Below, piece after piece: positions 1 to 64,000 of a DNA stretch of 64,000 nt (its first letter is position 1; the number at the start of each line of letters is the position of its first letter). A program made the position numbers and the translations under genes. The stretch is from a virus. Its lineage: Duplodnaviria; Caudoviricetes. The DNA is taken from IMG/VR virus record IMGVR_UViG_2974533383_000001, positions 3,593 through 67,592 of that record. The stretch is one strand, 5' to 3'. The notes beneath the pieces were generated by a model that was not told the DNA's origin, did not search any database, and saw nothing but the letters and a program-made list of their open reading frames with translations.

Positions 1-54
1 TCGCGCTGGAGAGTGGTCGGGTCGGGACGCAGTTGCCGCTCATGAGGCAGGGAA

Positions 55-279
55 GTGGCTATGCTTGTAAACACTTATGCAGAGGCGGTCCGCCATACTG
101 CACCAGGCTTGGGGGATACGGGTGCCATGTCGTCCACAAATGGGGTGTTCCCCGGCGATAACGTCGTGCGATCCCGTTACAGCCTCCACCCGCATCATGC
201 GGAAGGCCTTCTCCGGGGACTCGCTCACGCCGGTACTCGCCGGGGAACTGGCCACCTCGCGTTGCCGCCGTCCTCCTGA
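55..279 (+). CDS. possible small hypothetical protein
   Basis: 74-aa ORF with a weak purine-rich upstream sequence; no recognisable motif; could be spurious. Confidence 0.25.
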   Translation: MAMLVNTYAEAVRHTAPGLGDTGAMSSTNGVFPGDNVVRSRYSLHPHHAEGLLRGLAHAGTRRGTGHLALPPSS

Positions 280-380
280 TCCTGGCCGTTCATTCCAGGT
301 TGAACAGTGTGATCTGCACGGCAACTCATTAACAGAGTCTCAAAACGTTTACGCAAATACAAGGGAAGGGAATACCCGAA

Positions 381-755
381 ATGTCAACCGAGGTACCTGT
401 TTTTCCGAGGGATGGACTACTTGGCCCCATCGAGGTGGAGTCCGTACCCAAGGTGGTGTCGGCCATGGCGCTGACCGAGGAGACTGCCGACCAGGTCATC
501 GCCTGGATCGAGGGAGTCCGGGGGTTGGGGGCTGCCTGCCGCAATAGCCACAACGTCGGCGGTAACTGGGTGGAGCAGGGCATCTATGTCCCAGCCATGC
601 CGCCGCTGAAAGAGGGCCAGGAGCACACGCCGTACAGCTCAGGCATCGTGCCGGCTGCCTTCGGCCAGTGGATCATCCGCGGGATCGAGGACGAGTTCTA
701 CCCCTGCGATGTCGAAGTGTTCGCCAAGAGCTACCGCGGAAGGTCCGGTTCCTAG
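381..755 (+). CDS. conserved phage hypothetical protein
   Basis: C-terminal GQWIIRGIEDEFYPCDVEVFAKSY resembles the widespread phage motif GDWIIKG..GEFYPC.PDIF..TY; follows an AT-rich intergenic gap. Confidence 0.75.
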   Translation: MSTEVPVFPRDGLLGPIEVESVPKVVSAMALTEETADQVIAWIEGVRGLGAACRNSHNVGGNWVEQGIYVPAMPPLKEGQEHTPYSSGIVPAAFGQWIIRGIEDEFYPCDVEVFAKSYRGRSGS

Positions 756-913
756 TGGGCCGCACGCCGCTGGGGGCGGCAACCAAGGACCAGGTCGCGG
801 GAACCCGCGTCACCGCCATCGAGAAGAAGGCCCTTGAGGCGAAGTTCGGCACCGCCTCCAAGGCGCTGCGGTACTTCATCGACAAGTTCCTTGAGGAGGA
901 GATGCAGAAGTGA
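755..913 (+). CDS. small ribbon-helix-helix-like DNA-binding protein (52 aa)
   Basis: GTG start overlaps the upstream TAG; MGRTPLG..QVAGTRVTAIEKKALEAKFG.ASKALRYFIDKFL shows a beta-strand then two-helix pattern. Confidence 0.55.
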   Translation: MGRTPLGAATKDQVAGTRVTAIEKKALEAKFGTASKALRYFIDKFLEEEMQK

Positions 914-1500
914 AGGCTGTCCGCTTTGCCAAATCCCTGACCCCCCTCCTCGTTCCCATTGATCAGGTCCAGCAGCACCCGGACAATCCGAACAACGGCG
1001 ACGACGACAATCTGCGCGAGTCCATCCAGATCAATGGCTTCGTCACCGCCATCACGGCTGACGCAAACACCGGCTACATCGTGGCTGGGAACACCCGCTA
1101 CCGCACCCTCCTGTCGCTGGGAGCTACTCAGATTCCCGTGATCTGGGAGGACCAGTGGGACTCGATGGGAGCCAAGCGCTACCTGGTGGGCGACAACGCC
1201 TCCTCCCGCCGGGCGGTCATGGATGACGGCCACCTGGCCCAGTTGCTCAACGAGCTGCGCGCGACGGAGCAGGGTCTTTTGGGATCCTCTGTCACCGACG
1301 CCGAGCACGACCGCCTCCTGCTCGATCTGGCCAATGCGGCGGGGGAAGTCCCTGACGTCTCCGGCTTCGGGGCCAACCAGCACGGCACCATGGGCATGTT
1401 CCAGATCGTGCTGGACTTCGAGGATGCCGAGTCAGAGCGCGATGCCGTCTTTGCCGAGCTGTCTGAGCGGTACGAGAACGCGCGGGTGGTGAACCTGTGA
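910..1500 (+). CDS. ParB/Srx-like nuclease domain protein
   Basis: VPIDQVQQHPDNPN...LRESIQINGF...IVAGNTRY..L..LG..IPV is the ParB N-terminal signature. Confidence 0.85.
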   Translation: MKAVRFAKSLTPLLVPIDQVQQHPDNPNNGDDDNLRESIQINGFVTAITADANTGYIVAGNTRYRTLLSLGATQIPVIWEDQWDSMGAKRYLVGDNASSRRAVMDDGHLAQLLNELRATEQGLLGSSVTDAEHDRLLLDLANAAGEVPDVSGFGANQHGTMGMFQIVLDFEDAESERDAVFAELSERYENARVVNL

Positions 1501-2027
1501 GCGAGCCCGTTCCCTTCACCGGCCCCACCGGCTTGGCCCGCGCCATCGAGGCGGGTGTCGATCCCAACGCCGACCTGGAGGAGGAGGACCGCGAGACGCG
1601 CATCGAAGCAGCGGTCAATCTCCGCCTCGCTGGAGCCTCCTACTCCGACATCGCCAAGACGCTGGACTATTCCTCCCCCTACCGGGCACGCACAGCGGTG
1701 GAGAAGGCGCTGGCCGCAGACATCGCCTCGCCGGAGGAGCGGGACATCGCCCGCCGCCTGGCCGACAAGCGCCTGAACAAGCTCCTCTCCTCGGTCATGT
1801 CCAAGGCACTGAACCCCAAGGACCCGCAGCACCTGGCCTACAACGCCCGGGCCATGGCTGTGATCGACCGGCAGATCAAGCTCTGGGGTCTGGATGCCCC
1901 CACGCAGGTCCAGATCAGCGCCACGGATCAGCAGATCATGGAGTTGGTGGAGGTGGTCCGCCCCTCGGCCGAGGCTGACAAGCTGCAGGTCGAAGCGGAA
2001 ATCCTCGAAGCTGACGAGCTGGACTGA
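1497..2027 (+). CDS. HTH DNA-binding protein, probable terminase small subunit
   Basis: AVNLRLAGASYSDIAKTLDYSS HTH; long helical body; lies upstream of TerL. Confidence 0.6.
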   Translation: MSEPVPFTGPTGLARAIEAGVDPNADLEEEDRETRIEAAVNLRLAGASYSDIAKTLDYSSPYRARTAVEKALAADIASPEERDIARRLADKRLNKLLSSVMSKALNPKDPQHLAYNARAMAVIDRQIKLWGLDAPTQVQISATDQQIMELVEVVRPSAEADKLQVEAEILEADELD

Positions 2028-2410
2028 TGGCGAACCCGAACGGCAACCTCGCCGGAGCCACCGACCCCTCCATCCCTGGCTGGCAGGATCGGATCAACGA
2101 GCGGGTGCGCGAGCAGCAGAAGAACACCCAGCGCAAGCGGGAGCGGACGCGAGGCATGAGCATCCCCTACGACCCCGAGCTGCACAAGCTCCTGATCGTT
2201 GCTGCCCAGCGCCGGGACATCTCGTTGGTGGGCTACTGCCGGCGGGCCATCATGGCGATGATCGCCCATGACCTCGACCTGCCCTTCAAAGACGTGGCCC
2301 AGCATGGGGCGCAGCCGGTTCCCTTCGGGAAATCCGGGGCGCACTTCAAGGAGCGGACCAACGACAACGGCATGAGCTTCGGGCGCTGGTCGATTACGGG
2401 GCTGAAATGA
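2027..2410 (+). CDS. hypothetical protein with RHH-like segment
   Basis: GMSIPYDPELHKLLIVAAQRRDISLVGYCRRAI fits an RHH/HicB-C-terminal-like pattern; translationally coupled to its neighbours. Confidence 0.5.
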   Translation: MANPNGNLAGATDPSIPGWQDRINERVREQQKNTQRKRERTRGMSIPYDPELHKLLIVAAQRRDISLVGYCRRAIMAMIAHDLDLPFKDVAQHGAQPVPFGKSGAHFKERTNDNGMSFGRWSITGLK

Positions 2411-2664
2411 CGGAATTTCAGGTATACAGCTTGGTATGGTCGATAGCCCTCTCGGTTATCGGCCTTGCCGGGCTGTATTTCGCCGGTAATAAGTCCCAAT
2501 TGGGGTGGGCAATTGGGCTAAGCGTCCAAGTTCTCTGGATTATCTTCGCAATTACTACCACCCAATGGGGATTTATCCTCTCTGCGCTCGGTTATGGACT
2601 GATGAACCTCCGCAATTGGCGGAAGTGGCGCGCAGATAAGCGCAAAAGCGAGCACGCGGCCTGA
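2407..2664 (+). CDS. small membrane protein, PnuC-like (nicotinamide riboside transporter-like)
   Basis: three hydrophobic segments; GWAIGLSVQVLWI..A...QWGF.....Y..MNLRNWRKW resembles short phage PnuC-like proteins; visibly more AT-rich codons than flanking genes. Confidence 0.55.
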   Translation: MTEFQVYSLVWSIALSVIGLAGLYFAGNKSQLGWAIGLSVQVLWIIFAITTTQWGFILSALGYGLMNLRNWRKWRADKRKSEHAA

Positions 2665-2676
2665 GATACTGTCTGC

Positions 2677-4443
2677 ATGCTTGCATCACAGACCGCCGTA
2701 GACCCCAACGCCTGGCAAAGTTGGGATAACAAGTCGAAGGAGCGCTACCTTGAAGCGCTAGAAGCCTCGGAAAAGACCAAGAAGGTCTGGTACTGCACCA
2801 AGGGGCGCTCCTGCGACGGGAAACCGCACGACCAGTACGACTACCCCCACGCCCGAGGTGACCAATGGCCACCGGAGGGCAAGGACTGGCTGGTCTGGCT
2901 GCTCAAGGGTGGCCGAGGCTCCGGCAAGACCCGCTCCGGGGCTGAGTGGATTCGCAACATGTCCAAGAAGCTGGAGCGCACCTCGATCATCGGCCCCTCC
3001 TGGTCGCACGTGCGCGACACTATGGTGGAAGGCGACTCCGGACTCCTGGCGGTCTTTGACGGCGCCAAACAGAAGGCCATCTGGGAGCCGTCCAAGCGAA
3101 AGCTGACCGTCCCCTGCGGCTGCCGCCTGACCAAGTACGGCAAGCCGCCCCACCGCAAGGGCCACTTCATCCAGGCCTTCACGGGCGAGGAACCCGAGCG
3201 CCTGCGTGGGCCCCAGCACGCCGCTGTCTGGCTGGACGAGCCCGCCCACTTCGCGCTGATCGAAGCTACCTGGGACAATATGATGTTCGGCCTGCGCCTG
3301 GGCAAGCGCCCGGTGGTTCTCTGTTCCACCACCCCCCTCCCCACCAAGTGGATGAAGAACCTGATCGCCGAGCCGGACACTGTCTCCGTGACGGTGTCCA
3401 CGTTTGCCAACAAGGACAACCTGGCCCCGACGTTCCGCAAGGTCATGTTCGCCAAGTACGAGGGAACCCGCCTTGGCCGGCAGGAACTCTACGGCGAGGT
3501 GCTGGAGGACATCGTCGGCGCACTGTGGACCTACTCGATGATCGAGCCGCACCGCGTCGAGCGCATCATCGAGGGCGAAGGCGACGAGGCCACGGGCCGA
3601 CCAGCGCTCACTCACGAGGACATGGACCGGGTAGTGGTGGCCATCGACCCCGCCGGTAGCTCTGACCGCAAGCGCGACGAAACCGGCATCGTGGTGGTCG
3701 GCAAGCGTGGGGATCAGTACTACGTGCTCGACGACCTCTCCGGCCACTACACCCCGGACGGCTGGGGCAAGGCCGCCTGGGCCGCGTTCGACAAGTATGA
3801 GGCCGACAAGGTGGTGGCGGAAAAGAACTACGGCGGCGAGATGGTCAAGCACACCCTCCATAGCGTCCGCGCTGGTGGACCTGTCGAGCTGGTCCACTCC
3901 CGCCGAGGCAAGGTGCTGCGCGCCGAGCCCATCGTCGCCCTGTACGAGCAGGAGCGCGTCCACCACTTCGACCGCTTCGAGGACCTGGAAACCCAGATGA
4001 CCGAATGGGTGCCCGCCAAGGACAACTCCCCTGACCGCGTCGATGCGCTGGTCCACGGCCTGACCTCCCTCACGGATGCCGCTGGCCCAGCCTCCATCGC
4101 CCTGCCCAAGGGGTCGCTGCGCGGCGCTGCAGGGGATCGCTTCGGCAACTTCGACACCAGCTTCTACGGCGGCACGCAGCTCGGCTCCGGCTATGGCTAC
4201 CGGCCCCGCGAGGAGAAGGCTGTGGTGGAGGCTGCCGAGTCCATCGCCGAGACGGCGGCGCGGATCGCGGACGCCCTGGGATCGCCCGAGCTGTTCCTGC
4301 CCAAGCGCTTCGCGTGCAAGGACGGCGAGCACCCGGGGGTCTTTGAGTCCCACGCGCCGGGTCGGGAAGGCGTCATGGTGTGCTCTCGCTGCCTCCACGA
4401 TGTAGACGTAAACGAGGATGCATCGGCCATGGCAGACGCCTAA
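2677..4443 (+). CDS. terL: terminase large subunit
   Basis: Walker A GGRGSGKT, Walker B AVWLDEPAH, coupling motif STTP, nuclease motifs VAIDPA..DETGIVV and SPDRVDAL. Confidence 0.97.
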   Translation: MLASQTAVDPNAWQSWDNKSKERYLEALEASEKTKKVWYCTKGRSCDGKPHDQYDYPHARGDQWPPEGKDWLVWLLKGGRGSGKTRSGAEWIRNMSKKLERTSIIGPSWSHVRDTMVEGDSGLLAVFDGAKQKAIWEPSKRKLTVPCGCRLTKYGKPPHRKGHFIQAFTGEEPERLRGPQHAAVWLDEPAHFALIEATWDNMMFGLRLGKRPVVLCSTTPLPTKWMKNLIAEPDTVSVTVSTFANKDNLAPTFRKVMFAKYEGTRLGRQELYGEVLEDIVGALWTYSMIEPHRVERIIEGEGDEATGRPALTHEDMDRVVVAIDPAGSSDRKRDETGIVVVGKRGDQYYVLDDLSGHYTPDGWGKAAWAAFDKYEADKVVAEKNYGGEMVKHTLHSVRAGGPVELVHSRRGKVLRAEPIVALYEQERVHHFDRFEDLETQMTEWVPAKDNSPDRVDALVHGLTSLTDAAGPASIALPKGSLRGAAGDRFGNFDTSFYGGTQLGSGYGYRPREEKAVVEAAESIAETAARIADALGSPELFLPKRFACKDGEHPGVFESHAPGREGVMVCSRCLHDVDVNEDASAMADA

Positions 4444-4472
4444 TCCTGTTTACGCACGGTACTCTCATAGGC

Positions 4473-4784
4473 ATGGTGGAAATTGTTCTGTGGATCATTG
4501 CGTTTATCGTCGGCTCACTATCAGCGGGGCGGATCACACGCCTCCTGACGCAGGACAGTTTCCCGCCTATTGCCTGGCTCCGCATCAAATGGGACGACAA
4601 GACCGACGGTAGCTCTTGGAACATTTTGTTCCACTGCCACTGGTGCATGTCCATGTGGGTAACCATTCCCATCGGGCTGTGGGCCTGGCTCTCCAACCTC
4701 CACCCTTCCTGGTGGGTATTCAATGCCATCATGGCGGCGTCCTACGTTGCGCCCATGATTGTCGAGCGAGACGAGAAAGAGTAA
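4473..4784 (+). CDS. membrane protein, DUF1360-like
   Basis: GRITRLLTQD.FPP..WLR...LFHCHWCMSMWV pattern; start moved to ATG 4473. Confidence 0.65.
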   Translation: MVEIVLWIIAFIVGSLSAGRITRLLTQDSFPPIAWLRIKWDDKTDGSSWNILFHCHWCMSMWVTIPIGLWAWLSNLHPSWWVFNAIMAASYVAPMIVERDEKE

Positions 4785-4787
4785 GCA

Positions 4788-6668
4788 ATGGGACGCATGA
4801 AAACGCTGGAGATTGCTCCGGCACCCGTCTCGCTTGTAGCCTCCGCAGCACGTATCCGCGGGGGCTACTCGATGGGAACGACGCCGCGCAATACGACGCA
4901 AGATGCCTGGCACTCCGAGATGTGGACTCACTACCGGAACATCGGGGAGTTCCGCTACGCATGCGACTGGATCGGCGGCATGCTCTCCAAGGCCATCATC
5001 TACGGCACGGTGGAGACGGTCGATGGGATCGAGCGCGTCGAGGAAGGGAAGATTCCCGAGTACCTGACGGAGCTGTTCGGCAACGCTGACGGCCGCGCCG
5101 AGATGTTCCGGCTGATCGGCATCCACCTCTCGGTCACCGGTGAGTGCAACATCCTCGCCTACACCGACCCCGACCCCTTCGGAGACGGCGGCGACAAGTG
5201 GGAGATTGCCGCCTCCACCAAGGTGTCCCGGCCCATCGACGAGGAGGGCTTCTACACCATCAACGGAGTACTCCTGCCGGTGCCCGCCAACGAGGTGCTG
5301 TGCATCCGGCTGTGGAGGCCGGACCCCGAAGAACCGCACATGTCCTTCTCCCCGGGCCGCTCGGTCATCTCCACACTGCGCCAGCTGCACAAGCTGACCC
5401 AGTACATCGACGCGCAGATCGACTCGCGCCTGGCTGGTGCTGGCATTCTCCTCATGCCCGACAATATGACCCTGCCTCCGGCTCCGACCGAGGAGGGGGA
5501 GGAGCCGGTAGTCAAGGCTGCCAACTCCGCCGAGGAGCTGATGTCGATTCTCATGGAAGCCATGATGGCCTCCATCCAGAACCGGGACCACGCCTCCTCG
5601 ATGGTCCCCATCGTCGTCACGGCCAGCGCCGAAGCCATCGCCGCCGTCAAGCACATGACCTTCTGGTCCGAGCTGGACGAGCATGCCATCGAGCTGCGCA
5701 AGGAAGCCATCGGACGCCTGGGCCTGGGCATGGACGTACCGCCCGAGGTGCTGCAGGGCTCCTCAGACTCCAACCATTGGTCCGCCTGGCAGGCCGACGA
5801 GTCCGCGATCAAGGCCCACGCCGAGCCGCTGCTCAAGATCATCACCACCGCGCTGGGCAGCCACTACCTCCGCCCCCTCCTCAAGGACGATCCTGAGTTC
5901 ATGGGGATGCGCTTGTCGGCCTTCTCGGTGGCGGCGGATACCTCCGAGATGCGACTGCGTCCGAACCGCTCCAAGGAAGCGCTGGAGCTATACAACCTCG
6001 GCGAGCTCTCTGGAGCAGCACTCCGCCGCGAGACAGGCTTCGACGAGCGCGACAAGATGGGCGACGACGAGCTGGCCATCTGGCTTACCCGCAAGGTGGC
6101 CCAAGGCTCCACAACTCCGGAGATTGTGGAGGCGGCTCTCAAGGAGCTTGGCGTCCGGCTCACCATCATCCGGCCCGTCGAGGATGCTCCGCAGGAAACG
6201 GTCGAGGGTCGCCCGGCGCCGTCCATCAAGGACCATCCCACCAACGACATCCCCGACCAGGAGCGCTCCTCCGACCGCAAGCAGGCCCGTGACGCTGGAC
6301 GGGTGCCGTCTGCCGACATCGAGCGCAAGGCCTCTCTGCTGGCAGCCTCTGAGCAGGTTGTCATCCGGGCGCTGGAGCGGGCTGGGAACAAGCTCAAGAA
6401 CAAGATGGGCGGACTCAAGATCAACTGCGCCGCCTCCGACCTCTACCAGTACGCCACTGGCGATCCGGAGTTCCTGCTGGACGACGCCTGGGGCCACATC
6501 CCCATGATTGCCAAGCGTGCGCGGGTCAACCCTCAGCACCTGGAGATGCTGCTGACGGACTACACCACGCGGCTGCTGACCAGCCAGATTCCGCACACCT
6601 ATGAGGACTTCTGCCAGTACATGGGCTACGGCATGGTTCCTCTTGAAACTGAGGGGGCCGCAGCATGA
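4788..6668 (+). CDS. portal protein
   Basis: 626 aa directly after TerL; WTHYRNIGEFRYACDWIG, RLAGAGIL, NHWSAW motifs typical of actinophage portals. Confidence 0.9.
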   Translation: MGRMKTLEIAPAPVSLVASAARIRGGYSMGTTPRNTTQDAWHSEMWTHYRNIGEFRYACDWIGGMLSKAIIYGTVETVDGIERVEEGKIPEYLTELFGNADGRAEMFRLIGIHLSVTGECNILAYTDPDPFGDGGDKWEIAASTKVSRPIDEEGFYTINGVLLPVPANEVLCIRLWRPDPEEPHMSFSPGRSVISTLRQLHKLTQYIDAQIDSRLAGAGILLMPDNMTLPPAPTEEGEEPVVKAANSAEELMSILMEAMMASIQNRDHASSMVPIVVTASAEAIAAVKHMTFWSELDEHAIELRKEAIGRLGLGMDVPPEVLQGSSDSNHWSAWQADESAIKAHAEPLLKIITTALGSHYLRPLLKDDPEFMGMRLSAFSVAADTSEMRLRPNRSKEALELYNLGELSGAALRRETGFDERDKMGDDELAIWLTRKVAQGSTTPEIVEAALKELGVRLTIIRPVEDAPQETVEGRPAPSIKDHPTNDIPDQERSSDRKQARDAGRVPSADIERKASLLAASEQVVIRALERAGNKLKNKMGGLKINCAASDLYQYATGDPEFLLDDAWGHIPMIAKRARVNPQHLEMLLTDYTTRLLTSQIPHTYEDFCQYMGYGMVPLETEGAAA

Positions 6669-9166
6669 TCACCACGTTCAGCGCCAGCGCGGAGGAGTTC
6701 GCCGCCACCCGCCGGAAGGTCATCTCGGACATTGAGGCCTCCCTGCGCGGGGATGTGGCCGAGGCCCTGTCCCGGGTCGGACTGCCCAGCTGGCAGCGGC
6801 AGATCGTCGTGGCCGCGCTGGACATCTTCGACGTTACCGCCCGGGCGGAGGTGGACTCCTGGAATCAGGTAATCGACGACTTGCGCGATGCCTTCGAGAT
6901 GGAGCTGGAGACGACACTCAAGGCCACCAAGGAAGTACCCGTCGAGTCCCGCGAAAAGCAGGTCGAGGCCATCACCCGCTGGGTGTCCCAAATGTCCCAC
7001 AACGCGGCCATGGAAGCGGCCACCACCTCGGACACCAGTTCCGAGGTTGGACTGGAGTGGGTCTGCATGGAGGACTCGGACGTCCGCGCTCCGCACCGCG
7101 AGGCCCATGGCCAGACCGTTCCCACCGGGGAGGCCTTCGAAGTGGGGGGAGAAAAGCTGATGTACCCGGGCCAGCCAGTCGGGGACCCGGCCAACTGGAT
7201 GAACTGCCGCTGCGTGGCCCGCCCAACGATGCTGGCAGGATTCACCGGCAAGACCATCACGGCTGCCGCGACCGCTGGCCAAGGCAATGCTTCCGATCCC
7301 GGAGTGGCCGATGGGGAGACTCCGGATGCCGCCGTCGTGGTGCTCCTGCCGCGCGTGGAGGATCCCATTACGGCCATGGCCTCCGGCACCCATCCCCACT
7401 GCACCCTGCTCTATCTGGGGGATGGGGAGGTGGACCTGGGGCCCTTGAAGTCCATCGTCGAATCGGTCGCCGCCAGCTTCAACCCGCTCATGACGGACAA
7501 GGTCTCCGGCAGGGCCACCCTCGGCGCTGATGAAGCCGACGTGCTGCTTCTGGACGCCTCCGCCTCCGGCATTATCCGGGCCGCGCTGATGGCCGAGGAT
7601 GGCGTGCTGGAGCTTCTGGAAATGCAGGAGCAGTACCCCGCCTGGATTCCCCACCTGACCGTCGGGTACCCGGAGGCGGCTGCCGAGCACGTCGATCCTC
7701 CCCAGGATGTCACCTACGACACCCTTTCCATCTGGCGAGGGAACGAAATCTACGACTACCCACTAGGAGGGGCCGTGCCCGAGAAGAAGTCCCCAGGAGT
7801 CCAGGAGGTGAAGGATGGCTTTGCTGCCGCCCTCGATCCCGCTGCACCCATCAAGGATGCAGAACCCATTGAAGCCGAGGCTCCCGCTGACACCCCCGCA
7901 GAGCCCGCTCTCCGACCCTGGCACGGCGTCATCGCCCCCGAAGCTGCCCCGTCCGGAGACAAGCGCCAGTTCGCCGAGCGTGCTCTGTCGTCAAGGTCGC
8001 TGCCACTGCCCCTGAAAGCCATGTTTGTAGACGACGAGGGCCATAAGGGTTCCGTGGTGGTAGGCCGGATCGACAACGTCTACCGCAAGAACGGCCTGAT
8101 CCTGGCCGACGGCGTCTGGGACAACTCCCCCGAGGCTGACCGCGCCTTCGAGATGATCGAGCGCAAGATGTGGCGCGGTGTCTCCGTGGACCTCGATGCC
8201 ATCGACGTGGACCTGTCCAACATGGACGACGCCGAGGTTATGGAGTTCCTGGCCGGCCGAATCTCGTCCGCCACCGTCTGCGCCATCCCCGCCTTCGCCC
8301 AGGCGTTTGTGGCCAACGGCGGCTGGGAGAATTTCGACGAGGCCACCGCCCCCAACGCAGCCATGAACGAGATTCCGGACTGGCCGGCGCCATCCGCGCT
8401 GGTCGCCGCCGCCGTGCTGGCTCCGCGCAAGCTGAGCGTGGACTACTTCAAGAACCCCATGCTGGACGGCCCCACCCCGATGACACTGGGCGAGGATGGC
8501 CACATCTTCGGGCACCTGGCCGAATGGGGAGCCTGCCACATCGGCTTCGAGGTCTGCACCACCGCCCCGCCCAGCGCCACCGACTACGCCTACTTCCTCA
8601 CCGGCCAGGTCTTTACCGACGCCGGGCCTGTGGCGGTTGGCCAGATCACCTTGGGTAAGCCGGACACTGGTGGGCATGCTCCTGACGGGATCAGCATGCG
8701 TGCCACCATCGCCCACTACGACCGGACGGGAACCGCCGTCGCTGACATCACGGTGGGGGAGGATGACTTCGGCATCTGGTTCTCTGGCAAGCTGCGCAAC
8801 CGCGTCACCGAAGACCAGCTGCACGAGCTGTTCGCCGCCTCTCTCTCCGGAGACTGGCGCGAGGTCCGCTTCCGCGGCCAGTCCTCCATGGAGATGTGCG
8901 CTGCGCTGGCCGTGAATGTCCCCGGCTTCGGCATCCCCCGCACATCCTTCGCCATGGACGGGGAGCGCCAAGTCTCGCTGGTGGCGGCGGGTGTTCTGCA
9001 GCCCAAGAAGGACAAGGACGGCCTCGATCCCGAGTTCGCCCGGCAGATGGACCTCTACCTTGCCAGCAATGCCCGCAAGGAGGAGGCGGCGGCTCTGGCC
9101 AAGGAGCTGCGATCCCTCGAATATTCCACCATCCTCAACGATTTCTCACTACTGGAAGGAAAGTAA
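6665..9166 (+). CDS. MuF-like domain + 2H phosphoesterase domain + capsid maturation protease fusion
   Basis: MuF motif EWV..EDSDVR..H...HGQ..YPG.P...NCRC at about 7057-7212; two HxT motifs (HCTL at 7397, HLTV at 7652); protease-like C-terminal half (WHGVIAPE..PSGDKR, GVSVDLD). Confidence 0.8.
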   Translation: MITTFSASAEEFAATRRKVISDIEASLRGDVAEALSRVGLPSWQRQIVVAALDIFDVTARAEVDSWNQVIDDLRDAFEMELETTLKATKEVPVESREKQVEAITRWVSQMSHNAAMEAATTSDTSSEVGLEWVCMEDSDVRAPHREAHGQTVPTGEAFEVGGEKLMYPGQPVGDPANWMNCRCVARPTMLAGFTGKTITAAATAGQGNASDPGVADGETPDAAVVVLLPRVEDPITAMASGTHPHCTLLYLGDGEVDLGPLKSIVESVAASFNPLMTDKVSGRATLGADEADVLLLDASASGIIRAALMAEDGVLELLEMQEQYPAWIPHLTVGYPEAAAEHVDPPQDVTYDTLSIWRGNEIYDYPLGGAVPEKKSPGVQEVKDGFAAALDPAAPIKDAEPIEAEAPADTPAEPALRPWHGVIAPEAAPSGDKRQFAERALSSRSLPLPLKAMFVDDEGHKGSVVVGRIDNVYRKNGLILADGVWDNSPEADRAFEMIERKMWRGVSVDLDAIDVDLSNMDDAEVMEFLAGRISSATVCAIPAFAQAFVANGGWENFDEATAPNAAMNEIPDWPAPSALVAAAVLAPRKLSVDYFKNPMLDGPTPMTLGEDGHIFGHLAEWGACHIGFEVCTTAPPSATDYAYFLTGQVFTDAGPVAVGQITLGKPDTGGHAPDGISMRATIAHYDRTGTAVADITVGEDDFGIWFSGKLRNRVTEDQLHELFAASLSGDWREVRFRGQSSMEMCAALAVNVPGFGIPRTSFAMDGERQVSLVAAGVLQPKKDKDGLDPEFARQMDLYLASNARKEEAAALAKELRSLEYSTILNDFSLLEGK

Positions 9167-9168
9167 TC

Positions 9169-9318
9169 ATGGCTTGCGGAGCATGCAGCGCTAAGAACAA
9201 GAAGGACAGCTTCATCCACAAGGATGCAAATGGAAAGACGACCTCCCTCAGTACGGAGGTTGAGGCCAAGGCTGCGGTCGCTCGGAAGGGCGGATCGTAC
9301 AAGAAGGTCACCAAGTAA
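9169..9318 (+). CDS. small basic protein (MACGAC..., 49 aa)
   Basis: RBS GGAAGG upstream; MACGxC start is common in small head-region proteins of actinophages. Confidence 0.65.
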   Translation: MACGACSAKNKKDSFIHKDANGKTTSLSTEVEAKAAVARKGGSYKKVTK

Positions 9319-9490
9319 TCTGTTAACGCTTTAATATCCCGGACACGCCGCTCATTGTCATTGATAGTGGGCGGCGTTTCCGCGCTACTATGTCCTCAGT
9401 AGGACACTCTTCGAGCCGTAGGCCGTGTGTCAAACCATTTGTAATCCCTGTTTATGTCCACACGCCTACTTCTCAAAAGGAGAGACAGTC

Positions 9491-11254
9491 ATGGCTAAGT
9501 TCAAGGCACCTGAAAACATTCAGGACCTCAGCGGCGAAGAACTCGCAGCCGCAGTAAAGGCAGCATTCGAAGCCCAGAAGGAACTCCGTCCCGCCGACGG
9601 CGAGGAAATCTCCGATGAAGCGCTGGAAGAACTCCGCGCTATCAAGGACTTCGTCATCTCCGCCAAGGAAGAAGATGCCGCTCGGACCCAGGCTGCAGAA
9701 GCCAAGGCCAACGAGCTGGCTGAAATCGACGCACTCTTCCAGGAGCAGGACGCTCCCGCAGACGCTACCGATGGTGGCGAAGGCAACGAGGGCGGCGAAG
9801 GCGACGAGCCGACCGAGGAGCAGAAGGCCGCTGAGGCTGCTGCTATCGCCGAAGCCGAGGCTGCTGCAGAGGCTGGCGCTCCCGCCACCGCCGCCGCATC
9901 CGGCCAGCGCACTTCCTTCAAGGCTCCGATGCCCAAGGGCAGCGGCAACTTCGCTGCCCGTGCAGCCAAGAACGCTCCCAAGGATGCCGACCGCGAGATG
10001 GATCGCCCGACCGCTTCCCTCGTGGCAGCCTCCGGCGTCCCCTCTGTTGCCGCTGGCACCAAGTTCAACGGCTTCCGCGAAGCCTCCGACTTGATCCTCA
10101 ACCGTCTTTCGGCCCTGCCCTCGGTAGCTCCGGCCGGCTCCCTGATCCGTAACTCCGCTCTGCAGCTGCAGATGCCGGCGACGGAGTTCTCCACCGCGAA
10201 CAAGAAGTACGCGGGCAAGAACATCACGGAGCTGATCAACGACGCAGCATCCGAGAAGAACCTCCAGGGCGGCTCCCTCGTGGCAGCCGGTGGCTGGGGC
10301 GCCCCCTCCGAGCGCTCCCTGGAGTTCTGCGTGCTGGAATCTGTGGAGGGGTTGCTGACCCTTCCCGAGGTCCAGTTCACCCGCGGCGGTATCGAGTACA
10401 CCCGTGGCCCGGTCATCGGTGACATCATCGACTCGGCCGAAGGCTTCTGGGACTGGACCGAGGCGCAGGCCGAGGCTGGCACCCTGAGCAAGACCTCCAT
10501 CCGCCCCGAGCTGCCCGGGTTCGAGAACATCCGTCTCGACGTCGTGGGCGCCATGATGGAATCCGGCCTCCTGCTCCGCCAGGGCTGGCCGGAACTGGTC
10601 GAGCGCTACGCGAAGCTCACCATGACCGTCCACCAGTACAAGATGGCCATGAAGAACATCGCCCAGATGCGCACCATCGCTGGTGCTGCCAAGGCTGTCT
10701 CCGGCGGCTTCGGCAACGCTCTGGACATCCTCCACATCCTGGAGCTTGTTGGACACGGCGAGCGCCAGCGCCACCTCATGAGCCCGACCCAGACCCTGGA
10801 AGTCCTGCTTCCGTTCTGGCTCAAGGCAGCCATCCGCGTGGACCTGGCCCAGCGCTCCGGCGTTGACACCATCACCGTGACGGACTCGCAGATCGAATCC
10901 CACTTCACCGCCCGGGGCATGAAGGTTCAGTGGCTCAACGCCTACCAGAACCTCAACATCGACCCGACGAGCAAGCTGGCCAAGGACTACCCGGACAACA
11001 TCGACGTACTGATGTACCCGGCTGGCACCTTCGTCCGCGGCGTCTCTCCGGTGATCAACTTCGACACCATCTACGACTCCACCAACCTCAAGAAGAACGA
11101 CTATGTTCACCTGTTCGTCGAGCAGGGAACGACCGTCGCGAACACTTGCGGTGAAGCCCTCCGCCTGTCCATCCCGCTGCTGATCAACGGTCGCCGTGCC
11201 GCTGTGGCAGACGCGAACGACAACTTCGGCAAGGCTCCGGTTCCGAACGTCTAA
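9491..11254 (+). CDS. major capsid protein (hexamer type) with N-terminal acidic/Ala-rich scaffold-like region
   Basis: strong RBS AAAAGGAG; 587 aa; LVAAGGWGAPSE and LPEVQFTRGGI motifs; about 150-aa low-complexity N-terminus; no separate scaffold gene seen. Confidence 0.9.
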   Translation: MAKFKAPENIQDLSGEELAAAVKAAFEAQKELRPADGEEISDEALEELRAIKDFVISAKEEDAARTQAAEAKANELAEIDALFQEQDAPADATDGGEGNEGGEGDEPTEEQKAAEAAAIAEAEAAAEAGAPATAAASGQRTSFKAPMPKGSGNFAARAAKNAPKDADREMDRPTASLVAASGVPSVAAGTKFNGFREASDLILNRLSALPSVAPAGSLIRNSALQLQMPATEFSTANKKYAGKNITELINDAASEKNLQGGSLVAAGGWGAPSERSLEFCVLESVEGLLTLPEVQFTRGGIEYTRGPVIGDIIDSAEGFWDWTEAQAEAGTLSKTSIRPELPGFENIRLDVVGAMMESGLLLRQGWPELVERYAKLTMTVHQYKMAMKNIAQMRTIAGAAKAVSGGFGNALDILHILELVGHGERQRHLMSPTQTLEVLLPFWLKAAIRVDLAQRSGVDTITVTDSQIESHFTARGMKVQWLNAYQNLNIDPTSKLAKDYPDNIDVLMYPAGTFVRGVSPVINFDTIYDSTNLKKNDYVHLFVEQGTTVANTCGEALRLSIPLLINGRRAAVADANDNFGKAPVPNV

Positions 11255-11322
11255 GTAGCTGATTGAGGGGGTCGGGCAACCGACCCCCTTGGATCACCCC
11301 CTCAACAGAAAGGAGGCAGGTC

Positions 11323-12102
11323 ATGGCCGGACCAGCTGGCACCCCGGGAATGGAGACTCCATCCCTCGCTGCGCTCACCCGCCCTACTGTCCTTGACGTC
11401 GTCAACGTCATCGACGGCGCACCTGGCTACGAGCTTTTCCAGGACCACCAGTATGAAACACGCCTGACCGATTACGACCTGACGGACATCCCTGACACGG
11501 GAACCGACAAGGAGTTCGGCAAGCGGGACGATCTTGATCACACCAAGCCCACGCGCTTCGGCGCATACCGGGGCCTGGACGATCAGATCATCCGCTACGG
11601 CGCTGGTGCTGCGGAACTGAAAGAGCTGTTCACTCTGGGCGAGTCCCTGTTCGTGGAGGAGAAGCTGCAGAAGCTGGTTCTCTCCCCTGCGGCGGTGGAC
11701 CTGACCCCGACGCCAGGAACGCCCGTCACCAACCTCAATGCGGCGATCGGTCTGCTGGAACAGTGGATCGCCAGCCGCTACCTCTACCGCCCCACGATTC
11801 TCGGCAACCTGTTGGCTATCAACCTGATCGCTGACACCAAGCCTCCGTTCGACCTGGTCACCACTGCCAAGACCCCCATCGGCATTGCCGCTGGCTTTGG
11901 CTCTGATGGTCCCGGTGCTGCGGTGGCGGGGGCCGGGCAAGCGTGGCTGTACATCGCCGGCCAGGTCAACGTGTGGAGGGGCGCCATCGGCGAACCCACC
12001 ACCGCCCAGGACTTGGCCAAGAACCGCGAGCTGCATCTGATCGAACGGCAGTATGCCGCCTCGGTAGACGGCCCGGTCGCTGCAATTCTCGTCGGATTCT
12101 AA
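11323..12102 (+). CDS. second capsid protein (pentamer-type capsid protein-like)
   Basis: RBS AGAAAGGAGG; 259 aa; LLEQWIA, TPIGIAAGF, WLYIAGQVNVWRG, N...LIERQY patterns resemble pentamer capsid proteins of cluster-B-like actinophages. Confidence 0.6.
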   Translation: MAGPAGTPGMETPSLAALTRPTVLDVVNVIDGAPGYELFQDHQYETRLTDYDLTDIPDTGTDKEFGKRDDLDHTKPTRFGAYRGLDDQIIRYGAGAAELKELFTLGESLFVEEKLQKLVLSPAAVDLTPTPGTPVTNLNAAIGLLEQWIASRYLYRPTILGNLLAINLIADTKPPFDLVTTAKTPIGIAAGFGSDGPGAAVAGAGQAWLYIAGQVNVWRGAIGEPTTAQDLAKNRELHLIERQYAASVDGPVAAILVGF

Positions 12103-12115
12103 GGAGAAGGAAACC

Positions 12116-12547
12116 ATGGCACCTGCAGGATTCAAGCTGCCCGAGGGCAAGGTCCACGTCAAGGGACGCGGCATTGCCCAGGCGAAGGCTCTTATCGAGC
12201 GCGCCGAAGAACTCGGCATCGACGCCTCGGAAGTTGTTACGACTTCCGTTGGCTATCTCGTGCCCGAGGCGCTGGTCGAGCGCACTGAGAAGGCGGAGGA
12301 GGAAACTCCCACCACCAACCAGGATGGCGACCAGGACCCCGACGGCCAGGACCAGAACCCGGGCGATACCCCGGACGAGGACCTGGACGCCTACGACCCG
12401 TCCAAGCACACCATCGCCGAGGTTACCGAATACCTCGAAGGCGCGGACGACGCGGAACGCGAGCGCGTTATCGCAGCGGAGAAGGAATCCGAGAAGCCTC
12501 GCAAGGGCATCCTCGACCTCGCCGAAACCGGAAAGGAATCTGAGTAA
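12116..12547 (+). CDS. acidic hypothetical virion-region protein
   Basis: RBS AAGGAGAAGG; C-terminal YDPSKHTIAEVTEYL..ERERVIAAEK..KPRKGIL motif. Confidence 0.7.
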   Translation: MAPAGFKLPEGKVHVKGRGIAQAKALIERAEELGIDASEVVTTSVGYLVPEALVERTEKAEEETPTTNQDGDQDPDGQDQNPGDTPDEDLDAYDPSKHTIAEVTEYLEGADDAERERVIAAEKESEKPRKGILDLAETGKESE

Positions 12548-12549
12548 TC

Positions 12550-13473
12550 ATGGGTGCTCCCAAGCAGAAGCACGCGGGCCTGTTCCGGTCCAAGACCATG
12601 CGTGTGACGGACGTGGATTTCCAGGGCCGTCCCATCCAGGGCGAGGACTCGGTCATCGTCACCAACGGCCAGATCAGCGTAGCCTTCGCAGGCAACATCG
12701 CTGAGGGCGAGGTCATCGAAGGTATCAACGGCAACGGCGACCGCTGCTGGTTCGAACCTTCCGACCCCTCCTTCTCGGGCTACAACATCGACGCCACGTT
12801 CTGCAACGTGGACTTCGCTCTGTTCAAGAAGCTCACCGGCCACGACGTTGTCCTCAACGACGACGGCACCATCGTTGGTATTGAAGAAGGCAGCACCGTT
12901 GTCCTATCCAACGTCAACTTCGCCATGGAGCTGTGGACCGGCGCCAAGTCCGACACCGCTCCGCGCGATGGAGCACAGGGCGACTGGGGTTACATCCTGA
13001 CCCCGTTCGTCCGCGGCGGCACCATCTCCGACATCACGGTGGAGAACGCTGGCATCACCTTCGGCGTTACCGGCATGACCACCAAGAAGGGCAACAGCTG
13101 GGGCAAGGGCCCCTACCTCGTTGACCTGGTGGCGGGGGTTCCTGCTCCGTTGTTCCAGGCAGTCAAGAAGACCGCGTTCCGCCGCATCACCACGGTGGAG
13201 GTGGCTCCTCCGGAAGCCTACGAGGGTCCGATCCCCTTGATGGACATCACCGACGCGGCCCTCACCGGCCTGACCGCAACCCCCACCGGCAAGTCTGTGG
13301 TGTTCGCACCCACTCCTGCTGGCACGGACCCGGTCTGGTACGACTTCGGCGACGGCGTCTGGGACTACGCGGTCACCGGCGGCATGACCTACGTCTACGA
13401 GGACTCGGGAACCTACACGGTTACCGCGACTCGCGGCAAGACGACCATCACCAAGGACGTCACTGTCGCATAG
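12550..13473 (+). CDS. major tail protein with C-terminal PKD/Ig-like domain
   Basis: 307 aa; RSKTMRVT..D..G.P N-terminus, FAMELWT, WGYILTPFV; C-terminal WYDFGDG...YVYEDSGTYTVT is a PKD signature. Confidence 0.85.
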   Translation: MGAPKQKHAGLFRSKTMRVTDVDFQGRPIQGEDSVIVTNGQISVAFAGNIAEGEVIEGINGNGDRCWFEPSDPSFSGYNIDATFCNVDFALFKKLTGHDVVLNDDGTIVGIEEGSTVVLSNVNFAMELWTGAKSDTAPRDGAQGDWGYILTPFVRGGTISDITVENAGITFGVTGMTTKKGNSWGKGPYLVDLVAGVPAPLFQAVKKTAFRRITTVEVAPPEAYEGPIPLMDITDAALTGLTATPTGKSVVFAPTPAGTDPVWYDFGDGVWDYAVTGGMTYVYEDSGTYTVTATRGKTTITKDVTVA

Positions 13474-13530
13474 CACGAGGAGGGGGTCGGGCAACCGACC
13501 CCCTTTCGCTCCCCAACCAAGGAGACATCC

Positions 13531-13653
13531 ATGGGAACCGAAGAACAGCCTTACGTTGACCCCCACCACCGCGTCCCTGACGACCAGTGGGGCGACGTCG
13601 TGCGCAACGCCCAAGCGTTCCGCGCCGAATCCGACGAGAGCGAGACAGAGTAA
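13531..13653 (+). CDS. 40-aa acidic micro-protein upstream of the endolysin (not in the ORF track)
   Basis: RBS AAGGAGA; MGTEEQPYVDPHHRVPDDQWGDVVRNAQAFRAESDESETE; its TAA overlaps the lysin ATG (TAATG). Confidence 0.65.
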   Translation: MGTEEQPYVDPHHRVPDDQWGDVVRNAQAFRAESDESETE

Positions 13654-14636
13654 TGGTTTCGCCCGTCATCAACATGACCTCAACGGAGAAGCAGTCCGGC
13701 ATCTCCGGCATCCCCACCCAGCTGATGGTCCTCCACTCCGGGGAGTGCCCGCTGCGCGGTGGCTACGCCCAGTCCCTGACGCAGTGGGCTAACGTACCGC
13801 TGGGCCAGGGTGGGCCGGAGGCGTCATGGCACTGGTTTGTGGATCCCATCGCCATCGTGTCGATGATCCCTCCGCAGTACGCAGCCTGGCACGCCTCCGA
13901 GGCCAACCCCATGTCCGAAGGCTTTGAGCAGGCAGGCTACGCCCGCTTCTCCCGCGCCGAATGGACGACGGCTGAGGGCATCAAGCAGATCGACAACCTC
14001 GGCTGGATCATGGCCCAGCGCGCCCTTGCCAACGGCATCCCGCTGCGCTGGCTGACGACCGACGAAGTGGAGGCGGTCACCAAGCGGGGCAACCGCTCCA
14101 TCAAGGGCTTCTGCCTCCACCGCCAGATTGACCCTGAAACCCGGACCGACCCGGGCGACAACTACCCATTCGACCTGCTCACTGCTGCGATCAGCAAGTA
14201 CATGGGCGGGGCAACCCCAGAAGGAGACGACGACGTGGCACTTACCCAGGCCCAGGCCGAAGCGCTGGCGATGATTCCGACCATCGCGAAGAACTCGAAG
14301 GCGGCGGTGGATGCCCTGCTGTTCGGCGGCGAGCAGACGCTGTACAAGGCCTCCATCCAGAACCTGATCGACGACATCCCCCGGCGCGTGGCCACCTACA
14401 AGGTCACCCGCGGCAAGGAGAAGATCGACTGGATTCAGGAGGACGCCGATTCCAAGTCGATGCTCATTGCCCAGGCTGCCACCATCGCAGCCCTGACCAG
14501 CGCTGTGTCCAAGCTGGCCGGCGGCGCAGGGGTAACGGTCGAGCAGCTGACCGGCATCATCGACGAGGCTGTCGAGAAGTCCCTCGGCGACCTCACGGTC
14601 ACCATCTCTGCCGGGGACGCCACCCCCGCAAAGTAG
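13653..14636 (+). CDS. endolysin, N-acetylmuramoyl-L-alanine amidase (Amidase_2-like)
   Basis: MVLHSGE, ASWHWFVD, AWHA, SEGFEQAG, LHRQI..TDPG Zn-amidase motifs; helical C-terminal domain. Confidence 0.9.
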   Translation: MVSPVINMTSTEKQSGISGIPTQLMVLHSGECPLRGGYAQSLTQWANVPLGQGGPEASWHWFVDPIAIVSMIPPQYAAWHASEANPMSEGFEQAGYARFSRAEWTTAEGIKQIDNLGWIMAQRALANGIPLRWLTTDEVEAVTKRGNRSIKGFCLHRQIDPETRTDPGDNYPFDLLTAAISKYMGGATPEGDDDVALTQAQAEALAMIPTIAKNSKAAVDALLFGGEQTLYKASIQNLIDDIPRRVATYKVTRGKEKIDWIQEDADSKSMLIAQAATIAALTSAVSKLAGGAGVTVEQLTGIIDEAVEKSLGDLTVTISAGDATPAK

Positions 14637-14647
14637 GGCCATCTAGA

Positions 14648-14686
14648 CCGGGGCGGCGGCTTGCTGGGGAGTAGCCGCCGCCCCTC
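14648..14686 (+). terminator. GC-rich hairpin after the endolysin, possible terminator
   Basis: GGGGCGGCGGCT-loop-AGCCGCCGCCCC inverted repeat; no clear U tract. Confidence 0.45.
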
Positions 14687-14715
14687 CCCATACCCCCACC
14701 ACGAAAGCAGGAATC

Positions 14716-15432
14716 ATGAGCTGGCCGGTAACCTGGCCCGACTGGGCCAACGCGGACCAGATGGACCCTAACGTCAAGAACCTGTGCGAGGCTTACGCCC
14801 GCATGTCCCTGGCCGCGCTGACGCTGCAGCGCGTCGGCGGAGCGCCCGTGACGGTCATGCCGGAGCCGAGCTGGCGGCAGTGGGGCTACTCCGCTGTGCG
14901 CGACGGCGTCTATGGCCCGTTCATGATCACCTTCTCCAGCGAGGACCTGCGCCAAGGGTGGCTCTTTGAGCACATCGAAGCTCTGGTCATCCCTGGTTAT
15001 GTAGCGGGGGTGGAGCAGATCGTCATCGACGGCATCACACTGGACCCCCAGAAGTACCGGGTGGAGGGGGGCAACACCCTGGTCCGCACCGACGGCGGGG
15101 TGTGGCCGACCCGCCAGGGCCAGAACTTCACCGTTCGCTATTACGACACCGCCCCTCCCGGGGAGCTGGGATCGTATGCCATTGGCGTGTTGGCAGCGGA
15201 GTTCCACAAGCTGATCACCATGTCCAAGGAGAAGTGCCGGCTGCCGCGCTCGATCACCAACGTGGTCCGGCAGGGTCTGACCTTCGAGATTGCCAGGGGC
15301 TTGTTCCCCGACGGCCTCACCGGCATCCCCGAGGTGGACGCTTTCATCTACCTCTACAACCCGCACGGCCTGAAGGTCCGCCCGCGCGTGTACTCCCCCG
15401 ACCTGCCCAAGCACCGGCAGGTAACGGCATGA
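14716..15432 (+). CDS. head-to-tail adaptor
   Basis: LAAEFHK..KCRLPRSITNVVRQGLT..GLTGIPEVD.FI..NP motif typical of actinophage adaptors. Confidence 0.8.
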   Translation: MSWPVTWPDWANADQMDPNVKNLCEAYARMSLAALTLQRVGGAPVTVMPEPSWRQWGYSAVRDGVYGPFMITFSSEDLRQGWLFEHIEALVIPGYVAGVEQIVIDGITLDPQKYRVEGGNTLVRTDGGVWPTRQGQNFTVRYYDTAPPGELGSYAIGVLAAEFHKLITMSKEKCRLPRSITNVVRQGLTFEIARGLFPDGLTGIPEVDAFIYLYNPHGLKVRPRVYSPDLPKHRQVTA

Positions 15433-15911
15433 GCCAGACCCTCAAGCAGATCACCGACATCCTCTTGGCGGCGCTGACCGTGGAAGTGAAGAAGGACTCC
15501 TCAATCGACACCGTCACGATCACCAAGCAGCCCGGCGACTCCATCGGAGTGGACTCCGACTGCGATGCCATGGTTTGGCTCCGGGTGGTGGAATCCTTCC
15601 CGTCGGTGGCGGGGGCTACCTATGACCTGCAGCCGGGGGTGAGCTGCACCTACAGCTACACCCATCGGATCGAGCTGGGCATCGTGCGCAAGTCTCCGCT
15701 GCCCAACGAGGTGTTCGGCATCGTGGACCTGCCCGACGACGAGACAATCACCGAGTCGGCGGATCACCAGTACGACGACCAGGACACCTTGAAGCGTGCC
15801 ATCAAGGTCGCTGGCAAGTCACTGGAGCTGACTCCGGAGGCCTACGCACCCATGGGACCGGTGCAGGGCATCATCGGCGGCACGTGGGCAGTGCTGGTAT
15901 CGGAGGACTGA
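15429..15911 (+). CDS. neck / tail-terminator-like protein
   Basis: 160 aa; ATG overlaps the upstream stop; position in the head-tail module. Confidence 0.55.
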   Translation: MSQTLKQITDILLAALTVEVKKDSSIDTVTITKQPGDSIGVDSDCDAMVWLRVVESFPSVAGATYDLQPGVSCTYSYTHRIELGIVRKSPLPNEVFGIVDLPDDETITESADHQYDDQDTLKRAIKVAGKSLELTPEAYAPMGPVQGIIGGTWAVLVSED

Positions 15912-15912
15912 C

Positions 15913-16392
15913 ATGGTGTTCATCCGCGTCCACGAGCACAAGGTCCGCGAGTTCATCCAGCCCGGCGGTGAGGTCTACGACCTGGTCTACAACACTGCCA
16001 AGACCACCAAGTACCTTGCGGCCGAGGTCCACATCAACAGCCGCAGCGGCGAGCTCAAAAGGTCACTGCAGGTAAACCGCCCCCACTCCCGCCACACACT
16101 GGGGATTGCATCGCTGGTCTTTACCCGGGCTAAGCATGCGCTCTGGGTTCACGACGGCACAGCCAACGCGGGCACCGGATACATCTACCCGAAGAATGGG
16201 AAGTACCTGGTTGTTCCGGGCAAGAAGGGCGGCTCTGTCCGCGGTGGAACGCTTCGCAAGGTGTGGCGCAACGGCTCTGCGGAGGCGACGGGGTCGAAGC
16301 CATACTTCACCACCCTCGCTGTGCGCGGCCAGAAGCCAAACCCGTATCTCGAGAAGGCCCTTTCAGAGGCCATGGGACGGCTCAGTCACTAG
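15913..16392 (+). CDS. HK97 gp10-like head-tail component
   Basis: SGELKRSL, ALWVHDGT, VRGQKPNPYLEKAL motifs. Confidence 0.6.
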   Translation: MVFIRVHEHKVREFIQPGGEVYDLVYNTAKTTKYLAAEVHINSRSGELKRSLQVNRPHSRHTLGIASLVFTRAKHALWVHDGTANAGTGYIYPKNGKYLVVPGKKGGSVRGGTLRKVWRNGSAEATGSKPYFTTLAVRGQKPNPYLEKALSEAMGRLSH

Positions 16393-16482
16393 CGAGCCTG
16401 TCCTTATCGGGGATAAACCCCCGGTAGTCTGATGACAGCCGGTTTACGGCAAACAGGAGACAGACCCTTATAGGAGTTTTTC

Positions 16483-16944
16483 ATGAAGGATTTCATCAAG
16501 TCGTCCGATGATGTTGAGGAGACAGTAGAAACTGTCACCTTCACTCACTGGGGTACGGAAGTAACATTCCGCAAGCCCACCGAAGGTCACCAGATGCTGA
16601 TGCTCAGCCTGGGTGGACGCGAGATGACCGCCAAGGCAGCGGCTCAATTCGTCAACATGTTCCTCAACTTGGCTGATGAAGGCAAGCCGGAGCACGAGGA
16701 TGACGAGCCTGGATTCAACACCCGCCAGCACTTCGAGCTTCTGATGGAGGAGGGCAAGTTCAAGCTCTCCGACTCCGGCGGCATCTTCGACATCTGGGAA
16801 GGACTCGTGGAGCACTTCTCGGGAAAAGATTCCCCGAAGCCGTCCGCCTCGCGCGGGTCGCGCTCTCGCACTGGAGCTTCCTCGACGGCCACTTCTCGGC
16901 GCAGGGCATCAACCTCCTCGAAGTCCCGCTCCACCGCCGGCTAA
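16483..16944 (+). CDS. tail assembly chaperone (short form)
   Basis: precedes the tape measure; ends GK followed by an S/R-rich tail, typical of the unshifted product. Confidence 0.85.
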   Translation: MKDFIKSSDDVEETVETVTFTHWGTEVTFRKPTEGHQMLMLSLGGREMTAKAAAQFVNMFLNLADEGKPEHEDDEPGFNTRQHFELLMEEGKFKLSDSGGIFDIWEGLVEHFSGKDSPKPSASRGSRSRTGASSTATSRRRASTSSKSRSTAG

Positions 16945-17096
16945 ACATCGTCATGGTCTGGTATCTGGAGCGACTAGACGGGGAGCAGCGCGAGCAGTGG
17001 TACAAGAGCCTTGGCCGCCCCCTCGATGTCCAGAGCCAGCTCGAAGTGGCTGACGACGATTTCGATGACAGCTACGACCAAATCAACAACACATAG
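16483..17096 (+). CDS. tail assembly chaperone, -1 frameshifted long form (about 204 aa)
   Basis: slippery heptamer G GGA AAA at 16821-16827; the -1 frame is open to TAG 17094-17096 (RFPEAVRLARVALSHWSFLDGHFSAQGINLLEVPLHRRLNIV...). Confidence 0.85.
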
Positions 17097-17110
17097 AAAG
17101 ACAGGTCATC

Positions 17111-20100
17111 GTGGGCCGCGAAGTTGCAGAAGCATATATCAACGTCCACGGTGACCTGTCTCCGTTCCGCCGTGACCTGGAGAAGGCCAACGAGGGAATG
17201 GAGAAGCTGGCCAAGCGCAGCGCCGACGACTTCTCGGACGCCTGGGGCAAGCGCATGGCAGCGGGCATCGACAAGCAGTGGAACTCCGTCATCGACGGGA
17301 TGTACAACGCTGAGGGGTTCGACCCCAACCGCCTAATCAAGGACTTCAACTCGAAGGACCTGGACGACGCCGAAGCCAAGATCAAAGACTTCATCCTCTC
17401 CATGCGTCGTCACGGCAAGCTCTCCGCCGATCAGTACAAGGAGATGAAGGCCAGCCTGACCGAGGCCATCAAGGCTACCCGGAACCAGCAGGGGGCGGAG
17501 GAGAAGCTAGCGAAGGACCGCCAGGCATGGAACCGCGCCCACCTGGACATGATGGCGGAGTTTGAAAGCCAGCGCCAGCAGGCCGCAGACAAGCGCAAGA
17601 AGGACGAGACCTCCTGGCACCGCGCCCATCTGGAGATGATGGACGAGTTCGACAAGCAGCGTCAGGCCTCCGCCGACAAGCGCAAGGCCGACGAGAAGGC
17701 ATGGCTGCGGGCCAACGATGACTTTGTGGCCAAGTTCCGCGAAGTCCGGAAGGCCTATGACGAGTCCTTTGACGGCATGTTCAAGACCGAGCAGGCCAAG
17801 CGCCTGACCGACGACCTCAAGAAGATGGTCACCGCCATTGAATCGGCGGACTGGTCCAAGTTTGCCAAGGGCTTCGACACCTTCGACGAGATGCGCGACC
17901 GCATCCACGAGGTCAACAAGTCAATGTTCGAGCAGGGCAAAATCTCGCAGGAGAACATCTCCCGGATCAACCGCGCCGCCGAGGAGTTCATCAAGACTGA
18001 GATGGAGAAGCGGAAGGCAGTGGAGGACGCCTCCGCCGCCACCAAGCGGGCCAAGGAGGAGGAGCTGCGCCTGACCGGCGAAGCACTCACGGCCTCGCGC
18101 AAGGCCCGCGAAGAAGCGGAGCGGATGGATAAGACCTTCGAGGGCATGGTCAACAAGGCCACCATCCGCAAGCTGGAGAACGACTTCCGGCGCCTGACGG
18201 AGGCGGTGGCCTCCAACGACTGGTCCTCCTTCTCCAAGGGGCACAAGGACTTCAATTCGATGCACGTGGAAATCAACCGCGTCATCGGCTCCATGCACTC
18301 CCTGGGCCGAATGTCTGACGACTCGCTGGGCCGGATCAACATCGAGCTGGACATGATGCGCAGCGGAGCCCGCGGCTTCCAGGGTGCCTTCCAGCGCGGC
18401 ACGGACCTGATCGACATGCTGCCGGCCAAGTTCAACCTTGGCTCCATCGCCCTGTCTCTGCTGACCCGCGGACTGGAGAACTTCGGCAAGAAGCTGGCGG
18501 GCATGTCCGGCTTCAATGTCGTCGGCGACATGCTCCGCGAAGGCTCCGAGTTCATGCAGAACATCGACCGCCACGCGGTGTCCTGGGCCAAGAACATGAC
18601 AGTGGGGGCGGGGGCCCTCTCGGCCGTCGTGTCCTCCGTTGGCGGCATCTCCGTCATCGGCTCGGACCTGGCTAAGATCCTTGGCGGACTGGCAGCTTTC
18701 GTGCCCGCCTTTGCCACCGGCTTCGGCATCGGAATCGGCACCCTGATCGCGGCCTTGAAGGACATGAAAACGGTCCTCAAGGACCTGGGTCCGGCCTTCT
18801 CTAAGCTGCAGGACAACATCTCCTCGACCTTCTGGAAGATCGCCGAGCAGCCGATCCGCAACCTGGTCAACAACACCATGCCACTGCTGAACGAAAAGCT
18901 GGCTGTCACCAGCGAGAACCTGGCTGGCATGTTCACCGAGTTCGCCCGGGTGCTGGATAACCAGGAGACGCGGGACTCCGCCGGACGCATGTTCGACCGG
19001 ATGAACAGCGCCATCAAGATCAGCCAGGGCATGATCGCGCCCCTGACCAACGCCTTTGTTACCCTGGCCGACTTTGGATCGCTCTACTTCGAACGCTTCT
19101 CCACCTGGCTGGTCAACGTCTCGACCCAGTTCAACGACTTCATCCAGAAGGCGGCGGCGGATGGCCGGCTGCAGAAGTGGATGGATGATGCCATCCAGGG
19201 ACTCAAGGACCTGTGGAGCATTGCCTCCTCCGCCGTCGGTATCTGGGGGGCTATCTCTGACGCGGCCGAGAAGGCGGGCTCCAAGGGCTTGCATGGCTTC
19301 GCCGAGAACCTGGCAGCCATCGAGAAAATTATGACCTCAGAACGCTTCCAGGCGGCGCTGGTGACGGTATTCCAGTCCGCAGGGACCGTGATGGAAGGCT
19401 TCAAGGAGGGCATCAAGAAGCTTGGTCCCGCCTTCGAGTCCGCCCTGCCCACCCTGGCTGGGGCAGCTTTCAACTTCAAGGGGATTATCGAGACTGCCTT
19501 CGGCTACCTGGCTGACTTCATCTCGAACAAGGGCCTACAGGATGGGTTCCTGACCTTCACCACCTCCATCAAGACCGCTCTCGATACCCTGGCGCCCTCC
19601 ATCCCGATCCTGGCCTCCGGGCTGGGTGGCCTGATGTCCTTCATGGGTACCGTTCTGGAGAACGTAGCGAGGATTGTCAACGAGGTAATTACCAAGCTGT
19701 CTCCTGTATTCGACAAGATGATGGAAAAGCTGGAGCCTTTGATCCCCGTTATCGGTGATTTGGCTGTGGCCTTTATCGACTCCCTGGCTCCAATTCTGGA
19801 AACCTTTGTCGATGAAATCCTTCCACCCCTGATTGATCTGATTAAGGACCTTGCTCCGCTTATTGCTGACTTCCTTAAGCAAATTACTCCCGGGGTAGTG
19901 GAGAATATCAAGGCCTTCGGTGAGGCACTAAAGGTCATTGTCGGTATCATCGACGGCGTTACCGATGCTCTGGATTCCCTCAAGGCTGGCGGTGACCTCG
20001 AATGGCTCGGCACCACCATCGAAGCCCTAGTGTCTGGCCCTGGCTCCGACGCCTCCAAGAAGATGGGCGATACCATCGCGGGCTGGATCAAGAGCATCGA

Positions 20101-21943
20101 CGTCGGCGCTGGCCTGGCCGAGCTGGGGCGCATGATCACCGATGGCTGGAACCGCATCTGGTCCGGCAACATCTTCGGGGATCAGCCGGGCAAGTTCTTC
20201 ACGGACTTCGGAAACAACTTCTCCAAGGGCCTCGACGCCATCGGCACCTTCCTGGGCGAGGCCTGGGAGAAGAGTCCCATCAAGAACTGGTGGGACGAGT
20301 CTGTCGTGCCCTGGTTCGACGACATCAAGAGGAGCGCCGAGGAGCTGTGGAAGGGCTTCACGGACTTCCTGAGCGGCCTGTTCGGCGGTGGTGGCGACGA
20401 GGGCGGCGGCACTGGCGGCGCTGGCTCCATGTCAGTAGGCAAGGCCATCGGCCTGGCCGACCTGGAGGACCCCTCCAAGTGGGAGGAGTTCGGCTCCAAC
20501 GTCCGGCAGTGGGTCACCGACTTCTTCACCGGCATCGGCGACTGGATCACCGAAACCTCCACCACCTTGAAGGAAGGGTGGGACGAGTTCTGGGGCGGCT
20601 TCGGGGACAAGGTATCCGAAATCTGGAACGGCATGGTGGAGTGGATCGTCACCAAGTACACCGAGATTTCCACCGGCATCATCGAGTGGTGGACCGGCGT
20701 ACAGGAGGGGTGGAACGCCTTCTGGGATGGGGTCAACCTCAAGGTCCAGGAAATCTGGACTGGCATCGTCACCTGGGTCACCACCAAGTACACGGAAATC
20801 AGCACTGGAATTACCCAGTGGTTTACCGACGTCAAGACTGGGTGGGACAACTTCTGGAAGTCCGTTTCCGACAAGGTGACTGAAATCTGGAATGGAATGG
20901 TTACGTGGATTGTCACCAAGTACACCGAGATTTCCAACAACATCTCTAGCTTCATCACTACCGTGCGGACCAACTGGGATAACTTCTGGAAGGCCGTCAA
21001 CGACAAGGTTGTTGAAATCTGGAATGGAGTGAAGTCCTGGATTGATACCAAGGTCACCGAAATCCGGACCAATATCGACAACTTCATCAACACCGTGCGC
21101 TCCAACTGGGATAACTTCTGGCGCGGGGTGGGGGACACTGTCTCCCGCATCTGGCAGGGCATGGTGTCTGCCATCTCCGGCTTCGTCGGCGGAATCATCG
21201 GCACCGTCTCCGGCTTTATCGGCAACGTGCGGGGCATCTGGGACGGCGGCTGGAACGGTATCACCACCGCGCTGCAGAACGCATGGAACAACATGGTCAC
21301 CGCCGTGCAGACCGGCGTGAACAACGTGGTCAGCTTTGTCTCCGGGCTGCCCGGTAAGATTCTCGGCTTCATCCAGGGCATCAACCTCTCCGGCGCTGGT
21401 GCGGCCATCATGAACGGCTTCCTTGGCGGCTTGAAGTCGGCATGGGGTGGGGTCACCAACTTCGTCGGTGGCATCGCAGACTGGATCGCCAAGAACAAGG
21501 GCCCGATTGAGTACGACCGCCGCCTCCTGGTCCCCGCTGGTGCTGCCATCATGCAGTCGCTGGTCGATGGTCTGCAGGGCGGCATGGGTGGACTCGAAAA
21601 TCAGGTCAACAACGTCACGGATCAGATCCTCTCCGGCGTCACGCAGGGGCTGGCTCGGTCTGCGATGTATGCGGCGGGGGCGGACGCTGCGCTGGGGCTG
21701 GCCGATGGCCTGTCCTCCAAGGCTGCCGATGTCGAGCGCGTGTTCAAGGGCCTCATTCCGGATGTGCCGGAAATGCGGGTCACCACTGGTTCCGGAGGGG
21801 TCGGGTACCCGACCCTTGGCGGCGGAGAGAGCGTCGGGGCTTCGGTCATCGTCGAGAACATCAACCTCCACTCCAACGCCTCAGACGAGGGAATCCTGGC
21901 CGAAAAGATCGTCGATGAACTCGTCGATGTCACCACTCTGTAG
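17111..21943 (+). CDS. tape measure protein
   Basis: 1610 aa, helical; AEAYINVHGD N-terminus; Trp-rich periodic repeats; follows the chaperone. Confidence 0.95.
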   Translation: MGREVAEAYINVHGDLSPFRRDLEKANEGMEKLAKRSADDFSDAWGKRMAAGIDKQWNSVIDGMYNAEGFDPNRLIKDFNSKDLDDAEAKIKDFILSMRRHGKLSADQYKEMKASLTEAIKATRNQQGAEEKLAKDRQAWNRAHLDMMAEFESQRQQAADKRKKDETSWHRAHLEMMDEFDKQRQASADKRKADEKAWLRANDDFVAKFREVRKAYDESFDGMFKTEQAKRLTDDLKKMVTAIESADWSKFAKGFDTFDEMRDRIHEVNKSMFEQGKISQENISRINRAAEEFIKTEMEKRKAVEDASAATKRAKEEELRLTGEALTASRKAREEAERMDKTFEGMVNKATIRKLENDFRRLTEAVASNDWSSFSKGHKDFNSMHVEINRVIGSMHSLGRMSDDSLGRINIELDMMRSGARGFQGAFQRGTDLIDMLPAKFNLGSIALSLLTRGLENFGKKLAGMSGFNVVGDMLREGSEFMQNIDRHAVSWAKNMTVGAGALSAVVSSVGGISVIGSDLAKILGGLAAFVPAFATGFGIGIGTLIAALKDMKTVLKDLGPAFSKLQDNISSTFWKIAEQPIRNLVNNTMPLLNEKLAVTSENLAGMFTEFARVLDNQETRDSAGRMFDRMNSAIKISQGMIAPLTNAFVTLADFGSLYFERFSTWLVNVSTQFNDFIQKAAADGRLQKWMDDAIQGLKDLWSIASSAVGIWGAISDAAEKAGSKGLHGFAENLAAIEKIMTSERFQAALVTVFQSAGTVMEGFKEGIKKLGPAFESALPTLAGAAFNFKGIIETAFGYLADFISNKGLQDGFLTFTTSIKTALDTLAPSIPILASGLGGLMSFMGTVLENVARIVNEVITKLSPVFDKMMEKLEPLIPVIGDLAVAFIDSLAPILETFVDEILPPLIDLIKDLAPLIADFLKQITPGVVENIKAFGEALKVIVGIIDGVTDALDSLKAGGDLEWLGTTIEALVSGPGSDASKKMGDTIAGWIKSIDVGAGLAELGRMITDGWNRIWSGNIFGDQPGKFFTDFGNNFSKGLDAIGTFLGEAWEKSPIKNWWDESVVPWFDDIKRSAEELWKGFTDFLSGLFGGGGDEGGGTGGAGSMSVGKAIGLADLEDPSKWEEFGSNVRQWVTDFFTGIGDWITETSTTLKEGWDEFWGGFGDKVSEIWNGMVEWIVTKYTEISTGIIEWWTGVQEGWNAFWDGVNLKVQEIWTGIVTWVTTKYTEISTGITQWFTDVKTGWDNFWKSVSDKVTEIWNGMVTWIVTKYTEISNNISSFITTVRTNWDNFWKAVNDKVVEIWNGVKSWIDTKVTEIRTNIDNFINTVRSNWDNFWRGVGDTVSRIWQGMVSAISGFVGGIIGTVSGFIGNVRGIWDGGWNGITTALQNAWNNMVTAVQTGVNNVVSFVSGLPGKILGFIQGINLSGAGAAIMNGFLGGLKSAWGGVTNFVGGIADWIAKNKGPIEYDRRLLVPAGAAIMQSLVDGLQGGMGGLENQVNNVTDQILSGVTQGLARSAMYAAGADAALGLADGLSSKAADVERVFKGLIPDVPEMRVTTGSGGVGYPTLGGGESVGASVIVENINLHSNASDEGILAEKIVDELVDVTTL

Positions 21944-21953
21944 GGGATAAGCA

Positions 21954-23171
21954 ATGTATGAGGGATACCTCTCCTTCGGGGGGATCGAGATTGGCAACCG
22001 CCAGCGCACCGAGGCGTACCTGAAAGCCAACGTGCCGGAAATCCAGTGGGACAAGGAGACCGCGGGGCTGAACGTGGCGCTGGGACACGCGGCCTACGTC
22101 TCCCCCGCTGCCGACGGCGCCCCCTGGTACCGGGCTTCGCGCCCTGCGACGGGACGGTTCTACGGGCTGTGGATTCACAAGATCACTGGCATCGAGGACT
22201 CCACCCGCACGGTCACCGGCACGGAACTGCTGGGCGACGGTGGCATTTCCACCCAGGCCCGGCACGCCTCGCGCGAAATCCGGGTGGTGGCCACCATGTT
22301 TGCCGCGGATGCGGAAGCCATGGAGGAGGGTAAGACCTGGCTGAACGAGGCGCTGGCACAGGACGCATGCGGTCCCAGCATGGGGCTCGGCTGCACAGGG
22401 CACCAGGTGTCGGTCTACACGGCACAGCCGACCACCATTGCGGAGGCCAACGCCCGCCGGCGGACCTACTACAAGACGGTCACTATCGACGGCCCCTCCT
22501 ACAAGAAGGACCTCGGCCACAAGAAGGTGCTGGGCTGGAAGGTGGACATCACCATCCGGGCCAACCGCCCCTGGGCCTTCACCAACGCGACGATCCTGTA
22601 CACCAGCGACGTCACGGCAGGCTCCTCCTTCACCGACCCCGCAGGCGAGAACTGCTCGGCCATGGATGACCCGTACCTGGACTTCATCGACGATCCGTTC
22701 TACACCGCCATCCAGAAGCCGCCACGGCCCGCGACGATCCTGCCCCCGAACATCCTCAAGATCAGCAGCTGGAGGCGGCGGACCTTCGCCCTGACGGCCG
22801 CAAGCCAGGACAGGTGGGGGCGGACCGTCCCCTCGCTGCGCGTCACCACCGCTGCCGGTGTCGCCAAGCAGCTGCGCATCCGGTTCTACCAAGGCACCAC
22901 CACCACCGCCGGCTGCGGATACGACGGGGAGTTCCTTATCTCCTACATCCCCGCCAACTCCGTGATGTTCATCGACGGCGTCAAGCGGGAAATCTACGTG
23001 ACGCTGCCCGATGGCCGGAGGGTCGCTGGTGGACACCTTCTCTACGGCTCCGATGGACGCCCGTTCAGCTGGCCCTCGATGGGCTGCCAGCAGGCCTACA
23101 CCATGACCGCCGACATCATGCCGGGACAGACCGGCGTCACCGTCCAACTCGAAACCTCCACGAGGGAGTAA
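21954..23171 (+). CDS. minor tail protein (distal-tail-like)
   Basis: first gene after the TMP; MYEGYLSFGG.EI.N..RT..Y start typical of this tail module. Confidence 0.75.
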   Translation: MYEGYLSFGGIEIGNRQRTEAYLKANVPEIQWDKETAGLNVALGHAAYVSPAADGAPWYRASRPATGRFYGLWIHKITGIEDSTRTVTGTELLGDGGISTQARHASREIRVVATMFAADAEAMEEGKTWLNEALAQDACGPSMGLGCTGHQVSVYTAQPTTIAEANARRRTYYKTVTIDGPSYKKDLGHKKVLGWKVDITIRANRPWAFTNATILYTSDVTAGSSFTDPAGENCSAMDDPYLDFIDDPFYTAIQKPPRPATILPPNILKISSWRRRTFALTAASQDRWGRTVPSLRVTTAAGVAKQLRIRFYQGTTTTAGCGYDGEFLISYIPANSVMFIDGVKREIYVTLPDGRRVAGGHLLYGSDGRPFSWPSMGCQQAYTMTADIMPGQTGVTVQLETSTRE

Positions 23172-23175
23172 CCCA

Positions 23176-24303
23176 GTGGCTACAGGCTGCACCAACCACA
23201 CCGCCTTCCTTTACGACCGAGGCGGCGAGCGCCAGATCGGCCAGCTCGATCCCCTTGAAAGGGTCAAGTGGGGGCGGGTCCGCGACGACATCTCCGAAGG
23301 GAACGTCTGGATCAGCTCCCCCGGGGAGGAGTGCGCCCAGGCGCTGGCCCTGGCCGAGGCCGGACGTGTGGAGCTGGTGATCTTCCGGGGGCCGGAGCGC
23401 GTCTGGGAGGGGCCAGTCACCCGCCTGTCCTACTTCGGCGACAATGTCCAGATCACCGCCAAGGACGTCATGTACTACACGGTGCGCACGATCATGCGTA
23501 ACGAGTACGACAACCGCCACCCCAACACCTCTACCGTGCTGGCGCGAGTGAAGCGTGTCATGGAGGGAGAGCTGGCCCGCAAGGAGGCGCTGGACCCGCC
23601 GATCAACGTCCTGGAGTACGTCCAGTACATGTCGGCAACAGCGCCAGGGGTGGCGGATTCCCGCACGGCCTCGCGCACGCTCAAGTACGAAACCACGGTA
23701 TTCAACCACGTGGATAACTTTGCGGCCCGGGGCGGCTTGGACTACACGGTCAACGGCCGCTCGATCCAGTTCTTCGACGTCCACGAGCGCATCGGCCAGA
23801 CCGCCCAGGTCACCCGCGACGACTTTATCGGCGAGCCCGTCATCACCCAGTACGGCGCCGAGCTTGCTACCTACGTCGCCATGACCGACGGCAAAGGCAA
23901 CTGGGGCGACTACCCCCGGGACGGAGCATCTGCCGATCCCTACTATGGGGAGTGGGAGGTTTTGCACCAGGCTTACGACGAAACTGCCCCGCAAGCAGAC
24001 CCCAACGATGTTCCCACGGTGGCAGAGATGCGCTCCCAAGCTCAGCGCGCATGGCTGCAGGGACACATCCCTCCGCTTGTCGTCCGAGTGCCGGACAATA
24101 CCCGCCTCAACCCCGAGGGCGTCCTCCAGATCAGCGACCTTGTCCCCGGTGTTTGGATTCCTCTCCGCGCTGAGTTGCCGGGTCGTACCGTAAGCCAGAT
24201 GCAGAAGCTGGATAAGATGACCGTTGAGGAGAAAGCCAGCGGTGGCGAAGAAATCAAGGTAGTGCTCTCTCCGGCATACCAAGAGGCTTATGTGGAGGAA
24301 TAG
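23176..24303 (+). CDS. minor tail protein (hub-like)
   Basis: WGRVRDDISE, ELVIFRG.ERVWEGPV, GLDYTV.GR motifs. Confidence 0.75.
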   Translation: MATGCTNHTAFLYDRGGERQIGQLDPLERVKWGRVRDDISEGNVWISSPGEECAQALALAEAGRVELVIFRGPERVWEGPVTRLSYFGDNVQITAKDVMYYTVRTIMRNEYDNRHPNTSTVLARVKRVMEGELARKEALDPPINVLEYVQYMSATAPGVADSRTASRTLKYETTVFNHVDNFAARGGLDYTVNGRSIQFFDVHERIGQTAQVTRDDFIGEPVITQYGAELATYVAMTDGKGNWGDYPRDGASADPYYGEWEVLHQAYDETAPQADPNDVPTVAEMRSQAQRAWLQGHIPPLVVRVPDNTRLNPEGVLQISDLVPGVWIPLRAELPGRTVSQMQKLDKMTVEEKASGGEEIKVVLSPAYQEAYVEE

Positions 24304-24305
24304 AC

Positions 24306-24821
24306 ATGGCACTGCCAATATCGTTTACGAAAGTTACCAACTGGGCTGACGCCGCAGACCCCAACAACATCCCCCCGGGGTTCAAGATCATCATGGCGTC
24401 GGACTTGCTCCGGTACGAGAACGGTATTGCCACCATTGTCGCCGAGCTAAACGCCCTCGGCACGACGGTATCCACCAACGGAACCGCACTGGGCACCCTG
24501 ACTACGTGGAAGAACTCTGCGGATACGGATATCACCAACCTAAAGAAGCTCCGCGCGGTCACCACAAAGACGGCAAACTACCCCATCGTCCTCGCGGACT
24601 CGGTCATTATCGGCAACAACACCGGCCTGACCTTCACTCTGCCCAAGGCTGTGGATGCTGGCATCGGCAAGACATTCACTGTGAAGAACAAGTTCAACGC
24701 AAACCTGACGGTGGCGGTGGCCGCCTCGGGTGGCACCATCGACGGCGCGGCCACCAAGGTCCTCGCCCAGTGGGCCAGCGCGGACTTCATCTCCGACGGC
24801 GCCAACTGGTTCGTCATCTAA
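24306..24821 (+). CDS. minor tail / fibre-associated protein
   Basis: C-terminal TLP.A...G.TFTVK...TIDG.....L.QW.S..FISDG.NW.VI motif common at fibre termini. Confidence 0.65.
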   Translation: MALPISFTKVTNWADAADPNNIPPGFKIIMASDLLRYENGIATIVAELNALGTTVSTNGTALGTLTTWKNSADTDITNLKKLRAVTTKTANYPIVLADSVIIGNNTGLTFTLPKAVDAGIGKTFTVKNKFNANLTVAVAASGGTIDGAATKVLAQWASADFISDGANWFVI

Positions 24822-24853
24822 CCCTCCACCCCATCTAACAAAGGACAACGACG

Positions 24854-27800
24854 GTGGAGCGTACCCCCCGCGACATGCAAGAGTGGATGCGCTCCATCGA
24901 GCGCAACCTGGCCAACGTCAAGCGAGCGGCATCATCGGTGCCGATCAGCTACTACGAAAAGACCATCACCGACATCACGGTGGACCGCGAGCGCACGCCC
25001 GCAGCGCCGGTGGAAATCACCCACCAGACCTCGCTCTACACCGACGGCGTCCTCGCCCGCCAGTATGGCCGGCTCATGGTGGACTTCCCCGATGTCACCA
25101 AGGCCACGGACGGCACCGATATCCCGGTATCGACCTACGAGCTGTGGGGGAGGGACGACACCAGCAACCTTCTGGAGTCCACCACCGGGGCTGTACCGGG
25201 GGCAGCAGCGCCCGGTCTGACCATGCCGGGCCTGGCTGCCACTCAGGCCTTCAAGGACGCTGCAGCCGCCTCCCAGGGTCAGTGGACGCTCCTGGCCACC
25301 TCCTCTACCTCCTCGATCCGCAGGGACGGGCTGGTCCCGGGGTCCATTTGGAGCTTCCGGGTCCGGGCCATGGGTACCTACACCAGCGCCCCGGGCCTGT
25401 TCTCGCAGGTCTACCAGGCGCAGATCACCAAGGACACCACCCCTCCGCCGCAGCCGTCGCGCCCTACCGTCGTGGCCGGACGCGGTGTTATCTCCGTGAG
25501 GTGGGACGGGCTGAGCGTCCTCGGAGCCATGCCCGCGGACTTCTCCCACCTGATCGTTGCCGCTAGCACATCCTCCTCACCGGAGGCAGAGGTGGATCGC
25601 TTCTTCTTCGGCGGTGGCGTCACCGTCCTGTCGGACTTCGATTACTACACCCCCGTCTTTGTCCGCTTCCAGGCGGTGGACCTCGCGGGCAACAAGTCCC
25701 CATGGTCCGAGCAGACGGTGGGCATCACCACACCGCTGGTCGATACCGATGTCATCCTCTCCGAAATCGACGGGGCCAAGACGGTCATCAAGAACGTCGC
25801 CGGGGAGGCGCTGCGCGACGGGGCCATCCGGCAGAACCACCTTGCCGACAATGCCGTCTCGCAGGAGAAGCTTGCGGACAACATCATCTCCGCTGCCAAG
25901 CTGGAGACGACGGTCAACGACTCCATTGCCAAGGGCATCGCCGACGCCGCCACCGCACAGGGGGCAGCCAACGCGGCCAACTCCGCAGCGGGCACCGCCC
26001 AGACGGCGGCAAACAACGCCCAGGCGGTGGTGGACAAGATCATCGCCTCGGGCACTTCCATGGTCCTGAACGGCAACTTCGAGTCCGGGGATGCCGATTG
26101 GGGCACCGGGGCCTACGCCTTCACCCGTACCTCCGCAGTCACCCGCTCGGGCACCAAGGTCATGTACCTGGCTCCGTCTCCGGGCAACACCTGGCCGGTG
26201 TCCAACTACACCAACGTGGTGCCGCAGCGCTCCTACTACTTGGAGATGTGGGTGCGCCGGATCGGCTCCTCGCAGATCAGCACCGACGATGTCGGCTTCG
26301 TGGTCCAGCACACCACCACCTCCGGAGGAACCTCCACCGTCATCGCCGGGATCGTCAAGGCCGCGACCCTGAATGAAACCGGCCTGACCAAGATTTCCTA
26401 CACCTACACGGTGCCCAACACCATCGACCCCTACAGGGTTCGGTTCGCTCCGTGGGCACGCGCCTCGACCAACGGGTACGAGGTAGACGACTTCCTGGCA
26501 CTGGACGTCACCGAGTCCAAAGCTGCCTTCGACGCAGCTGCCGCCGCCCAGTCCAAGGCGGACCTCGCGTGGGACAAGGGTGTGGCGGCGCTGACCGCAG
26601 CGGGCCTCGCCCAGACCGCAGCTGACGGCAAGGCGACGGTCTACTACCCGAACACCGCCCCCGCCGGCAATGGCTACAAGGCTGGCGACATCTGGTTCCG
26701 GGGCACCGACAATAAGGTCCACATCTGGGATCCTGCTGCGAACTCCGGCGCTGGTGGATGGGTGGCCAAGACCGACGCCGCTATCGGCATCGCCCAGCAG
26801 GCAGCCAACGACGCTGGAACCGCCGCTGCTGCCGCGAAGAAGGCAGCCGACGACGCCCGCGCCATCACCGACGCCAACGCCAACTCCATCGGGAACATCA
26901 ACACCGATCTGGCAGCCAAGGCCCAGGCCATCATCGACGCGAACTCGCGCATCGACACCGTCTCACAGACCGCCAATGGTAAGAACAAGATCACCTACTC
27001 GGTCAACGACGCCTCCGGCGCAAACACCGCTGGCGACATCTGGTTCAAGAAGTCCGGCGCGCTGATCATCAAGCAGTGGGAGGGGCAGGGCGGCACGAGC
27101 TGGGCCGTCCGTTCCCTCGACGGCGCGACACTGGCCAATCTCGACGCTGGCACCATTACCGTCGGATGGCTCTCCGCTGCCCGCATCCAAGCTGGCACCA
27201 TCACCGCCGACAAGCTCGTCATCGGCCACGGTGCGAACATGCTGGTCGATCCCTCCTTCGAGGACGACGCGATCAACACGCTGCGCATCGGCACCAGCGC
27301 GTGGACGGTGGCCAGCAACACCCCTGACGGGAAGTACTTCACCTTCACCGGGACCACTGGGGCGGTGGTGGACCTGCGCCTGGACAACAACTCCGGCCAG
27401 CTGTTCACCGCAGACCCCAAGGGCTCATACTCCCTGACGATCGACACCGACGCTGCAGCCAACGGCATGCAGGCATTCCTTGTCGTCACCTACGCCGATG
27501 GAGCCACCGCCTCCGGCCCCTTCGTCAAGACCTTCCCGGGGCTGGACGGCACCCGCAAGACCTCCGCCATCATCTGGGAACTGGACAAGCTGCTCAACGC
27601 CTCCGGCTCTCCCGTGAGGACGTTCCGCATCGTTGTCCGGCGCCCGTCCTCGGTTGCGGCCGCAGCGGTATCGAATATCTTCTCGGCCCGCTTCGCCACT
27701 GCCATGACCGGCGAGTTGATCGTCGATGGCACCATCACCGCGGGCAAGGTCAAGACCGGAGAGCTCACCGCTGCCCACATTGCGGCCAACTCGCTGACCA

Positions 27801-30800
27801 GCGCCTCGGGCATCTTCGGGGATGTCTCCGCTGCCATCCTGACCTCGGGCCTGATCAACGCAGACCGGCTGGTGGCGGGGGATATCCGCACCAAGTTCCT
27901 GGCCGCCGGCAAGATCACCGCCGCCGACATGGTGACCAACACGATCACCGCCGCTTCGGGCGTGATCGGCTCCCTGGATATCGGCAAGGTCACCACCGGC
28001 CAGCTGGACGGCATCTACATCAAGAGCCAGACCATCGAGGTTCAGCACCTCAAGGTCACCGACCTGGAGAACTTCGCCCCCTCCTACGCCGAGTCCCCCA
28101 ATGACTGGACCGCTGACGTCGGCTTGAATAACATCGCGACGGCCATTGCGGCTGCCTACGACAAGCGGCGCTGGTCCATGTCCGGCGTCACGGATGGGGT
28201 GGCTAAGCTTGCGCGCGGCCCCTACAAGTCGGTCAAGGCAGGGCAGGAACTTTACGCCGAGGGCACCATCTACCGGATGGGTCCGACGACCAATGCCATC
28301 AACCTGCGCTGGTACTTCTATGACGCCAACAAGCTCTACATGACCTCGATTTCCAAGACCCTGGACGGCGTCACCAACACCCCGCAGGATTCCGCCAACG
28401 GCTTCACCCAGAAGGCCATTGCGGTGGTCCCCGATGGGGCCATGTACGCCCGGCTTTGCCTGGTCATGACCAATGCCGACGGCTCCGACATCGGCATGTA
28501 CAACATCATGGGGCGGCGGCGGAACAACGCCGACCTGATCGTGGACGGCTCCATCGTCTCCGAAAAGGTGGCCACCAATGCCATCGTGGCCAAGCACATC
28601 GTGGTCGGCGACTTCGCCAACATCGCGCTGGGCTCGGATTTCGAGGTGCTGGCTGACGTGCCATGGACACTGGCTTCGAACCACACCATCTCCACCACCC
28701 AGAAGAAGTTTGGAACCTCCTCGCTGCGCCTGGCCGGGCTGCCTGGATCAGCGCAGTCCTCGCTCAAGGCCGACACCAGGGTCAAGGAGGGGGAGGAGTG
28801 GCAGGTCGATTACTGGGCCTATATCGACACCGCCTTCGACGGCACCACCGGCAACTCGAAGATCAGGCTTGGCGACCAGGGGAACACGGCGCTCAAGCAC
28901 ATCCCCTTTGCCGCAATCCCACGCAACTCCTGGCAAAAGGTCACCGACTCGCTGGTCATCCCTGCCGGGGTAACCTCGCTGACGGTCCAGCTATGGAACG
29001 ACAACACCAACGGCTTCGCCTACATCGACAACATCAACATCCGGCGCAAGTCTGAGGCCTCCCTGATCCGGAACCTCGGTGTCGAGCAACTGACCGCCTC
29101 CACCGCTGGAATCGACCAGGCTGTCATCGACAAGCTCTGGGCCGACGTGGTGAACTCCCGCAAGATCACCGCCGAGATGCTGGTGGTGACCGGCGAGAAC
29201 CTGATGTCGAACAGCTACGGCCAGTTCGGCAACAACAAGGACTGGTCGGACTGGACGTGGGATGGGGCTGACAAGCCCAACGATGGCCGCGTCACCGGCT
29301 CTTTCTACATCACCGGCGGCACCGCTGGCCCGTTGACCAAGACCCTGGCGAACAACCAGCCAGCCATGCCTGTCACCGGCGATAGCTGGTACGTGTTCGA
29401 GGGGTACATCAAGGCCAACGTCGCCAACTCGCGGGTATTCATCGAGTTCATGGAGGACAACGGGGTCAACCCCGCCCCCCAGTACGCCTTGGCTTCCTAT
29501 GTGGTGCCGACGACTTGGACCCCCTTCTCGGTGAAGGTCAAGACCAGCGTCGGGCAGAAGTCCATGTACATGCGGATGTTCGGTAACCATGCTGCAGGGT
29601 CCGTGACGACCGCCTTGCAGAAGATCGCTGGCATGCGCTTCCGTCCCGCCGTCGGCTCTGATCTGGTGGTGGATGGCTCGATCCTGGCCAACCACCTCGG
29701 CGTGGATTCAGTCACCGCCACCGCCATCAAGGCACTGGAAATCCAGACCGGCCACTTGGCAGCCAACTCCGTCAAGACCGACAAGCTGGACACCGGCTCC
29801 GTCACGGCCCAGAAGCTTGAAGCCACGCTGGTGCTGGCAACTCGCGTTCTCGCTGGTCCGGCCAACGACACCCACGCGGAGATGAACTCCACCGGCTTCA
29901 AGGTGTTCGCCAAGGATGCGCTGGGCAACGTCAACGAGACAGTCCGGTTGGGGGTGGCGGCAACCAACGACTACTTCGCCGTCACCAACTCCGCCCAGGA
30001 ACTGGTCACCACCATCTCCGACGCTGGCACCATCTCCTCGCGCAAGATGGTCACCGACGAGTTTGTCTACAAAGGCAACGATTTGCAGGTGATCCTCGAC
30101 CGCCAGAGCCAGGGCATCGCGGCGTGGGGGCAGGCGTGGGGCTTCCAGCTGCCGCCGGTCCTCAACAGCCAGGAGCGCGGCATGTACGAGCTGGCGTGGG
30201 CTCCGGTGGGCACGCGCATGTACTCGGTGTCCTGCTCCCCGGTGCTGTACACCCCGACTGGAGGCGTGGCCACAGCGGCTGCCTTGAAGATTCGGTACAC
30301 CACCGACGGCACCCAGCCGACGACGAACTCGCCGATCCTGGCCGAGGACTACAAGCCGATCCTCAGTAACGGCACGTGGACCATGAGCTTCCAGGTCAGC
30401 GACCGCATGATCGGTGGCTTCAACGGCAACTACATCCGCCTGCTGTTCACCATCGCTGCCTCCAACGGCAACGGCCTGACACCGCACCCGGACCAGGGCC
30501 CGACCTTCATGGTCAAGGACCTTGGCCCGGCCTACCCGCAGTCCGGCGTGCTCTCGAACCAGACCAACGGTGGTGGTGGTGGCTCCCGTCCGCCGGTGGT
30601 GACGCGCGATAAGTACTACACCGCCGTCAACCGCCGCTCCTTCTACGAGAACGGCGGAGGCTTCTACAACTACGACACCGGACGCATGTACCAAGGCCCC
30701 TCCCCCGCCGGTATCGGCAAGTTGGCATCCATGGCGTTCTTCCCGGATATGACGGCGGACCTCTCAGGTGCGACCATCAACGACATCCAGGTCTACATCT

Positions 30801-31081
30801 ACTTCGACCACTGGTACAACAACTCCGGAGGCATCGCAAAGATCGGTCTGCACGGTCACACTGGCGCTATGCCTGCGACGTTCAACTGGCAGGGGTGGAT
30901 CATGGACTCCGCTGGATGGCCGAAGCCCGGTGGTCGGTGGCTGAGGATTCCGTCTCAATACTGGGATGGCTTCAAGAGTGGAGCGTACCGAGGCATTACG
31001 CTTGGTATCAACACCGCTGGCTATGAGCACTACGGCATTGCCAATGGAAGCCCGCAATTCTTTGTCCGCTACACCGTGTAA
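24854..31081 (+). CDS. very large tail fibre / receptor-binding protein with FN3-like and repeated carbohydrate-binding-like modules
   Basis: 2075 aa; FN3-like PPQPSRPTV..ISVRWDG; repeated ITA.KL / LIVDG.I linkers each followed by N..F-E-type beta modules. Confidence 0.85.
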   Translation: MERTPRDMQEWMRSIERNLANVKRAASSVPISYYEKTITDITVDRERTPAAPVEITHQTSLYTDGVLARQYGRLMVDFPDVTKATDGTDIPVSTYELWGRDDTSNLLESTTGAVPGAAAPGLTMPGLAATQAFKDAAAASQGQWTLLATSSTSSIRRDGLVPGSIWSFRVRAMGTYTSAPGLFSQVYQAQITKDTTPPPQPSRPTVVAGRGVISVRWDGLSVLGAMPADFSHLIVAASTSSSPEAEVDRFFFGGGVTVLSDFDYYTPVFVRFQAVDLAGNKSPWSEQTVGITTPLVDTDVILSEIDGAKTVIKNVAGEALRDGAIRQNHLADNAVSQEKLADNIISAAKLETTVNDSIAKGIADAATAQGAANAANSAAGTAQTAANNAQAVVDKIIASGTSMVLNGNFESGDADWGTGAYAFTRTSAVTRSGTKVMYLAPSPGNTWPVSNYTNVVPQRSYYLEMWVRRIGSSQISTDDVGFVVQHTTTSGGTSTVIAGIVKAATLNETGLTKISYTYTVPNTIDPYRVRFAPWARASTNGYEVDDFLALDVTESKAAFDAAAAAQSKADLAWDKGVAALTAAGLAQTAADGKATVYYPNTAPAGNGYKAGDIWFRGTDNKVHIWDPAANSGAGGWVAKTDAAIGIAQQAANDAGTAAAAAKKAADDARAITDANANSIGNINTDLAAKAQAIIDANSRIDTVSQTANGKNKITYSVNDASGANTAGDIWFKKSGALIIKQWEGQGGTSWAVRSLDGATLANLDAGTITVGWLSAARIQAGTITADKLVIGHGANMLVDPSFEDDAINTLRIGTSAWTVASNTPDGKYFTFTGTTGAVVDLRLDNNSGQLFTADPKGSYSLTIDTDAAANGMQAFLVVTYADGATASGPFVKTFPGLDGTRKTSAIIWELDKLLNASGSPVRTFRIVVRRPSSVAAAAVSNIFSARFATAMTGELIVDGTITAGKVKTGELTAAHIAANSLTSASGIFGDVSAAILTSGLINADRLVAGDIRTKFLAAGKITAADMVTNTITAASGVIGSLDIGKVTTGQLDGIYIKSQTIEVQHLKVTDLENFAPSYAESPNDWTADVGLNNIATAIAAAYDKRRWSMSGVTDGVAKLARGPYKSVKAGQELYAEGTIYRMGPTTNAINLRWYFYDANKLYMTSISKTLDGVTNTPQDSANGFTQKAIAVVPDGAMYARLCLVMTNADGSDIGMYNIMGRRRNNADLIVDGSIVSEKVATNAIVAKHIVVGDFANIALGSDFEVLADVPWTLASNHTISTTQKKFGTSSLRLAGLPGSAQSSLKADTRVKEGEEWQVDYWAYIDTAFDGTTGNSKIRLGDQGNTALKHIPFAAIPRNSWQKVTDSLVIPAGVTSLTVQLWNDNTNGFAYIDNINIRRKSEASLIRNLGVEQLTASTAGIDQAVIDKLWADVVNSRKITAEMLVVTGENLMSNSYGQFGNNKDWSDWTWDGADKPNDGRVTGSFYITGGTAGPLTKTLANNQPAMPVTGDSWYVFEGYIKANVANSRVFIEFMEDNGVNPAPQYALASYVVPTTWTPFSVKVKTSVGQKSMYMRMFGNHAAGSVTTALQKIAGMRFRPAVGSDLVVDGSILANHLGVDSVTATAIKALEIQTGHLAANSVKTDKLDTGSVTAQKLEATLVLATRVLAGPANDTHAEMNSTGFKVFAKDALGNVNETVRLGVAATNDYFAVTNSAQELVTTISDAGTISSRKMVTDEFVYKGNDLQVILDRQSQGIAAWGQAWGFQLPPVLNSQERGMYELAWAPVGTRMYSVSCSPVLYTPTGGVATAAALKIRYTTDGTQPTTNSPILAEDYKPILSNGTWTMSFQVSDRMIGGFNGNYIRLLFTIAASNGNGLTPHPDQGPTFMVKDLGPAYPQSGVLSNQTNGGGGGSRPPVVTRDKYYTAVNRRSFYENGGGFYNYDTGRMYQGPSPAGIGKLASMAFFPDMTADLSGATINDIQVYIYFDHWYNNSGGIAKIGLHGHTGAMPATFNWQGWIMDSAGWPKPGGRWLRIPSQYWDGFKSGAYRGITLGINTAGYEHYGIANGSPQFFVRYTV

Positions 31082-31096
31082 GGGGAGACAGGTCTC

Positions 31097-31432
31097 ATGT
31101 CTTTGATTAATACAATCCGCGCTCTCGATGATCCGAGGTTCAAATGGCGCGTTCAAGGGGCGATGCTCCTGAATGCGGTAACACTTATCGACGACGAGGA
31201 CCCGAACAAGCAGCGCCATGCACGCGCAATCGTTAACAACCCGCTTCGGGATGCTACGTTTGCCGTCGCCCTTGTCGCTGCAAACCCGGCCATCTCCTCG
31301 AAGGTGACCGTCAATGAGTTCAACACCGTCAACACGGAGGCTGTACTGGACGACGAAATCCAGTACACCGTCAACACCAACTGGGATGCATTGCTTGAGG
31401 AGTTTCTTGGCCCAGCACCGACCCAGCTGTGA
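31097..31432 (+). CDS. hypothetical protein (possible fibre chaperone)
   Basis: RBS AAGGGGAG; 111 aa directly after the fibre gene. Confidence 0.7.
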   Translation: MSLINTIRALDDPRFKWRVQGAMLLNAVTLIDDEDPNKQRHARAIVNNPLRDATFAVALVAANPAISSKVTVNEFNTVNTEAVLDDEIQYTVNTNWDALLEEFLGPAPTQL

Positions 31433-31752
31433 TGTCACGGTTCCCGGGGGAAATCTCCGTCGATGGGATCGCCTTCCCAACCGGGCTGGCAGACATGTCA
31501 GCCGTTGGCCTACTGATCACCCTGGTGGCCTTCTTCATCCTGGCGCTGGTCCGGGGGTGGATCGTCATCAAGCTGCACCACGATGCGCTCCTGGCCCGGG
31601 CGGTGGCGGCAGAGGAGGCCAACAAGCGGCTCTCGGAGAACAACAGCAAGCTCACCATGGCAATCCTCGCGCAGTCCGCCGTCGGGGAAACGATGACCAA
31701 GCTGGTGGACTCGCTGCCAGTTGCGACAGGCTCGGCGGGAGATTCCTCATGA
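31429..31752 (+). CDS. membrane protein (lysis-cluster type)
   Basis: one hydrophobic helix (LLITLVAFFILALVRGWIV) followed by a coiled coil. Confidence 0.7.
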   Translation: MMSRFPGEISVDGIAFPTGLADMSAVGLLITLVAFFILALVRGWIVIKLHHDALLARAVAAEEANKRLSENNSKLTMAILAQSAVGETMTKLVDSLPVATGSAGDSS

Positions 31753-31964
31753 AGCTTTTCAAGAGGCTGCGCGACTTGGCCGAGGGGCACCACGAGGCGA
31801 CCCGGGAAAACCAGCGCGTCATCAAGCAGGCGGAGCGGGAGGGGGAGGTGGCGGACGCCCTCCTCAAGCAAGCAGAGGCCCAGGCAGAGTCGCTTAGGGA
31901 CCGCAACCACCACAACCACTATTCCGAACGACTGACCGAATCTTTCCGGGGGAGGCTGGCATGA
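31749..31964 (+). CDS. small coiled-coil protein (71 aa)
   Basis: ATGA overlap; ends RDRNHHNHYSERLTESFRG, a motif seen in actinophage membrane-gene clusters. Confidence 0.65.
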   Translation: MKLFKRLRDLAEGHHEATRENQRVIKQAEREGEVADALLKQAEAQAESLRDRNHHNHYSERLTESFRGRLA

Positions 31965-32503
31965 GGCAACTACTGCCGTTGAATGCGCTCGTCATCGCGC
32001 TGGTGGGGGCCCTGACCCTCGCCGTCATGATCTATTGGCACGTGTCCACCAAGGGCACGTGGAAGAAGTGGCCGGCGGGCCAGTCACTGATGCTGCTGCT
32101 GGGCATCATCACCGTGATTACCTTCAACGCCGCGGCCAACATCCTGCTCCCGTCCTACTGGGGCAAGATCGAGCTGTACTTCGGGCTCTACGGCCTTCTG
32201 CTGTTCGCCATCGCCTTCATCGGCTGGACGATCCGCAGGGAAATGCGCAGGGGCAAGGCCCGGCTGCGCGAGAAACACCCCAAGAGCGGCCCGGTAACTG
32301 TCATCGTGGCCACCACAAATGAGGAGAACCCCCATGGAATTGAACCCACAACCCCAGGCGCCGGAGGAGACTGGACCGGAGCACCGGGCAGTGCCGGTCC
32401 TCACCCCTACCCGAGCCTTCTGGCGGACGGTGGTCCAGGTGGGGCCAGCGTCAGCACTGGCGCTGCTGGGCTTTCTGCCGCCAGCGATTCAGATAGTGCT
32501 TGA
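31961..32503 (+). CDS. putative holin-like membrane protein
   Basis: three hydrophobic segments, W..WPAGQSLM motif, basic C-terminal segment; the tail overlaps the next gene by 170 nt. Confidence 0.6.
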   Translation: MRQLLPLNALVIALVGALTLAVMIYWHVSTKGTWKKWPAGQSLMLLLGIITVITFNAAANILLPSYWGKIELYFGLYGLLLFAIAFIGWTIRREMRRGKARLREKHPKSGPVTVIVATTNEENPHGIEPTTPGAGGDWTGAPGSAGPHPYPSLLADGGPGGASVSTGAAGLSAASDSDSA

Positions 32504-32678
32504 CGGCTTCGGCCGGCACCTCCCCGGCGAGGTCTACGCCTGGCTCGGCGGCGCGGCGATTGCCATCACGGCAGCCTCCGCTACCATCGCCCGCCTGATG
32601 GCGCTGGCCAAGACCCAGGAACTGCTCAAGAAGCTCTGGCCCAAGCTGGCGGCACAGGAAGTTACGCCGTCCCACTAA
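32334..32678 (+). CDS. putative holin
   Basis: RBS GAGGAG; RAFWRTVVQ motif and two TM segments; last gene before the terminator. Confidence 0.65.
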   Translation: MELNPQPQAPEETGPEHRAVPVLTPTRAFWRTVVQVGPASALALLGFLPPAIQIVLDGFGRHLPGEVYAWLGGAAIAITAASATIARLMALAKTQELLKKLWPKLAAQEVTPSH

Positions 32679-32710
32679 ACCCCCGAAGGACCTGTCTCCC
32701 TTTCGGGCAC

Positions 32711-32751
32711 AAAAAAGCCCCCCACCTCCAGAAGGAAGTGGGGGGCTTTTT
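32711..32751. terminator. bidirectional intrinsic terminator between the two arms
   Basis: AAAAAA-GCCCCCCAC-loop-GTGGGGGGC-TTTTT. Confidence 0.9.
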
Positions 32752-32815
32752 GGCTCCCGGGGGGTTTGGGTGCTTCACCACCCTAGCAGGGTCGGGCACC
32801 CGACCCAATAGATGT

Positions 32816-33247
32816 TTACAAATACGTCGGCTTCGGTGGACGCTCCCAAGGATCGAGCGGCGTTAGTTTCACGTGGAACGCAAAGTAGCCCTCGCGTCCG
32901 GACGGCCACCCACTCCACTCGATGAATGGCCCGGAGAAGAACTTGTCCGAGTCATCCTGCAGGAATCCCGCTTTGGGATCCCGCTTTCCGGAGGGGGAGG
33001 TCATGCCATCCACGTAAGCCTTCATGGTTGCCTGCAGGTTCGCCGCATCCATGTAGATGCGCGGAGGATAGGACACCGTGACGTCCATCCGCACGCGCTG
33101 GTGCCGGCCGATCTTGCGGAACTGCGCCCCACCCAGGGCTTTCAGGGCCGTCTTGGCTGCCTTGAACTCCTTGTCGTGGTGGTGCTTGCGGTCATTGTTG
33201 GTCAGGATATTGGCCCGGTGAATCCACATCACCCACTCGATCACCAC
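32816..33247 (-). CDS. RusA-like Holliday junction resolvase
   Basis: MDAANLQATMKAYVDGM...FLQDDS fits the RusA D..N..K...D....DD pattern. Confidence 0.8.
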   Translation of the reverse strand: MVIEWVMWIHRANILTNNDRKHHHDKEFKAAKTALKALGGAQFRKIGRHQRVRMDVTVSYPPRIYMDAANLQATMKAYVDGMTSPSGKRDPKAGFLQDDSDKFFSGPFIEWSGWPSGREGYFAFHVKLTPLDPWERPPKPTYL

Positions 33248-33342
33248 AGGTGCTTGTTCCTCTCGATTTCCTTCTTGTTCGGCTTTACCGCCACGAAGTT
33301 CCAGATGTACCAGCGCCAGAACCTAGCGCGTAGACGCTTCAT
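33241..33342 (-). CDS. 33-aa basic/Trp-rich micro-protein
   Basis: RBS GGGGAG; MKRLRARFWRWYIWNFVAVKPNKKEIERNKHLW; fills the gap between coupled genes. Confidence 0.5.
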   Translation of the reverse strand: MKRLRARFWRWYIWNFVAVKPNKKEIERNKHLW

Positions 33343-33541
33343 ACAGCTCCCCCTCTGCATACTTGAAGATGACCGGCTCGGACGGGATGATCCGAATGTC
33401 GGTGCAGCCTGGTCGCCAGCGCCCCTCCGGAGTCCTCCGGGCCTTGGAAATCCACGCTGCCTTGCGCTCGGCGTCGGCGCGGGAGAGGGCATCCTGGACG
33501 ACGGCGGTGCTGTCCTCCCTCCTGCCGGTGACGCGGTACAT
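33323..33541 (-). CDS. hypothetical protein (72 aa)
   Basis: RBS GAGGA; MYRVTGRRED... Confidence 0.6.
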   Translation of the reverse strand: MYRVTGRREDSTAVVQDALSRADAERKAAWISKARRTPEGRWRPGCTDIRIIPSEPVIFKYAEGELYEASTR

Positions 33542-33554
33542 GATCCTCGGTTCC

Positions 33555-34004
33555 TCAGCCACGGAGCCCCACCAGATATCCAGCAAGGAACCGCGCCATG
33601 TTTGGCAGGTCCAGATGCCCATCGACGCCCACCTTGCCATCCTCCAGGTCGGCGTAGATGGAGAAGCCGGAGTGGTTATCTTCATCGCCGAAGTACTCCT
33701 CCAGGCCCTGGCGGAGGTGGCCTTGGAACTCGGCAAGGTGCGCCGCCTGGTCGAACTCCGGGGCACCCAGCGGAGCCTCGCCGAAGTGCTCCCGGATAGC
33801 ATCCGGAGCGTCCCGGATGAACACCCGTTGGGAGCAAGCAATCAGGTTCGCCGCGTGCTGCTCTTTCGCCAGCGCCAGCGTGGCATGCGCCTGGGCCAGC
33901 GCGATGGAGGAGGTGGAAAGCTGCAGGGTCCGCTTGCTCCCATCTGGGTTCGTCATGACGGGGTTGGTCAGCAGGAACTCGGCCCGCTCGATGTGGCTGG
34001 TCAC
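33555..34004 (-). CDS. hypothetical protein (149 aa)
   Basis: GTG start overlaps the upstream stop; MTSHIERAEFLL... Confidence 0.7.
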   Translation of the reverse strand: MTSHIERAEFLLTNPVMTNPDGSKRTLQLSTSSIALAQAHATLALAKEQHAANLIACSQRVFIRDAPDAIREHFGEAPLGAPEFDQAAHLAEFQGHLRQGLEEYFGDEDNHSGFSIYADLEDGKVGVDGHLDLPNMARFLAGYLVGLRG

Positions 34005-34210
34005 AGGTCGTCTCCGTCGATGATGGTGTCGCCGACGTTGGGCAGGAACGCCTGGTCGTCGCACTTGTTGCAGATCAGGGTCATGTCGCCGAGCATGTCG
34101 AGGTCGATGGTTACCGTCCCGTCCTCTCCGGACTGGGTGAGGTCGTGGGTTACGGAGACCATCTCGCCGCCGCAGTCACACTCGGTCTTGTAGATGATTC
34201 GCAGCGCCAT
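34001..34210 (-). CDS. small Zn-ribbon-like protein (69 aa)
   Basis: RBS AAGGAGG; CDC...CNKC. Confidence 0.7.
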   Translation of the reverse strand: MALRIIYKTECDCGGEMVSVTHDLTQSGEDGTVTIDLDMLGDMTLICNKCDDQAFLPNVGDTIIDGDDL

Positions 34211-34212
34211 GG

Positions 34213-34749
34213 TTAGACCTCCTTCGGGGATAGGTCGAACGGTGCCCACATGGTCACCATGTAGTCGGCGAACTTTTGCAGCCAGGCGCGAACGGCGGGC
34301 TCGTCCTCACGGGTCACCTTGATCTGGGTGGTGGCCATGATCCCCTTGCGCGGCATCATCCAGAACAGCTCCAGAACCTCGCCGGGGAGGGTGAAGTTGG
34401 GGTTCTCCTCCAGCTCGTACTTGTAGTCGTCCGGATTGGGGGTCTGCCAGTCCCAGCGGTAGCACCAGTTCATGTCGATGTCCGCGTTGTAGAACGACTC
34501 CCCCTCCGCGAAGTCCTTCCAGGATTCGAAGCGGTGGTGGTAGTCGGCCTCCTTGGCAGGGGAAGCCCAGTAGCTGCCCTCGGGGCCATAGTAGGGGTGG
34601 TCGGATTCGAACAGCGGGACGGGGGTGGGTCGGGCAACCGACCCTGCAGCCTTCACCGCCACCTCGATGTCGCTGTAGGTCAACTCGATCCCAAGCCCGT
34701 CCAGCGCAGTGCGCACGGCCTCAACCTGGGCATTGAAGTTACTGGTCAT
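34213..34749 (-). CDS. hypothetical protein (178 aa)
   Basis: RBS AAGGAAAG; FESDHPYY, WCYRWDW, ELFWMMPRKG aromatic motifs. Confidence 0.75.
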   Translation of the reverse strand: MTSNFNAQVEAVRTALDGLGIELTYSDIEVAVKAAGSVARPTPVPLFESDHPYYGPEGSYWASPAKEADYHHRFESWKDFAEGESFYNADIDMNWCYRWDWQTPNPDDYKYELEENPNFTLPGEVLELFWMMPRKGIMATTQIKVTREDEPAVRAWLQKFADYMVTMWAPFDLSPKEV

Positions 34750-34963
34750 CGTTCTTTCCTTTGCAGTCTTGGGGTTGGTGGGATTGGCGGATGGTCCTGC
34801 CGGCGGTCCATGGATGCTGGATGCATTCGGGGTCAATCTTCGCGGCATCGACCAGCCCGCAGGGGGCCTTGCCGCAAGGGCAGTGGTCCTCAAGGAGTGT
34901 GCCCTTGAAGCTCCGCCCGATGTGCTGGTTCCACTCGACGTTAGTCATCGTCCTGATCCTCAT
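34739..34963 (-). CDS. small Cys/His-rich protein
   Basis: HCPCGKAPCG..C..H..H..C; start uncertain. Confidence 0.6.
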   Translation of the reverse strand: MRIRTMTNVEWNQHIGRSFKGTLLEDHCPCGKAPCGLVDAAKIDPECIQHPWTAGRTIRQSHQPQDCKGKNDDQ

Positions 34964-35372
34964 GTTCGGAGCAGCGCTCGTCCTCGTAATCGACTTCGTT
35001 CTCGCAGTACTCGGCAGGTTCCGGATCCTCGTACATCCGCGCTGGTCGGATCAGCGCATCGCAGAGGTGGACCTCATGGGGAATCCACTCCCCCGCCGCG
35101 TCCGAGCACTCCCGGCAGAAGGTACCCATGGGGTTCAGGTAGCAGAGGTCGGCATGGTCGCCGTTGAGCCCTTCACCGCCAGCATGGTTGGCCTCCCACC
35201 ACTCCATGGCTGCCTCGTACTCGATGGTGTTCTTGCACTTGACCAGCTGGTTGTAGCAGGAGGAGTGGGGGCGGACGGGGTCCTCGTCGCACTCCCAGTA
35301 CTTGTTGTCATCGTCGGGGTTGGCGTGGGTGCATTCCCCGTAAACCTTCATGTCGGTCTCGTGGGACGTCAC
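34941..35372 (-). CDS. Cys/His-rich acidic protein (143 aa)
   Basis: about ten Cys; coupled GTGA start. Confidence 0.65.
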   Translation of the reverse strand: MTSHETDMKVYGECTHANPDDDNKYWECDEDPVRPHSSCYNQLVKCKNTIEYEAAMEWWEANHAGGEGLNGDHADLCYLNPMGTFCRECSDAAGEWIPHEVHLCDALIRPARMYEDPEPAEYCENEVDYEDERCSEHEDQDDD

Positions 35373-35713
35373 AGCTTCACCCCCCGGAATCCCTTGATGA
35401 TCTTCTGGGCCTTCAAGGATTGAGCCCGGTCCTCGATCACAATGTCATCAAGGGGGATGTCGGACGCGGACAATGCATCGGCAAACGTCTGGACATAGCC
35501 CGTGCTGCCCTCGACCCGGCCCAGCACATCGACATGCGTCAGGGCGAGGTAGTCGGTGTCGCCCCGGCGTCCGGCGTCGTACTGCTGGACGCGGACGCAG
35601 TCTGTCCCACCGAACTCCACCACCCCCTCGGAGATGACGACAGCGATGTAGCTCCGGCCCTGGCGGGTGCCGGGGTAGCACCGGACGATGTTGTCTTTCT
35701 TGTGTTCACTCAT
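35369..35713 (-). CDS. hypothetical protein
   Basis: RBS AAGGAAGG; 114 aa. Confidence 0.7.
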   Translation of the reverse strand: MSEHKKDNIVRCYPGTRQGRSYIAVVISEGVVEFGGTDCVRVQQYDAGRRGDTDYLALTHVDVLGRVEGSTGYVQTFADALSASDIPLDDIVIEDRAQSLKAQKIIKGFRGVKL

Positions 35714-35715
35714 GG

Positions 35716-36240
35716 CTACTGGCCTTCCTTCTCTGCCATTGCGGTAATCTCTGCCAGCGCGGCGGTGGCGGCTGCCAGTATGTCCACATGCCCGTCAATC
35801 AGAACATCCGTGATGGTCTCCGGGCGGACGTAGGGGGAATCTGCGGCATCGCGCTGGCTCTGCTGGACCAGATGCTTCAAGAGAGTATTGGCCAACACTG
35901 ACTCCTTGGACTGTGGAGGCTGTGGCTTCTGTGCCTTCTCAAGGTGTCGGGCCAGAGCCATCGCGTTGAGCGCATGGTTCCACAGCCAGTTCGGATTGTC
36001 CCCATGCGCGGCGGTGCATTCCTCTGGGCCGGACCCGGCGCCAAGGTGTTGGATTGCCCCCTCCCCCCGGTCAAAAATCTCGATGGAGTCAACCTCCTCC
36101 TCGATGTTGAAGAACAGGAACTTGGACTGCAGCTCCTGGTCGAGGTCGATGGCATGAGACTGCGCCTGGTCGGGATCGAGCTTGTCATCGAAGCCGTTGG
36201 CGAAGTGGTCGAGTATGGAATCAAAGGGCATGTCAGCCAT
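35716..36240 (-). CDS. hypothetical protein (174 aa)
   Basis: RBS GGAG upstream of ATG 36240. Confidence 0.7.
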   Translation of the reverse strand: MADMPFDSILDHFANGFDDKLDPDQAQSHAIDLDQELQSKFLFFNIEEEVDSIEIFDRGEGAIQHLGAGSGPEECTAAHGDNPNWLWNHALNAMALARHLEKAQKPQPPQSKESVLANTLLKHLVQQSQRDAADSPYVRPETITDVLIDGHVDILAAATAALAEITAMAEKEGQ

Positions 36241-36300
36241 AATGGAATCTCCAATCAAATTTGTAGTTCTTTGAGGTAAGCAACTCTTTGGGTTTGGAAT

Positions 36301-36338
36301 GAAAGGCCGGGCGGGAATAGTACACCGCCCGGCCTTTC
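36301..36338 (-). terminator. intrinsic terminator-like hairpin
   Basis: 14-bp stem GAAAGGCCGGGCGG / CCGCCCGGCCTTTC; TTTCATT at the 3' base on the minus strand. Confidence 0.7.
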
Positions 36339-36349
36339 GCTTGCCCGGG

Positions 36350-36526
36350 CTATTCCTCGTGTACGGGCGACACTGTCATCACAACGACGGCACCCTCCCC
36401 GTACTCACTCATGATGTAGGGAATGGCAACCTCCCCCACATCCGCCGCCAATCCTTCGGCCGTGTAGGCGCGGGGGTGCTGAGTCTCTACGGTCAGCTCG
36501 ACCAGCGCCTTGACGGTGACCCTCAC
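36350..36526 (-). CDS. 58-aa hypothetical protein (not in the ORF track)
   Basis: GTG overlaps the upstream TGA; MRVTVKALVELTVETQHPRAYTAEGLAADVGEVAIPYIMSEYGEGAVVVMTVSPVHEE. Confidence 0.6.
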   Translation of the reverse strand: MRVTVKALVELTVETQHPRAYTAEGLAADVGEVAIPYIMSEYGEGAVVVMTVSPVHEE

Positions 36527-37038
36527 TTGTTCAGCACTTCGATAGCAGCCTTGAGGGCGGCCTCGTTCACGGTCGAGACGACCTTCTCCTTGGCCTTGTC
36601 GATGTTGGACTTGAACTCCTTGCCCATCAGCGACTTAGTGGCATCATCCACCAGCTCCTGCAGGTTGCCGGCAGGGGAGGAGTAGGAGCGGTTCCGGTCG
36701 CGGGGACCAGTCAGCCACTTCTCCAGCGCCTCGCCGATCAGCTCCTTGACCGTCACGGGCTCGCCCTTGGACTCGCCCCAGTTGTTGGTGCGCTGGAGGG
36801 GTGCGTCGAACGCCTCCTCCACCATGGCCTTGACCTTCTCCTCGATCCTGGTCTTGAACTGGTGGTCGATCTTTTCGCGGATATCCTTCTGCAGCTGGTA
36901 ATCGCTGGGCACCAGCTTCTCCACCGCAGCCTCCACGATCAGGTCGCGAAGGCTCAGGCCGCGGGTAGGGTTGCCGTCCTCGTCGTAATCGGACAGGCCG
37001 AGGTGGGCGAGGTCGATTTCAATCTTCATGCCACTCAT
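36523..37038 (-). CDS. hypothetical helical protein
   Basis: 171 aa, with RBS. Confidence 0.75.
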   Translation of the reverse strand: MSGMKIEIDLAHLGLSDYDEDGNPTRGLSLRDLIVEAAVEKLVPSDYQLQKDIREKIDHQFKTRIEEKVKAMVEEAFDAPLQRTNNWGESKGEPVTVKELIGEALEKWLTGPRDRNRSYSSPAGNLQELVDDATKSLMGKEFKSNIDKAKEKVVSTVNEAALKAAIEVLNK

Positions 37039-37049
37039 GGGTGTGATCC

Positions 37050-37358
37050 TTACTTCTGCTTTGTGCGGTTGTCGAAGTGGTCCCCGACCTCATGGGATTC
37101 CCAGTCGCCCTTAGTGGTGGCAACGTCGTGGATATCACCGTTGGAGTCGCGGACTTTGTACCCGTAGGAGTCGGGAACGTAGTTCTGCATAGGCATCCAC
37201 AGAGTGCAGACGCCCTTGTCGTTCATGGAAGCGCAGTAGGTGGTGGTGTAGTAGTAGCCCTCTGAGAAGGTTTTCTCTGCCACCACCCCCTGGCCCTGCC
37301 ACCCACACCCGGTAAGTGCGAGCAGCAGGGCCAGGATCAGCGCGAGCCTAGCCCTCAT
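37050..37358 (-). CDS. lipoprotein
   Basis: MRARLALILALLLALTGC: basic N-region, hydrophobic core, lipobox LTGC. Confidence 0.75.
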   Translation of the reverse strand: MRARLALILALLLALTGCGWQGQGVVAEKTFSEGYYYTTTYCASMNDKGVCTLWMPMQNYVPDSYGYKVRDSNGDIHDVATTKGDWESHEVGDHFDNRTKQK

Positions 37359-37821
37359 TCGGAGTTTCGTCGTCCTTGGGAGTCTCGCTGTACTCCCGCA
37401 TCAGCTTGATGATGTCGCGCGGGTCGAAGTCGCCAGAGAGCAGCTTCTCCGCGATGTGCGCCGGGACCGGGAAGGCTCCGAGTAGGTGCTCATGTCCACC
37501 ATGGCCAGCATGGTCCTCCACGAATGCCTTGTGGTTCTTGCGGACCTGCTTGTCGCGGAACTTCTCCAGGGCCAGCGCCTCGCTGAACATGTCCCCGGTG
37601 GGGTGGGTGTCAGCGTAGTCGTGGCCGGTAGTGATGTACTCAGCCAGGCGGATCAGCGCCTCGGCGGAGGTGGCGCCGGCTCCCTTGGGGGCATCACTGC
37701 CGAAGGCTGCCACGAGGCCGGACTTAGGGGCTTCGCCGGCGACCAGGTCACGGGCATCCTTGAGAGCCTGCAAGCGCTGGGCGGGGGTGGAATCAGTAAT
37801 GGTCGGCAGTTCGTTGTACAT
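37348..37821 (-). CDS. hypothetical protein
   Basis: 157 aa; RBS GAGGAG. Confidence 0.7.
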   Translation of the reverse strand: MYNELPTITDSTPAQRLQALKDARDLVAGEAPKSGLVAAFGSDAPKGAGATSAEALIRLAEYITTGHDYADTHPTGDMFSEALALEKFRDKQVRKNHKAFVEDHAGHGGHEHLLGAFPVPAHIAEKLLSGDFDPRDIIKLMREYSETPKDDETPNEG

Positions 37822-38096
37822 CAGTTGCTCTCCTCGGTGGTTGTGGATTCTGCGGGGGTGGGGACCTGCTCGCGGATCAGGCCCGCCAGCAACTCGAAGG
37901 TTTCGGCCAGTTCGGTGGGGCCGAGGCCAGTGGAGTCAACGGTCAGCGTCTCCTCCTCCTGGTCCATCTCGATCAGGATCAGCGGCTGGAAGCCCAGCGC
38001 AATCTGGCGCAGGACAATCTCGCCAGCTTCGCCGTCACGCAGGATCAGGTTGATCGAGGGGCCGGAATCCTCGGTGGACTCAGGTTCGGTGCTCAT
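37821..38096 (-). CDS. acidic hypothetical protein, paralog of the next gene
   Basis: 91 aa; shares L..I..G..P..LI..D.....VD.T.L pattern with 38112-38471. Confidence 0.7.
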   Translation of the reverse strand: MSTEPESTEDSGPSINLILRDGEAGEIVLRQIALGFQPLILIEMDQEEETLTVDSTGLGPTELAETFELLAGLIREQVPTPAESTTTEESN

Positions 38097-38111
38097 GGGT
38101 GTCTCTCTTTC

Positions 38112-38471
38112 CTAGGTGAACTGCTTGGTGGCGGGATTGTCGGGGCTGGGGTTGGTGGAGTTGGCCAGCGCGGTGAACAGGTTGTGCATGTCCTCCAGCG
38201 TCAGCCGGGTGGCATCGACGTGGATTTCGTTGGCGACAAAGTCCACGGTGATCAGCGCGACGGGCTCACCACCGCCCACCACCACATGCTTGAGCTCGAC
38301 GGCGGACTCGTCAAAGGGGCGCTGGGTCAGCGCGATGCGCATCCCCGGCTCCTTGGCCTCCTCCACCTTCTTCGCCCGGCTGGCACGCGGCTTGGCCGGA
38401 GCCTTGCGGGCAGCTGGCTTGCGGGTTGCGGGCTTGCGCTTGGCCGGAGCCTTGGGCTTTTCCTCGGTCAC
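38112..38471 (-). CDS. protein with K/A/P-rich histone-like N-terminal tail
   Basis: KPKAPAKRKPATRKPAARKAPAKPRASRAKK; RBS AAGGAGG. Confidence 0.75.
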   Translation of the reverse strand: MTEEKPKAPAKRKPATRKPAARKAPAKPRASRAKKVEEAKEPGMRIALTQRPFDESAVELKHVVVGGGEPVALITVDFVANEIHVDATRLTLEDMHNLFTALANSTNPSPDNPATKQFT

Positions 38472-38740
38472 TATGCCTCCTTGGTGGCGGGGTGGGTCGG
38501 GTGCCCGACCGTGATGAACTCTGCGGGCATGCGCATTGCGGATCCCATGAACTTGGCGAAGTCCTCCACCTTCCAGCGCGGGTCCAGCCCCACCGAGCCA
38601 CCCTTGATGAAGTAGACGCGGACCCGGGTGATGTGGCCCTCGGTCGCGGGATAGGGCGCCTTCTCCGTCACCGTGGAGGCGGACTGGATTTGGTCAATCT
38701 GGAACAGTTGGCCGTCGAAGACCATGAAGCTAGGACTCAT
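38471..38740 (-). CDS. hypothetical protein (89 aa)
   Basis: start MSPSFMVFDG; 3' end contains a repeat copy. Confidence 0.65.
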   Translation of the reverse strand: MSPSFMVFDGQLFQIDQIQSASTVTEKAPYPATEGHITRVRVYFIKGGSVGLDPRWKVEDFAKFMGSAMRMPAEFITVGHPTHPATKEA

Positions 38741-38987
38741 TGCTGCCTTTCGGATAGATGCCCTTGCGCTGGAGTTCCCGGCGCAGGTTCTTGTAGCCCC
38801 GGTGATCGGAGCCGGTGAAGTGCGTGCCGCTGATAGCACCGTTGGTGCCGTAGAGGATGATGCCGGACTTGGTGAACTTGTAGTCCACCCCGGCTCTGTA
38901 GGCGTCCATGAGGAGGTCCCGCAGCTCAGGCTTCTTGCCGCAGCGCCTCCTCAGCATTCTGGAGAAGTCGGTGGATTTACCACTCAC
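38730..38987 (-). CDS. HicA-like (dsRBD-fold) toxin homolog
   Basis: FTKSGIILYG..G...H.TGSDHRGYKNLRRELQRKG matches the actinophage HicA-like TxSDxR..N...L.R.G pattern. Confidence 0.55.
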   Translation of the reverse strand: MSGKSTDFSRMLRRRCGKKPELRDLLMDAYRAGVDYKFTKSGIILYGTNGAISGTHFTGSDHRGYKNLRRELQRKGIYPKGSNES

Positions 38988-39301
38988 CGGCCCAGCGCCT
39001 CGTCCTCCATGCGCAGCGCCTTGTGCTCATAGCAGAGGTAGCGCTGGTTACCACCCTTGATGCGCAGGACAATCGCCCGGCCGAAGGTGAAGCGCTTCTC
39101 GGCGTTGACCTCGTCACGGCAGTCATCGCACTGGCGCGAAGCTCCCTTGTAGGTCCGGTACGAGAGCTTATTGGCGTCGTCATCCTCGTCTTTCTTGGAG
39201 CGCTGGCGGACCTGCTTGACCGGCGCATCCTCCAACCCGGGGATGGGGAGGGGGACATCCTCCCACAACTGCGGGCCGGGCTTCTTCGGCAGCGGCTTCA
39301 C
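38984..39301 (-). CDS. hypothetical protein with CxxC...C..H
   Basis: CDDC and YLCYEH. Confidence 0.65.
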   Translation of the reverse strand: MKPLPKKPGPQLWEDVPLPIPGLEDAPVKQVRQRSKKDEDDDANKLSYRTYKGASRQCDDCRDEVNAEKRFTFGRAIVLRIKGGNQRYLCYEHKALRMEDEALGR

Positions 39302-39651
39302 CCGCGCCTCCCCGCCATGACCGGCTGGGCCCTGCGCAGCCTGGCCCCAGCGTTCTGCCGCGCCAACCTGGCCTTGCGGGCTGCGGCGAACTCCTCTGCC
39401 TGGCGAATGTTATCGAGGTCCTTGGCCGTCAGCACCACATCGGGCTTGGGCTGGCTCTTGCGCTCGATCACTTCCGGTGACTTGCGGTAGCACCCTGCGC
39501 ACATCCTGTTGCCCGCCCTGGCGACGGTGTTCTTGAACTCCTCCGGCAGCTGTGAGGCCAGCCATGAGGTGGGGCGGGTATCCCTGCCGCACGTCCCCTC
39601 GCAGGGGTAGACCAGCTGGGGATCAAAGACCGGAACCTTCTTCTTGACCAT
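39298..39651 (-). CDS. Zn-finger-like basic protein
   Basis: CEGTCGR...MCAGCY; Arg-rich C-terminus. Confidence 0.65.
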   Translation of the reverse strand: MVKKKVPVFDPQLVYPCEGTCGRDTRPTSWLASQLPEEFKNTVARAGNRMCAGCYRKSPEVIERKSQPKPDVVLTAKDLDNIRQAEEFAAARKARLARQNAGARLRRAQPVMAGRRG

Positions 39652-40733
39652 TACGCTTCCTTCTTGGCACGCGGCTTACGGGGTGCCTTGGGGCCGGGGA
39701 TCGGACGGATATCGAGCTTGGTGAATCCGGCGCGGGTGTACGCCTTCATCTCGGACGGGCCCACCTCCACCCAGCGGACGGTGTGGGTGCCGGTGGTGCC
39801 GGACAGGGTGGGCGGGATCAGCTTCTTCAAGCGGTCCTTTTCCTTCTTGCCGGAGGACTCCCGCTCATTGGCTGCAGCGTAGGAGTTGATGTAGGAGAGG
39901 ATTTCTGGATCCTCAATCAAGCCCTCAGCGTCGGTGTCGCCGCCGCGGCAGACCGTCGCGTATTCGCAGTAAGCCCAGCACCATTCGCGGGCCTTGTCGC
40001 GGGAGGCGTCCTGGCCGTTGATGACGGCGTACTTCACGTCCTCCACCCACTGGTCAATCTCGATCAGGACCTCGGGGTCATACCACATGCCGAAGGTGTA
40101 CGGCACGGGCTGGGCGCCGGAGCGGTCGTAGTACACATCGTTGATCCAGATGGGCTCGTCCGGGTTGAGGAGGCCCTTGCGGATCATCGCGTTGACGTAC
40201 TGAGTGAGTTGGAAAATCTGCTGCTGGGAGGGGCCGTACTGCTTGACGTAGTCCAGCTTGTCCTTGCTCTTGAGGTCCCAGACCCCCTGGACGCATTTGT
40301 AGGGGACGTCCTCACCCTTCTCTCGTCGGGCCTCCTGCTCCTCGAACTCTTTGACCGTCGCCGATCCCTCCCACGGGATGACAAGGTCAGCGTGGGTGTC
40401 CACGCCGCCGCCGGACAGGAAGGTCGAGTGCCCCTCCTCCTGGACCAGCAGGTTCGGGTGCATGACTTTGAGCTGCTTCTCGATGGCGTCACCAAGCACG
40501 GTGCCGATGAATGCTGCGGTCACGTCGCGCTCGTCCGACGGTGGAGTCTGGCGGATCATCAGGACCGCATGCTGACGGCAGTGGCCGATATTGGATGCGC
40601 CGAGCTTGAACTCGCGCTGCTGCTCCGAGCGATCGGTTCCGTTCGACGCCGCTTGGATCGCGTCGTAGACCATGGTGGACGCTATCTTCTCGAAGGGGCT
40701 TTCGCTGTGCTCGATAACTCTCTGGTACTGCAT
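39651..40733 (-). CDS. Cas4-like / PD-(D/E)xK exonuclease
   Basis: ASNIGHCRQ, GT..GDAIE, HADLVI, WDLKS, QL..Y, and C-terminal WCWAYCEYATVC (four Cys in total, Fe-S-type arrangement). Confidence 0.85.
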   Translation of the reverse strand: MQYQRVIEHSESPFEKIASTMVYDAIQAASNGTDRSEQQREFKLGASNIGHCRQHAVLMIRQTPPSDERDVTAAFIGTVLGDAIEKQLKVMHPNLLVQEEGHSTFLSGGGVDTHADLVIPWEGSATVKEFEEQEARREKGEDVPYKCVQGVWDLKSKDKLDYVKQYGPSQQQIFQLTQYVNAMIRKGLLNPDEPIWINDVYYDRSGAQPVPYTFGMWYDPEVLIEIDQWVEDVKYAVINGQDASRDKAREWCWAYCEYATVCRGGDTDAEGLIEDPEILSYINSYAAANERESSGKKEKDRLKKLIPPTLSGTTGTHTVRWVEVGPSEMKAYTRAGFTKLDIRPIPGPKAPRKPRAKKEA

Positions 40734-40763
40734 GGATTCCTCTCGTGGATGTGGGGGAAGGGT

Positions 40764-40798
40764 AGCGCGGGGCACCGACAATTTCAGTGCCCCGCGCT
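40764..40798. terminator. 12-bp hairpin abutting a repeat copy
   Basis: AGCGCGGGGCAC / GTGCCCCGCGCT. Confidence 0.45.
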
Positions 40799-40815
40799 GG
40801 GTCGGGTGCCCGACC

Positions 40816-41622
40816 CTAGTTGTCGGTCTCGCCGCTCAGCGGGCCGACCGGCTGGCCGTCCACTGTCGCCTGCCCGGGGAACGGGTCAGCTACGTGCTGC
40901 TGATAGCCCTGGCCGGCGGGGTCCTGCTCGGCATCCTTGGCTGCCCGGGCGGACAGTGCCGAGTTCAACAGACCCTGGTTGACCGCGTGCTGCTCGTCGG
41001 TCACGCCGGGGTGGCGCTCGACGCCATGGGCTGCCTGGGGGTGCTGGCCCTCCACCGCCGCCTGCATCTTCTTCACGGACTCGGCGTCGAAGCGAGCGCC
41101 GTTGCGCCACTCCTGTCCGGGGGCGACAATCCAGCGGACGACGTCATTGGTGCTGCCGCTGTCGTAGAGCGAGAGGCCGAACTGCGTGCCCAGCTGGATC
41201 GCGCAGCGCTTCAAGGCATCGGAAGCGGAGGACTTGAGGGCCATGTCCATGGCCTCGCCAAGCACCGGCTGGGCGTTGAACCCCACCGCCACCTCGTCAT
41301 AGAACGCGGCGAGCTGCGGGATGATCAGCCGGGAGGTGGTGGAGAACGCGATGGACCAGTTCATCTTGTCCTTGTTCGAGGACTGCGGAACCTGCTCCCG
41401 GTAGACCAGCTCCTGATGGATGATCTGCAGGGACCATCCGCCGAAGCCGAAGACCCGGTTCAGCATGGCCTTCACGTCCCATGCTTCGAGATAGCTCATG
41501 CCCTTCTTGGCCGCCACGCGGCTCTGCTGCAGGTTGGCCATGAGCGTCTTGAGCTGGCTCTCGGTGAGGGGGCGGACCTCGTCATAATTGAAATGCGGTG
41601 GGGGCATGGGGGTGAATGTCAT
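40816..41622 (-). CDS. Rad52/Rad22-family single-strand annealing protein
   Basis: GMSYLEAWDVKAMLNRVFGFGGWS and ALKSSASDALKRCAIQLG.QFGLSLY motifs. Confidence 0.92.
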   Translation of the reverse strand: MTFTPMPPPHFNYDEVRPLTESQLKTLMANLQQSRVAAKKGMSYLEAWDVKAMLNRVFGFGGWSLQIIHQELVYREQVPQSSNKDKMNWSIAFSTTSRLIIPQLAAFYDEVAVGFNAQPVLGEAMDMALKSSASDALKRCAIQLGTQFGLSLYDSGSTNDVVRWIVAPGQEWRNGARFDAESVKKMQAAVEGQHPQAAHGVERHPGVTDEQHAVNQGLLNSALSARAAKDAEQDPAGQGYQQHVADPFPGQATVDGQPVGPLSGETDN

Positions 41623-41628
41623 GTATCC

Positions 41629-41657
41629 ATCCTATCGTTTTTCGTTAACAAAGTCAA
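41629..41657 (-). promoter_or_regulatory. SigA-type promoter, probably leaderless
   Basis: TTGACT-17 nt-TAGGAT, then 6 nt to the ATG of the Rad52-like gene. Confidence 0.75.
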
Positions 41658-41774
41658 GCTTCAAGATTCAGTTAGCGTCTTGATTCTCTGGTTAATGAGA
41701 GCCGCTACAAGGCTCTGTGCGGGGACAGAAAAGGTCGGGACGGACATTCACCCATCCCGACCCCTTCCAGGCTG

Positions 41775-41999
41775 TCAGGCGACGTAGGAGCGCGCCCCGT
41801 CGATAGCCTCCTGAGACATCCCCGCCGCCTCATAGAAGCGAACGCGGTTGAAGCCGCCATGCTGGCGCTGCAAAGCCGAGGCCGTGATGGTCACCATGTG
41901 CGCCCAGGCGGCGACTGCGGTGCTGTCATCTCCGGTCCCGGGCTTGGCCTCGCGGTACTCCTTGGCCAGCTCAGTAAAGAACCTCCGCCCCAGCGACAT
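41775..41999 (-). CDS. hypothetical protein
   Basis: 74 aa; F...RFYEAAG motif; coupled start. Confidence 0.65.
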   Translation of the reverse strand: MSLGRRFFTELAKEYREAKPGTGDDSTAVAAWAHMVTITASALQRQHGGFNRVRFYEAAGMSQEAIDGARSYVA

Positions 42000-42532
42000 T
42001 AGAACTTCCTCCCGTGCTTGTAGGGGCGGGTGGTGTTGTAATGGCGCTTGGTCCGGTCGGCCTCGACGTACTTGTCCTCGCCGTCCACGAGGTAGACCAG
42101 GTCGTTGATGCGGATGTTGGCATCTGCCAACTCGACCAGGAACCCCTCCGGCTTGCAGAGCGGCTTGCCGTCGGCGTCGTAGCTCTGCTTGTCGTAGTAG
42201 ACCGTTTCTTCGCTGACCGTCTTGCCGGAGTCATCCTTGAGCTTGATGGTCGTGGAGTAGTAAATCTCCAGTGGATCGCGGCCGGAGCGGATTTCGCCCA
42301 GCGCCTCGGAGATTTCCTCGTGGATCAGCGCCAGCTTCTCGGTGATCGCCCGGCGCAGGTTCGCCTTGTAGGTTTCTGACTCCCCGGAGATGTCTGCGCT
42401 GGTGTTGCGATGCGGCCAGTCGTCATGGAAGCCATGGTCCGCGGAGTTCCCGCCGGCGGCATTGATGTGGAGGCGCTGGCCTGCTCCGATCAGGCGGTCC
42501 GTCTCGGAGATGGTGGGTGTGTCAGTGCTCAT
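41999..42532 (-). CDS. MazG-like nucleotide pyrophosphohydrolase
   Basis: KLALIHEEISEALGE.R...ELADANIRI.D...K..YN..RPYKHG. Confidence 0.85.
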   Translation of the reverse strand: MSTDTPTISETDRLIGAGQRLHINAAGGNSADHGFHDDWPHRNTSADISGESETYKANLRRAITEKLALIHEEISEALGEIRSGRDPLEIYYSTTIKLKDDSGKTVSEETVYYDKQSYDADGKPLCKPEGFLVELADANIRINDLVYLVDGEDKYVEADRTKRHYNTTRPYKHGRKF

Positions 42533-42762
42533 GAATGTGCTGCCTTTCGTTGTGTTGATCCTTGGTGTTGGGCATACCAGCGCACGCCGAGGTTGGCTAG
42601 CTCAGTTACGCCTTGCGGGCTGGTAAATGCCCACTGAATTGCTTCACCCGTTTCGAGTCCGTGCGGGTGGTCATATGGTGAATGTCGCTCACCGATCATG
42701 GTGATCGCGGATTCGTCGACCGAGTCCGGCACATGGACCTCGATACTAATGCTGTGAGTCAT
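42529..42762 (-). CDS. hypothetical protein (77 aa)
   Basis: RBS GAGGGGG; MTHSISIEVHVP... Confidence 0.6.
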   Translation of the reverse strand: MTHSISIEVHVPDSVDESAITMIGERHSPYDHPHGLETGEAIQWAFTSPQGVTELANLGVRWYAQHQGSTQRKAAHS

Positions 42763-43087
42763 CAGTTCCCCCCTCATTATCGTCCACAAAGACGACCTTG
42801 CCGTCTGTAGTGAAGCGTACCCATCCCATGAATGTCTTGATAGGGACGGATGCAACATCGGTTTCATGGACGCTAACGATGAAGCCCAGCTCTTGGGCTC
42901 TCTTGGGGTTCGCATGTGCCCATCGGTGGTCGGTAGTGCAGAGGCCGACGAGAATTTCGATGGCATGGCCACCTTCCCGTCGGCGCTGCCGGTGATGCAC
43001 CTCGCTGTAGCCGGAGCCACAGCGGGCGCATTGTCCGTTCTGTCGCTCCCGGACCAGCTCTCGTGCCCTGGTCGGGATCGCCGACAT
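42746..43087 (-). CDS. HNH endonuclease
   Basis: CARC...HHRQRRREGG....LVGLCTTDHRWAH. Confidence 0.85.
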   Translation of the reverse strand: MSAIPTRARELVRERQNGQCARCGSGYSEVHHRQRRREGGHAIEILVGLCTTDHRWAHANPKRAQELGFIVSVHETDVASVPIKTFMGWVRFTTDGKVVFVDDNEGGTDDSQH

Positions 43088-43632
43088 TAGAAGGGAACGT
43101 CCGGAACGGGCTGCAGCTCGGTGATGAAGAAGCTGTAGATGTCGCCGGACATCAGCCAGTTCGTCACGGCATTCCAGTCACGGAACTCCTGGGTGCCGGG
43201 CTTGGTGCCGGTGGAGAACCAGCGCTTGTCAGGGGTCCGCACCAGCAGGAACTCGTAGCTCTTGCCCTTGCGGTTGTACTTGACGCTAACGCTGATCCTT
43301 TCCCTTCGCGGCTCCGCTGGCTTGTGCTTGACGATGTCCTGCAGGTAGTCAATCCGGTCGGCGAGGGTCTGCTGCAGCTCCAGAGCGCACTGCAGTTCGC
43401 GCTCGGGATCGGGGGAGGGGGTTTGTGCTGGGTGCATGTAGATCGTTCCCTTTGCTGGTGGGAGGTAGACGCCGCCGGTATCGACGACGCCGTACCTGCG
43501 GCGGGTGTTGGAATCGAGATGGCGGCGGGTGCCGCGGGGACGGACGCCGGTGCTGTAGAAGTCGGCGCGGTCCTCGTCAATGGCCCGCTCCAACTCTGCC
43601 GACTCCATGGATTCGGTGTAGTAATCAGCCAT
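43087..43632 (-). CDS. hypothetical protein (181 aa)
   Basis: RBS AAGGAGG; C-terminal domain YEFLLVRTPDKRWFSTG. Confidence 0.7.
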   Translation of the reverse strand: MADYYTESMESAELERAIDEDRADFYSTGVRPRGTRRHLDSNTRRRYGVVDTGGVYLPPAKGTIYMHPAQTPSPDPERELQCALELQQTLADRIDYLQDIVKHKPAEPRRERISVSVKYNRKGKSYEFLLVRTPDKRWFSTGTKPGTQEFRDWNAVTNWLMSGDIYSFFITELQPVPDVPF

Positions 43633-44005
43633 TGGTGGCATCCTCCTTCGGGGGTTTGGTGGACCAGGTGAAGGCGAAGTCCTTCACCCAGTCCGGAACG
43701 TCGGTCTCCTCGCCCCGGAGGCCGGCGGGGCCGTCGATCAGGAAGTTGCCCACCATGGGTGAGCCAAAGTCGCCGATGCCGTTGCCTGTCTCGTAGGCCA
43801 GCAATTGCATGGCCCGTGCATTCATGCGTTCGCGGGCCTCGGGGTGGAACAGTCCCTCGTCGTCGCACCAGAAGGTCAGCTTGTCGGTGCCGATGCGGTC
43901 CACCGTCTGGCAGTCGATCAGCTGGTACATGTCTTGCAGCCCGTTGAACTCGACCTCGCGGATCGGCTCGTCATTGTCGAACGGGATCAGGATTCCCTTG
44001 GTCAT
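43625..44005 (-). CDS. DUF3846-like protein
   Basis: GILIP...LQDMYQLI...WCDDEGL...N.RA...VGNFLI.G. Confidence 0.7.
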   Translation of the reverse strand: MTKGILIPFDNDEPIREVEFNGLQDMYQLIDCQTVDRIGTDKLTFWCDDEGLFHPEARERMNARAMQLLAYETGNGIGDFGSPMVGNFLIDGPAGLRGEETDVPDWVKDFAFTWSTKPPKEDATNG

Positions 44006-44427
44006 TAGTCCTCCTCGTAGGTGACAGTGCCGGTCTGGGTCAGCATCTCGCCGCCGCGGAAGACGTTCCGCCATTTCGCGCGGTCCTCGCCTTCCCACTC
44101 GACATAGCTGCCTTCATCGACAAATGGAGCCAGCGCCCGGAGGAAATGCTCCTCGCCTCCGGTCTTGCTGTCGTACCAGCCAAGGCGGAACCCCTCCGCG
44201 GTCATTTCGTTGTCCTGGAATCCAACCTCCTGCATGATGTCCTCGACGGTGTGCAGGTTCTTGTCGTAATCCGGGTCCATCCAGGCGAACCACTTCTCGC
44301 CAGTGGAGGAGCCGCCGGTCTTCAAATCGTCGCGCTGGTTGAGCGCCTTGAGTGCTGCCAGTGCTTCGGGAAGCTTGGCGGCGGGGATGGTGACCTCCAC
44401 CGCCGTCGCCTCTACGTTGTAACCCAT
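44005..44427 (-). CDS. conserved phage hypothetical protein (140 aa)
   Basis: YDSKTG.E..FL.ALAPFV..GSYVEW.GED...W; preceded by a repeat copy and an RBS. Confidence 0.75.
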   Translation of the reverse strand: MGYNVEATAVEVTIPAAKLPEALAALKALNQRDDLKTGGSSTGEKWFAWMDPDYDKNLHTVEDIMQEVGFQDNEMTAEGFRLGWYDSKTGGEEHFLRALAPFVDEGSYVEWEGEDRAKWRNVFRGGEMLTQTGTVTYEED

Positions 44428-44470
44428 GGTGTGTCTCGCTTTCTGTGGTGGAGGGTCGGGTGCCCGACCC

Positions 44471-46102
44471 CTACAGCTTGTTGTTCTTGAAGCCCATCTG
44501 CTCGACTTCGAGGTCGGAGGCAGCCATCCATGGCCACTCCAACGTTCCTTGCTTTCCCCAGCGCAGATGCGAGGGGAAGTAGCGACTGCGGACCCGGGGG
44601 AAGCGGGTGCGCTGCCACTCATACCAGCCCTTGACGTCGTTCTCCGGCCGGAGCCCGTAGCCAAAGTCAGGCCATTTGAGGAACGTGCTCGATCCATAGG
44701 GCCGGACCGCCCGCTCCTTGTCAGCACCACTGCGGTGGGGCGCATGGTGCTCCATAATGAACGCCGTGCCGTGCAGGCCACGCGCCTCGTTGATCGCCAC
44801 CTTCATCTCGTTGACCACCGCATGGTCGGTCAAGTCTTTGGAGGACAGGTTGTAGAGCGGGCCGATGACCACGAGCTTGGGCTTGTGGGCGTTCACCCGC
44901 TCCAGCAACCAGCGCTTGCCGGCGGGCTCGTTGAGGTTGATTTCCGAATCCCACTCCTCCTGCAGGATCAGCATGCCGCGCTCGATGGGACGGCCCAGGC
45001 GGCGAGCCAGTCCGATCATGTGCTGCCACGACTCGAGTACCTGGTCGGGGTGGTTCTCGGTGTCGATCACCAACACCTTCTGAGGCTCAATGTCCTGGCC
45101 GGTCCACGGGTGGATACCCGCGGCAACCTGGACGCCAAGCTGGCGGCACAGTGTGGACTTGCCATGGCCCTCGAAGCCGGTCAGCAGGAGCCGGTCACCC
45201 TGGGCCAAGACGCCCGGGATCACAAAGGTGGCCGGTTTGATTTCGCGCTTGATCGCATCGAGGATATCCATGCCGAAGGACTCCTTGGAATCCTCCTCCG
45301 CCGGGATGGTGACGATCAGGGTGTCGAACGTCCCGCCCCGCATAAAGTGGTCGGTGGCATCCTTGCAGCCGTTCATCGGCTCCATGACCTCCACCACGCA
45401 GCCCATCTCGATCAGCGATTCCCGCACCGCCCGGGCATGGTCGCGGCCCGGAGCGTCGGCGTCGGAGATGATGACCACGTTGGCTCCGCGCATCATCTCC
45501 GAATAGGACTCGTCCCACTTTCCGGCGCCCATCGGAGAGGTGGTGGCGGTTTCGCCCAGCGCACGGATGGTGTCCGCGTCCTTCTCCCCCTCCACAATGA
45601 AGATCACTCGGCCTTCATCCCTGGCCTTGATGACCTCCGGCAGGCAGTAAATCACCCGCCGGACACCGTTCATGTTCCACTTCCACCCTGACTTTGCTGT
45701 CTCGTCGGGGTGGCGCTGGCGGAAGTCCTTGCCGCCGGTTGGCTTGGGGATCCTCAGTACCTGGAACAGCAACTCGCCGTGCTCGTCGGCGTAGTCGTAG
45801 ACGTGGGAAGCGTAGAGCGTCCGGCCCTCCTTGTCGGTGACCGGAGTCCATTCCCCCTCCGCCGCTTTCGAGAGATTGTTCTCGATGCGCGGCGCCATGA
45901 ACAGCTGCCAGTCAATCCCGGCAGCTTCGAGGATGGAGTCCCGGGTGCAGTTGGCGTGACAGGTCATGACCACCGGCTGCTTCGACCCCGGAGCGACGTG
46001 GAGCGAAGCCGATCCGTCGTCGTGCGCTGGACACTTCACCATCGACTGCGTGCCCTGCTTTGCATAGTCGATTGCTTCCAGCAGTGAGTTCGCCTGGATC
46101 AT
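44471..46102 (-). CDS. DNA primase/helicase (Zn finger + Toprim + AAA helicase)
   Basis: CPAHDD..SL, FIVEGEKDAD, ISDAD.PG, Walker A GFEGHGKST, VVIGPLY, EHH. Confidence 0.92.
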   Translation of the reverse strand: MIQANSLLEAIDYAKQGTQSMVKCPAHDDGSASLHVAPGSKQPVVMTCHANCTRDSILEAAGIDWQLFMAPRIENNLSKAAEGEWTPVTDKEGRTLYASHVYDYADEHGELLFQVLRIPKPTGGKDFRQRHPDETAKSGWKWNMNGVRRVIYCLPEVIKARDEGRVIFIVEGEKDADTIRALGETATTSPMGAGKWDESYSEMMRGANVVIISDADAPGRDHARAVRESLIEMGCVVEVMEPMNGCKDATDHFMRGGTFDTLIVTIPAEEDSKESFGMDILDAIKREIKPATFVIPGVLAQGDRLLLTGFEGHGKSTLCRQLGVQVAAGIHPWTGQDIEPQKVLVIDTENHPDQVLESWQHMIGLARRLGRPIERGMLILQEEWDSEINLNEPAGKRWLLERVNAHKPKLVVIGPLYNLSSKDLTDHAVVNEMKVAINEARGLHGTAFIMEHHAPHRSGADKERAVRPYGSSTFLKWPDFGYGLRPENDVKGWYEWQRTRFPRVRSRYFPSHLRWGKQGTLEWPWMAASDLEVEQMGFKNNKL

Positions 46103-46105
46103 GGC

Positions 46106-46843
46106 TTACTCCCACCACGGACGATCTTGGGCATTGGCCCTCCGTTCCTTCTTGTCAGCCGTGATCGCTTCCTGCTCGTCGGCGATCAGCCACTTCAACC
46201 ACTCGGCGTCTGTCGGTGGCTTGTTCATCTCCGCCTTGCGGATGCGGTACTTCGTGATGGCCAGCTCGATATCCATCAACTCGACGTTGGCCCTTGCTGT
46301 AGCCAGCGCTCGTGGTCCCGGCCTCCACCCCTGGGGAGCATCAGCGGGAGCTTGGAGTCCTGCGTCGTCACGGCTTGATTCCGTGATGGAGGTGGGGGGT
46401 GGTGGTGTTTCCAACTCACCCTCAGTACTAGGTGAGTTAACCCCCTCCCCGTCTTTAATAAGTGTTATTGGTTCAGTGTTATTAATATCGGGCTCTTGTC
46501 CACCGGTGGAAAACGTACCGATGGTGGGACCATCAGGCTGTTTCGTACCGATGGTGGGTTGGTCGGTCACCGTCTGGGTGTGATCGAAGGTGCCGTCCGA
46601 CTTGTGGGTGCGGGTCCGGGTCAGGTAGCCCAGCGCCTCCAGCTCCTTGAGTCCGGACTTGATCGCACGCTCCCCATCCACGCCTGACTTGGCCAGGCGT
46701 TCAGCGGAGGTGGACCATCCCGGCGGGCGGGAGAGGAGGAAGGCGAGAATGCCCCGGGCCTTGAAGCTCAGCCGGCCGTCGGCCAGCGCGGCATTGTGAA
46801 TCTGTGCGAAGTTATCGGAAGGCCGTGGACCTCGAACGATCAT
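46106..46843 (-). CDS. wHTH replication initiator-like protein
   Basis: RBS AAGGAG; LSFKARGILAFLLSRPPGW...LA...GLKELE..GYLTR; next to the primase-helicase. Confidence 0.8.
   Translation of the reverse strand: MIVRGPRPSDNFAQIHNAALADGRLSFKARGILAFLLSRPPGWSTSAERLAKSGVDGERAIKSGLKELEALGYLTRTRTHKSDGTFDHTQTVTDQPTIGTKQPDGPTIGTFSTGGQEPDINNTEPITLIKDGEGVNSPSTEGELETPPPPTSITESSRDDAGLQAPADAPQGWRPGPRALATARANVELMDIELAITKYRIRKAEMNKPPTDAEWLKWLIADEQEAITADKKERRANAQDRPWWE
46514..46558. repeat. 15-bp direct repeat pair (iteron-like) inside the initiator gene
   Basis: CGTACCGATGGTGGG at 46514 and 46544; adjacent AT-rich tract 46452-46490. Confidence 0.7.
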
Positions 46844-47036
46844 GAAGTGTCTCCTTGGGGAAATGGAGACAACACACCCGGCCATGTATCCTTGGGGGAG
46901 TAGATGCTACTGGGTGTGTCATCTGCAATCTGTGCAAAGCGAGGCCCTGGTTGGTGGACCGGGGCCTCTGCGCTGTCTACGAACTGATCCTAAACCAAAG
47001 TGACCAATGGGGCGGATGGGGTAGGATCAGCTACGT

Positions 47037-47085
47037 GTGATGGAAGGGACCCTCGTGCTGGGGCGGCTGAGGGTCCCTTCATCAT
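47037..47085 (-). terminator. hairpin downstream of 47095-47544
   Basis: AAGGGACCCTC / GAGGGTCCCTT stem with TGATG / CATCA extension. Confidence 0.55.
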
Positions 47086-47094
47086 TTCCCTGGA

Positions 47095-47544
47095 CTACTC
47101 GCCAGCGTGTCCGAACTGGACTGCCTGGTCCGCCCGGTCGTAATCGGCCGGCTCAGCGTAGGGCTCCACCTGAACGGGCTCGGAGTCATAGTCAGGGCCC
47201 TCGACTTCCTCGACCGGCGCCACCTCGAACTGCTTGCGCAGCTGGGGGTACTTGGCCAGCAGGTCGGCGACTTCCTTCTCCGCCTTCTCCTCGTCCGTCA
47301 GGCGACGGACGTACTCCAGACCGTGCTCGTCGTACTTGGCCTCGGTCCGCTTGATGACCTCGGGCTTGTACTTGTTCAGCACTTCGCGTTCGGCCTCATT
47401 GCGGAGGCGGTTCTTGAGCTGCTGGACCGTCTCGCCCTTGGTCTTGATGTTCAGACCAGCGGACTTCTTATCCGCCGCCGGCGGGGTGGCCTCGGTGCCG
47501 CCGGGCTTTGCGTCGGCCTTGGCCTTGGATGCTGCAGTTACCAT
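47095..47544 (-). CDS. hypothetical protein
   Basis: 149 aa; RBS AAGGAG, preceded by a repeat copy. Confidence 0.75.
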   Translation of the reverse strand: MVTAASKAKADAKPGGTEATPPAADKKSAGLNIKTKGETVQQLKNRLRNEAEREVLNKYKPEVIKRTEAKYDEHGLEYVRRLTDEEKAEKEVADLLAKYPQLRKQFEVAPVEEVEGPDYDSEPVQVEPYAEPADYDRADQAVQFGHAGE

Positions 47545-47606
47545 GTCTAGCTCCTTCGTGTGTGATGTGGTGGGTCGGTTGCCCGACCCGGGTTAGTACT
47601 TGCCGA

Positions 47607-48227
47607 TCAGAACGGAGGCTCGGAATCCGGGCCGTTACCCCAGCCCCCGCCCTGGTTGCCGCCCTGCGGGGTAGCCCAGGGATCATCCTGCTGCTGGTAG
47701 TTGCCACCCTGCTGGCCGCCCTGCTGGTTGCCCTGGTAGTTCCCGCCCTGCTGGTTGCCGCCCTGGTAATTGCCGCCACCTTGCTGGCCACCTTGCTGGT
47801 TGCCGTTCTGGTAGTTGCCCTGGTTGCCGCCGCGGTTGTTGCCGCCGCCCTGGTTGTTGCCGCTGCGCTGGGTGCGGTTGACCTTGGCGTTGGCGTACTT
47901 GAGCGAGGGGCCAATCTCCACGATTTCCAGCTCGGTGACCGTGCGCTTCTCGCCGTTCTTCTCGTAGCTGCGTGACTTGAGGACGCCGGAAGCGATGACG
48001 CGCATGCCCTTGGTCAGCGACTCGGCGACGTTCTCGGCAGCTTCGCGCCAAACGGAGGACCGGAGGAACAGTGTCTCGCCGTCCTTCCATTCATTGCTCT
48101 GGCGGTCGAAGGTCCGCGGCGTGGAGGCGATGGTGAAGTTCGCCACCGCATCCCCGCTCGGGGTGAAGCGCAGCTCCGGGTCGTTGGTGAGGTTACCGAT
48201 CACGGTGATCGTTGTCTCGCCGGCCAT
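47607..48227 (-). CDS. ssb: single-stranded DNA-binding protein
   Basis: [31 protein letters not shown]; G/Q/N-rich linker; acidic tip DSEPPF. Confidence 0.97.
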
Positions 48228-48530
48228 TTAGTTCTCCTTCTTGGTGGTGGATTCGGCAGCTTGCCACTCGAAGTACATGTCCACGTACTTCCTGCCGTCG
48301 GTTTCATCGACTCGGGAGTTGCGGGTGGTGATGACCACGCGCCCCTTGTCGGTGACATAGGGTTCCCGGGTGTACTGCCGCAGCGAGTTCACACGGGTGA
48401 TGCGGATGCCTTCCGCGGCGAGGACGGGGTGGCCGGACTTCCGGGCCAGCTCCGCCGAAGCGTCGAAGTCCTTGACGATGTGGTTGGCCCGCCTCGCCGG
48501 GGGCACTGAACGTACTACTTTCCCTGCCAT
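48228..48530 (-). CDS. hypothetical protein
   Basis: 100 aa; RBS AAGGAG. Confidence 0.7.
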   Translation of the reverse strand: MAGKVVRSVPPARRANHIVKDFDASAELARKSGHPVLAAEGIRITRVNSLRQYTREPYVTDKGRVVITTRNSRVDETDGRKYVDMYFEWQAAESTTKKEN

Positions 48531-48644
48531 GGGATGGGTGCTCCTTAGTGTGGGTGGTGGACGGGGTGTGCAGTATCTAGTTTACACCTAAAGTGAACCG
48601 ATAATGTACGCTTATTGTCCACGATCTGGGTCGGTTACCCGACC

Positions 48645-49136
48645 CTAGAGGCTAATCGTCGGGTTATCGAGGCGCGCTTCGATGGTCCTAACGCGCTCGG
48701 TAAGCTGTTCGACGCGCTCCCAGACCGGCCGCGGCTCCGGCTTGACAGACTGAACCCCGTTTGAATCCACCATCGGGACCAGCTTGCCGGTGATTTTGAC
48801 CTCGCCGTCACTGGTGATGTAGGCGTTGCTGACCTCCACCCCATGCTCGGTCAACAGCGCCGCGATCCTCATGGCAGGGCTGGAGGATTCGACGGCAGGC
48901 TCGTCTCCGCTGGTGTCCCTTCCGTGCTCGGGGTCGGTGCAGCGGATGCCGACCTGGTCGAAGATTTCCCGGAACATGGAACCCTCGACGTAGCGGGATT
49001 CGGCCAGCGCAATGGCGGCGTCAGCCACCTCGCGCTCCCGCTCGATAAGCGCAGAGCTAATAGTTGCCTCGGCATAACCGCCGAGCTTATATCCAGTCAG
49101 GGTGCGTCCGACCAGCGACCGTATTGATTCAGGCAT
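48645..49136 (-). CDS. hypothetical protein (163 aa)
   Basis: RBS AGAAAGAGAG; C-terminal coiled coil. Confidence 0.7.
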   Translation of the reverse strand: MPESIRSLVGRTLTGYKLGGYAEATISSALIEREREVADAAIALAESRYVEGSMFREIFDQVGIRCTDPEHGRDTSGDEPAVESSSPAMRIAALLTEHGVEVSNAYITSDGEVKITGKLVPMVDSNGVQSVKPEPRPVWERVEQLTERVRTIEARLDNPTISL

Positions 49137-49210
49137 GGTGTCTCTCTTTCTGTGGGGGTGGTGTGAGTGGCCCGGGAGGGGCAAGGACTAGCGCCCTTGC
49201 CCAACCCGCA

Positions 49211-50434
49211 CTACTCAGCGCTGGTGGCGTCCCAGTCCGTGATGGTGAAGCTGGTGGAGTGCGGCCGCCCAAGGTCCAGTCGCAGCTCCTCACGGATCAT
49301 GGATTCATCTACGGCATCCATCGCCGCCTCCGCATCAGGCTGCTTCTCGATCTTGATAATGAGGCGGAAGCCGGTGACAAAGCTCAGGCTATCGGTGGAG
49401 ATGAACTGCCAGCCGTAGCGGTTGCGGAGGTCTTCGTCGATTTCGCCGGAGGGGTCGGAGTCCTCGACCCGCATGGTGCCGGTGACGGTGACCTCCCAGT
49501 CTGGATCGTCGGACTCGTCCTCGTTATCCTCCTCGTCCTTACGGTGCATCAATCCCAGTGGGTCGATGATGCGCTCCTCGTACTGCTCGCACCAGCCCTG
49601 CTCCCTGGCGACTTCGTTCATGTCCTTGTTGATCTGGCGCTCGCGCTCCTCCAACACGACAGCAACGCCAATCAGTCGAGTCTCCTCCTGCTTGGCGTCA
49701 GGCAGATTGACCAGGGCGTTGACGAACCCCAGCTTTGCGCTGGCCCAGTAGACAGAGGGGGTGGTGAAGTCGGGGAATCCGGACGGGGGGAGACCTGGCA
49801 GCCAGCCAGCTGCCGTCCAGTGGCCCAGCGTGGACCAGCGATCAGGCTCCCGGTAAGCCAGCAGGATGACGTCGGGTGAGAAGAAGGAGTCAGTGACGCA
49901 GTACAGCTCACCGTCCTTAACCTCGGGATTTAGGGTGGCGCCGTCCTCCACGTGGATACCGAACATGTCACCGGCGCGGGGGGTGCGCTTGGGTGCCTCA
50001 ACCTCGACGTAGAACATGTGGGGCATGGTGTAGGCGGAGAAGAAGTCTCCCTCGCCCATGATCCATGGCGTGTCGCCGGGGCCGGAGATGACATTCCAGC
50101 GGTTGGACTCGAAGCGGACCAGCGGACCCTCGCCATCTTCTTCGAGCACCCGGTAGTAGTGGCCCTCGATTCCCTCCGGATTGAGGACTGCAACATCGGC
50201 GAAGTGGGAGGAGGAGCTGCTGTCCGCCAGCCAGGCCGGGGCGCAGGGGCGACCGCGGGTGATGGTCCCTGCGGTGATGGGGGCTTCCTCGTCATGCGGC
50301 CGGAGAACCAGGACGGGAACTGCCCGGGTGCTGGCCGGCCAATCCTCGTACTTGGCCTTGATGACGATGTCGGTGGTGGGGCGGGGGTAGTGGGCGATCT
50401 TATCGATCGCCTCTTGGAGTCGCGTGGAGAGCAT
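49211..50434 (-). CDS. hypothetical multi-domain protein (407 aa)
   Basis: RBS AAGG; long ORF with coding-like GC3; AREQGWCEQYE motif. Confidence 0.75.
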   Translation of the reverse strand: MLSTRLQEAIDKIAHYPRPTTDIVIKAKYEDWPASTRAVPVLVLRPHDEEAPITAGTITRGRPCAPAWLADSSSSSHFADVAVLNPEGIEGHYYRVLEEDGEGPLVRFESNRWNVISGPGDTPWIMGEGDFFSAYTMPHMFYVEVEAPKRTPRAGDMFGIHVEDGATLNPEVKDGELYCVTDSFFSPDVILLAYREPDRWSTLGHWTAAGWLPGLPPSGFPDFTTPSVYWASAKLGFVNALVNLPDAKQEETRLIGVAVVLEERERQINKDMNEVAREQGWCEQYEERIIDPLGLMHRKDEEDNEDESDDPDWEVTVTGTMRVEDSDPSGEIDEDLRNRYGWQFISTDSLSFVTGFRLIIKIEKQPDAEAAMDAVDESMIREELRLDLGRPHSTSFTITDWDATSAE

Positions 50435-50438
50435 GATC

Positions 50439-51317
50439 CTAGCCTTCGTATTCGGAGCGGGGGGTGATGCGGCGGACAACGGGGCTGACGGTGTAGTCGC
50501 CGACGGTAGCCCGGGATCCATGGAGGGTGCGGACGTGCTCCATCACCGAGTGACGGGTGACCGGGTTCACCTCGCTGCGGTTGGCACAGGTGTCCATGAT
50601 CAAGGAGGTCAGGATGGCCAGCTTCATGCCGACATGCTGGCCCTTGACGCCCCACGTGGACAGCTCCTCGTCGGAGGGTGCAGCCTGGGTGGGCAGGAGA
50701 ACGTCAACTGCGAGGTGGTGGTTGAAGATCACCTCGCCCAGCGAGTGGCCCTTCTCCACCAGCTGGTCCAACTCGTCCCACATGTCGCACTCAGCCACCG
50801 TGCGGTAGACCAGCGCCTCCAGGTACCGACGCCGCCAGTGCGCCTTGGCCACGCGGACCTTGGCATCCGTCACGGCTTGGGTTTCACCGGGCACCGGCCA
50901 CAGCTGCAGCGCCCACGGTGCTGCCTGGCACCAGCGCCGGACCTCGATGGAGTCCATGTCCGCCGGCCATGTTCCTCCGTCCGAACGCATCGGGTTGGAG
51001 AGGCAGACCCTGCCGTTGAGCGTGGTCGTCTCGGGCTCACCAAGAACGAACAGGTCGTCGGTTAGAAAGCCCAGCATGTAGGTGTCGTGGAGGCGGGGGT
51101 TGGTGGGGGAGAGCGGGATACCCTCCACCTCCCGGCCACGAGAGGAATACTTGATGGCGCCATCCTTGTGATACATGGCGTAGATGTTGCAGATTTCCCC
51201 GGCGATGGGATTGTATCCAGGTTCGTCCATCAGGACCAGGACTTCGGTACTGCCCATGGAGTGGACGTGATCGACGACGGGATCGACGTAGTAGATGCGG
51301 TCGGATTGGGAGATCAT
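50439..51317 (-). CDS. hypothetical protein (292 aa)
   Basis: preceded by a repeat copy and an A/G-rich RBS. Confidence 0.75.
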   Translation of the reverse strand: MISQSDRIYYVDPVVDHVHSMGSTEVLVLMDEPGYNPIAGEICNIYAMYHKDGAIKYSSRGREVEGIPLSPTNPRLHDTYMLGFLTDDLFVLGEPETTTLNGRVCLSNPMRSDGGTWPADMDSIEVRRWCQAAPWALQLWPVPGETQAVTDAKVRVAKAHWRRRYLEALVYRTVAECDMWDELDQLVEKGHSLGEVIFNHHLAVDVLLPTQAAPSDEELSTWGVKGQHVGMKLAILTSLIMDTCANRSEVNPVTRHSVMEHVRTLHGSRATVGDYTVSPVVRRITPRSEYEG

Positions 51318-51376
51318 GGTGGGTTTCTCTCTCGGTGGGTGTGGAGGAGGGTCGGTTGCCCGACCCTCCCGGGGTA

Positions 51377-51610
51377 TCACTTGACGGTGATGGTGATGGT
51401 GTAGCTCTTGTCCTTGGACAGCAGCCCCCGGTAGTCTCCGCGCTTGCGGAGGAAGGGCGGCAGCTCCTTGGCGATGGTGGCGACTGTCTCCTCGGACCAG
51501 CCTGCTGCGAGCAGGGTCCGGCAGAAGGTGTCCATGGCGTCATCCATGGTGCCAACGGAGATGGTGGTGTCGATGCCCTCGCCGCCGGCAGTGGCTATCT
51601 CGTACCTCAC
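51377..51610 (-). CDS. hypothetical protein (77 aa)
   Basis: GTGA-coupled start. Confidence 0.6.
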   Translation of the reverse strand: MRYEIATAGGEGIDTTISVGTMDDAMDTFCRTLLAAGWSEETVATIAKELPPFLRKRGDYRGLLSKDKSYTITITVK

Positions 51611-51792
51611 CCGACTTCGACCAGCTCGCGGAGGAGGTGGGTCAGGCCCTCCTCGCCGGACCACTGCTTCTCTTTGCTCACCTCGTCGCACTCTTCGAGG
51701 TAGTCGGCAACATCCTGGGGGGAGGTGCCGATGGTGTCAGCCAGAGTTGCCACCAGTATCGGCGTCTCCTCCAGCGCTGGTGTTGTGCTCAT
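51607..51792 (-). CDS. small acidic protein (61 aa)
   Basis: RBS GAAGGA, preceded by a repeat copy. Confidence 0.7.
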   Translation of the reverse strand: MSTTPALEETPILVATLADTIGTSPQDVADYLEECDEVSKEKQWSGEEGLTHLLRELVEVG

Positions 51793-52015
51793 GGGTATGT
51801 CCTTCCTGGGGTCGGTTGCCCGACCCTTGATCGGTTGCCGGATCATCAAACCACTGGAGGCACACCGAGCAGAATGACTGCGGGGTGGGGGTGGACTCCA
51901 GCTGGACGGGGAAGCCGTGCTCGGCCACCATGTCCGGGTCGATCCGGCAGAGTGTTGCTGCGTCAGGCGGACAGTAGTAATTACCGTTCGCCCATTGGTA
52001 AGGGTTGTCTGCCAC
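51737..52015 (-). CDS. small Cys-containing protein
   Basis: RBS AAGGAG; YYCP..LC...FCSVC; first gene after the 52051-52079 promoter. Confidence 0.65.
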   Translation of the reverse strand: MADNPYQWANGNYYCPPDAATLCRIDPDMVAEHGFPVQLESTPTPQSFCSVCLQWFDDPATDQGSGNRPQEGHTHEHNTSAGGDADTGGNSG

Positions 52016-52050
52016 AACCGCTCCTTGATCGTGCTTGTTTGTCGGTAACA

Positions 52051-52079
52051 AGTCTATCACAAAGTACAGACAATGTCAA
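52051..52079 (-). promoter_or_regulatory. SigA-type promoter
   Basis: TTGACA-17 nt-TAGACT with extended -10 TG. Confidence 0.85.
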
Positions 52080-52101
52080 GGTTCAAGGTATAGATCAAGG
52101 T

Positions 52102-52500
52102 TCAGAAGCTGTGGTCGGCTTCCCACTTGTCGAGGTGGGCCTTCGGGATGAAGTACCGCGTGCCGTCCAGCGAGGCGATGCCGACGTCCCAGCCCCGGTC
52201 GGCAGGCTCCATGAAGTAGACCTGTCGGCCGACCAGCTTTTCCCAGCGGTCCACCCCCACCACCTTCATGATTTCCATGAGGTACTGCAGGCCCCAGGCT
52301 GTACCCTCCGGGCCATTGTCGGTGGGGTGGTCCAGCCGGTACCCGCCGAACACAATGCCAGTGCTGCGCATCCGCAACCGCAGGCCAGCGTCGATCATGC
52401 CATGGTCGTTCTCGCCCAGCTCGGTGGCCTCAATCGTGGCCACCTCCAGGCGGTACTCCACGCCATTGACGGCGGCGGTGGTCTCGATAGCGAAGGTCAT
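52102..52500 (-). CDS. conserved phage hypothetical protein (132 aa)
   Basis: ELGENDHG..FGGYRLD..WG..MEIMKVVGVDRWEKLVG. Confidence 0.75.
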   Translation of the reverse strand: MTFAIETTAAVNGVEYRLEVATIEATELGENDHGMIDAGLRLRMRSTGIVFGGYRLDHPTDNGPEGTAWGLQYLMEIMKVVGVDRWEKLVGRQVYFMEPADRGWDVGIASLDGTRYFIPKAHLDKWEADHSF

Positions 52501-53069
52501 CAGAACACCTCCGTGGCTTCGAGTTCCTGCATGGCCGGGCCGGACTGTGCAAGCTCCAGCGCCTTGGCCTGGTTCATGATCCGCGGCGAGAGCCCGGGGT
52601 TCGGTCGCCAGATGTGCATTGTCTGGCGCAGGGCGTGGAGCGTGCCATCCTCCAACCGGACCTGCGGACCAGCGTTGACCACGTCCACCTCCTGTCCGAT
52701 CAGGTCGGCACCGCAGCTGATCGTGACCTCGACGTTCCCCCACATGGCCTTGACCTTGAAGTACTTGGCAGCGAAGGCATCCTTCTCGGCGGACGGATCG
52801 CTGGGCACCCACTGGATGTGGTCGGGGAATGCCTCGACGATGGTGTTGATCTTGTGCAGCGAGCGCTCCTCCTTGCCGGGGCCGAAGTCCCAGATACTGA
52901 ACCGCACGCAATTGATGTACTCGCTCTTGGCGTCGTCATAGTCGAAGTTGACGACAGGGTGGGGGAGGTCCGGGTGTTGCTCCATCAGTTCGGCCAGCGT
53001 CCGCAGCACCTCAATGGCAGTGCGGAAGCCGACAACCTTGGGCTCGGGGTTCAGGTCCAGCGCGTTCAC
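52500..53069 (-). CDS. hypothetical protein
   Basis: 189 aa, coupled at both ends. Confidence 0.7.
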   Translation of the reverse strand: MNALDLNPEPKVVGFRTAIEVLRTLAELMEQHPDLPHPVVNFDYDDAKSEYINCVRFSIWDFGPGKEERSLHKINTIVEAFPDHIQWVPSDPSAEKDAFAAKYFKVKAMWGNVEVTISCGADLIGQEVDVVNAGPQVRLEDGTLHALRQTMHIWRPNPGLSPRIMNQAKALELAQSGPAMQELEATEVF

Positions 53070-53404
53070 TTGGCGACCTCGGCTGCCGTCACGGCCACCA
53101 CGAGGGTGCGCTTGAGGAAGGTGTGCATGTCGGCGTAGGTGTCGTAGTCGATCTTCGCTTGCTGGGAACGGAGGTCCAGCATTTTGTCCCAGTTCTGCTT
53201 GGACAAGCTGCTGACCTCCCGGATGCCGGAGTCTTCGATCAGGTCCGAGACCCAGACTTGGTTGTTGCGGGTGGTGTCAACCTCTTTCGCAACGTGCCAG
53301 GAGATGGTGCCGTCAGGCCAGCGCACCCCGTACTGGGTAATGGACTCGGTGCTGGCGACCTCGTTGGGAATCAACACGGTCGTCTCGTCACGCTTGATGT
53401 TCAT
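53066..53404 (-). CDS. hypothetical protein
   Basis: QYGVRWPDGTISW motif; preceded by a repeat copy and an RBS. Confidence 0.75.
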   Translation of the reverse strand: MNIKRDETTVLIPNEVASTESITQYGVRWPDGTISWHVAKEVDTTRNNQVWVSDLIEDSGIREVSSLSKQNWDKMLDLRSQQAKIDYDTYADMHTFLKRTLVVAVTAAEVAK

Positions 53405-53460
53405 GGGTATGTCCTTTCAGGAGGAGGGGGTCGGTCACCCGACCCCCTCGGGTGGGTGGA

Positions 53461-54009
53461 TCAGGCTGCGGCCAGGTGGACGGCCGCGATGAACTCCTCG
53501 CCGGTCACCGTGGTGGTGCCTTCGAGCTCGATGGAGAGGATGTGGGTGAGGCCCCGCTTGCCGGGAGTGGCAAAGCGTCCGATCACCTCGCCGCTGTACT
53601 CGCCCTCGTAGACCTCAAGCACGCGTCGGTCGAGGTCCACGATGTAGCCCCACTCGATGTAGCCGGGGTCCCAGGCAAACTCCTTGCCGTCGTTGACGAA
53701 GGGTGCAGCCAGCGTCTTGGCCGGGTCACCCTGGCAATCGCGAAGCCAGGAGTAGAAGTCCATCCCGGTGCTGACCGACTGCGGCTTGAACCCCGCCTCG
53801 GTTAGCTTCTCGATCTGCTCGGGGGTGGGTGAGTCGGACTCGTTGACCAGCGTGATCTTGGCCAGCTGCTGCTTGGCCTCCTCAAGGTTTGCCTGCTTGG
53901 CCCACTCGAAGACGTTCTTGCCCAGCTCCTCGGGGTAGGAGTCGAAGTGGCTGTAGGTAATGACGAGCTGGTCGCCGGAGGCGAAGCCCATGATGCCGCG
54001 TGTTCCCAT
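53461..54009 (-). CDS. conserved phage hypothetical protein
   Basis: MGTRG..G...TYSHFDSYP..LG; EWGYIVDLD. Confidence 0.8.
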   Translation of the reverse strand: MGTRGIMGFASGDQLVITYSHFDSYPEELGKNVFEWAKQANLEEAKQQLAKITLVNESDSPTPEQIEKLTEAGFKPQSVSTGMDFYSWLRDCQGDPAKTLAAPFVNDGKEFAWDPGYIEWGYIVDLDRRVLEVYEGEYSGEVIGRFATPGKRGLTHILSIELEGTTTVTGEEFIAAVHLAAA

Positions 54010-54059
54010 GGTGTGTCCTGTTCTGTGAATATGTGGATGAAGCTGTGGATAAGTGGTGG

Positions 54060-54746
54060 CTAGTGGACCTCGAAGCCGCCGCGGGTGGAGGCGCTCTCAA
54101 GGAACTTGAGCCAGCTCTCCCACCACACAACAGGCTTCTCCTTGTTGCCGTCCTCCTTGTCGATGTACGTGGGGAAAGGAGCCTCGCGCCCCAGCTTGGC
54201 AGCCGTGCGGCACTCATGCTCGGTGACCAACCAGCTGTCGTTGGAGCTGAACTTGTGGGCGGGGATACCCTCGTACTCAGCCTCGGGGAAGGGGGACCAG
54301 CTGCGCGTTGGCCGGCAGCGCTCGGAGTACTCGTTGTCGTACTCGTCGATGCGCTTGTACCAGTCCTCGTTGGACTCCCCCTCGCGCTGATCCGGCTCGC
54401 TGTAGTCCGGCCACGCCGGCATGGCGTCACGGCTGTAGTTGTCCACGAGCATGCCGCGCTCGTTCATGTACTCGCGGCAGCGGCCCATGCCCCAGATGTT
54501 GAGGCGGTAGTAATCAAGCTGGGTCATGCTCATGGCCTCGCTTGCCGCGACAACTTCGGCCTGCGCAGCCTTCCATTCGGTGTCGGCGTGGATGACCTTC
54601 CAGTCCGTGATCCCGTCGATTGCCAGCTGCTTGGTGCGCTTCTCCCGGACGGCCAGTGCTGCATCCCACTGCTCGTCGGCTGCCTTCTTGGCCAGCTGCT
54701 CAGCCTCGGTGTACTCGTAGTTCTTGATGTACATGTCGTAACCCAT
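54060..54746 (-). CDS. conserved phage hypothetical protein
   Basis: MGYDMY, YYRLNIWGM, IPAHKFSSNDSWLVT; preceded by a repeat copy. Confidence 0.8.
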   Translation of the reverse strand: MGYDMYIKNYEYTEAEQLAKKAADEQWDAALAVREKRTKQLAIDGITDWKVIHADTEWKAAQAEVVAASEAMSMTQLDYYRLNIWGMGRCREYMNERGMLVDNYSRDAMPAWPDYSEPDQREGESNEDWYKRIDEYDNEYSERCRPTRSWSPFPEAEYEGIPAHKFSSNDSWLVTEHECRTAAKLGREAPFPTYIDKEDGNKEKPVVWWESWLKFLESASTRGGFEVH

Positions 54747-54791
54747 GGTGTGTCCTATCTGTGGTGGGGGTCGGGTGCCCGACCCATCGGT

Positions 54792-55355
54792 TTACTTGTC
54801 GGGGTTGACGAGGTGGGCGTGCAGGTCATCCTCGTCGTCGTCACCCTCGGCGTGCTCGGCCAGGATGAAGTCGGCTACGTCGGCCCGGTCGGCTGCCCGG
54901 AAGATCGCGGCCAGCGCCTCAATCTCCGAGCAGGTGAAGCTGCCCCACGTGCCGCCGTTGTCGATGCCCTTGAGGACGTCGGCCGATACCCTGACCTGAT
55001 CCCATAGGGCGATGACTTGGTCGATGGTGGGCATGGAGATTGGCGGGGGTGGAGCGAGGACCGAGTGGTCGGCCCCGGCCCGGGTGAGCATGGCCTTGAT
55101 CGGAGAGACCAGCTTGGTCAGCTCGGCGGCGGAGATATCGTCCGGCCCGTCGAAGCGCTCGCGGCGCTTGCTTTCCAGCGTGGCCATGAGCTTGGCCGCT
55201 GCCCGCTTGGGCTTGGGCCAGTACTGCCAGCCGTCGGAGATGGAGTTGGTCCAGCCCATGAGGCGAGCCAGGATTTGCGCTCCCTCGTAGAGGTTGGGTG
55301 TATCTTCTCGGTCGAACCAGCGCTCGGCCGCGTCCAGTACTTCGTCCTGATTCAT
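54792..55355 (-). CDS. hypothetical protein
   Basis: WTNSISDGWQYWPKP motif. Confidence 0.7.
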   Translation of the reverse strand: MNQDEVLDAAERWFDREDTPNLYEGAQILARLMGWTNSISDGWQYWPKPKRAAAKLMATLESKRRERFDGPDDISAAELTKLVSPIKAMLTRAGADHSVLAPPPPISMPTIDQVIALWDQVRVSADVLKGIDNGGTWGSFTCSEIEALAAIFRAADRADVADFILAEHAEGDDDEDDLHAHLVNPDK

Positions 55356-55666
55356 GCTGCTCCCTTGATCCGTGCCTGCTCTGCTTCGGCAAGCAATGTT
55401 TCACGTGAAACGCGGCCCATGTACTGACTGACCTCGTCGATAAAGGCGTCCCTTCCCTTGATCCGCGCTTGGTAATCGTTGGCGTGGTCGCAAACGTTGA
55501 CGGTATCGAAGGGCGTGGGCTGCCCCTTGAAGCTGATGTTGATGTGGGGGTCCCCCTCCCCCCAGGTAAAGACCAGCGCGTAGACCCTGCCCCTGATCTG
55601 CTTATGTCGGATGACCCGGTAAGGGTTCCTCTCCTCCGATCGCTTACGCATCGTTCGCTTGGACAT
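55352..55666 (-). CDS. hypothetical protein (about 104 aa)
   Basis: RBS AAGGAAGGAG. Confidence 0.65.
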   Translation of the reverse strand: MSKRTMRKRSEERNPYRVIRHKQIRGRVYALVFTWGEGDPHINISFKGQPTPFDTVNVCDHANDYQARIKGRDAFIDEVSQYMGRVSRETLLAEAEQARIKGAA

Positions 55667-55943
55667 CACGGGCTCCTTCCTTGGTGACGTCCATCCAGGT
55701 GCATGACTCTGTGACAAACGCTTCACCTTCCTTGTTGATGTGGATGCGGCGAGGGGTTTTACCCACCGGGTAGGCGATCAGGTGGACCACCTCGGGGCGT
55801 GACTCGAAGGATGCGAACACCACGTCGTAGTCGTACTGCCAGCCGTACTCGTTGATCAGCATGCCGATTCGGTAGAACTGGGCATTGGTCATTGACGGCT
55901 GCTCCAGCCCATCGTCGTCGCCGACCGACTCGAACCTAATCAA
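55644..55943 (-). CDS. hypothetical protein (about 99 aa)
   Basis: RBS GGAGG with TTG start. Confidence 0.6.
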   Translation of the reverse strand: MIRFESVGDDDGLEQPSMTNAQFYRIGMLINEYGWQYDYDVVFASFESRPEVVHLIAYPVGKTPRRIHINKEGEAFVTESCTWMDVTKEGARDVQANDA

Positions 55944-56373
55944 AGGGATCCTCCCCTTCCGCTGGTGGGGTGGAACCGCCCGTGATGTTGGTGGCCGGCG
56001 GCTGCTCGGATGCCCAGCGAACCTTGGCCCGGCGCTTGGCATCCTCCTCGTCCAGTGCCAGCACCCAGTAAGCCCAGGTTCCCTCGGGCTCGCCCTCGAC
56101 CGGAGGCCAACGATGCTCGCCAACCTCGACCTGGGTGATGACGTGGTCCGATCCCTCGGGGTGACCCTCGACCGTCCACATGATCGCTCCGTCGTGGCAG
56201 AGGCAGCGGCAGTTGGCGCCCTGCGGGTCCGAGCACTCCTCGTGCCAGCCGATGGAGCACTGCCGGTTGACGTGGTTCTCCCGGCCCTTGATGGCAAGCC
56301 AGTCGGTGTATGTCTTGTCCCAGTCCGCCGGCGCTTTGCCGACCAGCGAGACAACCTCGATGCGGTCAGTCAT
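55936..56373 (-). CDS. protein with CxxxxHxxC...CxCxCH cluster
   Basis: RBS GGAGG; CSIGWHEECSDP..NCRCLCH. Confidence 0.7.
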   Translation of the reverse strand: MTDRIEVVSLVGKAPADWDKTYTDWLAIKGRENHVNRQCSIGWHEECSDPQGANCRCLCHDGAIMWTVEGHPEGSDHVITQVEVGEHRWPPVEGEPEGTWAYWVLALDEEDAKRRAKVRWASEQPPATNITGGSTPPAEGEDPFD

Positions 56374-56917
56374 GGGGTCCTCCAACTTCGGGTGAGTAGT
56401 GCAGGTCGTGGAGCAGGGCCCTGACCAGGTCCAAGCGGTCAAGGTGGTGGAGGTGGAACGTCTCGCCGTTGAGAACCAGCACGGCATGGCCGCGCTCTGC
56501 ATTCTGGACGATCAGCTCGACGTCGCTTTCCATCCTGTCGTGGAACAGCCAGAGGTTGTCGTCCTTCTCGTTCAGGATGGGCGGGACGTGGGTCGGTTGC
56601 CCGACCCTCTCGGCGATACGCTTGGACGCTGGGCGGTTCAGGTCGATGCAGAGCGGGCAAGTTACTTCCTCGATCAGGACCGAGAGCTTGCCGTTCTTCG
56701 TGCCACAGCGGGCAACCTGCATTCCCCAATCGAGATGTGTTGTCCCATCCGCCAGCACGTCGGCCAGGACCATGGGCATGCCGCGCTGGGCTTTCAGGAA
56801 CGCCTCGGACTTGCGGCAGATGAAGCAGGTCACTCGCGCCGGGTCGGTGGACTGGTGGCCCCGGTCCCCGCAGACTGCGTAGACCTCGGCTGGGCTGGTG
56901 ATGAAGTGGACAGGCAT
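56366..56917 (-). CDS. protein with two H..CG..VTCxxC Zn-finger-like modules
   Basis: RBS AAGGAGG; VCG..VTCFIC and RCG..VTCPLC. Confidence 0.7.
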   Translation of the reverse strand: MPVHFITSPAEVYAVCGDRGHQSTDPARVTCFICRKSEAFLKAQRGMPMVLADVLADGTTHLDWGMQVARCGTKNGKLSVLIEEVTCPLCIDLNRPASKRIAERVGQPTHVPPILNEKDDNLWLFHDRMESDVELIVQNAERGHAVLVLNGETFHLHHLDRLDLVRALLHDLHYSPEVGGPHD

Positions 56918-57123
56918 GGGTGTTCCTCCTTGGGGTAGGCCAGCGCCTCCACCACCGCATCGAACTGGGTCCGTGCGGATTGGTAGGCGTCGGTGTTGTG
57001 GCATCCCAGGCAGGTCACAGCCTGGACGTCGGTGGTGGTGAAGCCGCGCTCTCCACATTCGGAGGGCTTCATGAGGTTGGTGCTGGCGGTGGTGGATCGG
57101 AAGTGGACGGCGCGAGCAGTCAC
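56830..57123 (-). CDS. protein with one H..CG..VTCxxC module
   Basis: GTGA-coupled start; VHF..ECG..VTCLGC. Confidence 0.6.
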   Translation of the reverse strand: MTARAVHFRSTTASTNLMKPSECGERGFTTTDVQAVTCLGCHNTDAYQSARTQFDAVVEALAYPKEEHPCLSTSSPAQPRSTQSAGTGATSPPTRRE

Positions 57124-57641
57124 TTGCCCAGCTCGGTCTTGCAGACGGCGCAGGTCCAGCGGCTGGCCCAGTCCATCTCGAAGGAGATGACATTGGTGTC
57201 CACGTCCTCGATGTGGGCGAACAATCCATACCCTTCGGCCAGGCATTCGTCGTGGAAGTACTCGACGTCATAGAACTCAGACGGGGACTCGAGTAGCTTG
57301 CCCACAATGCGGTTGCCAAGATGATCCCCGGGGTGCTGGCCGTAGAACTCTGGGGAGGAGGGGGAGTACCGCTGGACCAGCGCCTCGTCGCTGACTCCAT
57401 CCATGGTGACCAGCGCAAGCTCACCCTTGGGGTAGAAGCGCATCTTCATGGCTTCGGGATCGAAGCGCTGCTCGTCGTAGCAGAAGGCCCAGGCCGGGCC
57501 GATGTAGCTGGCGACCAGGTTGCGGGCCTCCGTCTCAGTGGCGGCGATGACGCGCAGCCAACCGTCGGGGTGTGCGTTCTTGAACAGGGGGTGGGGTTCG
57601 TGTCGGTACTTCTGGCCGAACGTGATGTAGAAGTTGGGCAT
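57120..57641 (-). CDS. hypothetical protein (173 aa)
   Basis: RBS GAGGAG; FYITFGQKY..HP...HPDGW..V.A motif. Confidence 0.75.
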   Translation of the reverse strand: MPNFYITFGQKYRHEPHPLFKNAHPDGWLRVIAATETEARNLVASYIGPAWAFCYDEQRFDPEAMKMRFYPKGELALVTMDGVSDEALVQRYSPSSPEFYGQHPGDHLGNRIVGKLLESPSEFYDVEYFHDECLAEGYGLFAHIEDVDTNVISFEMDWASRWTCAVCKTELGK

Positions 57642-57651
57642 TGGTAGCTCC

Positions 57652-58074
57652 TCAGTAGGTGGGTCGGTTGCCCGACCCCTTCTCAAACAGCTCGTCCCAG
57701 TTGGCGTGCTGCTTCTTGCGGGCCTTGGTGCGCTCGATGTCCCGGCGTACTCGCAGCTTGGCGAGTACATCCTGGGCGGCAGCCTCGAAGTTCTCGGGGT
57801 TGCGGTTCATCATGCGCAGCGCCTCGCTCAGCTCCAGCCCCTTGTCCTCGATGCGCTTGGCTTTGGCCACCTCATGGTGGATGCGGTACATGAGCAGCAG
57901 GGAAGGCAGCCCGATGGGCCAGCCAATCCCGGCGAACATCCCCATGCATGCGGAGAATCCCAGGGTGGGACTTTCCTTGTCGAGGTAGAAGTAGTGGAAG
58001 CGGGCGAAGAAGAAGGCGGTGGTGAACGCAACACCGGGGTAGATCATCCAGAACAGCTGCCAGAAGTCCATCAC
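57652..58074 (-). CDS. membrane protein
   Basis: two N-terminal TM helices (WPIGLP motif). Confidence 0.7.
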   Translation of the reverse strand: MMDFWQLFWMIYPGVAFTTAFFFARFHYFYLDKESPTLGFSACMGMFAGIGWPIGLPSLLLMYRIHHEVAKAKRIEDKGLELSEALRMMNRNPENFEAAAQDVLAKLRVRRDIERTKARKKQHANWDELFEKGSGNRPTY

Positions 58075-58178
58075 TTGCCTGCCTTTCGGTCGATGAAGCG
58101 GTACATGAGCACTCCGACGAGGGTGCCGAGGCCGATCATGCCAAGGGTGAAGATCGCCGCGAACAGAATCAGCTCCAT
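58071..58178 (-). CDS. 35-aa single-TM micro-protein (not in the ORF track)
   Basis: MELILFAAIFTLGMIGLGTLVGVLMYRFIDRKAGK; coupled at both ends. Confidence 0.65.
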   Translation of the reverse strand: MELILFAAIFTLGMIGLGTLVGVLMYRFIDRKAGK

Positions 58179-58477
58179 TACTTGCCCGCCCTCCGCATGC
58201 AGTCCGAGTGGATGCAGCTGCCGTTCTCGATCAGCTCGGCGCAGTCATCCTCGGTCAGCCGGCGGGCCTTGACCACACCGGAGGACAGGTGGGTGTAGTC
58301 GAAGCCCACGGCGTACCCGCCGGGCCTGATCCAGCAGTTGATGTGCGGACCAGCGGCATGGCTGGTACCCCAGGTTCCCGGAGGATGGATCATGTAGACC
58401 TCCATCACGTGCTCCTGGCCGTCCCGCTCGACGATCAGCTTGTCCCCGATCCGGAGGGAGTAGGTGTTCAAGTCCAT
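58178..58477 (-). CDS. hypothetical protein
   Basis: 99 aa; preceded by a repeat copy and an RBS. Confidence 0.7.
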   Translation of the reverse strand: MDLNTYSLRIGDKLIVERDGQEHVMEVYMIHPPGTWGTSHAAGPHINCWIRPGGYAVGFDYTHLSSGVVKARRLTEDDCAELIENGSCIHSDCMRRAGK

Positions 58478-58531
58478 GGCGTTGCCTTTCGGAGGTGGAG
58501 GGTCGGTTACCCGACCCCTCGGTGGGTGGTG

Positions 58532-58699
58532 CTACGTGTCGTAGATGACCACGACGGGGGAGAAGAAGTCATCGGACCACTTCCAGTTCTTGCCCCGCTC
58601 GGCCAGCAGGGCGGTGAGTTCAATGGATTCATCGTCGTAGCCGAAGTCCTTGGCCGCGTTGATCTTGCGGACCAGCGCGGCGATCCGTTGCTCGCTCAC
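58532..58699 (-). CDS. small protein (55 aa)
   Basis: GTG overlaps the upstream TAG. Confidence 0.6.
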   Translation of the reverse strand: MSEQRIAALVRKINAAKDFGYDDESIELTALLAERGKNWKWSDDFFSPVVVIYDT

Positions 58700-59400
58700 T
58701 AGATGCCGTCCCGCAGAACGCGGAGGCTGGTGAGTTTGGCGAGGATTTCCCGCTCGCCCCATTCCTCCCCGGAGGTGTAGATCCATGAACCATCGACCAG
58801 GCAGAGGCTGATCTTCTGCTCGCTGGAGTTCTCGCCCTCGATCACCGAGTACTCCGCCGTCGGCAGGGTGAAGGGGTTCAGTGCGGCGAGCAGCTGGTCA
58901 GCGATCCCCCCGTTTCCAGACTTCCGCCACTTCTTGGTCAGCTCGTCGATGATATCGAGCTGTCCGGGCGTGAGGTTCACCGGCTCCAGCCCCTCCACCT
59001 TGGACTGCAACAGAGCGGTGAGTGGGACGATGGGCACGAAAGCCCGGAGGTGCTGGCCCCCTTGGTTGCCGACAATCAGCTGGACTACGTGCGCCTGGTC
59101 CTCGTCGAAGGACACATTCAGGTCCACCCCATTGTCCACTTGGCAGGGGAAGACGGTGTTGCCACTGATCGGCGTGGTCCACGGTTGGGTGGGTGCGGTC
59201 GGGTCCCAGCCGAGGCTGACCCGGGAGTTCCACGCAGCCAGCTTGTGCTGGTCCAAGACCACCTTCTCCAGCGCCTCGGCGTTGACGGAAATGGCCTTGG
59301 CGCCCCCGCTGCTGGTGATTTCAATGAGGTAGTCGTCGTTCACCCGGTCGATACCAAGGATCGTGCTGGACTGGGGGGCGGAGGAGTTGATGATGGTCAT
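58699..59400 (-). CDS. hypothetical protein, paralog of 59397-59903
   Basis: shared LLAA.NPF..P...VI.G and IL...L.VLR.G motifs. Confidence 0.75.
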   Translation of the reverse strand: MTIINSSAPQSSTILGIDRVNDDYLIEITSSGGAKAISVNAEALEKVVLDQHKLAAWNSRVSLGWDPTAPTQPWTTPISGNTVFPCQVDNGVDLNVSFDEDQAHVVQLIVGNQGGQHLRAFVPIVPLTALLQSKVEGLEPVNLTPGQLDIIDELTKKWRKSGNGGIADQLLAALNPFTLPTAEYSVIEGENSSEQKISLCLVDGSWIYTSGEEWGEREILAKLTSLRVLRDGI

Positions 59401-59903
59401 GACTCGCCCCCTTCCTCGGAGTCAGTGCGGAAGGATTCAATGGCGTCGAGGGTGTATCCCTCGCGGAGAACTTCGAGCTCCTTGTACTCGGCGAGGATAT
59501 CCACGCTGGTATAGCGCTTGCCGTAGTGGTTGATTTCAAACCATGAGTCGTCGGCGTAGATGAACAGCCGGAACTTCTCCTCGCCGGGGCGCCGGCCGCG
59601 GATCACCGTGCCCACCTCGTAGGGCATCTCGAAGGGGTTCATGGCGGCGAGGAGTTCCTGCCGCTGCTGCTTGTTGGTGAACACCCAGCTGTCGGCCAGC
59701 TTCTGCATCCGCTCAAGGAGACCAGTGTCCAGCTCCAGCGCTGCGGCCAGGTCGTTGCGATCGACCCGTATCTGGCCCATGGTTTCCATGAGCGGGCCTT
59801 CACCATCCCTGCCGATGGTTACCACCAGCTCGGAGCCGTCCGGCTGGTGCTGCACGGTCATCGCCCGGTTAATGGTGGTGGTGGACCTGATTTCGTGAAT
59901 CAT
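59397..59903 (-). CDS. hypothetical protein, paralog of 58699-59400
   Basis: shares the motifs above; preceded by a repeat copy and RBS GAAAGGA. Confidence 0.75.
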   Translation of the reverse strand: MIHEIRSTTTINRAMTVQHQPDGSELVVTIGRDGEGPLMETMGQIRVDRNDLAAALELDTGLLERMQKLADSWVFTNKQQRQELLAAMNPFEMPYEVGTVIRGRRPGEEKFRLFIYADDSWFEINHYGKRYTSVDILAEYKELEVLREGYTLDAIESFRTDSEEGGES

Positions 59904-59913
59904 GACGTTCCTT

Positions 59914-60240
59914 TCAGTGGGTCGGTTGCCCGACCCCTAGGTCCTTCTCGAATTGGTTGACGACGGCGGACAGCGCCTTCTTGGTTGCGATCAGGAGGTT
60001 GAATGCCTCCGTGAGGGTGATCTTGTAGCTGAACTCCGGCGCAAACTCAGGAAGATGGGTGCGCTGCCGTCCGGAGTCAGTGTCCCGCTCCACGTAGAGG
60101 TAGTGCGGCTGCCCGTTGGAGCGGCTGCCGGACTGGAAGTGGAGGGTGAACCCCTCCTGCATCAGGCCGAGGTGGTGAGCGAGGCTGTTGATGACCTCAA
60201 CCAGCGCATGCACGTCCTGCTTGGATACCCGGCGGCTCAT
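59914..60240 (-). CDS. hypothetical protein (108 aa)
   Basis: ATGA-coupled start; 3' end contains a repeat copy. Confidence 0.7.
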   Translation of the reverse strand: MSRRVSKQDVHALVEVINSLAHHLGLMQEGFTLHFQSGSRSNGQPHYLYVERDTDSGRQRTHLPEFAPEFSYKITLTEAFNLLIATKKALSAVVNQFEKDLGVGQPTH

Positions 60241-60398
60241 GCCCGGCCTACCATCACGGGGGCAAGACTGCGCATCTTGGCCTTGAGTATGGAGCGCTCG
60301 GCCAGCAGATACCACGGGGTCATCTGGTAGAGGTCGTTGACGATCATGAAGGATTGGAACCGGCGCTCTGCATCGAGGCGTGCCTTACGTGTACTCAT
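60237..60398 (-). CDS. 53-aa protein (not in the ORF track)
   Basis: RBS AAAGGA; MSTRKARLDAERRFQSFMIVNDLYQMTPWYLLAERSILKAKMRSLAPVMVGRA. Confidence 0.65.
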   Translation of the reverse strand: MSTRKARLDAERRFQSFMIVNDLYQMTPWYLLAERSILKAKMRSLAPVMVGRA

Positions 60399-60459
60399 GG
60401 GGTGTGTCCTTTGGTGGGAAGGAGGGGGAGGGTCGGTTGCCCGACCCTCCCGGGGGTGG

Positions 60460-60894
60460 TTAGCGGGTGGAGGAGCAGACGCAGTTGCCTACTCCGCAGC
60501 CGGCATGGTGGGCGTGGAGCCTAATGTAGTGCCCGCAGTTGGGGCACGCCTGGTCGTCTGGGCTGTGGCGGTGAGCGAACTCGTGGTTGTCCGCCGGGTC
60601 CGAGTCGTAGAAGCGACGCACCCACTGGGCATCGAAGCGCTGGCCGAACCGCTCCGGTTCGACGACGACAATCTGGGCGTGCCCCATAATCATGATGACC
60701 GGGCCGGGGCTGCCGTAGCGGCTGCCAACAAAGCCCGTGACGTGCTCCGTTCCGGACGACGTCATCCGGACGTGGGTTGTGACCGATACCTGGCCGGCGA
60801 TGCCCACTTCGAGCTTGAGGTCCAAGACCTCGGCCAGCCTAGCCAAAGTAATCAGCCGGATCGCCGTCGCCAATCGCTTCCATGACGTCGTCAA
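60460..60894 (-). CDS. protein with C-terminal Cys/His cluster
   Basis: CPNCGHYIRLH..H.GC...CVC. Confidence 0.65.
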   Translation of the reverse strand: MTTSWKRLATAIRLITLARLAEVLDLKLEVGIAGQVSVTTHVRMTSSGTEHVTGFVGSRYGSPGPVIMIMGHAQIVVVEPERFGQRFDAQWVRRFYDSDPADNHEFAHRHSPDDQACPNCGHYIRLHAHHAGCGVGNCVCSSTR

Positions 60895-61153
60895 TATTGC
60901 CGTGGCGCATGGCCTCGTCTACCTTGGCCTGCGTCTCCTCGTGGGTGGCGGTGGGGCGCTCGCCGACCACCAGCTGCTGGCCGTGGCCGGTGCCGAGGGT
61001 GCCGGTGCCACGCTCCACAAAGTGAGCGCCACACATGTTGGCCCACGGTCCGTAGATGGTTTTGGCGTCGTACTCGGCGGGCTTGGATACCCCGTCGTCC
61101 TGCTTGCAGAAGTCGCAGTCGGGGAGTGATGCGACATAGGCGATGTTAGCCAT
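60839..61153 (-). CDS. conserved phage Zn-binding protein (104 aa)
   Basis: CDFC..AEYDAKT..GPWANMC..HF..LGTG.GQ. Confidence 0.8.
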   Translation of the reverse strand: MANIAYVASLPDCDFCKQDDGVSKPAEYDAKTIYGPWANMCGAHFVERGTGTLGTGHGQQLVVGERPTATHEETQAKVDEAMRHGNIDDVMEAIGDGDPADYFG

Positions 61154-61244
61154 GGTGTGCTCTCTTTCTGGGTGTGGGGGGTCGGTTACCCGACCCCTCG
61201 GTGGTGTTCTTTGCGGGGTAATTCCGTACAGGGGTATTTGAGGG

Positions 61245-61448
61245 TCAGGAAGTGAGCTTGTCGCGCTCTTCATCGGAGCGTTGACGTGCTTCCTTGACGT
61301 AGTGCAGCGCCGACTCAGTCTTGCCAGCATCGAGAGCATCGACGGCATCGGTGAGAGCTTCGGAGATATAGGCGAAAGCTGCCAGTGGGTGGTGGTTGGC
61401 AGCTTCGGCAGCGACCTTGGCGGGTGACTTACCGGGGGTGAGTGGCAT
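61245..61448 (-). CDS. hypothetical protein (67 aa)
   Basis: first gene after the 61547-61575 promoter; preceded by a repeat copy. Confidence 0.6.
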   Translation of the reverse strand: MPLTPGKSPAKVAAEAANHHPLAAFAYISEALTDAVDALDAGKTESALHYVKEARQRSDEERDKLTS

Positions 61449-61546
61449 GGTGGAATCCGTTCGTTCGGAGCGGGGTCGGTTACCCGACCCCCTCGGTTGG
61501 GGTGTTGGTCCGGTAGGTTCTGGGCACTACCGGACCAACAACACAA

Positions 61547-61575
61547 ACTCTACCACAAGGTACAGATTGTGTCAA
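61547..61575 (-). promoter_or_regulatory. SigA-type promoter
   Basis: TTGACA-17 nt-TAGAGT with extended -10 TG. Confidence 0.85.
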
Positions 61576-61596
61576 GTTTCAAAGTTCAGTGAAGGT

Positions 61597-62010
61597 TCAG
61601 ATGCATTGTTCGGTGAACAGGTACCACACCCCGTTGGTTCCGGGCAGTGCCACCTCTCCCTCTCCCTCAGTGCGGGGGGCGGTGACGTGGTTGTTCCCCA
61701 CGACGTCGATCCGTGAGCCTTGGCTTGGCTTGCATGAGGTCCGGAGTTTGGACCACCCATTGTTGGAATCCCAGGCATCCCAGGCCAGCGCTCGATCCGA
61801 TTCCGTGAGGTTCCCGCAAGCGCGGTTCCCGTGCAGCTGGCAGTCGAAGCCGGGTTCATCTTCCATGGGCTCCTGCGCCGCTATGGAGACGGGAATCTGG
61901 GTCGGTTGCCCGACCCCTTGAACGGTGGGGGTGGAGAGCGCGCCGATGGTGAGGCCGGCGGATACGATGACCAGCGCAGCAGCGGAGGCAGTGAGGGCGT
62001 TGAGTTTCAT
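61597..62010 (-). CDS. secreted or membrane-anchored protein
   Basis: N-terminal signal/TM segment; EDEPGFDCQLHGNRACG motif seen in actinophage membrane proteins. Confidence 0.75.
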   Translation of the reverse strand: MKLNALTASAAALVIVSAGLTIGALSTPTVQGVGQPTQIPVSIAAQEPMEDEPGFDCQLHGNRACGNLTESDRALAWDAWDSNNGWSKLRTSCKPSQGSRIDVVGNNHVTAPRTEGEGEVALPGTNGVWYLFTEQCI

Positions 62011-62113
62011 GGGTGTGTCCTTACGTGGGGTGTGTGGGTAATCGAGTGGGGGAGGGTCGGTTACCCGACCCCTAAGAATGAGCGTGGGAGCTGGGCATAC
62101 GTCCCCCTGGGAA

Positions 62114-62497
62114 TCACAGCTCCCCCACGTGGGCGCCGGGGATGGAGGCTTCCACTATCTGGTGAGCACCGGCGGCAGGCCGGAAGGTTTCACCCATCCT
62201 GCGCTCAAATTCGTCCACGCACTGGCCGGAGGCGTTTTCCAGTGAGACGTAAAAGTCGGGGGCCGACGCCCTAGCGATGACAAACCACCCAAAGTGGGCC
62301 AGCGCTCGATGGTTCTGGGCGTGGGGGTACTGACGTACCCGAGCTTTCCCATCCTGCACCACCACTAGTCGCCAGTATCCCGGGATCAAGTCAGTGGTGA
62401 GGGCGACCGACGCCCGGTAGGGGGCTAACCGCTGGTCGGTGAAGGTGGAACCGCGGACTATGCGGTGAGGGGAGCGACGTTCCATGAGCGCATCCAT
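62114..62497 (-). CDS. hypothetical protein
   Basis: 127 aa; preceded by two repeat copies. Confidence 0.55.
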   Translation of the reverse strand: MDALMERRSPHRIVRGSTFTDQRLAPYRASVALTTDLIPGYWRLVVVQDGKARVRQYPHAQNHRALAHFGWFVIARASAPDFYVSLENASGQCVDEFERRMGETFRPAAGAHQIVEASIPGAHVGEL

Positions 62498-62669
62498 TCA
62501 GTGTGCGGGGTGGGGGTCGGTTACCCGACCCTATGGGCGGTGAGTGGGGGTCGGTTACCCGACCCATGAGTGCCTGGCCGGCGACCCACGTCCCCCTGGG
62601 TAATTCCCTGGGCCGAGCCATGACCAGCGCTCGATACCCGTCACGGGATAGGGGGGAGTGGGGGTAGTG

Positions 62670-62795
62670 CTAGGCGTCTACTGAAAAAGTGAACCGTGAC
62701 CCGTAGGGCAGTGAGTAGAGCCAGTCACTGAGACGGGACGGGATACGGGCAATGGTCCGGCGACCAATGGTGAAGTAGGACTTGCGCGGGTACAT
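62670..62795 (-). CDS. 41-aa micro-protein (not in the ORF track)
   Basis: repeat copy, C/A-rich spacer and RBS AGATAGG upstream, as for other early genes; MYPRKSYFTIGRRTIARIPSRLSDWLYSLPYGSRFTFSVDA. Confidence 0.55.
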   Translation of the reverse strand: MYPRKSYFTIGRRTIARIPSRLSDWLYSLPYGSRFTFSVDA

Positions 62796-62890
62796 GGTGA
62801 GCGCCTATCTGTGGTGGGTGGGGGTGGGTCGGTTACCCGACCCTGTGAGCAGGGGAAGCCCCGGACCAGCGCCCGAGACTTCCCCATCCC

Positions 62891-62977
62891 ACAGGGGAGA
62901 GAGAGAGAGAGACATAGAGAGGGATAGGGAGAGGGGGAGGGGGAGAGGGAGACCCCCCACTGAGGGGAGGTCTCCCT
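62891..62977. repeat. purine/pyrimidine-skewed tract with GA microsatellite, G-runs and a hairpin
   Basis: (GA)n at about 62896-62912; five G>=3 runs at 62921-62949; stem AGGGAGACC / GGTCTCCCT. Confidence 0.8.
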
Positions 62978-62988
62978 ACTGTGAGTTC

Positions 62989-63750
62989 CTAGGCGATAAG
63001 TTCCTCCAGTTCGGCGGCGATGGTGGCGGCCGCCCCGTTGAATGTGTTGACGTCGGACTCGGTGATGATTCCCCCACCCTTGACGTAGATATCCAAGGCG
63101 GACTTTGCCCGGGCCATGAAAGCGAGGATATCGGCGAACGTCATAGCGTCATCGTCGGCGGGGGTGGGGTCGGTTACCCGACCCTCAGATTCCTCAGTGT
63201 CGGCCGATTCCTCAGTGTCCTTGGCGTCCTTGGCCGCTTTACTGGCCGCTTTCCGTGCCTTGGCCTGTTCTTTGTTGTACGCCTCGAAAGCGTCATTGAC
63301 TACGGTCCGGTCATCGTCGGCGGGTGGGGTGGTCCGTTCCTCCATGCCAGCTTTGGCCAGTGCCACTCCTGCCTGCAGGTAGGGGCGGAGCGTGTTCTTT
63401 TTGGTGGCGACCTTTTTGTTTTCTGCCGCGTTGCCGTAGTCCGCGCTGTAGAGGATCTTTGTGGCGTCAGCCAAGTTGGCTTCACCCTTGAACGGGTGGA
63501 CCATGGCGGCGGCGTAGGCCACACGAGAGAGGATGACGCGGGTGGATTCAAAGGCCAGCTTGGCCGCCTTGAAAGCGTCATCGGCGGACGTGTGCTCGAT
63601 GGTGCCAGCGGCCCAACGTGCCCGGAGGTCGCGGATTACGTTGGCTTCATCGGTGGCCAGCGCAGCCTTATCGGCGGCAGTGAGAGCGCGGCCCTTGACT
63701 TTGGGCGTAGCGGTGGCAGGAGTGGCGGGGGTAGCGGTGGCTGTTGCCAT
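62989..63750 (-). CDS. Ala/Lys-rich hypothetical protein, first gene of the early arm (253 aa)
   Basis: RBS AAAAGGA; MATATATPATPATATPK...; contains a repeat copy in frame. Confidence 0.75.
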   Translation of the reverse strand: MATATATPATPATATPKVKGRALTAADKAALATDEANVIRDLRARWAAGTIEHTSADDAFKAAKLAFESTRVILSRVAYAAAMVHPFKGEANLADATKILYSADYGNAAENKKVATKKNTLRPYLQAGVALAKAGMEERTTPPADDDRTVVNDAFEAYNKEQAKARKAASKAAKDAKDTEESADTEESEGRVTDPTPADDDAMTFADILAFMARAKSALDIYVKGGGIITESDVNTFNGAAATIAAELEELIA

Positions 63751-63811
63751 GGGAATCACGGTTCCTTTTCGTCGGCGTCCCGTTCGGCGTATCCGTTCGG
63801 CGACAAACACA

Positions 63812-63840
63812 AATCTTCCACGTCCAGATTCAAAAGTCAA
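63812..63840 (-). promoter_or_regulatory. SigA-like promoter (non-canonical -10)
   Basis: TTGACT-17 nt-AAGATT with TG extension; downstream TTGTGTT also follows the 61547 promoter. Confidence 0.55.
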
Positions 63841-64000
63841 ATTGAGTACAGATTCACCCCGTATCCCGTGACGTGGCGCGGTTTATTGAGTGTCCGGACG
63901 ATTCCATGAGGGAGCCCGATTCCCGCGTTTTTGGGCAGGGTCGGGTGACCGACCCCCGTACCCAGTGACAACGGCCGGCATGGCCCGGTTGCATAGCGGT

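What the first reader, a model, noticed from the sequence alone, without database searches (positions are those of the whole stretch)
11269..63955. Genome-wide 18-bp inverted-repeat element (GGGTCGG-N4-CCGACCC) placed just upstream of genes
Seen in sequence: 28 copies with nearly invariant 7-bp arms (one has a single mismatch). 18 copies lie 15-43 nt upstream of a start codon and are followed by a C/A-rich unstructured spacer and the RBS, so many small genes look like motif-RBS-ORF cassettes. Only 3 copies lie in the structural arm and 25 lie from 32.8 kb rightward. Established knowledge: actinophages carry analogous repeated sites, such as cluster A stoperators, cluster K start-associated sequences and, from my recollection, a 7-bp inverted repeat in cluster O mycobacteriophages with a similar TCGG..CCGA core. 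I do not recognise this motif as described. Inference: it is the cis-element of a phage-wide regulatory or cassette system.
Basis: partly seen in the sequence, partly recalled or inferred. Interest (0 to 1): 0.85.

Follow-up and report, generated by a model that had tools for sequence, protein, structure and literature searches.

The report
Repeated start-associated palindrome in phage Tank
Arthrobacter phage Tank carries about 28 exact copies of an 18-base palindrome just upstream of many of its early genes; similar repeats are already published for two other actinophage groups, their function is still unknown, and here the element can be compared across relatives that use different palindromes.

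Summary
GGGTCGG-N4-CCGACCC occurs 27 times exactly and once with one mismatch in the window. The whole 67.6-kb genome, phage Tank of cluster AP, has 28 exact copies; shuffles expect 0.01. It is not a host repeat: 401 sampled genomes of the order had at most 2 copies each.

The arms are identical in Wilde, Rizwana, SilentRX, AWGoat and BruhMoment, although their proteins are only 40-70% identical. The spacer drifts but stays A/C-rich on the sense strand. In the leftward arm, the site plus a 15-43-nt C/A-rich leader with a ribosome-binding site makes up nearly every 40-69-nt gene junction.

More distant relatives use other palindromes: CTGCCGG-N4, TGCCGG-ACGT, ATCAACC-N2, ATCTACC-N2 and GATTTCCC-N2. 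This kind of element is published for cluster O (17 bp) and cluster EG (18 bp, 14-22 bp upstream of starts), with function unknown. I found no description for cluster AP.

Best reading (0.4): a recognition site on double-stranded DNA for a phage-encoded dimeric protein that co-regulates the early arm. Main rival (0.3): the transcribed hairpin is a translational or RNA operator.

One lead is the small-terminase-like helix-turn-helix protein gp12. Its recognition helix switches between AP and the Beagle group, but the test fails within EG.

Verdict: new member of a known kind.

The parts
11269..11286 (+). Copy, loop GCAA. Intergenic: 14 nt after the major capsid gene stop and 36 nt before the next ATG.
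13484..13501 (+). Copy, loop GCAA. Lies 10 nt after the major tail protein gene stop and 29 nt before the next ATG. Conserved in Rizwana and SilentRX.
21798..21815 (+). Copy, loop GTAC, inside the tape-measure gene 128 nt before its stop. It encodes GVGYPT. The same relative position holds in Rizwana (128 nt) and SilentRX (122 nt).
32789..32806 (.). Copy at the convergence of the rightward and leftward arms, 9 nt beyond the stop of the last leftward gene. No downstream start.
34627..34644 (.). Copy inside a leftward gene. Its loop is in antisense orientation (TTGC on the sense strand). One of two polarity exceptions.
38494..38511 (-). The single one-mismatch copy (outermost pair C·C), sense loop GCAC, 22 nt upstream of a GTG start. 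The same mismatch is present in Wilde and Rizwana.
40799..40816 (-). Copy, sense loop GCAC, overlapping the stop codon of the recombinase gene and 65 nt before the next start. Followed by a second 12-bp-stem hairpin (40764-40798).
44453..44470 (-). Copy, sense loop GCAC, abutting the primase/helicase gene stop, 25 nt before the ATG.
47572..47589 (-). Copy, sense loop GCAA, 17 nt after the SSB gene stop and 27 nt before the ATG.
48628..48645 (-). Copy, sense loop GTAA, overlapping the upstream gene's stop and 97 nt before the next start.
51349..51366 (-). Copy, sense loop GCAA, 10 nt after a stop and 31 nt before the ATG.
51809..51826 (-). Copy, sense loop GCAA, inside an annotated gene (Wilde gp81 homologue) but 16 nt upstream of an ATG preceded by AGGA.
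53428..53445 (-). Copy, sense loop GTGA, 15 nt after a stop and 23 nt before the ATG. The flanks extend the stem by 4 bp.
54768..54785 (-). Copy, sense loop GCAC, 6 nt after a stop and 21 nt before the ATG.
56590..56607 (-). Copy, sense loop GCAA, inside a gene (Wilde gp91 homologue). Conserved in Rizwana.
57661..57678 (-). Copy, sense loop GCAA, within the 3' end of the upstream gene and 19 nt before the ATG.
58500..58517 (-). Copy, sense loop GTAA, 22 nt before the ATG.
59919..59936 (-). Copy, sense loop GCAA, abutting the upstream TAG and 15 nt before the ATG.
60430..60447 (-). Copy, sense loop GCAA, 12 nt after a stop and 31 nt before the ATG. The flanks extend the stem by 4 bp.
61179..61196 (-). 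Copy, sense loop GTAA, in a 91-nt gap: 48 nt after the stop and 25 nt before the ATG.
61473..61490 (-). Copy, sense loop GTAA, in a 148-nt gap, 24 nt before the ATG and about 50 nt downstream of a sigma-70-like promoter.
61899..61916 (-). Copy, sense loop GCAA, inside the gene for a 137-aa exported protein, in the linker after its signal/TM segment.
62054..62071 (-). Copy, sense loop GTAA, 42 nt after a stop and 43 nt before the ATG.
62514..62531 (-). Copy, sense loop GTAA, 28 nt before the annotated ATG. First of a tandem pair.
62548..62565 (-). Copy, sense loop GTAA, 34 nt upstream of the previous copy. The pair is conserved in Wilde and Rizwana.
62826..62843 (-). Copy, sense loop GTAA, about 30 nt before an ATG.
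63167..63184 (-). Copy, sense loop GTAA, inside the first leftward early gene. It encodes GRVTDP.
63938..63955 (+). Copy in the right direct terminal repeat, identical to genome position 527-544 in the left repeat. The loop is GTGA on the plus strand.
1497..2027 (+). gp12, a 176-aa helix-turn-helix protein with a small-terminase-like fold. Candidate reader of the palindrome; a lead only.
61547..61575 (-). Sigma-70-like promoter (TTGACA-17-TAGAGT with TG) upstream of copy 61473.

Best explanation
The 18-bp element is a lineage-specific recognition site for a phage-encoded, sequence-specific protein. That protein most likely binds the double-stranded palindrome as a symmetric dimer.

The sites are built into the leaders of almost all independently translated genes of the leftward early/middle arm. 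The arrangement is stop codon, 0-17 nt, palindrome, 15-43-nt C/A-rich leader with a ribosome-binding site, then the start codon.

I propose that occupancy of these roughly 28 sites co-regulates that arm by blocking or slowing transcription through it, as a dispersed operator or roadblock set would. A late-expressed protein could in this way shut the early arm off.

Shown: the copies, their exactness, their placement, their conservation across cluster AP, their replacement by other palindromes in relatives, and their rarity in the host-order genomes sampled.

Inferred: that a protein reads them, that it reads DNA rather than RNA, and what binding does.
For: 1) The arms are exact and all-or-none within a genome. 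They are identical in six cluster AP genomes whose proteins are 40-70% identical. About 22 of 28 positions are kept in Rizwana despite 65-82% flank identity. This implies sequence-specific reading, not mere structure.

2) The spacer is free while the arms and total length are fixed. Sense loops are GYAA in Tank, GACA/GGAA in SilentRX and ACCA in BruhMoment. In BruhMoment even the innermost pair is free (GGGGTCG-N6-CGACCCC). An invariant outer half-site with an ignored centre is typical of dimeric DNA binders.

3) Relatives use palindromes of 16-20 bp with 0-6 bp centres. These include a perfect 16-bp palindrome in Ranunculus and 8-2-8 forms in cluster EG.

4) Predicted RNA hairpin stability is not conserved across classes: -13.8 kcal/mol in AP, -6.5 in EG and -7.4 in O.

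5) Specificity is phage-encoded. SilentRX and Beagle share host strain B-2979 but differ in motif. Three EG variants share one Microbacterium host.

6) Many copies lie deep inside genes or in the terminal repeat, where a translational role makes no sense.

7) Lead: the recognition helix of gp12 is SS[PA]YRAR in all AP phages and RD[AG]KTAR in the Beagle group, at equal overall divergence (Tank-BruhMoment 53%, Tank-Ranunculus 53%).

8) The authors of the cluster O paper reached the same tentative reading of dimeric regulatory proteins (PMC4351075).
Against: The sites are polar with respect to transcription, which a symmetric dimer site does not predict. GNRA-type loops are in sense orientation in 20 copies against 2 (p about 1e-4) in the window, with 22 vs 3 in Wilde and 25 vs 2 in Rizwana. 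One-mismatch sub-families in relatives are polar too. The loop bias does match the A/C-rich leader composition (A/(A+T) = 0.74), so it may be a by-product.

In long gaps the site sits by the downstream start in 4-5 of 7 cases.

No reader is identified. gp12 looks like a small terminase. Its helix does not track the motif within cluster EG: Squash and OneinaGillian share a motif but have different helices. Gordonia phage Clown has gp12 but no repeat. Corndog has the repeat but no gp12.

Only one site is near a sigma-70-like promoter. These phages are lytic, with no known repressor.
Confidence: 0.4

Rival explanations
1. RNA operator. The transcribed palindrome folds into a hairpin in the leader, 15-43 nt upstream of the start codon and inside the 30S footprint. 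A phage-encoded RNA-binding protein or nuclease recognises it and represses, activates or processes about 20 early mRNAs together. This would be a RegA-like or ThrRS-operator-like translational regulon, or Csy4-like punctuation.
For: Start association holds in every motif class: 13-30 nt in EG, the Beagle group and Ranunculus, and 15-43 nt here. The site plus leader makes up 7 of 8 and 9 of 10 of the 40-69-nt junctions, and 0 of 45 junctions shorter than 15 nt. Strand polarity of loops is strong, with G-Y-R-A on the sense strand in Tank, Wilde and Rizwana. In SilentRX and AWGoat, a polar sub-family keeps pairing through G·U on the sense strand. Flanks extend the stem by 3-4 bp with different sequences in 5 copies. 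Cluster AP phages share a HicA-like small protein that is absent from the Beagle group.
Against: The loop, usually the main RNA recognition feature, is not conserved among phages with identical arms. GNRA is not kept outside the Tank subgroup. The Beagle and Ranunculus polar sub-family gives C·A on the sense strand, so the wobble test is contradictory. Fifteen of 32 SilentRX copies are deep inside genes. Some copies lie 65-97 nt from the next start or have no downstream gene. EG and O hairpins would be weak. No RNA-binding reader is identified, and the HicA-like protein has no Pfam or PDB sequence match here.
Confidence: 0.3
2. Repeat-driven cassette boundaries, or a selfish palindrome. The identical 18-mers persist because they are copied or converted between sites. 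They also serve as short homology for exchanging gene cassettes among co-infecting relatives. Any effect on expression is secondary.
For: Homology-block ends between Tank and Rizwana lie within 20 nt of a site 8 times out of 46, against about 2 expected (p about 0.001). One SilentRX intragenic copy coincides with an exact 6-codon gap relative to Tank. Intragenic copies sit in Pro/Thr/Gly linkers, mostly in one tolerated frame. Whole sets of sites switch together between close relatives, for example ATCAACC, ATCTACC and GATTTCCC within Squashvirus. The cluster O paper reports indels flanked by repeats. The phage encodes a recombinase and an exonuclease.
Against: The same arms are kept across all cluster AP diversity, including at orthologous positions. 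This needs selection on the sequence rather than drift of a master copy. No transposase or homing enzyme is linked to the sites. Polarity and start association are not explained. Eighteen base pairs is short for efficient homologous recombination (established knowledge of phage recombinases).
Confidence: 0.13
3. Structure-only RNA element. The GC-rich hairpin acts without a specific reader. It could be an intercistronic 3'-exonuclease barrier, a 5' stabiliser, a partial factor-independent terminator or a translational insulator.
For: The predicted hairpin is stable at -13.8 kcal/mol. In the left arm, the two intergenic copies lie directly after the major capsid and major tail genes, a classic place for stabilisers or attenuators. 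One copy ends the leftward arm (32789) and one is followed by a second strong hairpin (40764-40798).
Against: No T-run follows any copy, and the terminator scan finds none at the sites. Structure alone does not explain exact sequence identity of about 30 copies across divergent phages, or the lack of compensatory variants within a genome. EG and O versions are weak hairpins.
Confidence: 0.08
4. Packaging signal. The palindrome is the recognition site of the small terminase (gp12). The dispersed copies, densest towards the right terminal repeat, help the terminase find or process the genome end.
For: gp12 is small-terminase-like by fold and synteny. Its helix switches between AP and the Beagle group. 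A copy of the phage's own palindrome lies in the terminal repeat of Tank, Rizwana, SilentRX, BruhMoment, Beagle, Pointis, Ranunculus, OneinaGillian, Marcie and Fizzles. Site frequency per gene junction rises towards the right end.
Against: Squash and Hyperion have no copy in their terminal repeats. Dispersed terminase sites would risk wrong cuts (inference). Start association is unexplained. gp12 does not track the motif within EG. The terminal-repeat copy is expected anyway from the high local site density.
Confidence: 0.07

Closest known systems
18-bp inverted repeats of cluster EG Microbacterium phages (GATCAACC-NN-GGTTGATC; Jacobs-Sera et al. 2020, PMC7302621)
   Same: They are 18 bp long with exact arms and lie in short intergenic regions of the leftward right arm, 14-22 bp upstream of start codons. 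They are conserved where the flanks diverge, and their function is unknown. The phages share Tank's architecture: terminal repeats, a MuF-protease fusion, and structural-gene and gp12 homologues.
   Different: The sequence differs and the layout is 8-2-8 rather than 7-4-7. There are 8-14 copies rather than 28. The predicted hairpin is much weaker (-6.5 vs -13.8 kcal/mol). Centre polarity is weak or absent in Squash and Hyperion.
17-bp repeat of cluster O mycobacteriophages (TGTTCGG-N3-CCGAACA; Cresawn et al. 2015, PMC4351075)
   Same: Arms of 7 bp are invariant in 34 copies, mostly in the leftward right arm, with many copies just upstream of starts and some inside genes. The repeat is absent from host genomes. 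It shares the inner TCGG...CCGA core. The authors suggested dimeric-protein binding, and the function is unknown.
   Different: The spacer is 3 bp. Orientation bias of the spacer is only slight (about 23 vs 9 by my count) against 20 vs 2 here. Gene content is almost unrelated: 2 weak protein matches and no gp12 homologue.
Start-associated sequences (SAS/ESAS) of cluster K mycobacteriophages and cluster EF Microbacterium phages
   Same: They are repeated motifs tied to translation starts of many genes, with unknown function (PMC7302621; cluster K details are from my own knowledge).
   Different: The SAS is asymmetric and overlaps the ribosome-binding site a few bases from the start. The Tank element is a palindrome 15-43 nt upstream that does not include the ribosome-binding site.
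Stoperators of cluster A mycobacteriophages (L5 gp71 sites)
   Same: They are about 24-36 dispersed sites in short intergenic regions, oriented with transcription. In L5 they act as elongation roadblocks (my own knowledge).
   Different: Stoperators are 13-14-bp asymmetric sites bound by the immunity repressor of temperate phages. Cluster AP phages are lytic with no repressor identified, and this site is a palindrome.
Intercistronic RNA signals of coliphages (T7 RNase III sites; lambda boxB/N)
   Same: They are hairpins between early genes that are read on the transcript. boxB has a GNRA-like loop (my own knowledge).
   Different: The stem here is too short for RNase III. There are 28 copies rather than 2-10. 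The loop is not conserved across cluster AP. No N-like or RNase partner was found.

Membership tests
Start-associated short inverted repeats of actinobacteriophages (cluster O / cluster EG type) | A 17-18-bp unit with two invariant 7-8-bp inverted arms and a short variable centre | tested here: met
   Layout is 7-4-7; 27 copies are exact and 1 has one mismatch.
Start-associated short inverted repeats of actinobacteriophages (cluster O / cluster EG type) | About 8 or more copies per genome, concentrated in the leftward-transcribed right arm | tested here: met
   Twenty-five of 28 copies lie right of 32.8 kb, and the genes there are on the minus strand.
Start-associated short inverted repeats of actinobacteriophages (cluster O / cluster EG type) | Position in short intergenic regions a few tens of bases upstream of start codons | tested here: met
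   Nineteen copies lie 15-43 nt upstream of a start. Seven of 8 and 9 of 10 of the 40-69-nt junctions carry a site.
Start-associated short inverted repeats of actinobacteriophages (cluster O / cluster EG type) | Conserved among cluster members despite divergence of the flanks | tested here: met
   Wilde has 29 copies, Rizwana 28, SilentRX 32, AWGoat 31, and BruhMoment 18 (30-32 with the shifted core).
Start-associated short inverted repeats of actinobacteriophages (cluster O / cluster EG type) | Not a repeat of the host chromosome | tested here: met
   The maximum is 2 copies per genome in 401 genomes of the order, and hits elsewhere are scattered singletons.
Intrinsic (factor-independent) terminators | A GC-rich hairpin followed by a run of U | tested here: not met
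   The hairpin is present but every copy is followed by C/A-rich sequence. The scan places no terminator at any site.
Host REP/BIME-like repeats | Abundant in the bacterial chromosome | tested here: not met
Cluster A stoperators | An asymmetric 13-14-bp site bound by an immunity repressor in a temperate phage | tested here: not met
   The site is a palindrome, and cluster AP phages are lytic without an integrase or repressor. The resemblance in function is not excluded.
Cluster K SAS | A motif overlapping the ribosome-binding site 3-8 bp from the start | tested here: not met
   The element ends 15-43 nt before the start and the ribosome-binding site lies downstream of it.
PeSL-type promoter plus stem-loop cassettes of T4-type phages | A sigma-70 early promoter directly joined to the stem-loop | tested here: not met
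   Only 2 sigma-70-like promoters were found in 46-64 kb, and one lies about 50 nt upstream of a site.
GNRA-tetraloop RNA hairpins | A G-N-R-A loop conserved in the functional (sense) orientation | tested here: inconclusive
   Twenty of 28 copies in the window are GNRA in the sense orientation. SilentRX has mostly GACA/GGAA and BruhMoment ACCA with the same arms.
N4-type hairpin promoters | A phage-encoded (virion) RNA polymerase that reads DNA hairpins | tested here: inconclusive
   There is no PF00940 match in the genome, although the control rang nowhere. The 2,075-aa virion protein has only carbohydrate-binding and tail domains.

The most novel reading that the evidence does not exclude
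On this reading a packaging protein made late doubles as a genome-wide roadblock. It would shut off and clear transcription of the early arm before or during DNA packaging, and its recognition helix and the site set would co-evolve between phage lineages.
Probability: 0.12. Interest if true: 0.8.

Novelty: new member of a known kind. Interest (0 to 1): 0.5.

Why it matters
Dispersed exact palindromes just upstream of early genes have been reported in two actinophage clusters for about ten years without a function.

This case adds the largest and most strongly polar set, at 28-32 copies. It also links cluster AP, the Beagle-like Arthrobacter phages and cluster EG as one group of similarly built phages.

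At least six different palindromes now sit in the same genomic role, some on the same host strain. Such natural specificity swaps make the open question directly testable by binding assays, helix swaps, and compensatory versus disruptive site mutants.

It would also improve start-site annotation in these phages.

Tried and rejected
Candidate readers examined:
- The 137-aa early protein (61597-62010) is shared with Corndog and all relatives. It has a signal/TM segment and a conserved Cys pair, so it is exported rather than nucleic-acid binding.
- The 74-aa Cys-rich ORF (34739-34963) matches Corndog gp51 but is absent from SilentRX and Beagle.
- The ParB-like protein and the RepA-like HTH_36 protein are absent from EG phages. 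HTH_36 has only 5 class-switch positions.
- gp13 looks ribbon-helix-helix-like, but its putative DNA-reading strand varies within cluster AP.
- The HicA-like protein has no Pfam or PDB sequence support and no link to the sites.
- The first early gene product has no informative match.
- The giant tail protein is not an RNA polymerase, and no T7-type polymerase was found.

Other tests:
- The G·U versus A·C test on one-mismatch copies gave contradictory families.
- The motif words found no phage paper.
- A promoter reading for host RNA polymerase was rejected. The shortest leaders (15 nt) would put the site over the -10 region of a GC-rich palindrome, and no -10-like element is present.

Full report
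**What the window is.** It is bases 3593-67592 of a 67,592-bp virus record with direct terminal repeats. It is 98.8% identical to Arthrobacter phage Wilde, so it is phage Tank of cluster AP (Klyczek et al. 2017, PMC5513430). Genes up to about 32.7 kb run rightward and are structural and late. The roughly 65 small genes beyond that point run leftward. The cluster AP paper and the SilentRX and AWGoat announcements do not mention the repeat.

**The observation.**
- GGGTCGG-N4-CCGACCC occurs 27 times exactly and once with one mismatch. Shuffles give 0.01.
- The half-site alone is at chance frequency and there are no two-mismatch copies, so the unit is the whole palindrome and copies are all-or-none.
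- No other 7-4-7 hairpin is repeated in the genome.
- It is not a host repeat. A scan of bacterial genomes gave scattered singletons. In 401 genomes of the order the maximum was 2 per genome, like a reversed control. The phage has one copy per 2.4 kb.

**Anatomy.**
- In transcript orientation the usual layout is: stop codon, 0-17 nt, palindrome, 15-43 nt of C/A-rich leader ending in a GAAAGGA/AAGGAG-type ribosome-binding site, then the start codon. Leader composition is C 0.42, A 0.30, G 0.17, T 0.10.
- In the right arm, 7 of 8 (Wilde) and 9 of 10 (Rizwana) of the 40-69-nt junctions carry a site. None of 45 junctions shorter than 15 nt does. The site plus its leader therefore effectively is the intergenic gap wherever genes are not translationally coupled.
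- Site frequency per junction rises towards the right end.
- Exceptions are informative. About 7 copies lie inside genes. Two sit on a stop codon 65 and 97 nt from the next start. One ends the leftward arm and one lies in the terminal repeat.
- No T-run follows any copy. Only one copy has a sigma-70-like promoter upstream.

**Polarity.** The spacer follows the direction of transcription. In the window, 20 copies have a G-N-R-A loop on the sense strand against 2 in the opposite orientation (p about 1e-4). Wilde gives 22 vs 3 and Rizwana 25 vs 2, against an intergenic background A/(A+T) of 0.57. However, the leader itself has A/(A+T) = 0.74. Other cluster AP phages with the same arms have other sense loops: GACA/GGAA in SilentRX (A 45, T 11) and ACCA in BruhMoment. 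The conserved property is therefore an A/C-rich sense-strand centre, not a GNRA loop as such.

**Conservation and turnover.**
- The arms are identical in Wilde (29 copies), Rizwana (28), SilentRX (32), AWGoat (31) and BruhMoment (18; 30-32 with the core read as GGGGTCG-N6-CGACCCC). Protein identities among these phages are only 40-70%.
- About 22 of 28 positions are shared with Rizwana.
- The tape-measure copy sits 122-128 nt before the gene's stop in Tank, Rizwana and SilentRX, although that protein is only 37% identical between Tank and SilentRX.
- More distant relatives with the same genome plan lack this motif and carry their own:

| Phages | Palindrome |
|---|---|
| Beagle, Pointis | (A)CTGCCGG-N4-CCGGCAG(T) |
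| Ranunculus | TGCCGG-ACGT-CCGGCA |
| OneinaGillian, Marcie, Squash, Hyperion | ATCAACC-N2-GGTTGAT |
| Fizzles | ATCTACC-N2-GGTAGAT |
| Phinky | GATTTCCC-N2-GGGAAATC |

- All of these are start-associated, 13-30 nt upstream.
- Phages on one host strain differ in motif, so specificity is phage-encoded.

**What is already known.** Cluster O mycobacteriophages have 34 copies of TGTTCGG-N3-CCGAACA, which the authors tentatively read as sites for dimeric proteins (PMC4351075). Cluster EG Microbacterium phages have 8-10 copies of an 18-bp inverted repeat 14-22 bp upstream of start codons at the right genome end, explicitly compared with cluster O (PMC7302621). The Tank element meets every defining feature of this class and fails the tests for terminators, host repeats, stoperators, SAS and PeSL. 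It is a new member of a known kind whose function is unknown.

**How it most likely works.** Exact arms kept over deep divergence call for a sequence-specific reader. Several facts fit a dimeric DNA-binding protein better than an RNA-binding one:
- The arms and the total length are fixed while the centre is ignored.
- Relatives use palindromes with 0-6-bp centres.
- Predicted hairpin stability ranges from -13.8 to -6.5 kcal/mol across classes.
- Many copies lie deep inside genes (15 of 32 in SilentRX).

I therefore favour a dispersed operator or roadblock set on DNA (0.4).

The main rival is an RNA operator in the leader (0.3). Start association, polarity, and a sense-strand G·U sub-family in SilentRX and AWGoat support it. 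A C·A sub-family in the Beagle group points the other way.

Lesser rivals are recombination or selfish repeats (0.13), structure-only RNA (0.08) and packaging sites (0.07).

**A candidate reader.**
- Among conserved nucleic-acid-binding proteins, only gp12 (1497-2027) is shared by AP, the Beagle group and EG.
- Its model (pLDDT 76) is a three-helix HTH plus a helical hairpin. The only solved structures spanning both parts are small terminases (G20c Z 6.0 over 92 residues, P74-26 Z 5.1, Sf6 Z 4.8; modest scores).
- Homologues are gene 1 next to the large terminase in other phages, and the 'RNase E' label in RefSeq is probably wrong.
- Its recognition helix is invariant in cluster AP (SS[PA]YRAR) and switched in the Beagle group (RD[AG]KTAR) at equal overall divergence.
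- Within EG, however, the same motif goes with different helices. Clown has gp12 without repeats, and Corndog has repeats without gp12.
- gp12 is therefore a lead, not a finding.

**Limits.** No expression data exist for these phages in the library I could search.

Noticed in passing
window 40764-40798 (minus strand): A second strong hairpin (12-bp stem AGCGCGGGGCAC/GTGCCCCGCGCT, 11-nt loop) lies directly downstream, in the sense direction, of copy 40799 after the recombinase gene. The two form a tandem hairpin pair with no T-run.
   Followed up: no
window 61547-61575 and 52051-52079 (minus strand): Two strong sigma-70-like promoters with 10 of 12 matches and a TG extension (TTGACA-17-TAGAGT and TTGACA-17-TAGACT). 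They are the only ones found in 46-64 kb, and both face the leftward genes.
   Followed up: partly
window 1497-2027 (+): gp12 is labelled 'RNase E' in RefSeq copies of homologues and in phrog_645. By fold, synteny and SEA-PHAGES calls it looks like a small terminase with an N-terminal HTH.
   Followed up: yes
window 61597-62010 (minus strand): A 137-aa early protein has a signal/TM segment and a conserved EDDPxWDC...GNRxC motif. The family has about 75 representative clusters. Many members have GVGTPTP in the linker, which is the peptide encoded by the palindrome in one frame.
   Followed up: partly
window 2027-2410 (+): gp13 looks like a ribbon-helix-helix DNA-binding protein (strand-helix-helix pattern, weak HicB match). 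It is conserved in AP, the Beagle group and OneinaGillian.
   Followed up: partly
SilentRX (L240/L241), AWGoat, Beagle, Pointis, Ranunculus: These phages carry polar one-mismatch sub-families. GGGTCGG-N4-CCGATCC on the sense strand occurs 7 times in SilentRX and 11 in AWGoat. CGCCGG...CCGGCA on the sense strand occurs 9-16 times in the Beagle group. Total site counts there are about 25-45 per genome.
   Followed up: partly
Fizzles (L274-L277), Phinky (L291-L294): Two Squashvirus phages carry variants (GATCTACC-CG-GGTAGATC, 13 copies; GATTTCCC-NN-GGGAAATC, 4 copies) of the published cluster EG consensus GATCAACC-NN-GGTTGATC. Whole site sets have switched together between close relatives.
   Followed up: partly
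window about 62099-62116 and about 62588-62610: A second short repeat, ACGTCCCCCTGGG(T)AAT, lies in two far-right intergenic regions next to palindrome copies. It may be part of early promoters or another regulatory site.
   Followed up: no
window 38730-38987 (minus strand): An 85-aa protein is annotated as HicA-like toxin in Rizwana, SilentRX and AWGoat homologues. It is present in cluster AP and not detected in the Beagle group. It has no Pfam or PDB sequence match here, and no adjacent antitoxin was examined.
   Followed up: partly
window 63188-63219: A 14-bp direct repeat GATTCCTCAGTGTC occurs twice, 18 bp apart, inside the first leftward early gene just after copy 63167.
   Followed up: no

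Follow-up and report, generated by a model that had tools for sequence, protein, structure and literature searches.

The stretch of DNA analysed here (the window; 64,000 nucleotides) belongs to a Tank-like (Cluster AP) Arthrobacter phage, in which an 18-base palindrome is present at about 28 exact copies per phage, mostly between genes. A search of the window allowing at most one mismatch returned 28 instances of GGTCGG-N4-CCGACC, all exact, as opposed to a chance expectation of 0.78, and none of 100 shuffles gave 28; the polarised element described in an earlier note on this DNA is thus real. When mismatches in the palindrome arms are counted across the window, 27 copies are perfect, one carries a single mismatch and none carries two. 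No decayed copies were found, and the palindrome is absent from the host-order genomes sampled, so it is not a host repeat. The same palindrome is shared by six phages, namely Tank, Wilde, Rizwana, BruhMoment, AWGoat and SilentRX, where its arms are identical in every relative compared.

In the rightward arm, the two intergenic copies follow the genes for the major capsid and major tail proteins, and both present the loop GCAA on the plus strand. The first (11269..11286) comes after the capsid ORF (9425-11254), with the next ATG 37 nt on and flanks that contribute three Watson-Crick and three G-U pairs; the second (13484..13501) comes after the tail protein gene (12550-13473), has an extended stem (z = -3.8) and is confirmed as a gap copy in Tank, Wilde and Rizwana. 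A further plus-strand copy (21798..21815), which has the self-complementary loop GTAC noted previously, lies within the tape measure ORF, some 145 nt short of the stop codon, at a position conserved in Rizwana (where the loop is GCAA) and BruhMoment. Three copies had been described as not clearly following the local gene direction, and these can now be placed. The copy at 32789..32806 (minus strand) has GCAC on the plus and GTGC on the minus strand. It occupies the convergent gap, where it falls within the 3' UTR of the final leftward gene, between the gene stop and a canonical bidirectional terminator (32711-32753); the orthologous copies of Rizwana, AWGoat and SilentRX show GCAA or GACA on the minus strand, the leftward sense. 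The copy at 34627..34644 (GCAA on plus) is flipped within a leftward ORF (34216-34749) and is found in Tank and Wilde only, and the copy at 63938..63955 (GTGA on plus, assigned to neither strand) lies in the right copy of a 589-bp direct terminal repeat, corresponds to genome position 528 and has a Rizwana counterpart that reads GTAA on minus.

The remaining copies lie on the minus strand of the leftward arm (38494-63184), where minus is the sense strand. Sense loops of GCAC are found at 38494..38511 (the sole mismatched copy, at the outermost pair, with a GTG start 23 nt on), at 40799..40816 (overlapping the recombinase TAG stop, with another hairpin of 15 predicted pairs after it, and conserved in all six phages), at 44453..44470 (abutting the primase/helicase stop, next ATG 26 nt on) and at 54768..54785 (ATG 22 nt on). 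The loop GCAA is carried by the copy after the SSB gene at 47572..47589 (next ATG 29 nt on; conserved in Rizwana and BruhMoment), by 51349..51366 (10-bp stem including flanks, ATG 32 nt on), by 51809..51826 in the 3' tail of a gp81-like ORF (ATG with a Shine-Dalgarno sequence (SD) 17 nt on; conserved in Rizwana, AWGoat and SilentRX), and by 56590..56607 within a gp91-like ORF, which has no nearby start and is conserved in Rizwana. It is also carried by 57661..57678 in the final codons of the upstream ORF (next ATG 20 nt on), by 59919..59936 overlapping a TAG stop (ATG 16 nt on), by 60430..60447 (11-bp stem including flanks, z = -5.2), and by 61899..61916 within a gp106-like ORF, where an internal ATG with an SD lies 38 nt on and the position is conserved in all six phages. 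GTGA is found once, at 53428..53445 (11-bp stem including flanks, ATG 24 nt on). Copies with GTAA lie at 48628..48645 (overlapping a TAG stop, with a long AT-richer gap downstream), 58500..58517 (ATG 23 nt on), 61179..61196 (ATG 26 nt on), 61473..61490 (in a 5' UTR, about 55 nt 3' of a SigA-like promoter at 61575-61547), 62054..62071 (ATG 44 nt on) and 62826..62843 (ATG 31 nt on). The same loop is found in a tandem pair with a spacing of 34 nt, of which 62514..62531 is the downstream and 62548..62565 the upstream member, and at 63167..63184 within the first leftward gene (gp109-like, 62992-63759), where the copy encodes part of a stretch modelled as a low-confidence linker.

Most copies are located directly 3' of a stop codon with the next start 15-32 nt downstream, the typical stop-to-copy distance being -1 to 17 nt and the copy-to-start distance 15-32 nt, and the linker from the copy to the next Shine-Dalgarno sequence is 5-20 nt long, A/C-rich and G-poor. 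In Wilde, 18 of the 30 gaps of at least 30 nt contain a copy, and where genes overlap in BruhMoment the copy lies within the upstream ORF, 17-18 nt ahead of the next start. Some copies follow highly expressed genes, others follow the SSB gene, the recombinase gene or the end of the leftward operon, and some are intragenic; the conserved copies in the tape measure gene and gp91 are linked to neither a stop nor a start. Copies are dense among the tiny genes of the right end.

The loop is polarised relative to transcription in the six phages, and its orientation is nearly absolute for intergenic copies. In the leftward arm the sense loops are GCAA in eight copies, GTAA in nine, GTGA in one and GCAC in four, which reproduces exactly the counts given previously, and the orientation flips between the two arms, as had been claimed from the copies at 11269 and 13484. 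GNRA loops fall on the sense and antisense strands at 20:1 in Tank, 21:2 in Wilde and 24:2 in Rizwana. More generally, sense-strand loops are A-rich and T-poor in the six phages (A:T about 4:1 versus a background of 1.3-1.65:1), and the polarity goes beyond the composition of the intergenic sense strand (p ~1e-4 for Wilde, ~1e-4 for Rizwana and 7e-3 for BruhMoment). At orthologous sites the loop sequence turns over and the orientation is retained, and the four flipped copies are all intragenic and all lineage-specific. These comparisons of sequence support a strand-specific reading of the palindrome; a perfect palindrome with a polar centre fits a single-strand hairpin, and a symmetric dimer would be blind to the direction of the centre.

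Formation of a hairpin on the transcript is predicted, where every context folded yields the hairpin and the predicted stability of the sense form exceeds that of the antisense form by 1.5 kcal/mol. Flanking pairs had been thought to extend the stem often; the copies at 51349, 53428 and 60430 do reach 10-11 bp, but "often" overstated the case, as Watson-Crick pairing does not go past the 7-bp stem in 21 of the 28 copies, 5 of the 28 have three or four extra pairs, and a flank-swap permutation gave p=0.13. None of the 28 copies is terminator-like in the terminator listing and a downstream U tract is generally lacking, which supports the view of the earlier note that the copies are not standard intrinsic terminators; the canonical terminator near 32789 is separate.

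Comparison among relatives separates what is conserved in the element from what is not. At least six sites are positionally conserved across lineages. GNRA loops, which had been taken as a general property, are specific to the Tank lineage (20-24 copies per genome), as sense-strand GNRA is found in 0 of 29 copies in BruhMoment, 5 of 31 in AWGoat and 7 of 32 in SilentRX. The covariation proposed as a check is likewise lacking across relatives, where the arms are invariant, and neither compensatory nor G-U arm variants occur among the window copies and the relatives; this invariance is evidence, at the level of sequence, for sequence recognition rather than structure alone. In the sister phages MellowYellow and Beagle, a different palindrome (GCCGGT-NN-ACCGGC) occupies the same junctions with the same polarity, the spacer being CC versus GG at 13:1 and 11:2. 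Its 2-nt centre means that folding needs the opening of a conserved pair, and its flanks on the sense strand are C-A, not G-U.

The reading preferred here, at a probability of roughly 45%, is that the palindrome acts as a sequence-recognised RNA hairpin on the sense strand, governing how stable the mRNA is and insulating ribosome sites. It would work in cis and be read from the sense strand, most likely as a stem-loop (7-bp G+C stem; tetraloop, of GNRA type in the Tank lineage) in long polycistronic mRNAs, and we infer that RNA is its active form. As a putative intercistronic barrier and insulator, the hairpin would shield the upstream cistron from 3'-to-5' decay or mark a processing boundary, and such a barrier would in turn set the relative abundance of mRNA segments, a role that the copies after capsid, tail, SSB and recombinase genes fit; it may also keep the next ribosome-binding site clear of upstream structure. 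Since neither arm varies in any copy or relative, recognition of the hairpin probably depends on its sequence and on a dedicated, probably phage-encoded factor whose existence we infer; no RNA-binding factor for the palindrome was identified. The sister-phage palindrome, at the same junctions and with the same polarity, counts in favour of an RNA hairpin, whereas the lack of covariation and of G-U arm variants, the absence or minority of GNRA in BruhMoment, AWGoat and SilentRX, the 2-nt centre and C-A flanks of the MellowYellow-type palindrome, and the conserved tape measure and gp91 copies count against it.

Invariant halves around a variable centre are the usual signature of a dimeric double-stranded DNA site, and few RNA-binding proteins read the sequence of a stem. 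The most credible alternative, to be entertained tentatively, is a duplex-DNA site for a dimeric phage-encoded protein, serving as a global regulator or roadblock akin to the Cluster O repeat factor, KorB/Noc sites or stoperators, where the loop polarity would be a secondary effect of selection on an unavoidable transcript hairpin. Such a site would explain 7-bp half-sites that are invariant, at fixed spacing and without decayed copies, around a variable centre, as well as intragenic and 3' UTR copies; a centre-to-centre distance of 11 bp is well suited to helix-turn-helix dimers, and a switch of palindrome at the same places in related phages is expected of a co-evolving protein-DNA pair. The phage also encodes an RHH protein and a ParB-N-like protein, and the same inference was drawn by the authors who described the Cluster O repeats (PMC4351075). 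A symmetric dimer, however, explains neither why the centre is oriented almost without exception with transcription across six phages nor why flipped copies are lost over time, and no candidate protein fits. Neither a repressor nor an integrase is reported for the phage, which appears lytic (PMC5513430); this also counts against a site of this kind. The earlier note had set aside a plain symmetric operator, and this holds in part, as the polarity weakens a double-stranded operator that nonetheless keeps some probability; the invariant arms favour sequence recognition. Among the candidate binders tried, the HTH protein was rejected as it is a replication initiator, the RHH protein is a misfit as its beta-strand differs among phages sharing the palindrome, and the distribution-matched proteins (Wilde gp55, 59, 81, 83, 87, 91, 102 and 109) show no DNA-binding domain.

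It is improbable that the hairpin works without a factor, pausing or partly terminating the host RNA polymerase at gene junctions as an attenuator without a U tract that tunes read-through along operons. The position of copies after highly expressed genes, the G+C-rich stem and stable loop, and three late-operon copies with 10-16 bp stems and UUU in the 3' arm are consistent with pausing, but most copies have no U tract downstream, and canonical U-tract terminators are found at other sites in the phage, including one 35 nt past the copy at 32789. Structure alone would also need no invariant stem, and the other intergenic hairpins of the same genome vary in sequence.

Each arm has one transcription direction, so polarity with transcription is inseparable here from polarity toward the nearer genome end, and the genome half rather than transcription could set the orientation of a single-stranded DNA hairpin or an end-polarised DNA signal for replication, recombination, packaging or Chi-like protection from host exonucleases. 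A flip at the middle of the genome is what would be expected of a signal read from the nearer DNA end, and the phage encodes an SSB, a Rad52-like recombinase, an exonuclease and a primase/helicase; gp75, beside the SSB gene, has a weak predicted R3H/KH-like structural resemblance, which is a lead only. This explanation is nevertheless very unlikely, as it gives no reason for near-exclusive placement in intergenic DNA, which makes up roughly 5% of the genome, or for the fixed distances to stops and starts, and the terminal-repeat copy is oppositely oriented in Tank and Rizwana. Equally slim are the chances of a recombination boundary or small mobile unit like the T4-type PeSL cassettes, or of a promoter for an unrecognised polymerase or sigma factor: several Tank-Rizwana similarity blocks do start or end at a copy, Wilde gp46 gained its copy as a 23-nt patch identical to another copy, and the right-end density would fit, but Tank-Wilde indel boundaries do not match copies, alignment ends are anchored anyway by gene boundaries and conserved 18-mers, at least six sites hold their position across lineages, and a promoter would, in the shortest cases (15-16 nt), have neither a -10-like element nor room between copy and SD, with SigA-like promoters existing separately and no RNA polymerase or sigma factor found.

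Several known systems offer parallels. In E. coli, the REP between malE and malF is a short stable intercistronic hairpin that blocks 3' exonucleases; REPs belong to the host chromosome and are mobilised by RAYT transposases, as opposed to the Tank palindrome, which is missing from the host-order genomes sampled. The histone mRNA stem-loop, another short stable hairpin that acts against 3' exonucleases, has a 6-bp stem and a 4-nt loop, is sequence-invariant across many mRNAs and is read by a single protein, SLBP, of which no counterpart is known for the Tank palindrome. The boxB of the lambda nut site, read by N, is likewise a short hairpin with a GNRA-like loop that is read on the transcript, but each early operon has a single such site, accompanied by boxA, and recognition is of the loop, whereas in the Tank palindrome loops vary among relatives and stems are invariant; the N/boxB-type role suggested before does not suit an element with about 28 copies in each genome, which lie at stop-start junctions, in a 3' UTR and within genes. 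Cluster A stoperators (the L5 gp71 sites) are similar in number (24-30 per genome), in being intergenic or at gene ends and in being oriented with transcription, but they are 13-bp sites without symmetry, to which the immunity repressor of temperate phages binds, as opposed to a perfect palindrome in a phage with no repressor or integrase reported.

The palindrome is a member of a known repeat type described in Cluster O and Cluster EG phages. In Cluster EG Microbacterium phages, 18-bp inverted repeats (GATCAACC-NN-GGTTGATC) resemble the Tank palindrome in length, invariant arms and variable centre, and these phages share terminal repeats and a MuF-protease fusion; the repeats differ in having another sequence, a 2-bp centre and only 8-10 copies, and no polarity or loop analysis was reported for them (PMC7302621). 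Tank, unlike them, has about 28 copies, including late-operon and intragenic sites. In Cluster O mycobacteriophages, 17-bp repeats (TGTTCGG-NNN-CCGAACA) are present at about 34 copies, for which a dimeric DNA-binding protein was predicted by the authors (PMC4351075). Like the Tank palindrome, they have invariant 7-bp arms with a shared inner TCGG/CCGA, are denser toward the right end and are intragenic in about a third of cases, and their phages are lytic and encode ParB-like domain proteins (PMC4351075). They differ in having a 3-bp centre, no tight link to starts and little orientation bias (14 TTT versus 6 AAA on the top strand; PMC4351075), as opposed to the Tank palindrome, where orientation is nearly absolute and most copies lie close to a start.

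The window shares 96-99% nucleotide identity with phage Wilde of Arthrobacter (Tankvirus, Cluster AP) and covers positions 3593-67592 of a genome of 67,592 bp with a direct terminal repeat of 589 bp, in which genes run rightward (structural) as far as ~32.7 kb in window coordinates and leftward over the remainder of the window. The palindrome GGTCGG-N4-CCGACC occurs 28 times in the window, every time exactly and with a strictly constant distance between the arms, where 0.78 copies are expected by chance; when the outer G-C pair is included (GGGTCGG-N4-CCGACCC), 27 copies are perfect, one has one mismatch and none has two. Lone half-sites were looked for and are not enriched, Rfam and tRNA scans of the window gave no match, and the repeat goes unmentioned in the description of Cluster AP (PMC5513430). 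A long loop between these arms was found in a single case, at about 41733-41770 of the window (genome 45325), where GGTCGGGA and TCCCGACC enclose a 14-nt loop followed by TTTTC on the minus strand; this terminator-like hairpin is conserved in Wilde, and the presence of the same arms in a U-tract terminator is probably a coincidence. Two other repeats in the window, the 132-nt tandem repeats within the tape measure gene (20480-21166) and the short repeats that encode Gly/Asn/Gln in the SSB gene tail (47652-47875), are ordinary features.

The element is shared by relatives of this phage, with 29-30 copies in Wilde and 28-30 in Rizwana, and the same arms are found in three more distant A. globiformis phages, BruhMoment (32 copies), AWGoat (32) and SilentRX (33), for an overall range of 28-33 among six phages. 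An earlier note on this DNA had described a strand-polarised hairpin with a GNRA tetraloop on the transcript, and its loop counts were reproduced exactly. The GNRA assignment holds for most copies in the Tank lineage when read on the sense (transcribed-strand) side (20/26 in Tank, outside the terminal repeats; 21/27 in Wilde; 24/26 in Rizwana), but not for the GCAC copies, and GNRA loops are a minority in AWGoat (5/31) and SilentRX (7/32) and absent from BruhMoment (0/29). In all six phages, the sense loops are A-rich and T-poor by about 4:1, against 1.3-1.65:1 in the intergenic sense background, and the chance of composition alone orienting all intergenic loops as seen is ~1e-4 for Wilde, ~1e-4 for Rizwana and 7e-3 for BruhMoment; polarity relative to transcription and polarity relative to genome half are not distinguishable here. 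Six or more sites hold the same position in different lineages, where the loops have changed and the orientation has been retained. The flipped copies, of which there are four, are all intragenic and lineage-specific. The three copies whose direction the earlier note had found unclear can now be placed: copy 34627-34644 is inside a gene and flipped, copy 63938-63955 is in the terminal repeat, and copy 32789-32806 is in the 3' UTR of the last leftward gene, with orthologues in Rizwana, AWGoat and SilentRX that read in the leftward sense.

Wilde has an additional flipped copy in gp46, 23 nt past the start codon (Wilde 38369, against about 38520 in the Tank genome), which is a 23-nt patch that matches another copy exactly in reverse complement and shows the origin of new copies. 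Several blocks of nucleotide similarity between Tank and Rizwana have their start or their end at elements, at genome positions 38209, 52220, 54970, 60206, 61272, 63492 and 65065, which may reflect module exchange there, or merely the intergenic position of the elements. Indels that distinguish Tank from Wilde have their boundaries elsewhere than at copies.

Placement follows gene junctions. Among gaps of at least 30 nt in their own annotations, 18/30 in Wilde and 16/29 in Rizwana contain a copy; in short gaps of these annotations the element lies -1 to 18 nt past the stop codon and 15-32 nt ahead of the next start, with a C/A-rich linker between it and the Shine-Dalgarno sequence, while in long gaps it sits close against either the stop or the start. 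Ten copies fall within the final 4 kb of the window. The two intergenic copies in the right arm (the rightward structural genes) follow the major capsid gene and the major tail gene, and those in the left arm (the leftward genes) include copies after the SSB gene and after the recombinase gene. Gaps free of the element carry hairpins of assorted sequence and SigA-like promoters, such as a strong one at 52051-52079 (minus strand); a second strong SigA-like promoter (61547-61575, minus strand) shares its gap with copy 61473-61490. These promoters read TTGACA-17-TAGACT and TTGACA-17-TAGAGT, respectively, both with an upstream TG, and their upstream sequences resemble each other. The junction of the arms is marked by a canonical bidirectional intrinsic terminator (32711-32753; A tract, G+C stem, T tract), and ordinary U-tract terminators are therefore in use by this phage. 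Copy 32789-32806 lies between a stop codon and this terminator, and thus is neither the terminator itself nor linked to a ribosome site. Near the right end, a short repeat with the sense sequence ATTNCCCAGGGGGACG is found at 62100-62111 and 62589-62600, upstream of two of the right-end-gap elements, and two copies of this 12-mer are no more than chance. In Wilde, the gap that separates the first leftward gene from the second holds a long polypyrimidine tract, CT-rich on the sense strand (Wilde 67005-67191), which corresponds to about 62844-62990 of the window, just upstream of copy 62826-62843.

Folding predicts a hairpin in every context tested, and the sense form is favoured over the antisense form by 1.5 kcal/mol. 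No copy has a U tract, which the earlier note had described as usually absent. That note's further statement that the flanks often lengthen the stem was too strong, as 3-4 extra Watson-Crick pairs occur in only 5/28 copies; when each 5' flank was paired with the 3' flanks of other copies, the extension was not significant (p=0.13), and it was rejected as evidence of covariation. The arms themselves offer no compensatory change to the covariation check that had been suggested, because they never vary.

A natural change of specificity is seen in MellowYellow (PQ184806.1) and Beagle (MN586021.1), which are kin to this phage through the structural genes and have no GGGTCGG element. These carry instead GCCGGT-NN-ACCGGC, in 25 copies in MellowYellow and 23 in Beagle, in the left arm at 36.5-69.9 kb of each genome, with the sense consensus AAACC-GCCGGT-CC-ACCGGC-AGTAA. 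This sister palindrome mostly comes shortly before a start codon, at a distance of 17-29 nt for the ten copies measured, and it too is polar, with a spacer of CC as opposed to GG in a ratio of 13:1 in MellowYellow and 11:2 in Beagle.

The invariance of the arms, the polarity of the centre and the placement of copies at transcribed junctions and after highly expressed genes together lead us to favour, tentatively and at a probability of roughly 0.45, an RNA hairpin on the sense strand, recognised through its sequence and combining two roles. As an intercistronic boundary, the hairpin would set the stability of the mRNA or mark a site of processing, and as an insulator it would shield the next ribosome-binding site. 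That the arms are invariant, with no G-U or compensatory variants, and that the sister lineage has switched to another palindrome argue for a sequence-specific, co-evolving factor and not for structure alone. The main rival reading, which is possible though on balance doubtful, is that the element is a site for a dimeric DNA-binding protein and that loop polarity is secondary. Such a site best accounts for the invariance of the arms, for a sister palindrome whose centre is 2 nt and for copies that occur within genes. However, the centre is oriented with transcription and this orientation is kept through turnover of the loops, a feature that a single-stranded hairpin would present and that a symmetric dimer on duplex DNA is unable to read. 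If the RNA reading is true, most cistrons would be controlled via one repeated hairpin in a compact post-transcriptional system, which might also supply orthogonal insulator parts for use in high-G+C hosts; under the DNA reading, a lytic phage would possess a network run by a global regulator.

It is unlikely, by comparison with both, that the hairpin serves as an RNA 'address tag' on nearly every cistron, by which a dedicated phage protein processes, protects or licenses mRNAs. By analogy with the logic of SLBP and Csy4, tag and reader would co-evolve, and sister phages would hold orthogonal pairs (GGGTCGG-N4-CCGACCC vs GCCGGT-NN-ACCGGC). Proteins confined to GGGTCG-type phages among the genomes compared correspond to Wilde gp55, 59, 81, 83, 87, 91, 102 and 109, and reader candidates by this distribution include the gp59-like protein (38733-38987, minus strand), an 85-aa basic protein of pI 10.2 that is annotated as a HicA-like toxin in Rizwana. 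Its predicted model is alpha-beta3-alpha with weak HicA likeness (TM 0.5-0.6, E-values not significant), and for the gp109-like protein the model consists of helices throughout and matched no fold. A lead only is the gp75-like protein (48231-48530, minus strand), a basic protein of 100 aa adjoining the SSB gene and conserved in 8/8 phages compared, whose ESM Atlas model is similar (TM 0.55-0.63) to the R3H/KH (KhpB-like) domains that bind single-stranded nucleic acids. Overall, the search for a binding factor gave no convincing protein, and no regulator emerged among about 50 proteins, most of them encoded in the left arm, that were scanned against Pfam. An HTH protein was rejected as it is a replication initiator, and a ParB-N-like protein as it is widespread and present also in phages with the other palindrome. 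An RHH protein was set aside since its DNA-reading beta-strand differs among same-palindrome phages and does not track palindrome type; a product with an RHH (CopG/NikA-like) look and a faint HicB match is encoded at 2027-2407 (plus strand), between the small and large terminase genes.

The element is a phage feature, and a host REP/BIME-like repeat or a mimic of a CRISPR repeat was rejected for the bacterial genomes sampled. The exact element with a GYAA loop gave 79 single matches in unrelated bacteria and none in Arthrobacter, and with any loop there were 0-2 per genome, equal to the reversed control, in 301 genomes that sample the order of Cellulomonas, none of which was recognised as the host strain. 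Among the matches listed in a scan of IMG/VR, most were single and two contigs had 3-4 sites.

Several described systems differ from the element. In intrinsic (Rho-independent) terminators a U tract comes immediately after a G+C-rich hairpin, and this assignment was rejected because the terminator scan returned no copy, the downstream flanks are C/A-rich and the canonical terminator at the arm junction is separate. The lambda nut site occurs once per early operon, after the promoter, and consists of boxA and a boxB loop that is read by the arginine-rich N protein. A role of this kind, which the earlier note had raised, does not agree with about 28 copies that occupy stop-start junctions, a 3' UTR and the interiors of genes, nor with loops that vary among relatives, and no conserved companion motif (boxA-like) was found in the flanks of the copies. 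The start-associated sequence (SAS) of Clusters K and EF is an asymmetric 13-bp motif at the ribosome-binding site itself, whereas the element is palindromic and ends 5-20 nt upstream of the Shine-Dalgarno sequence. Cluster A stoperators are asymmetric sites of 13-14 bp to which a temperate phage's immunity repressor binds. The element does not match a stoperator: it is perfectly palindromic, and no repressor or integrase is annotated or found (PMC5513430).

[quoted passage not shown] GGGTCGG-N4-CCGACCC fits this type, which is 17-18 bp long with invariant arms of 7-8 bp and a short variable centre, and which occurs in many copies that are mostly intergenic, near starts, dense at the right end and conserved across divergent members. 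Short invariant palindromes of lytic actinobacteriophages have been on record since 2015, in Cluster O and then EG, without a known function, and the present element offers three handles on them: its near-absolute orientation with transcription, which argues for a single-stranded, probably RNA, form; its positions, conserved across several clusters while loops turn over; and the natural switch between sister phages, by which a cognate factor should be findable through gene co-occurrence. Relative to the Cluster O and EG families, what is new is the strong polarity, the GNRA loops of the Tank lineage, the cross-cluster conservation of position and the specificity switch.
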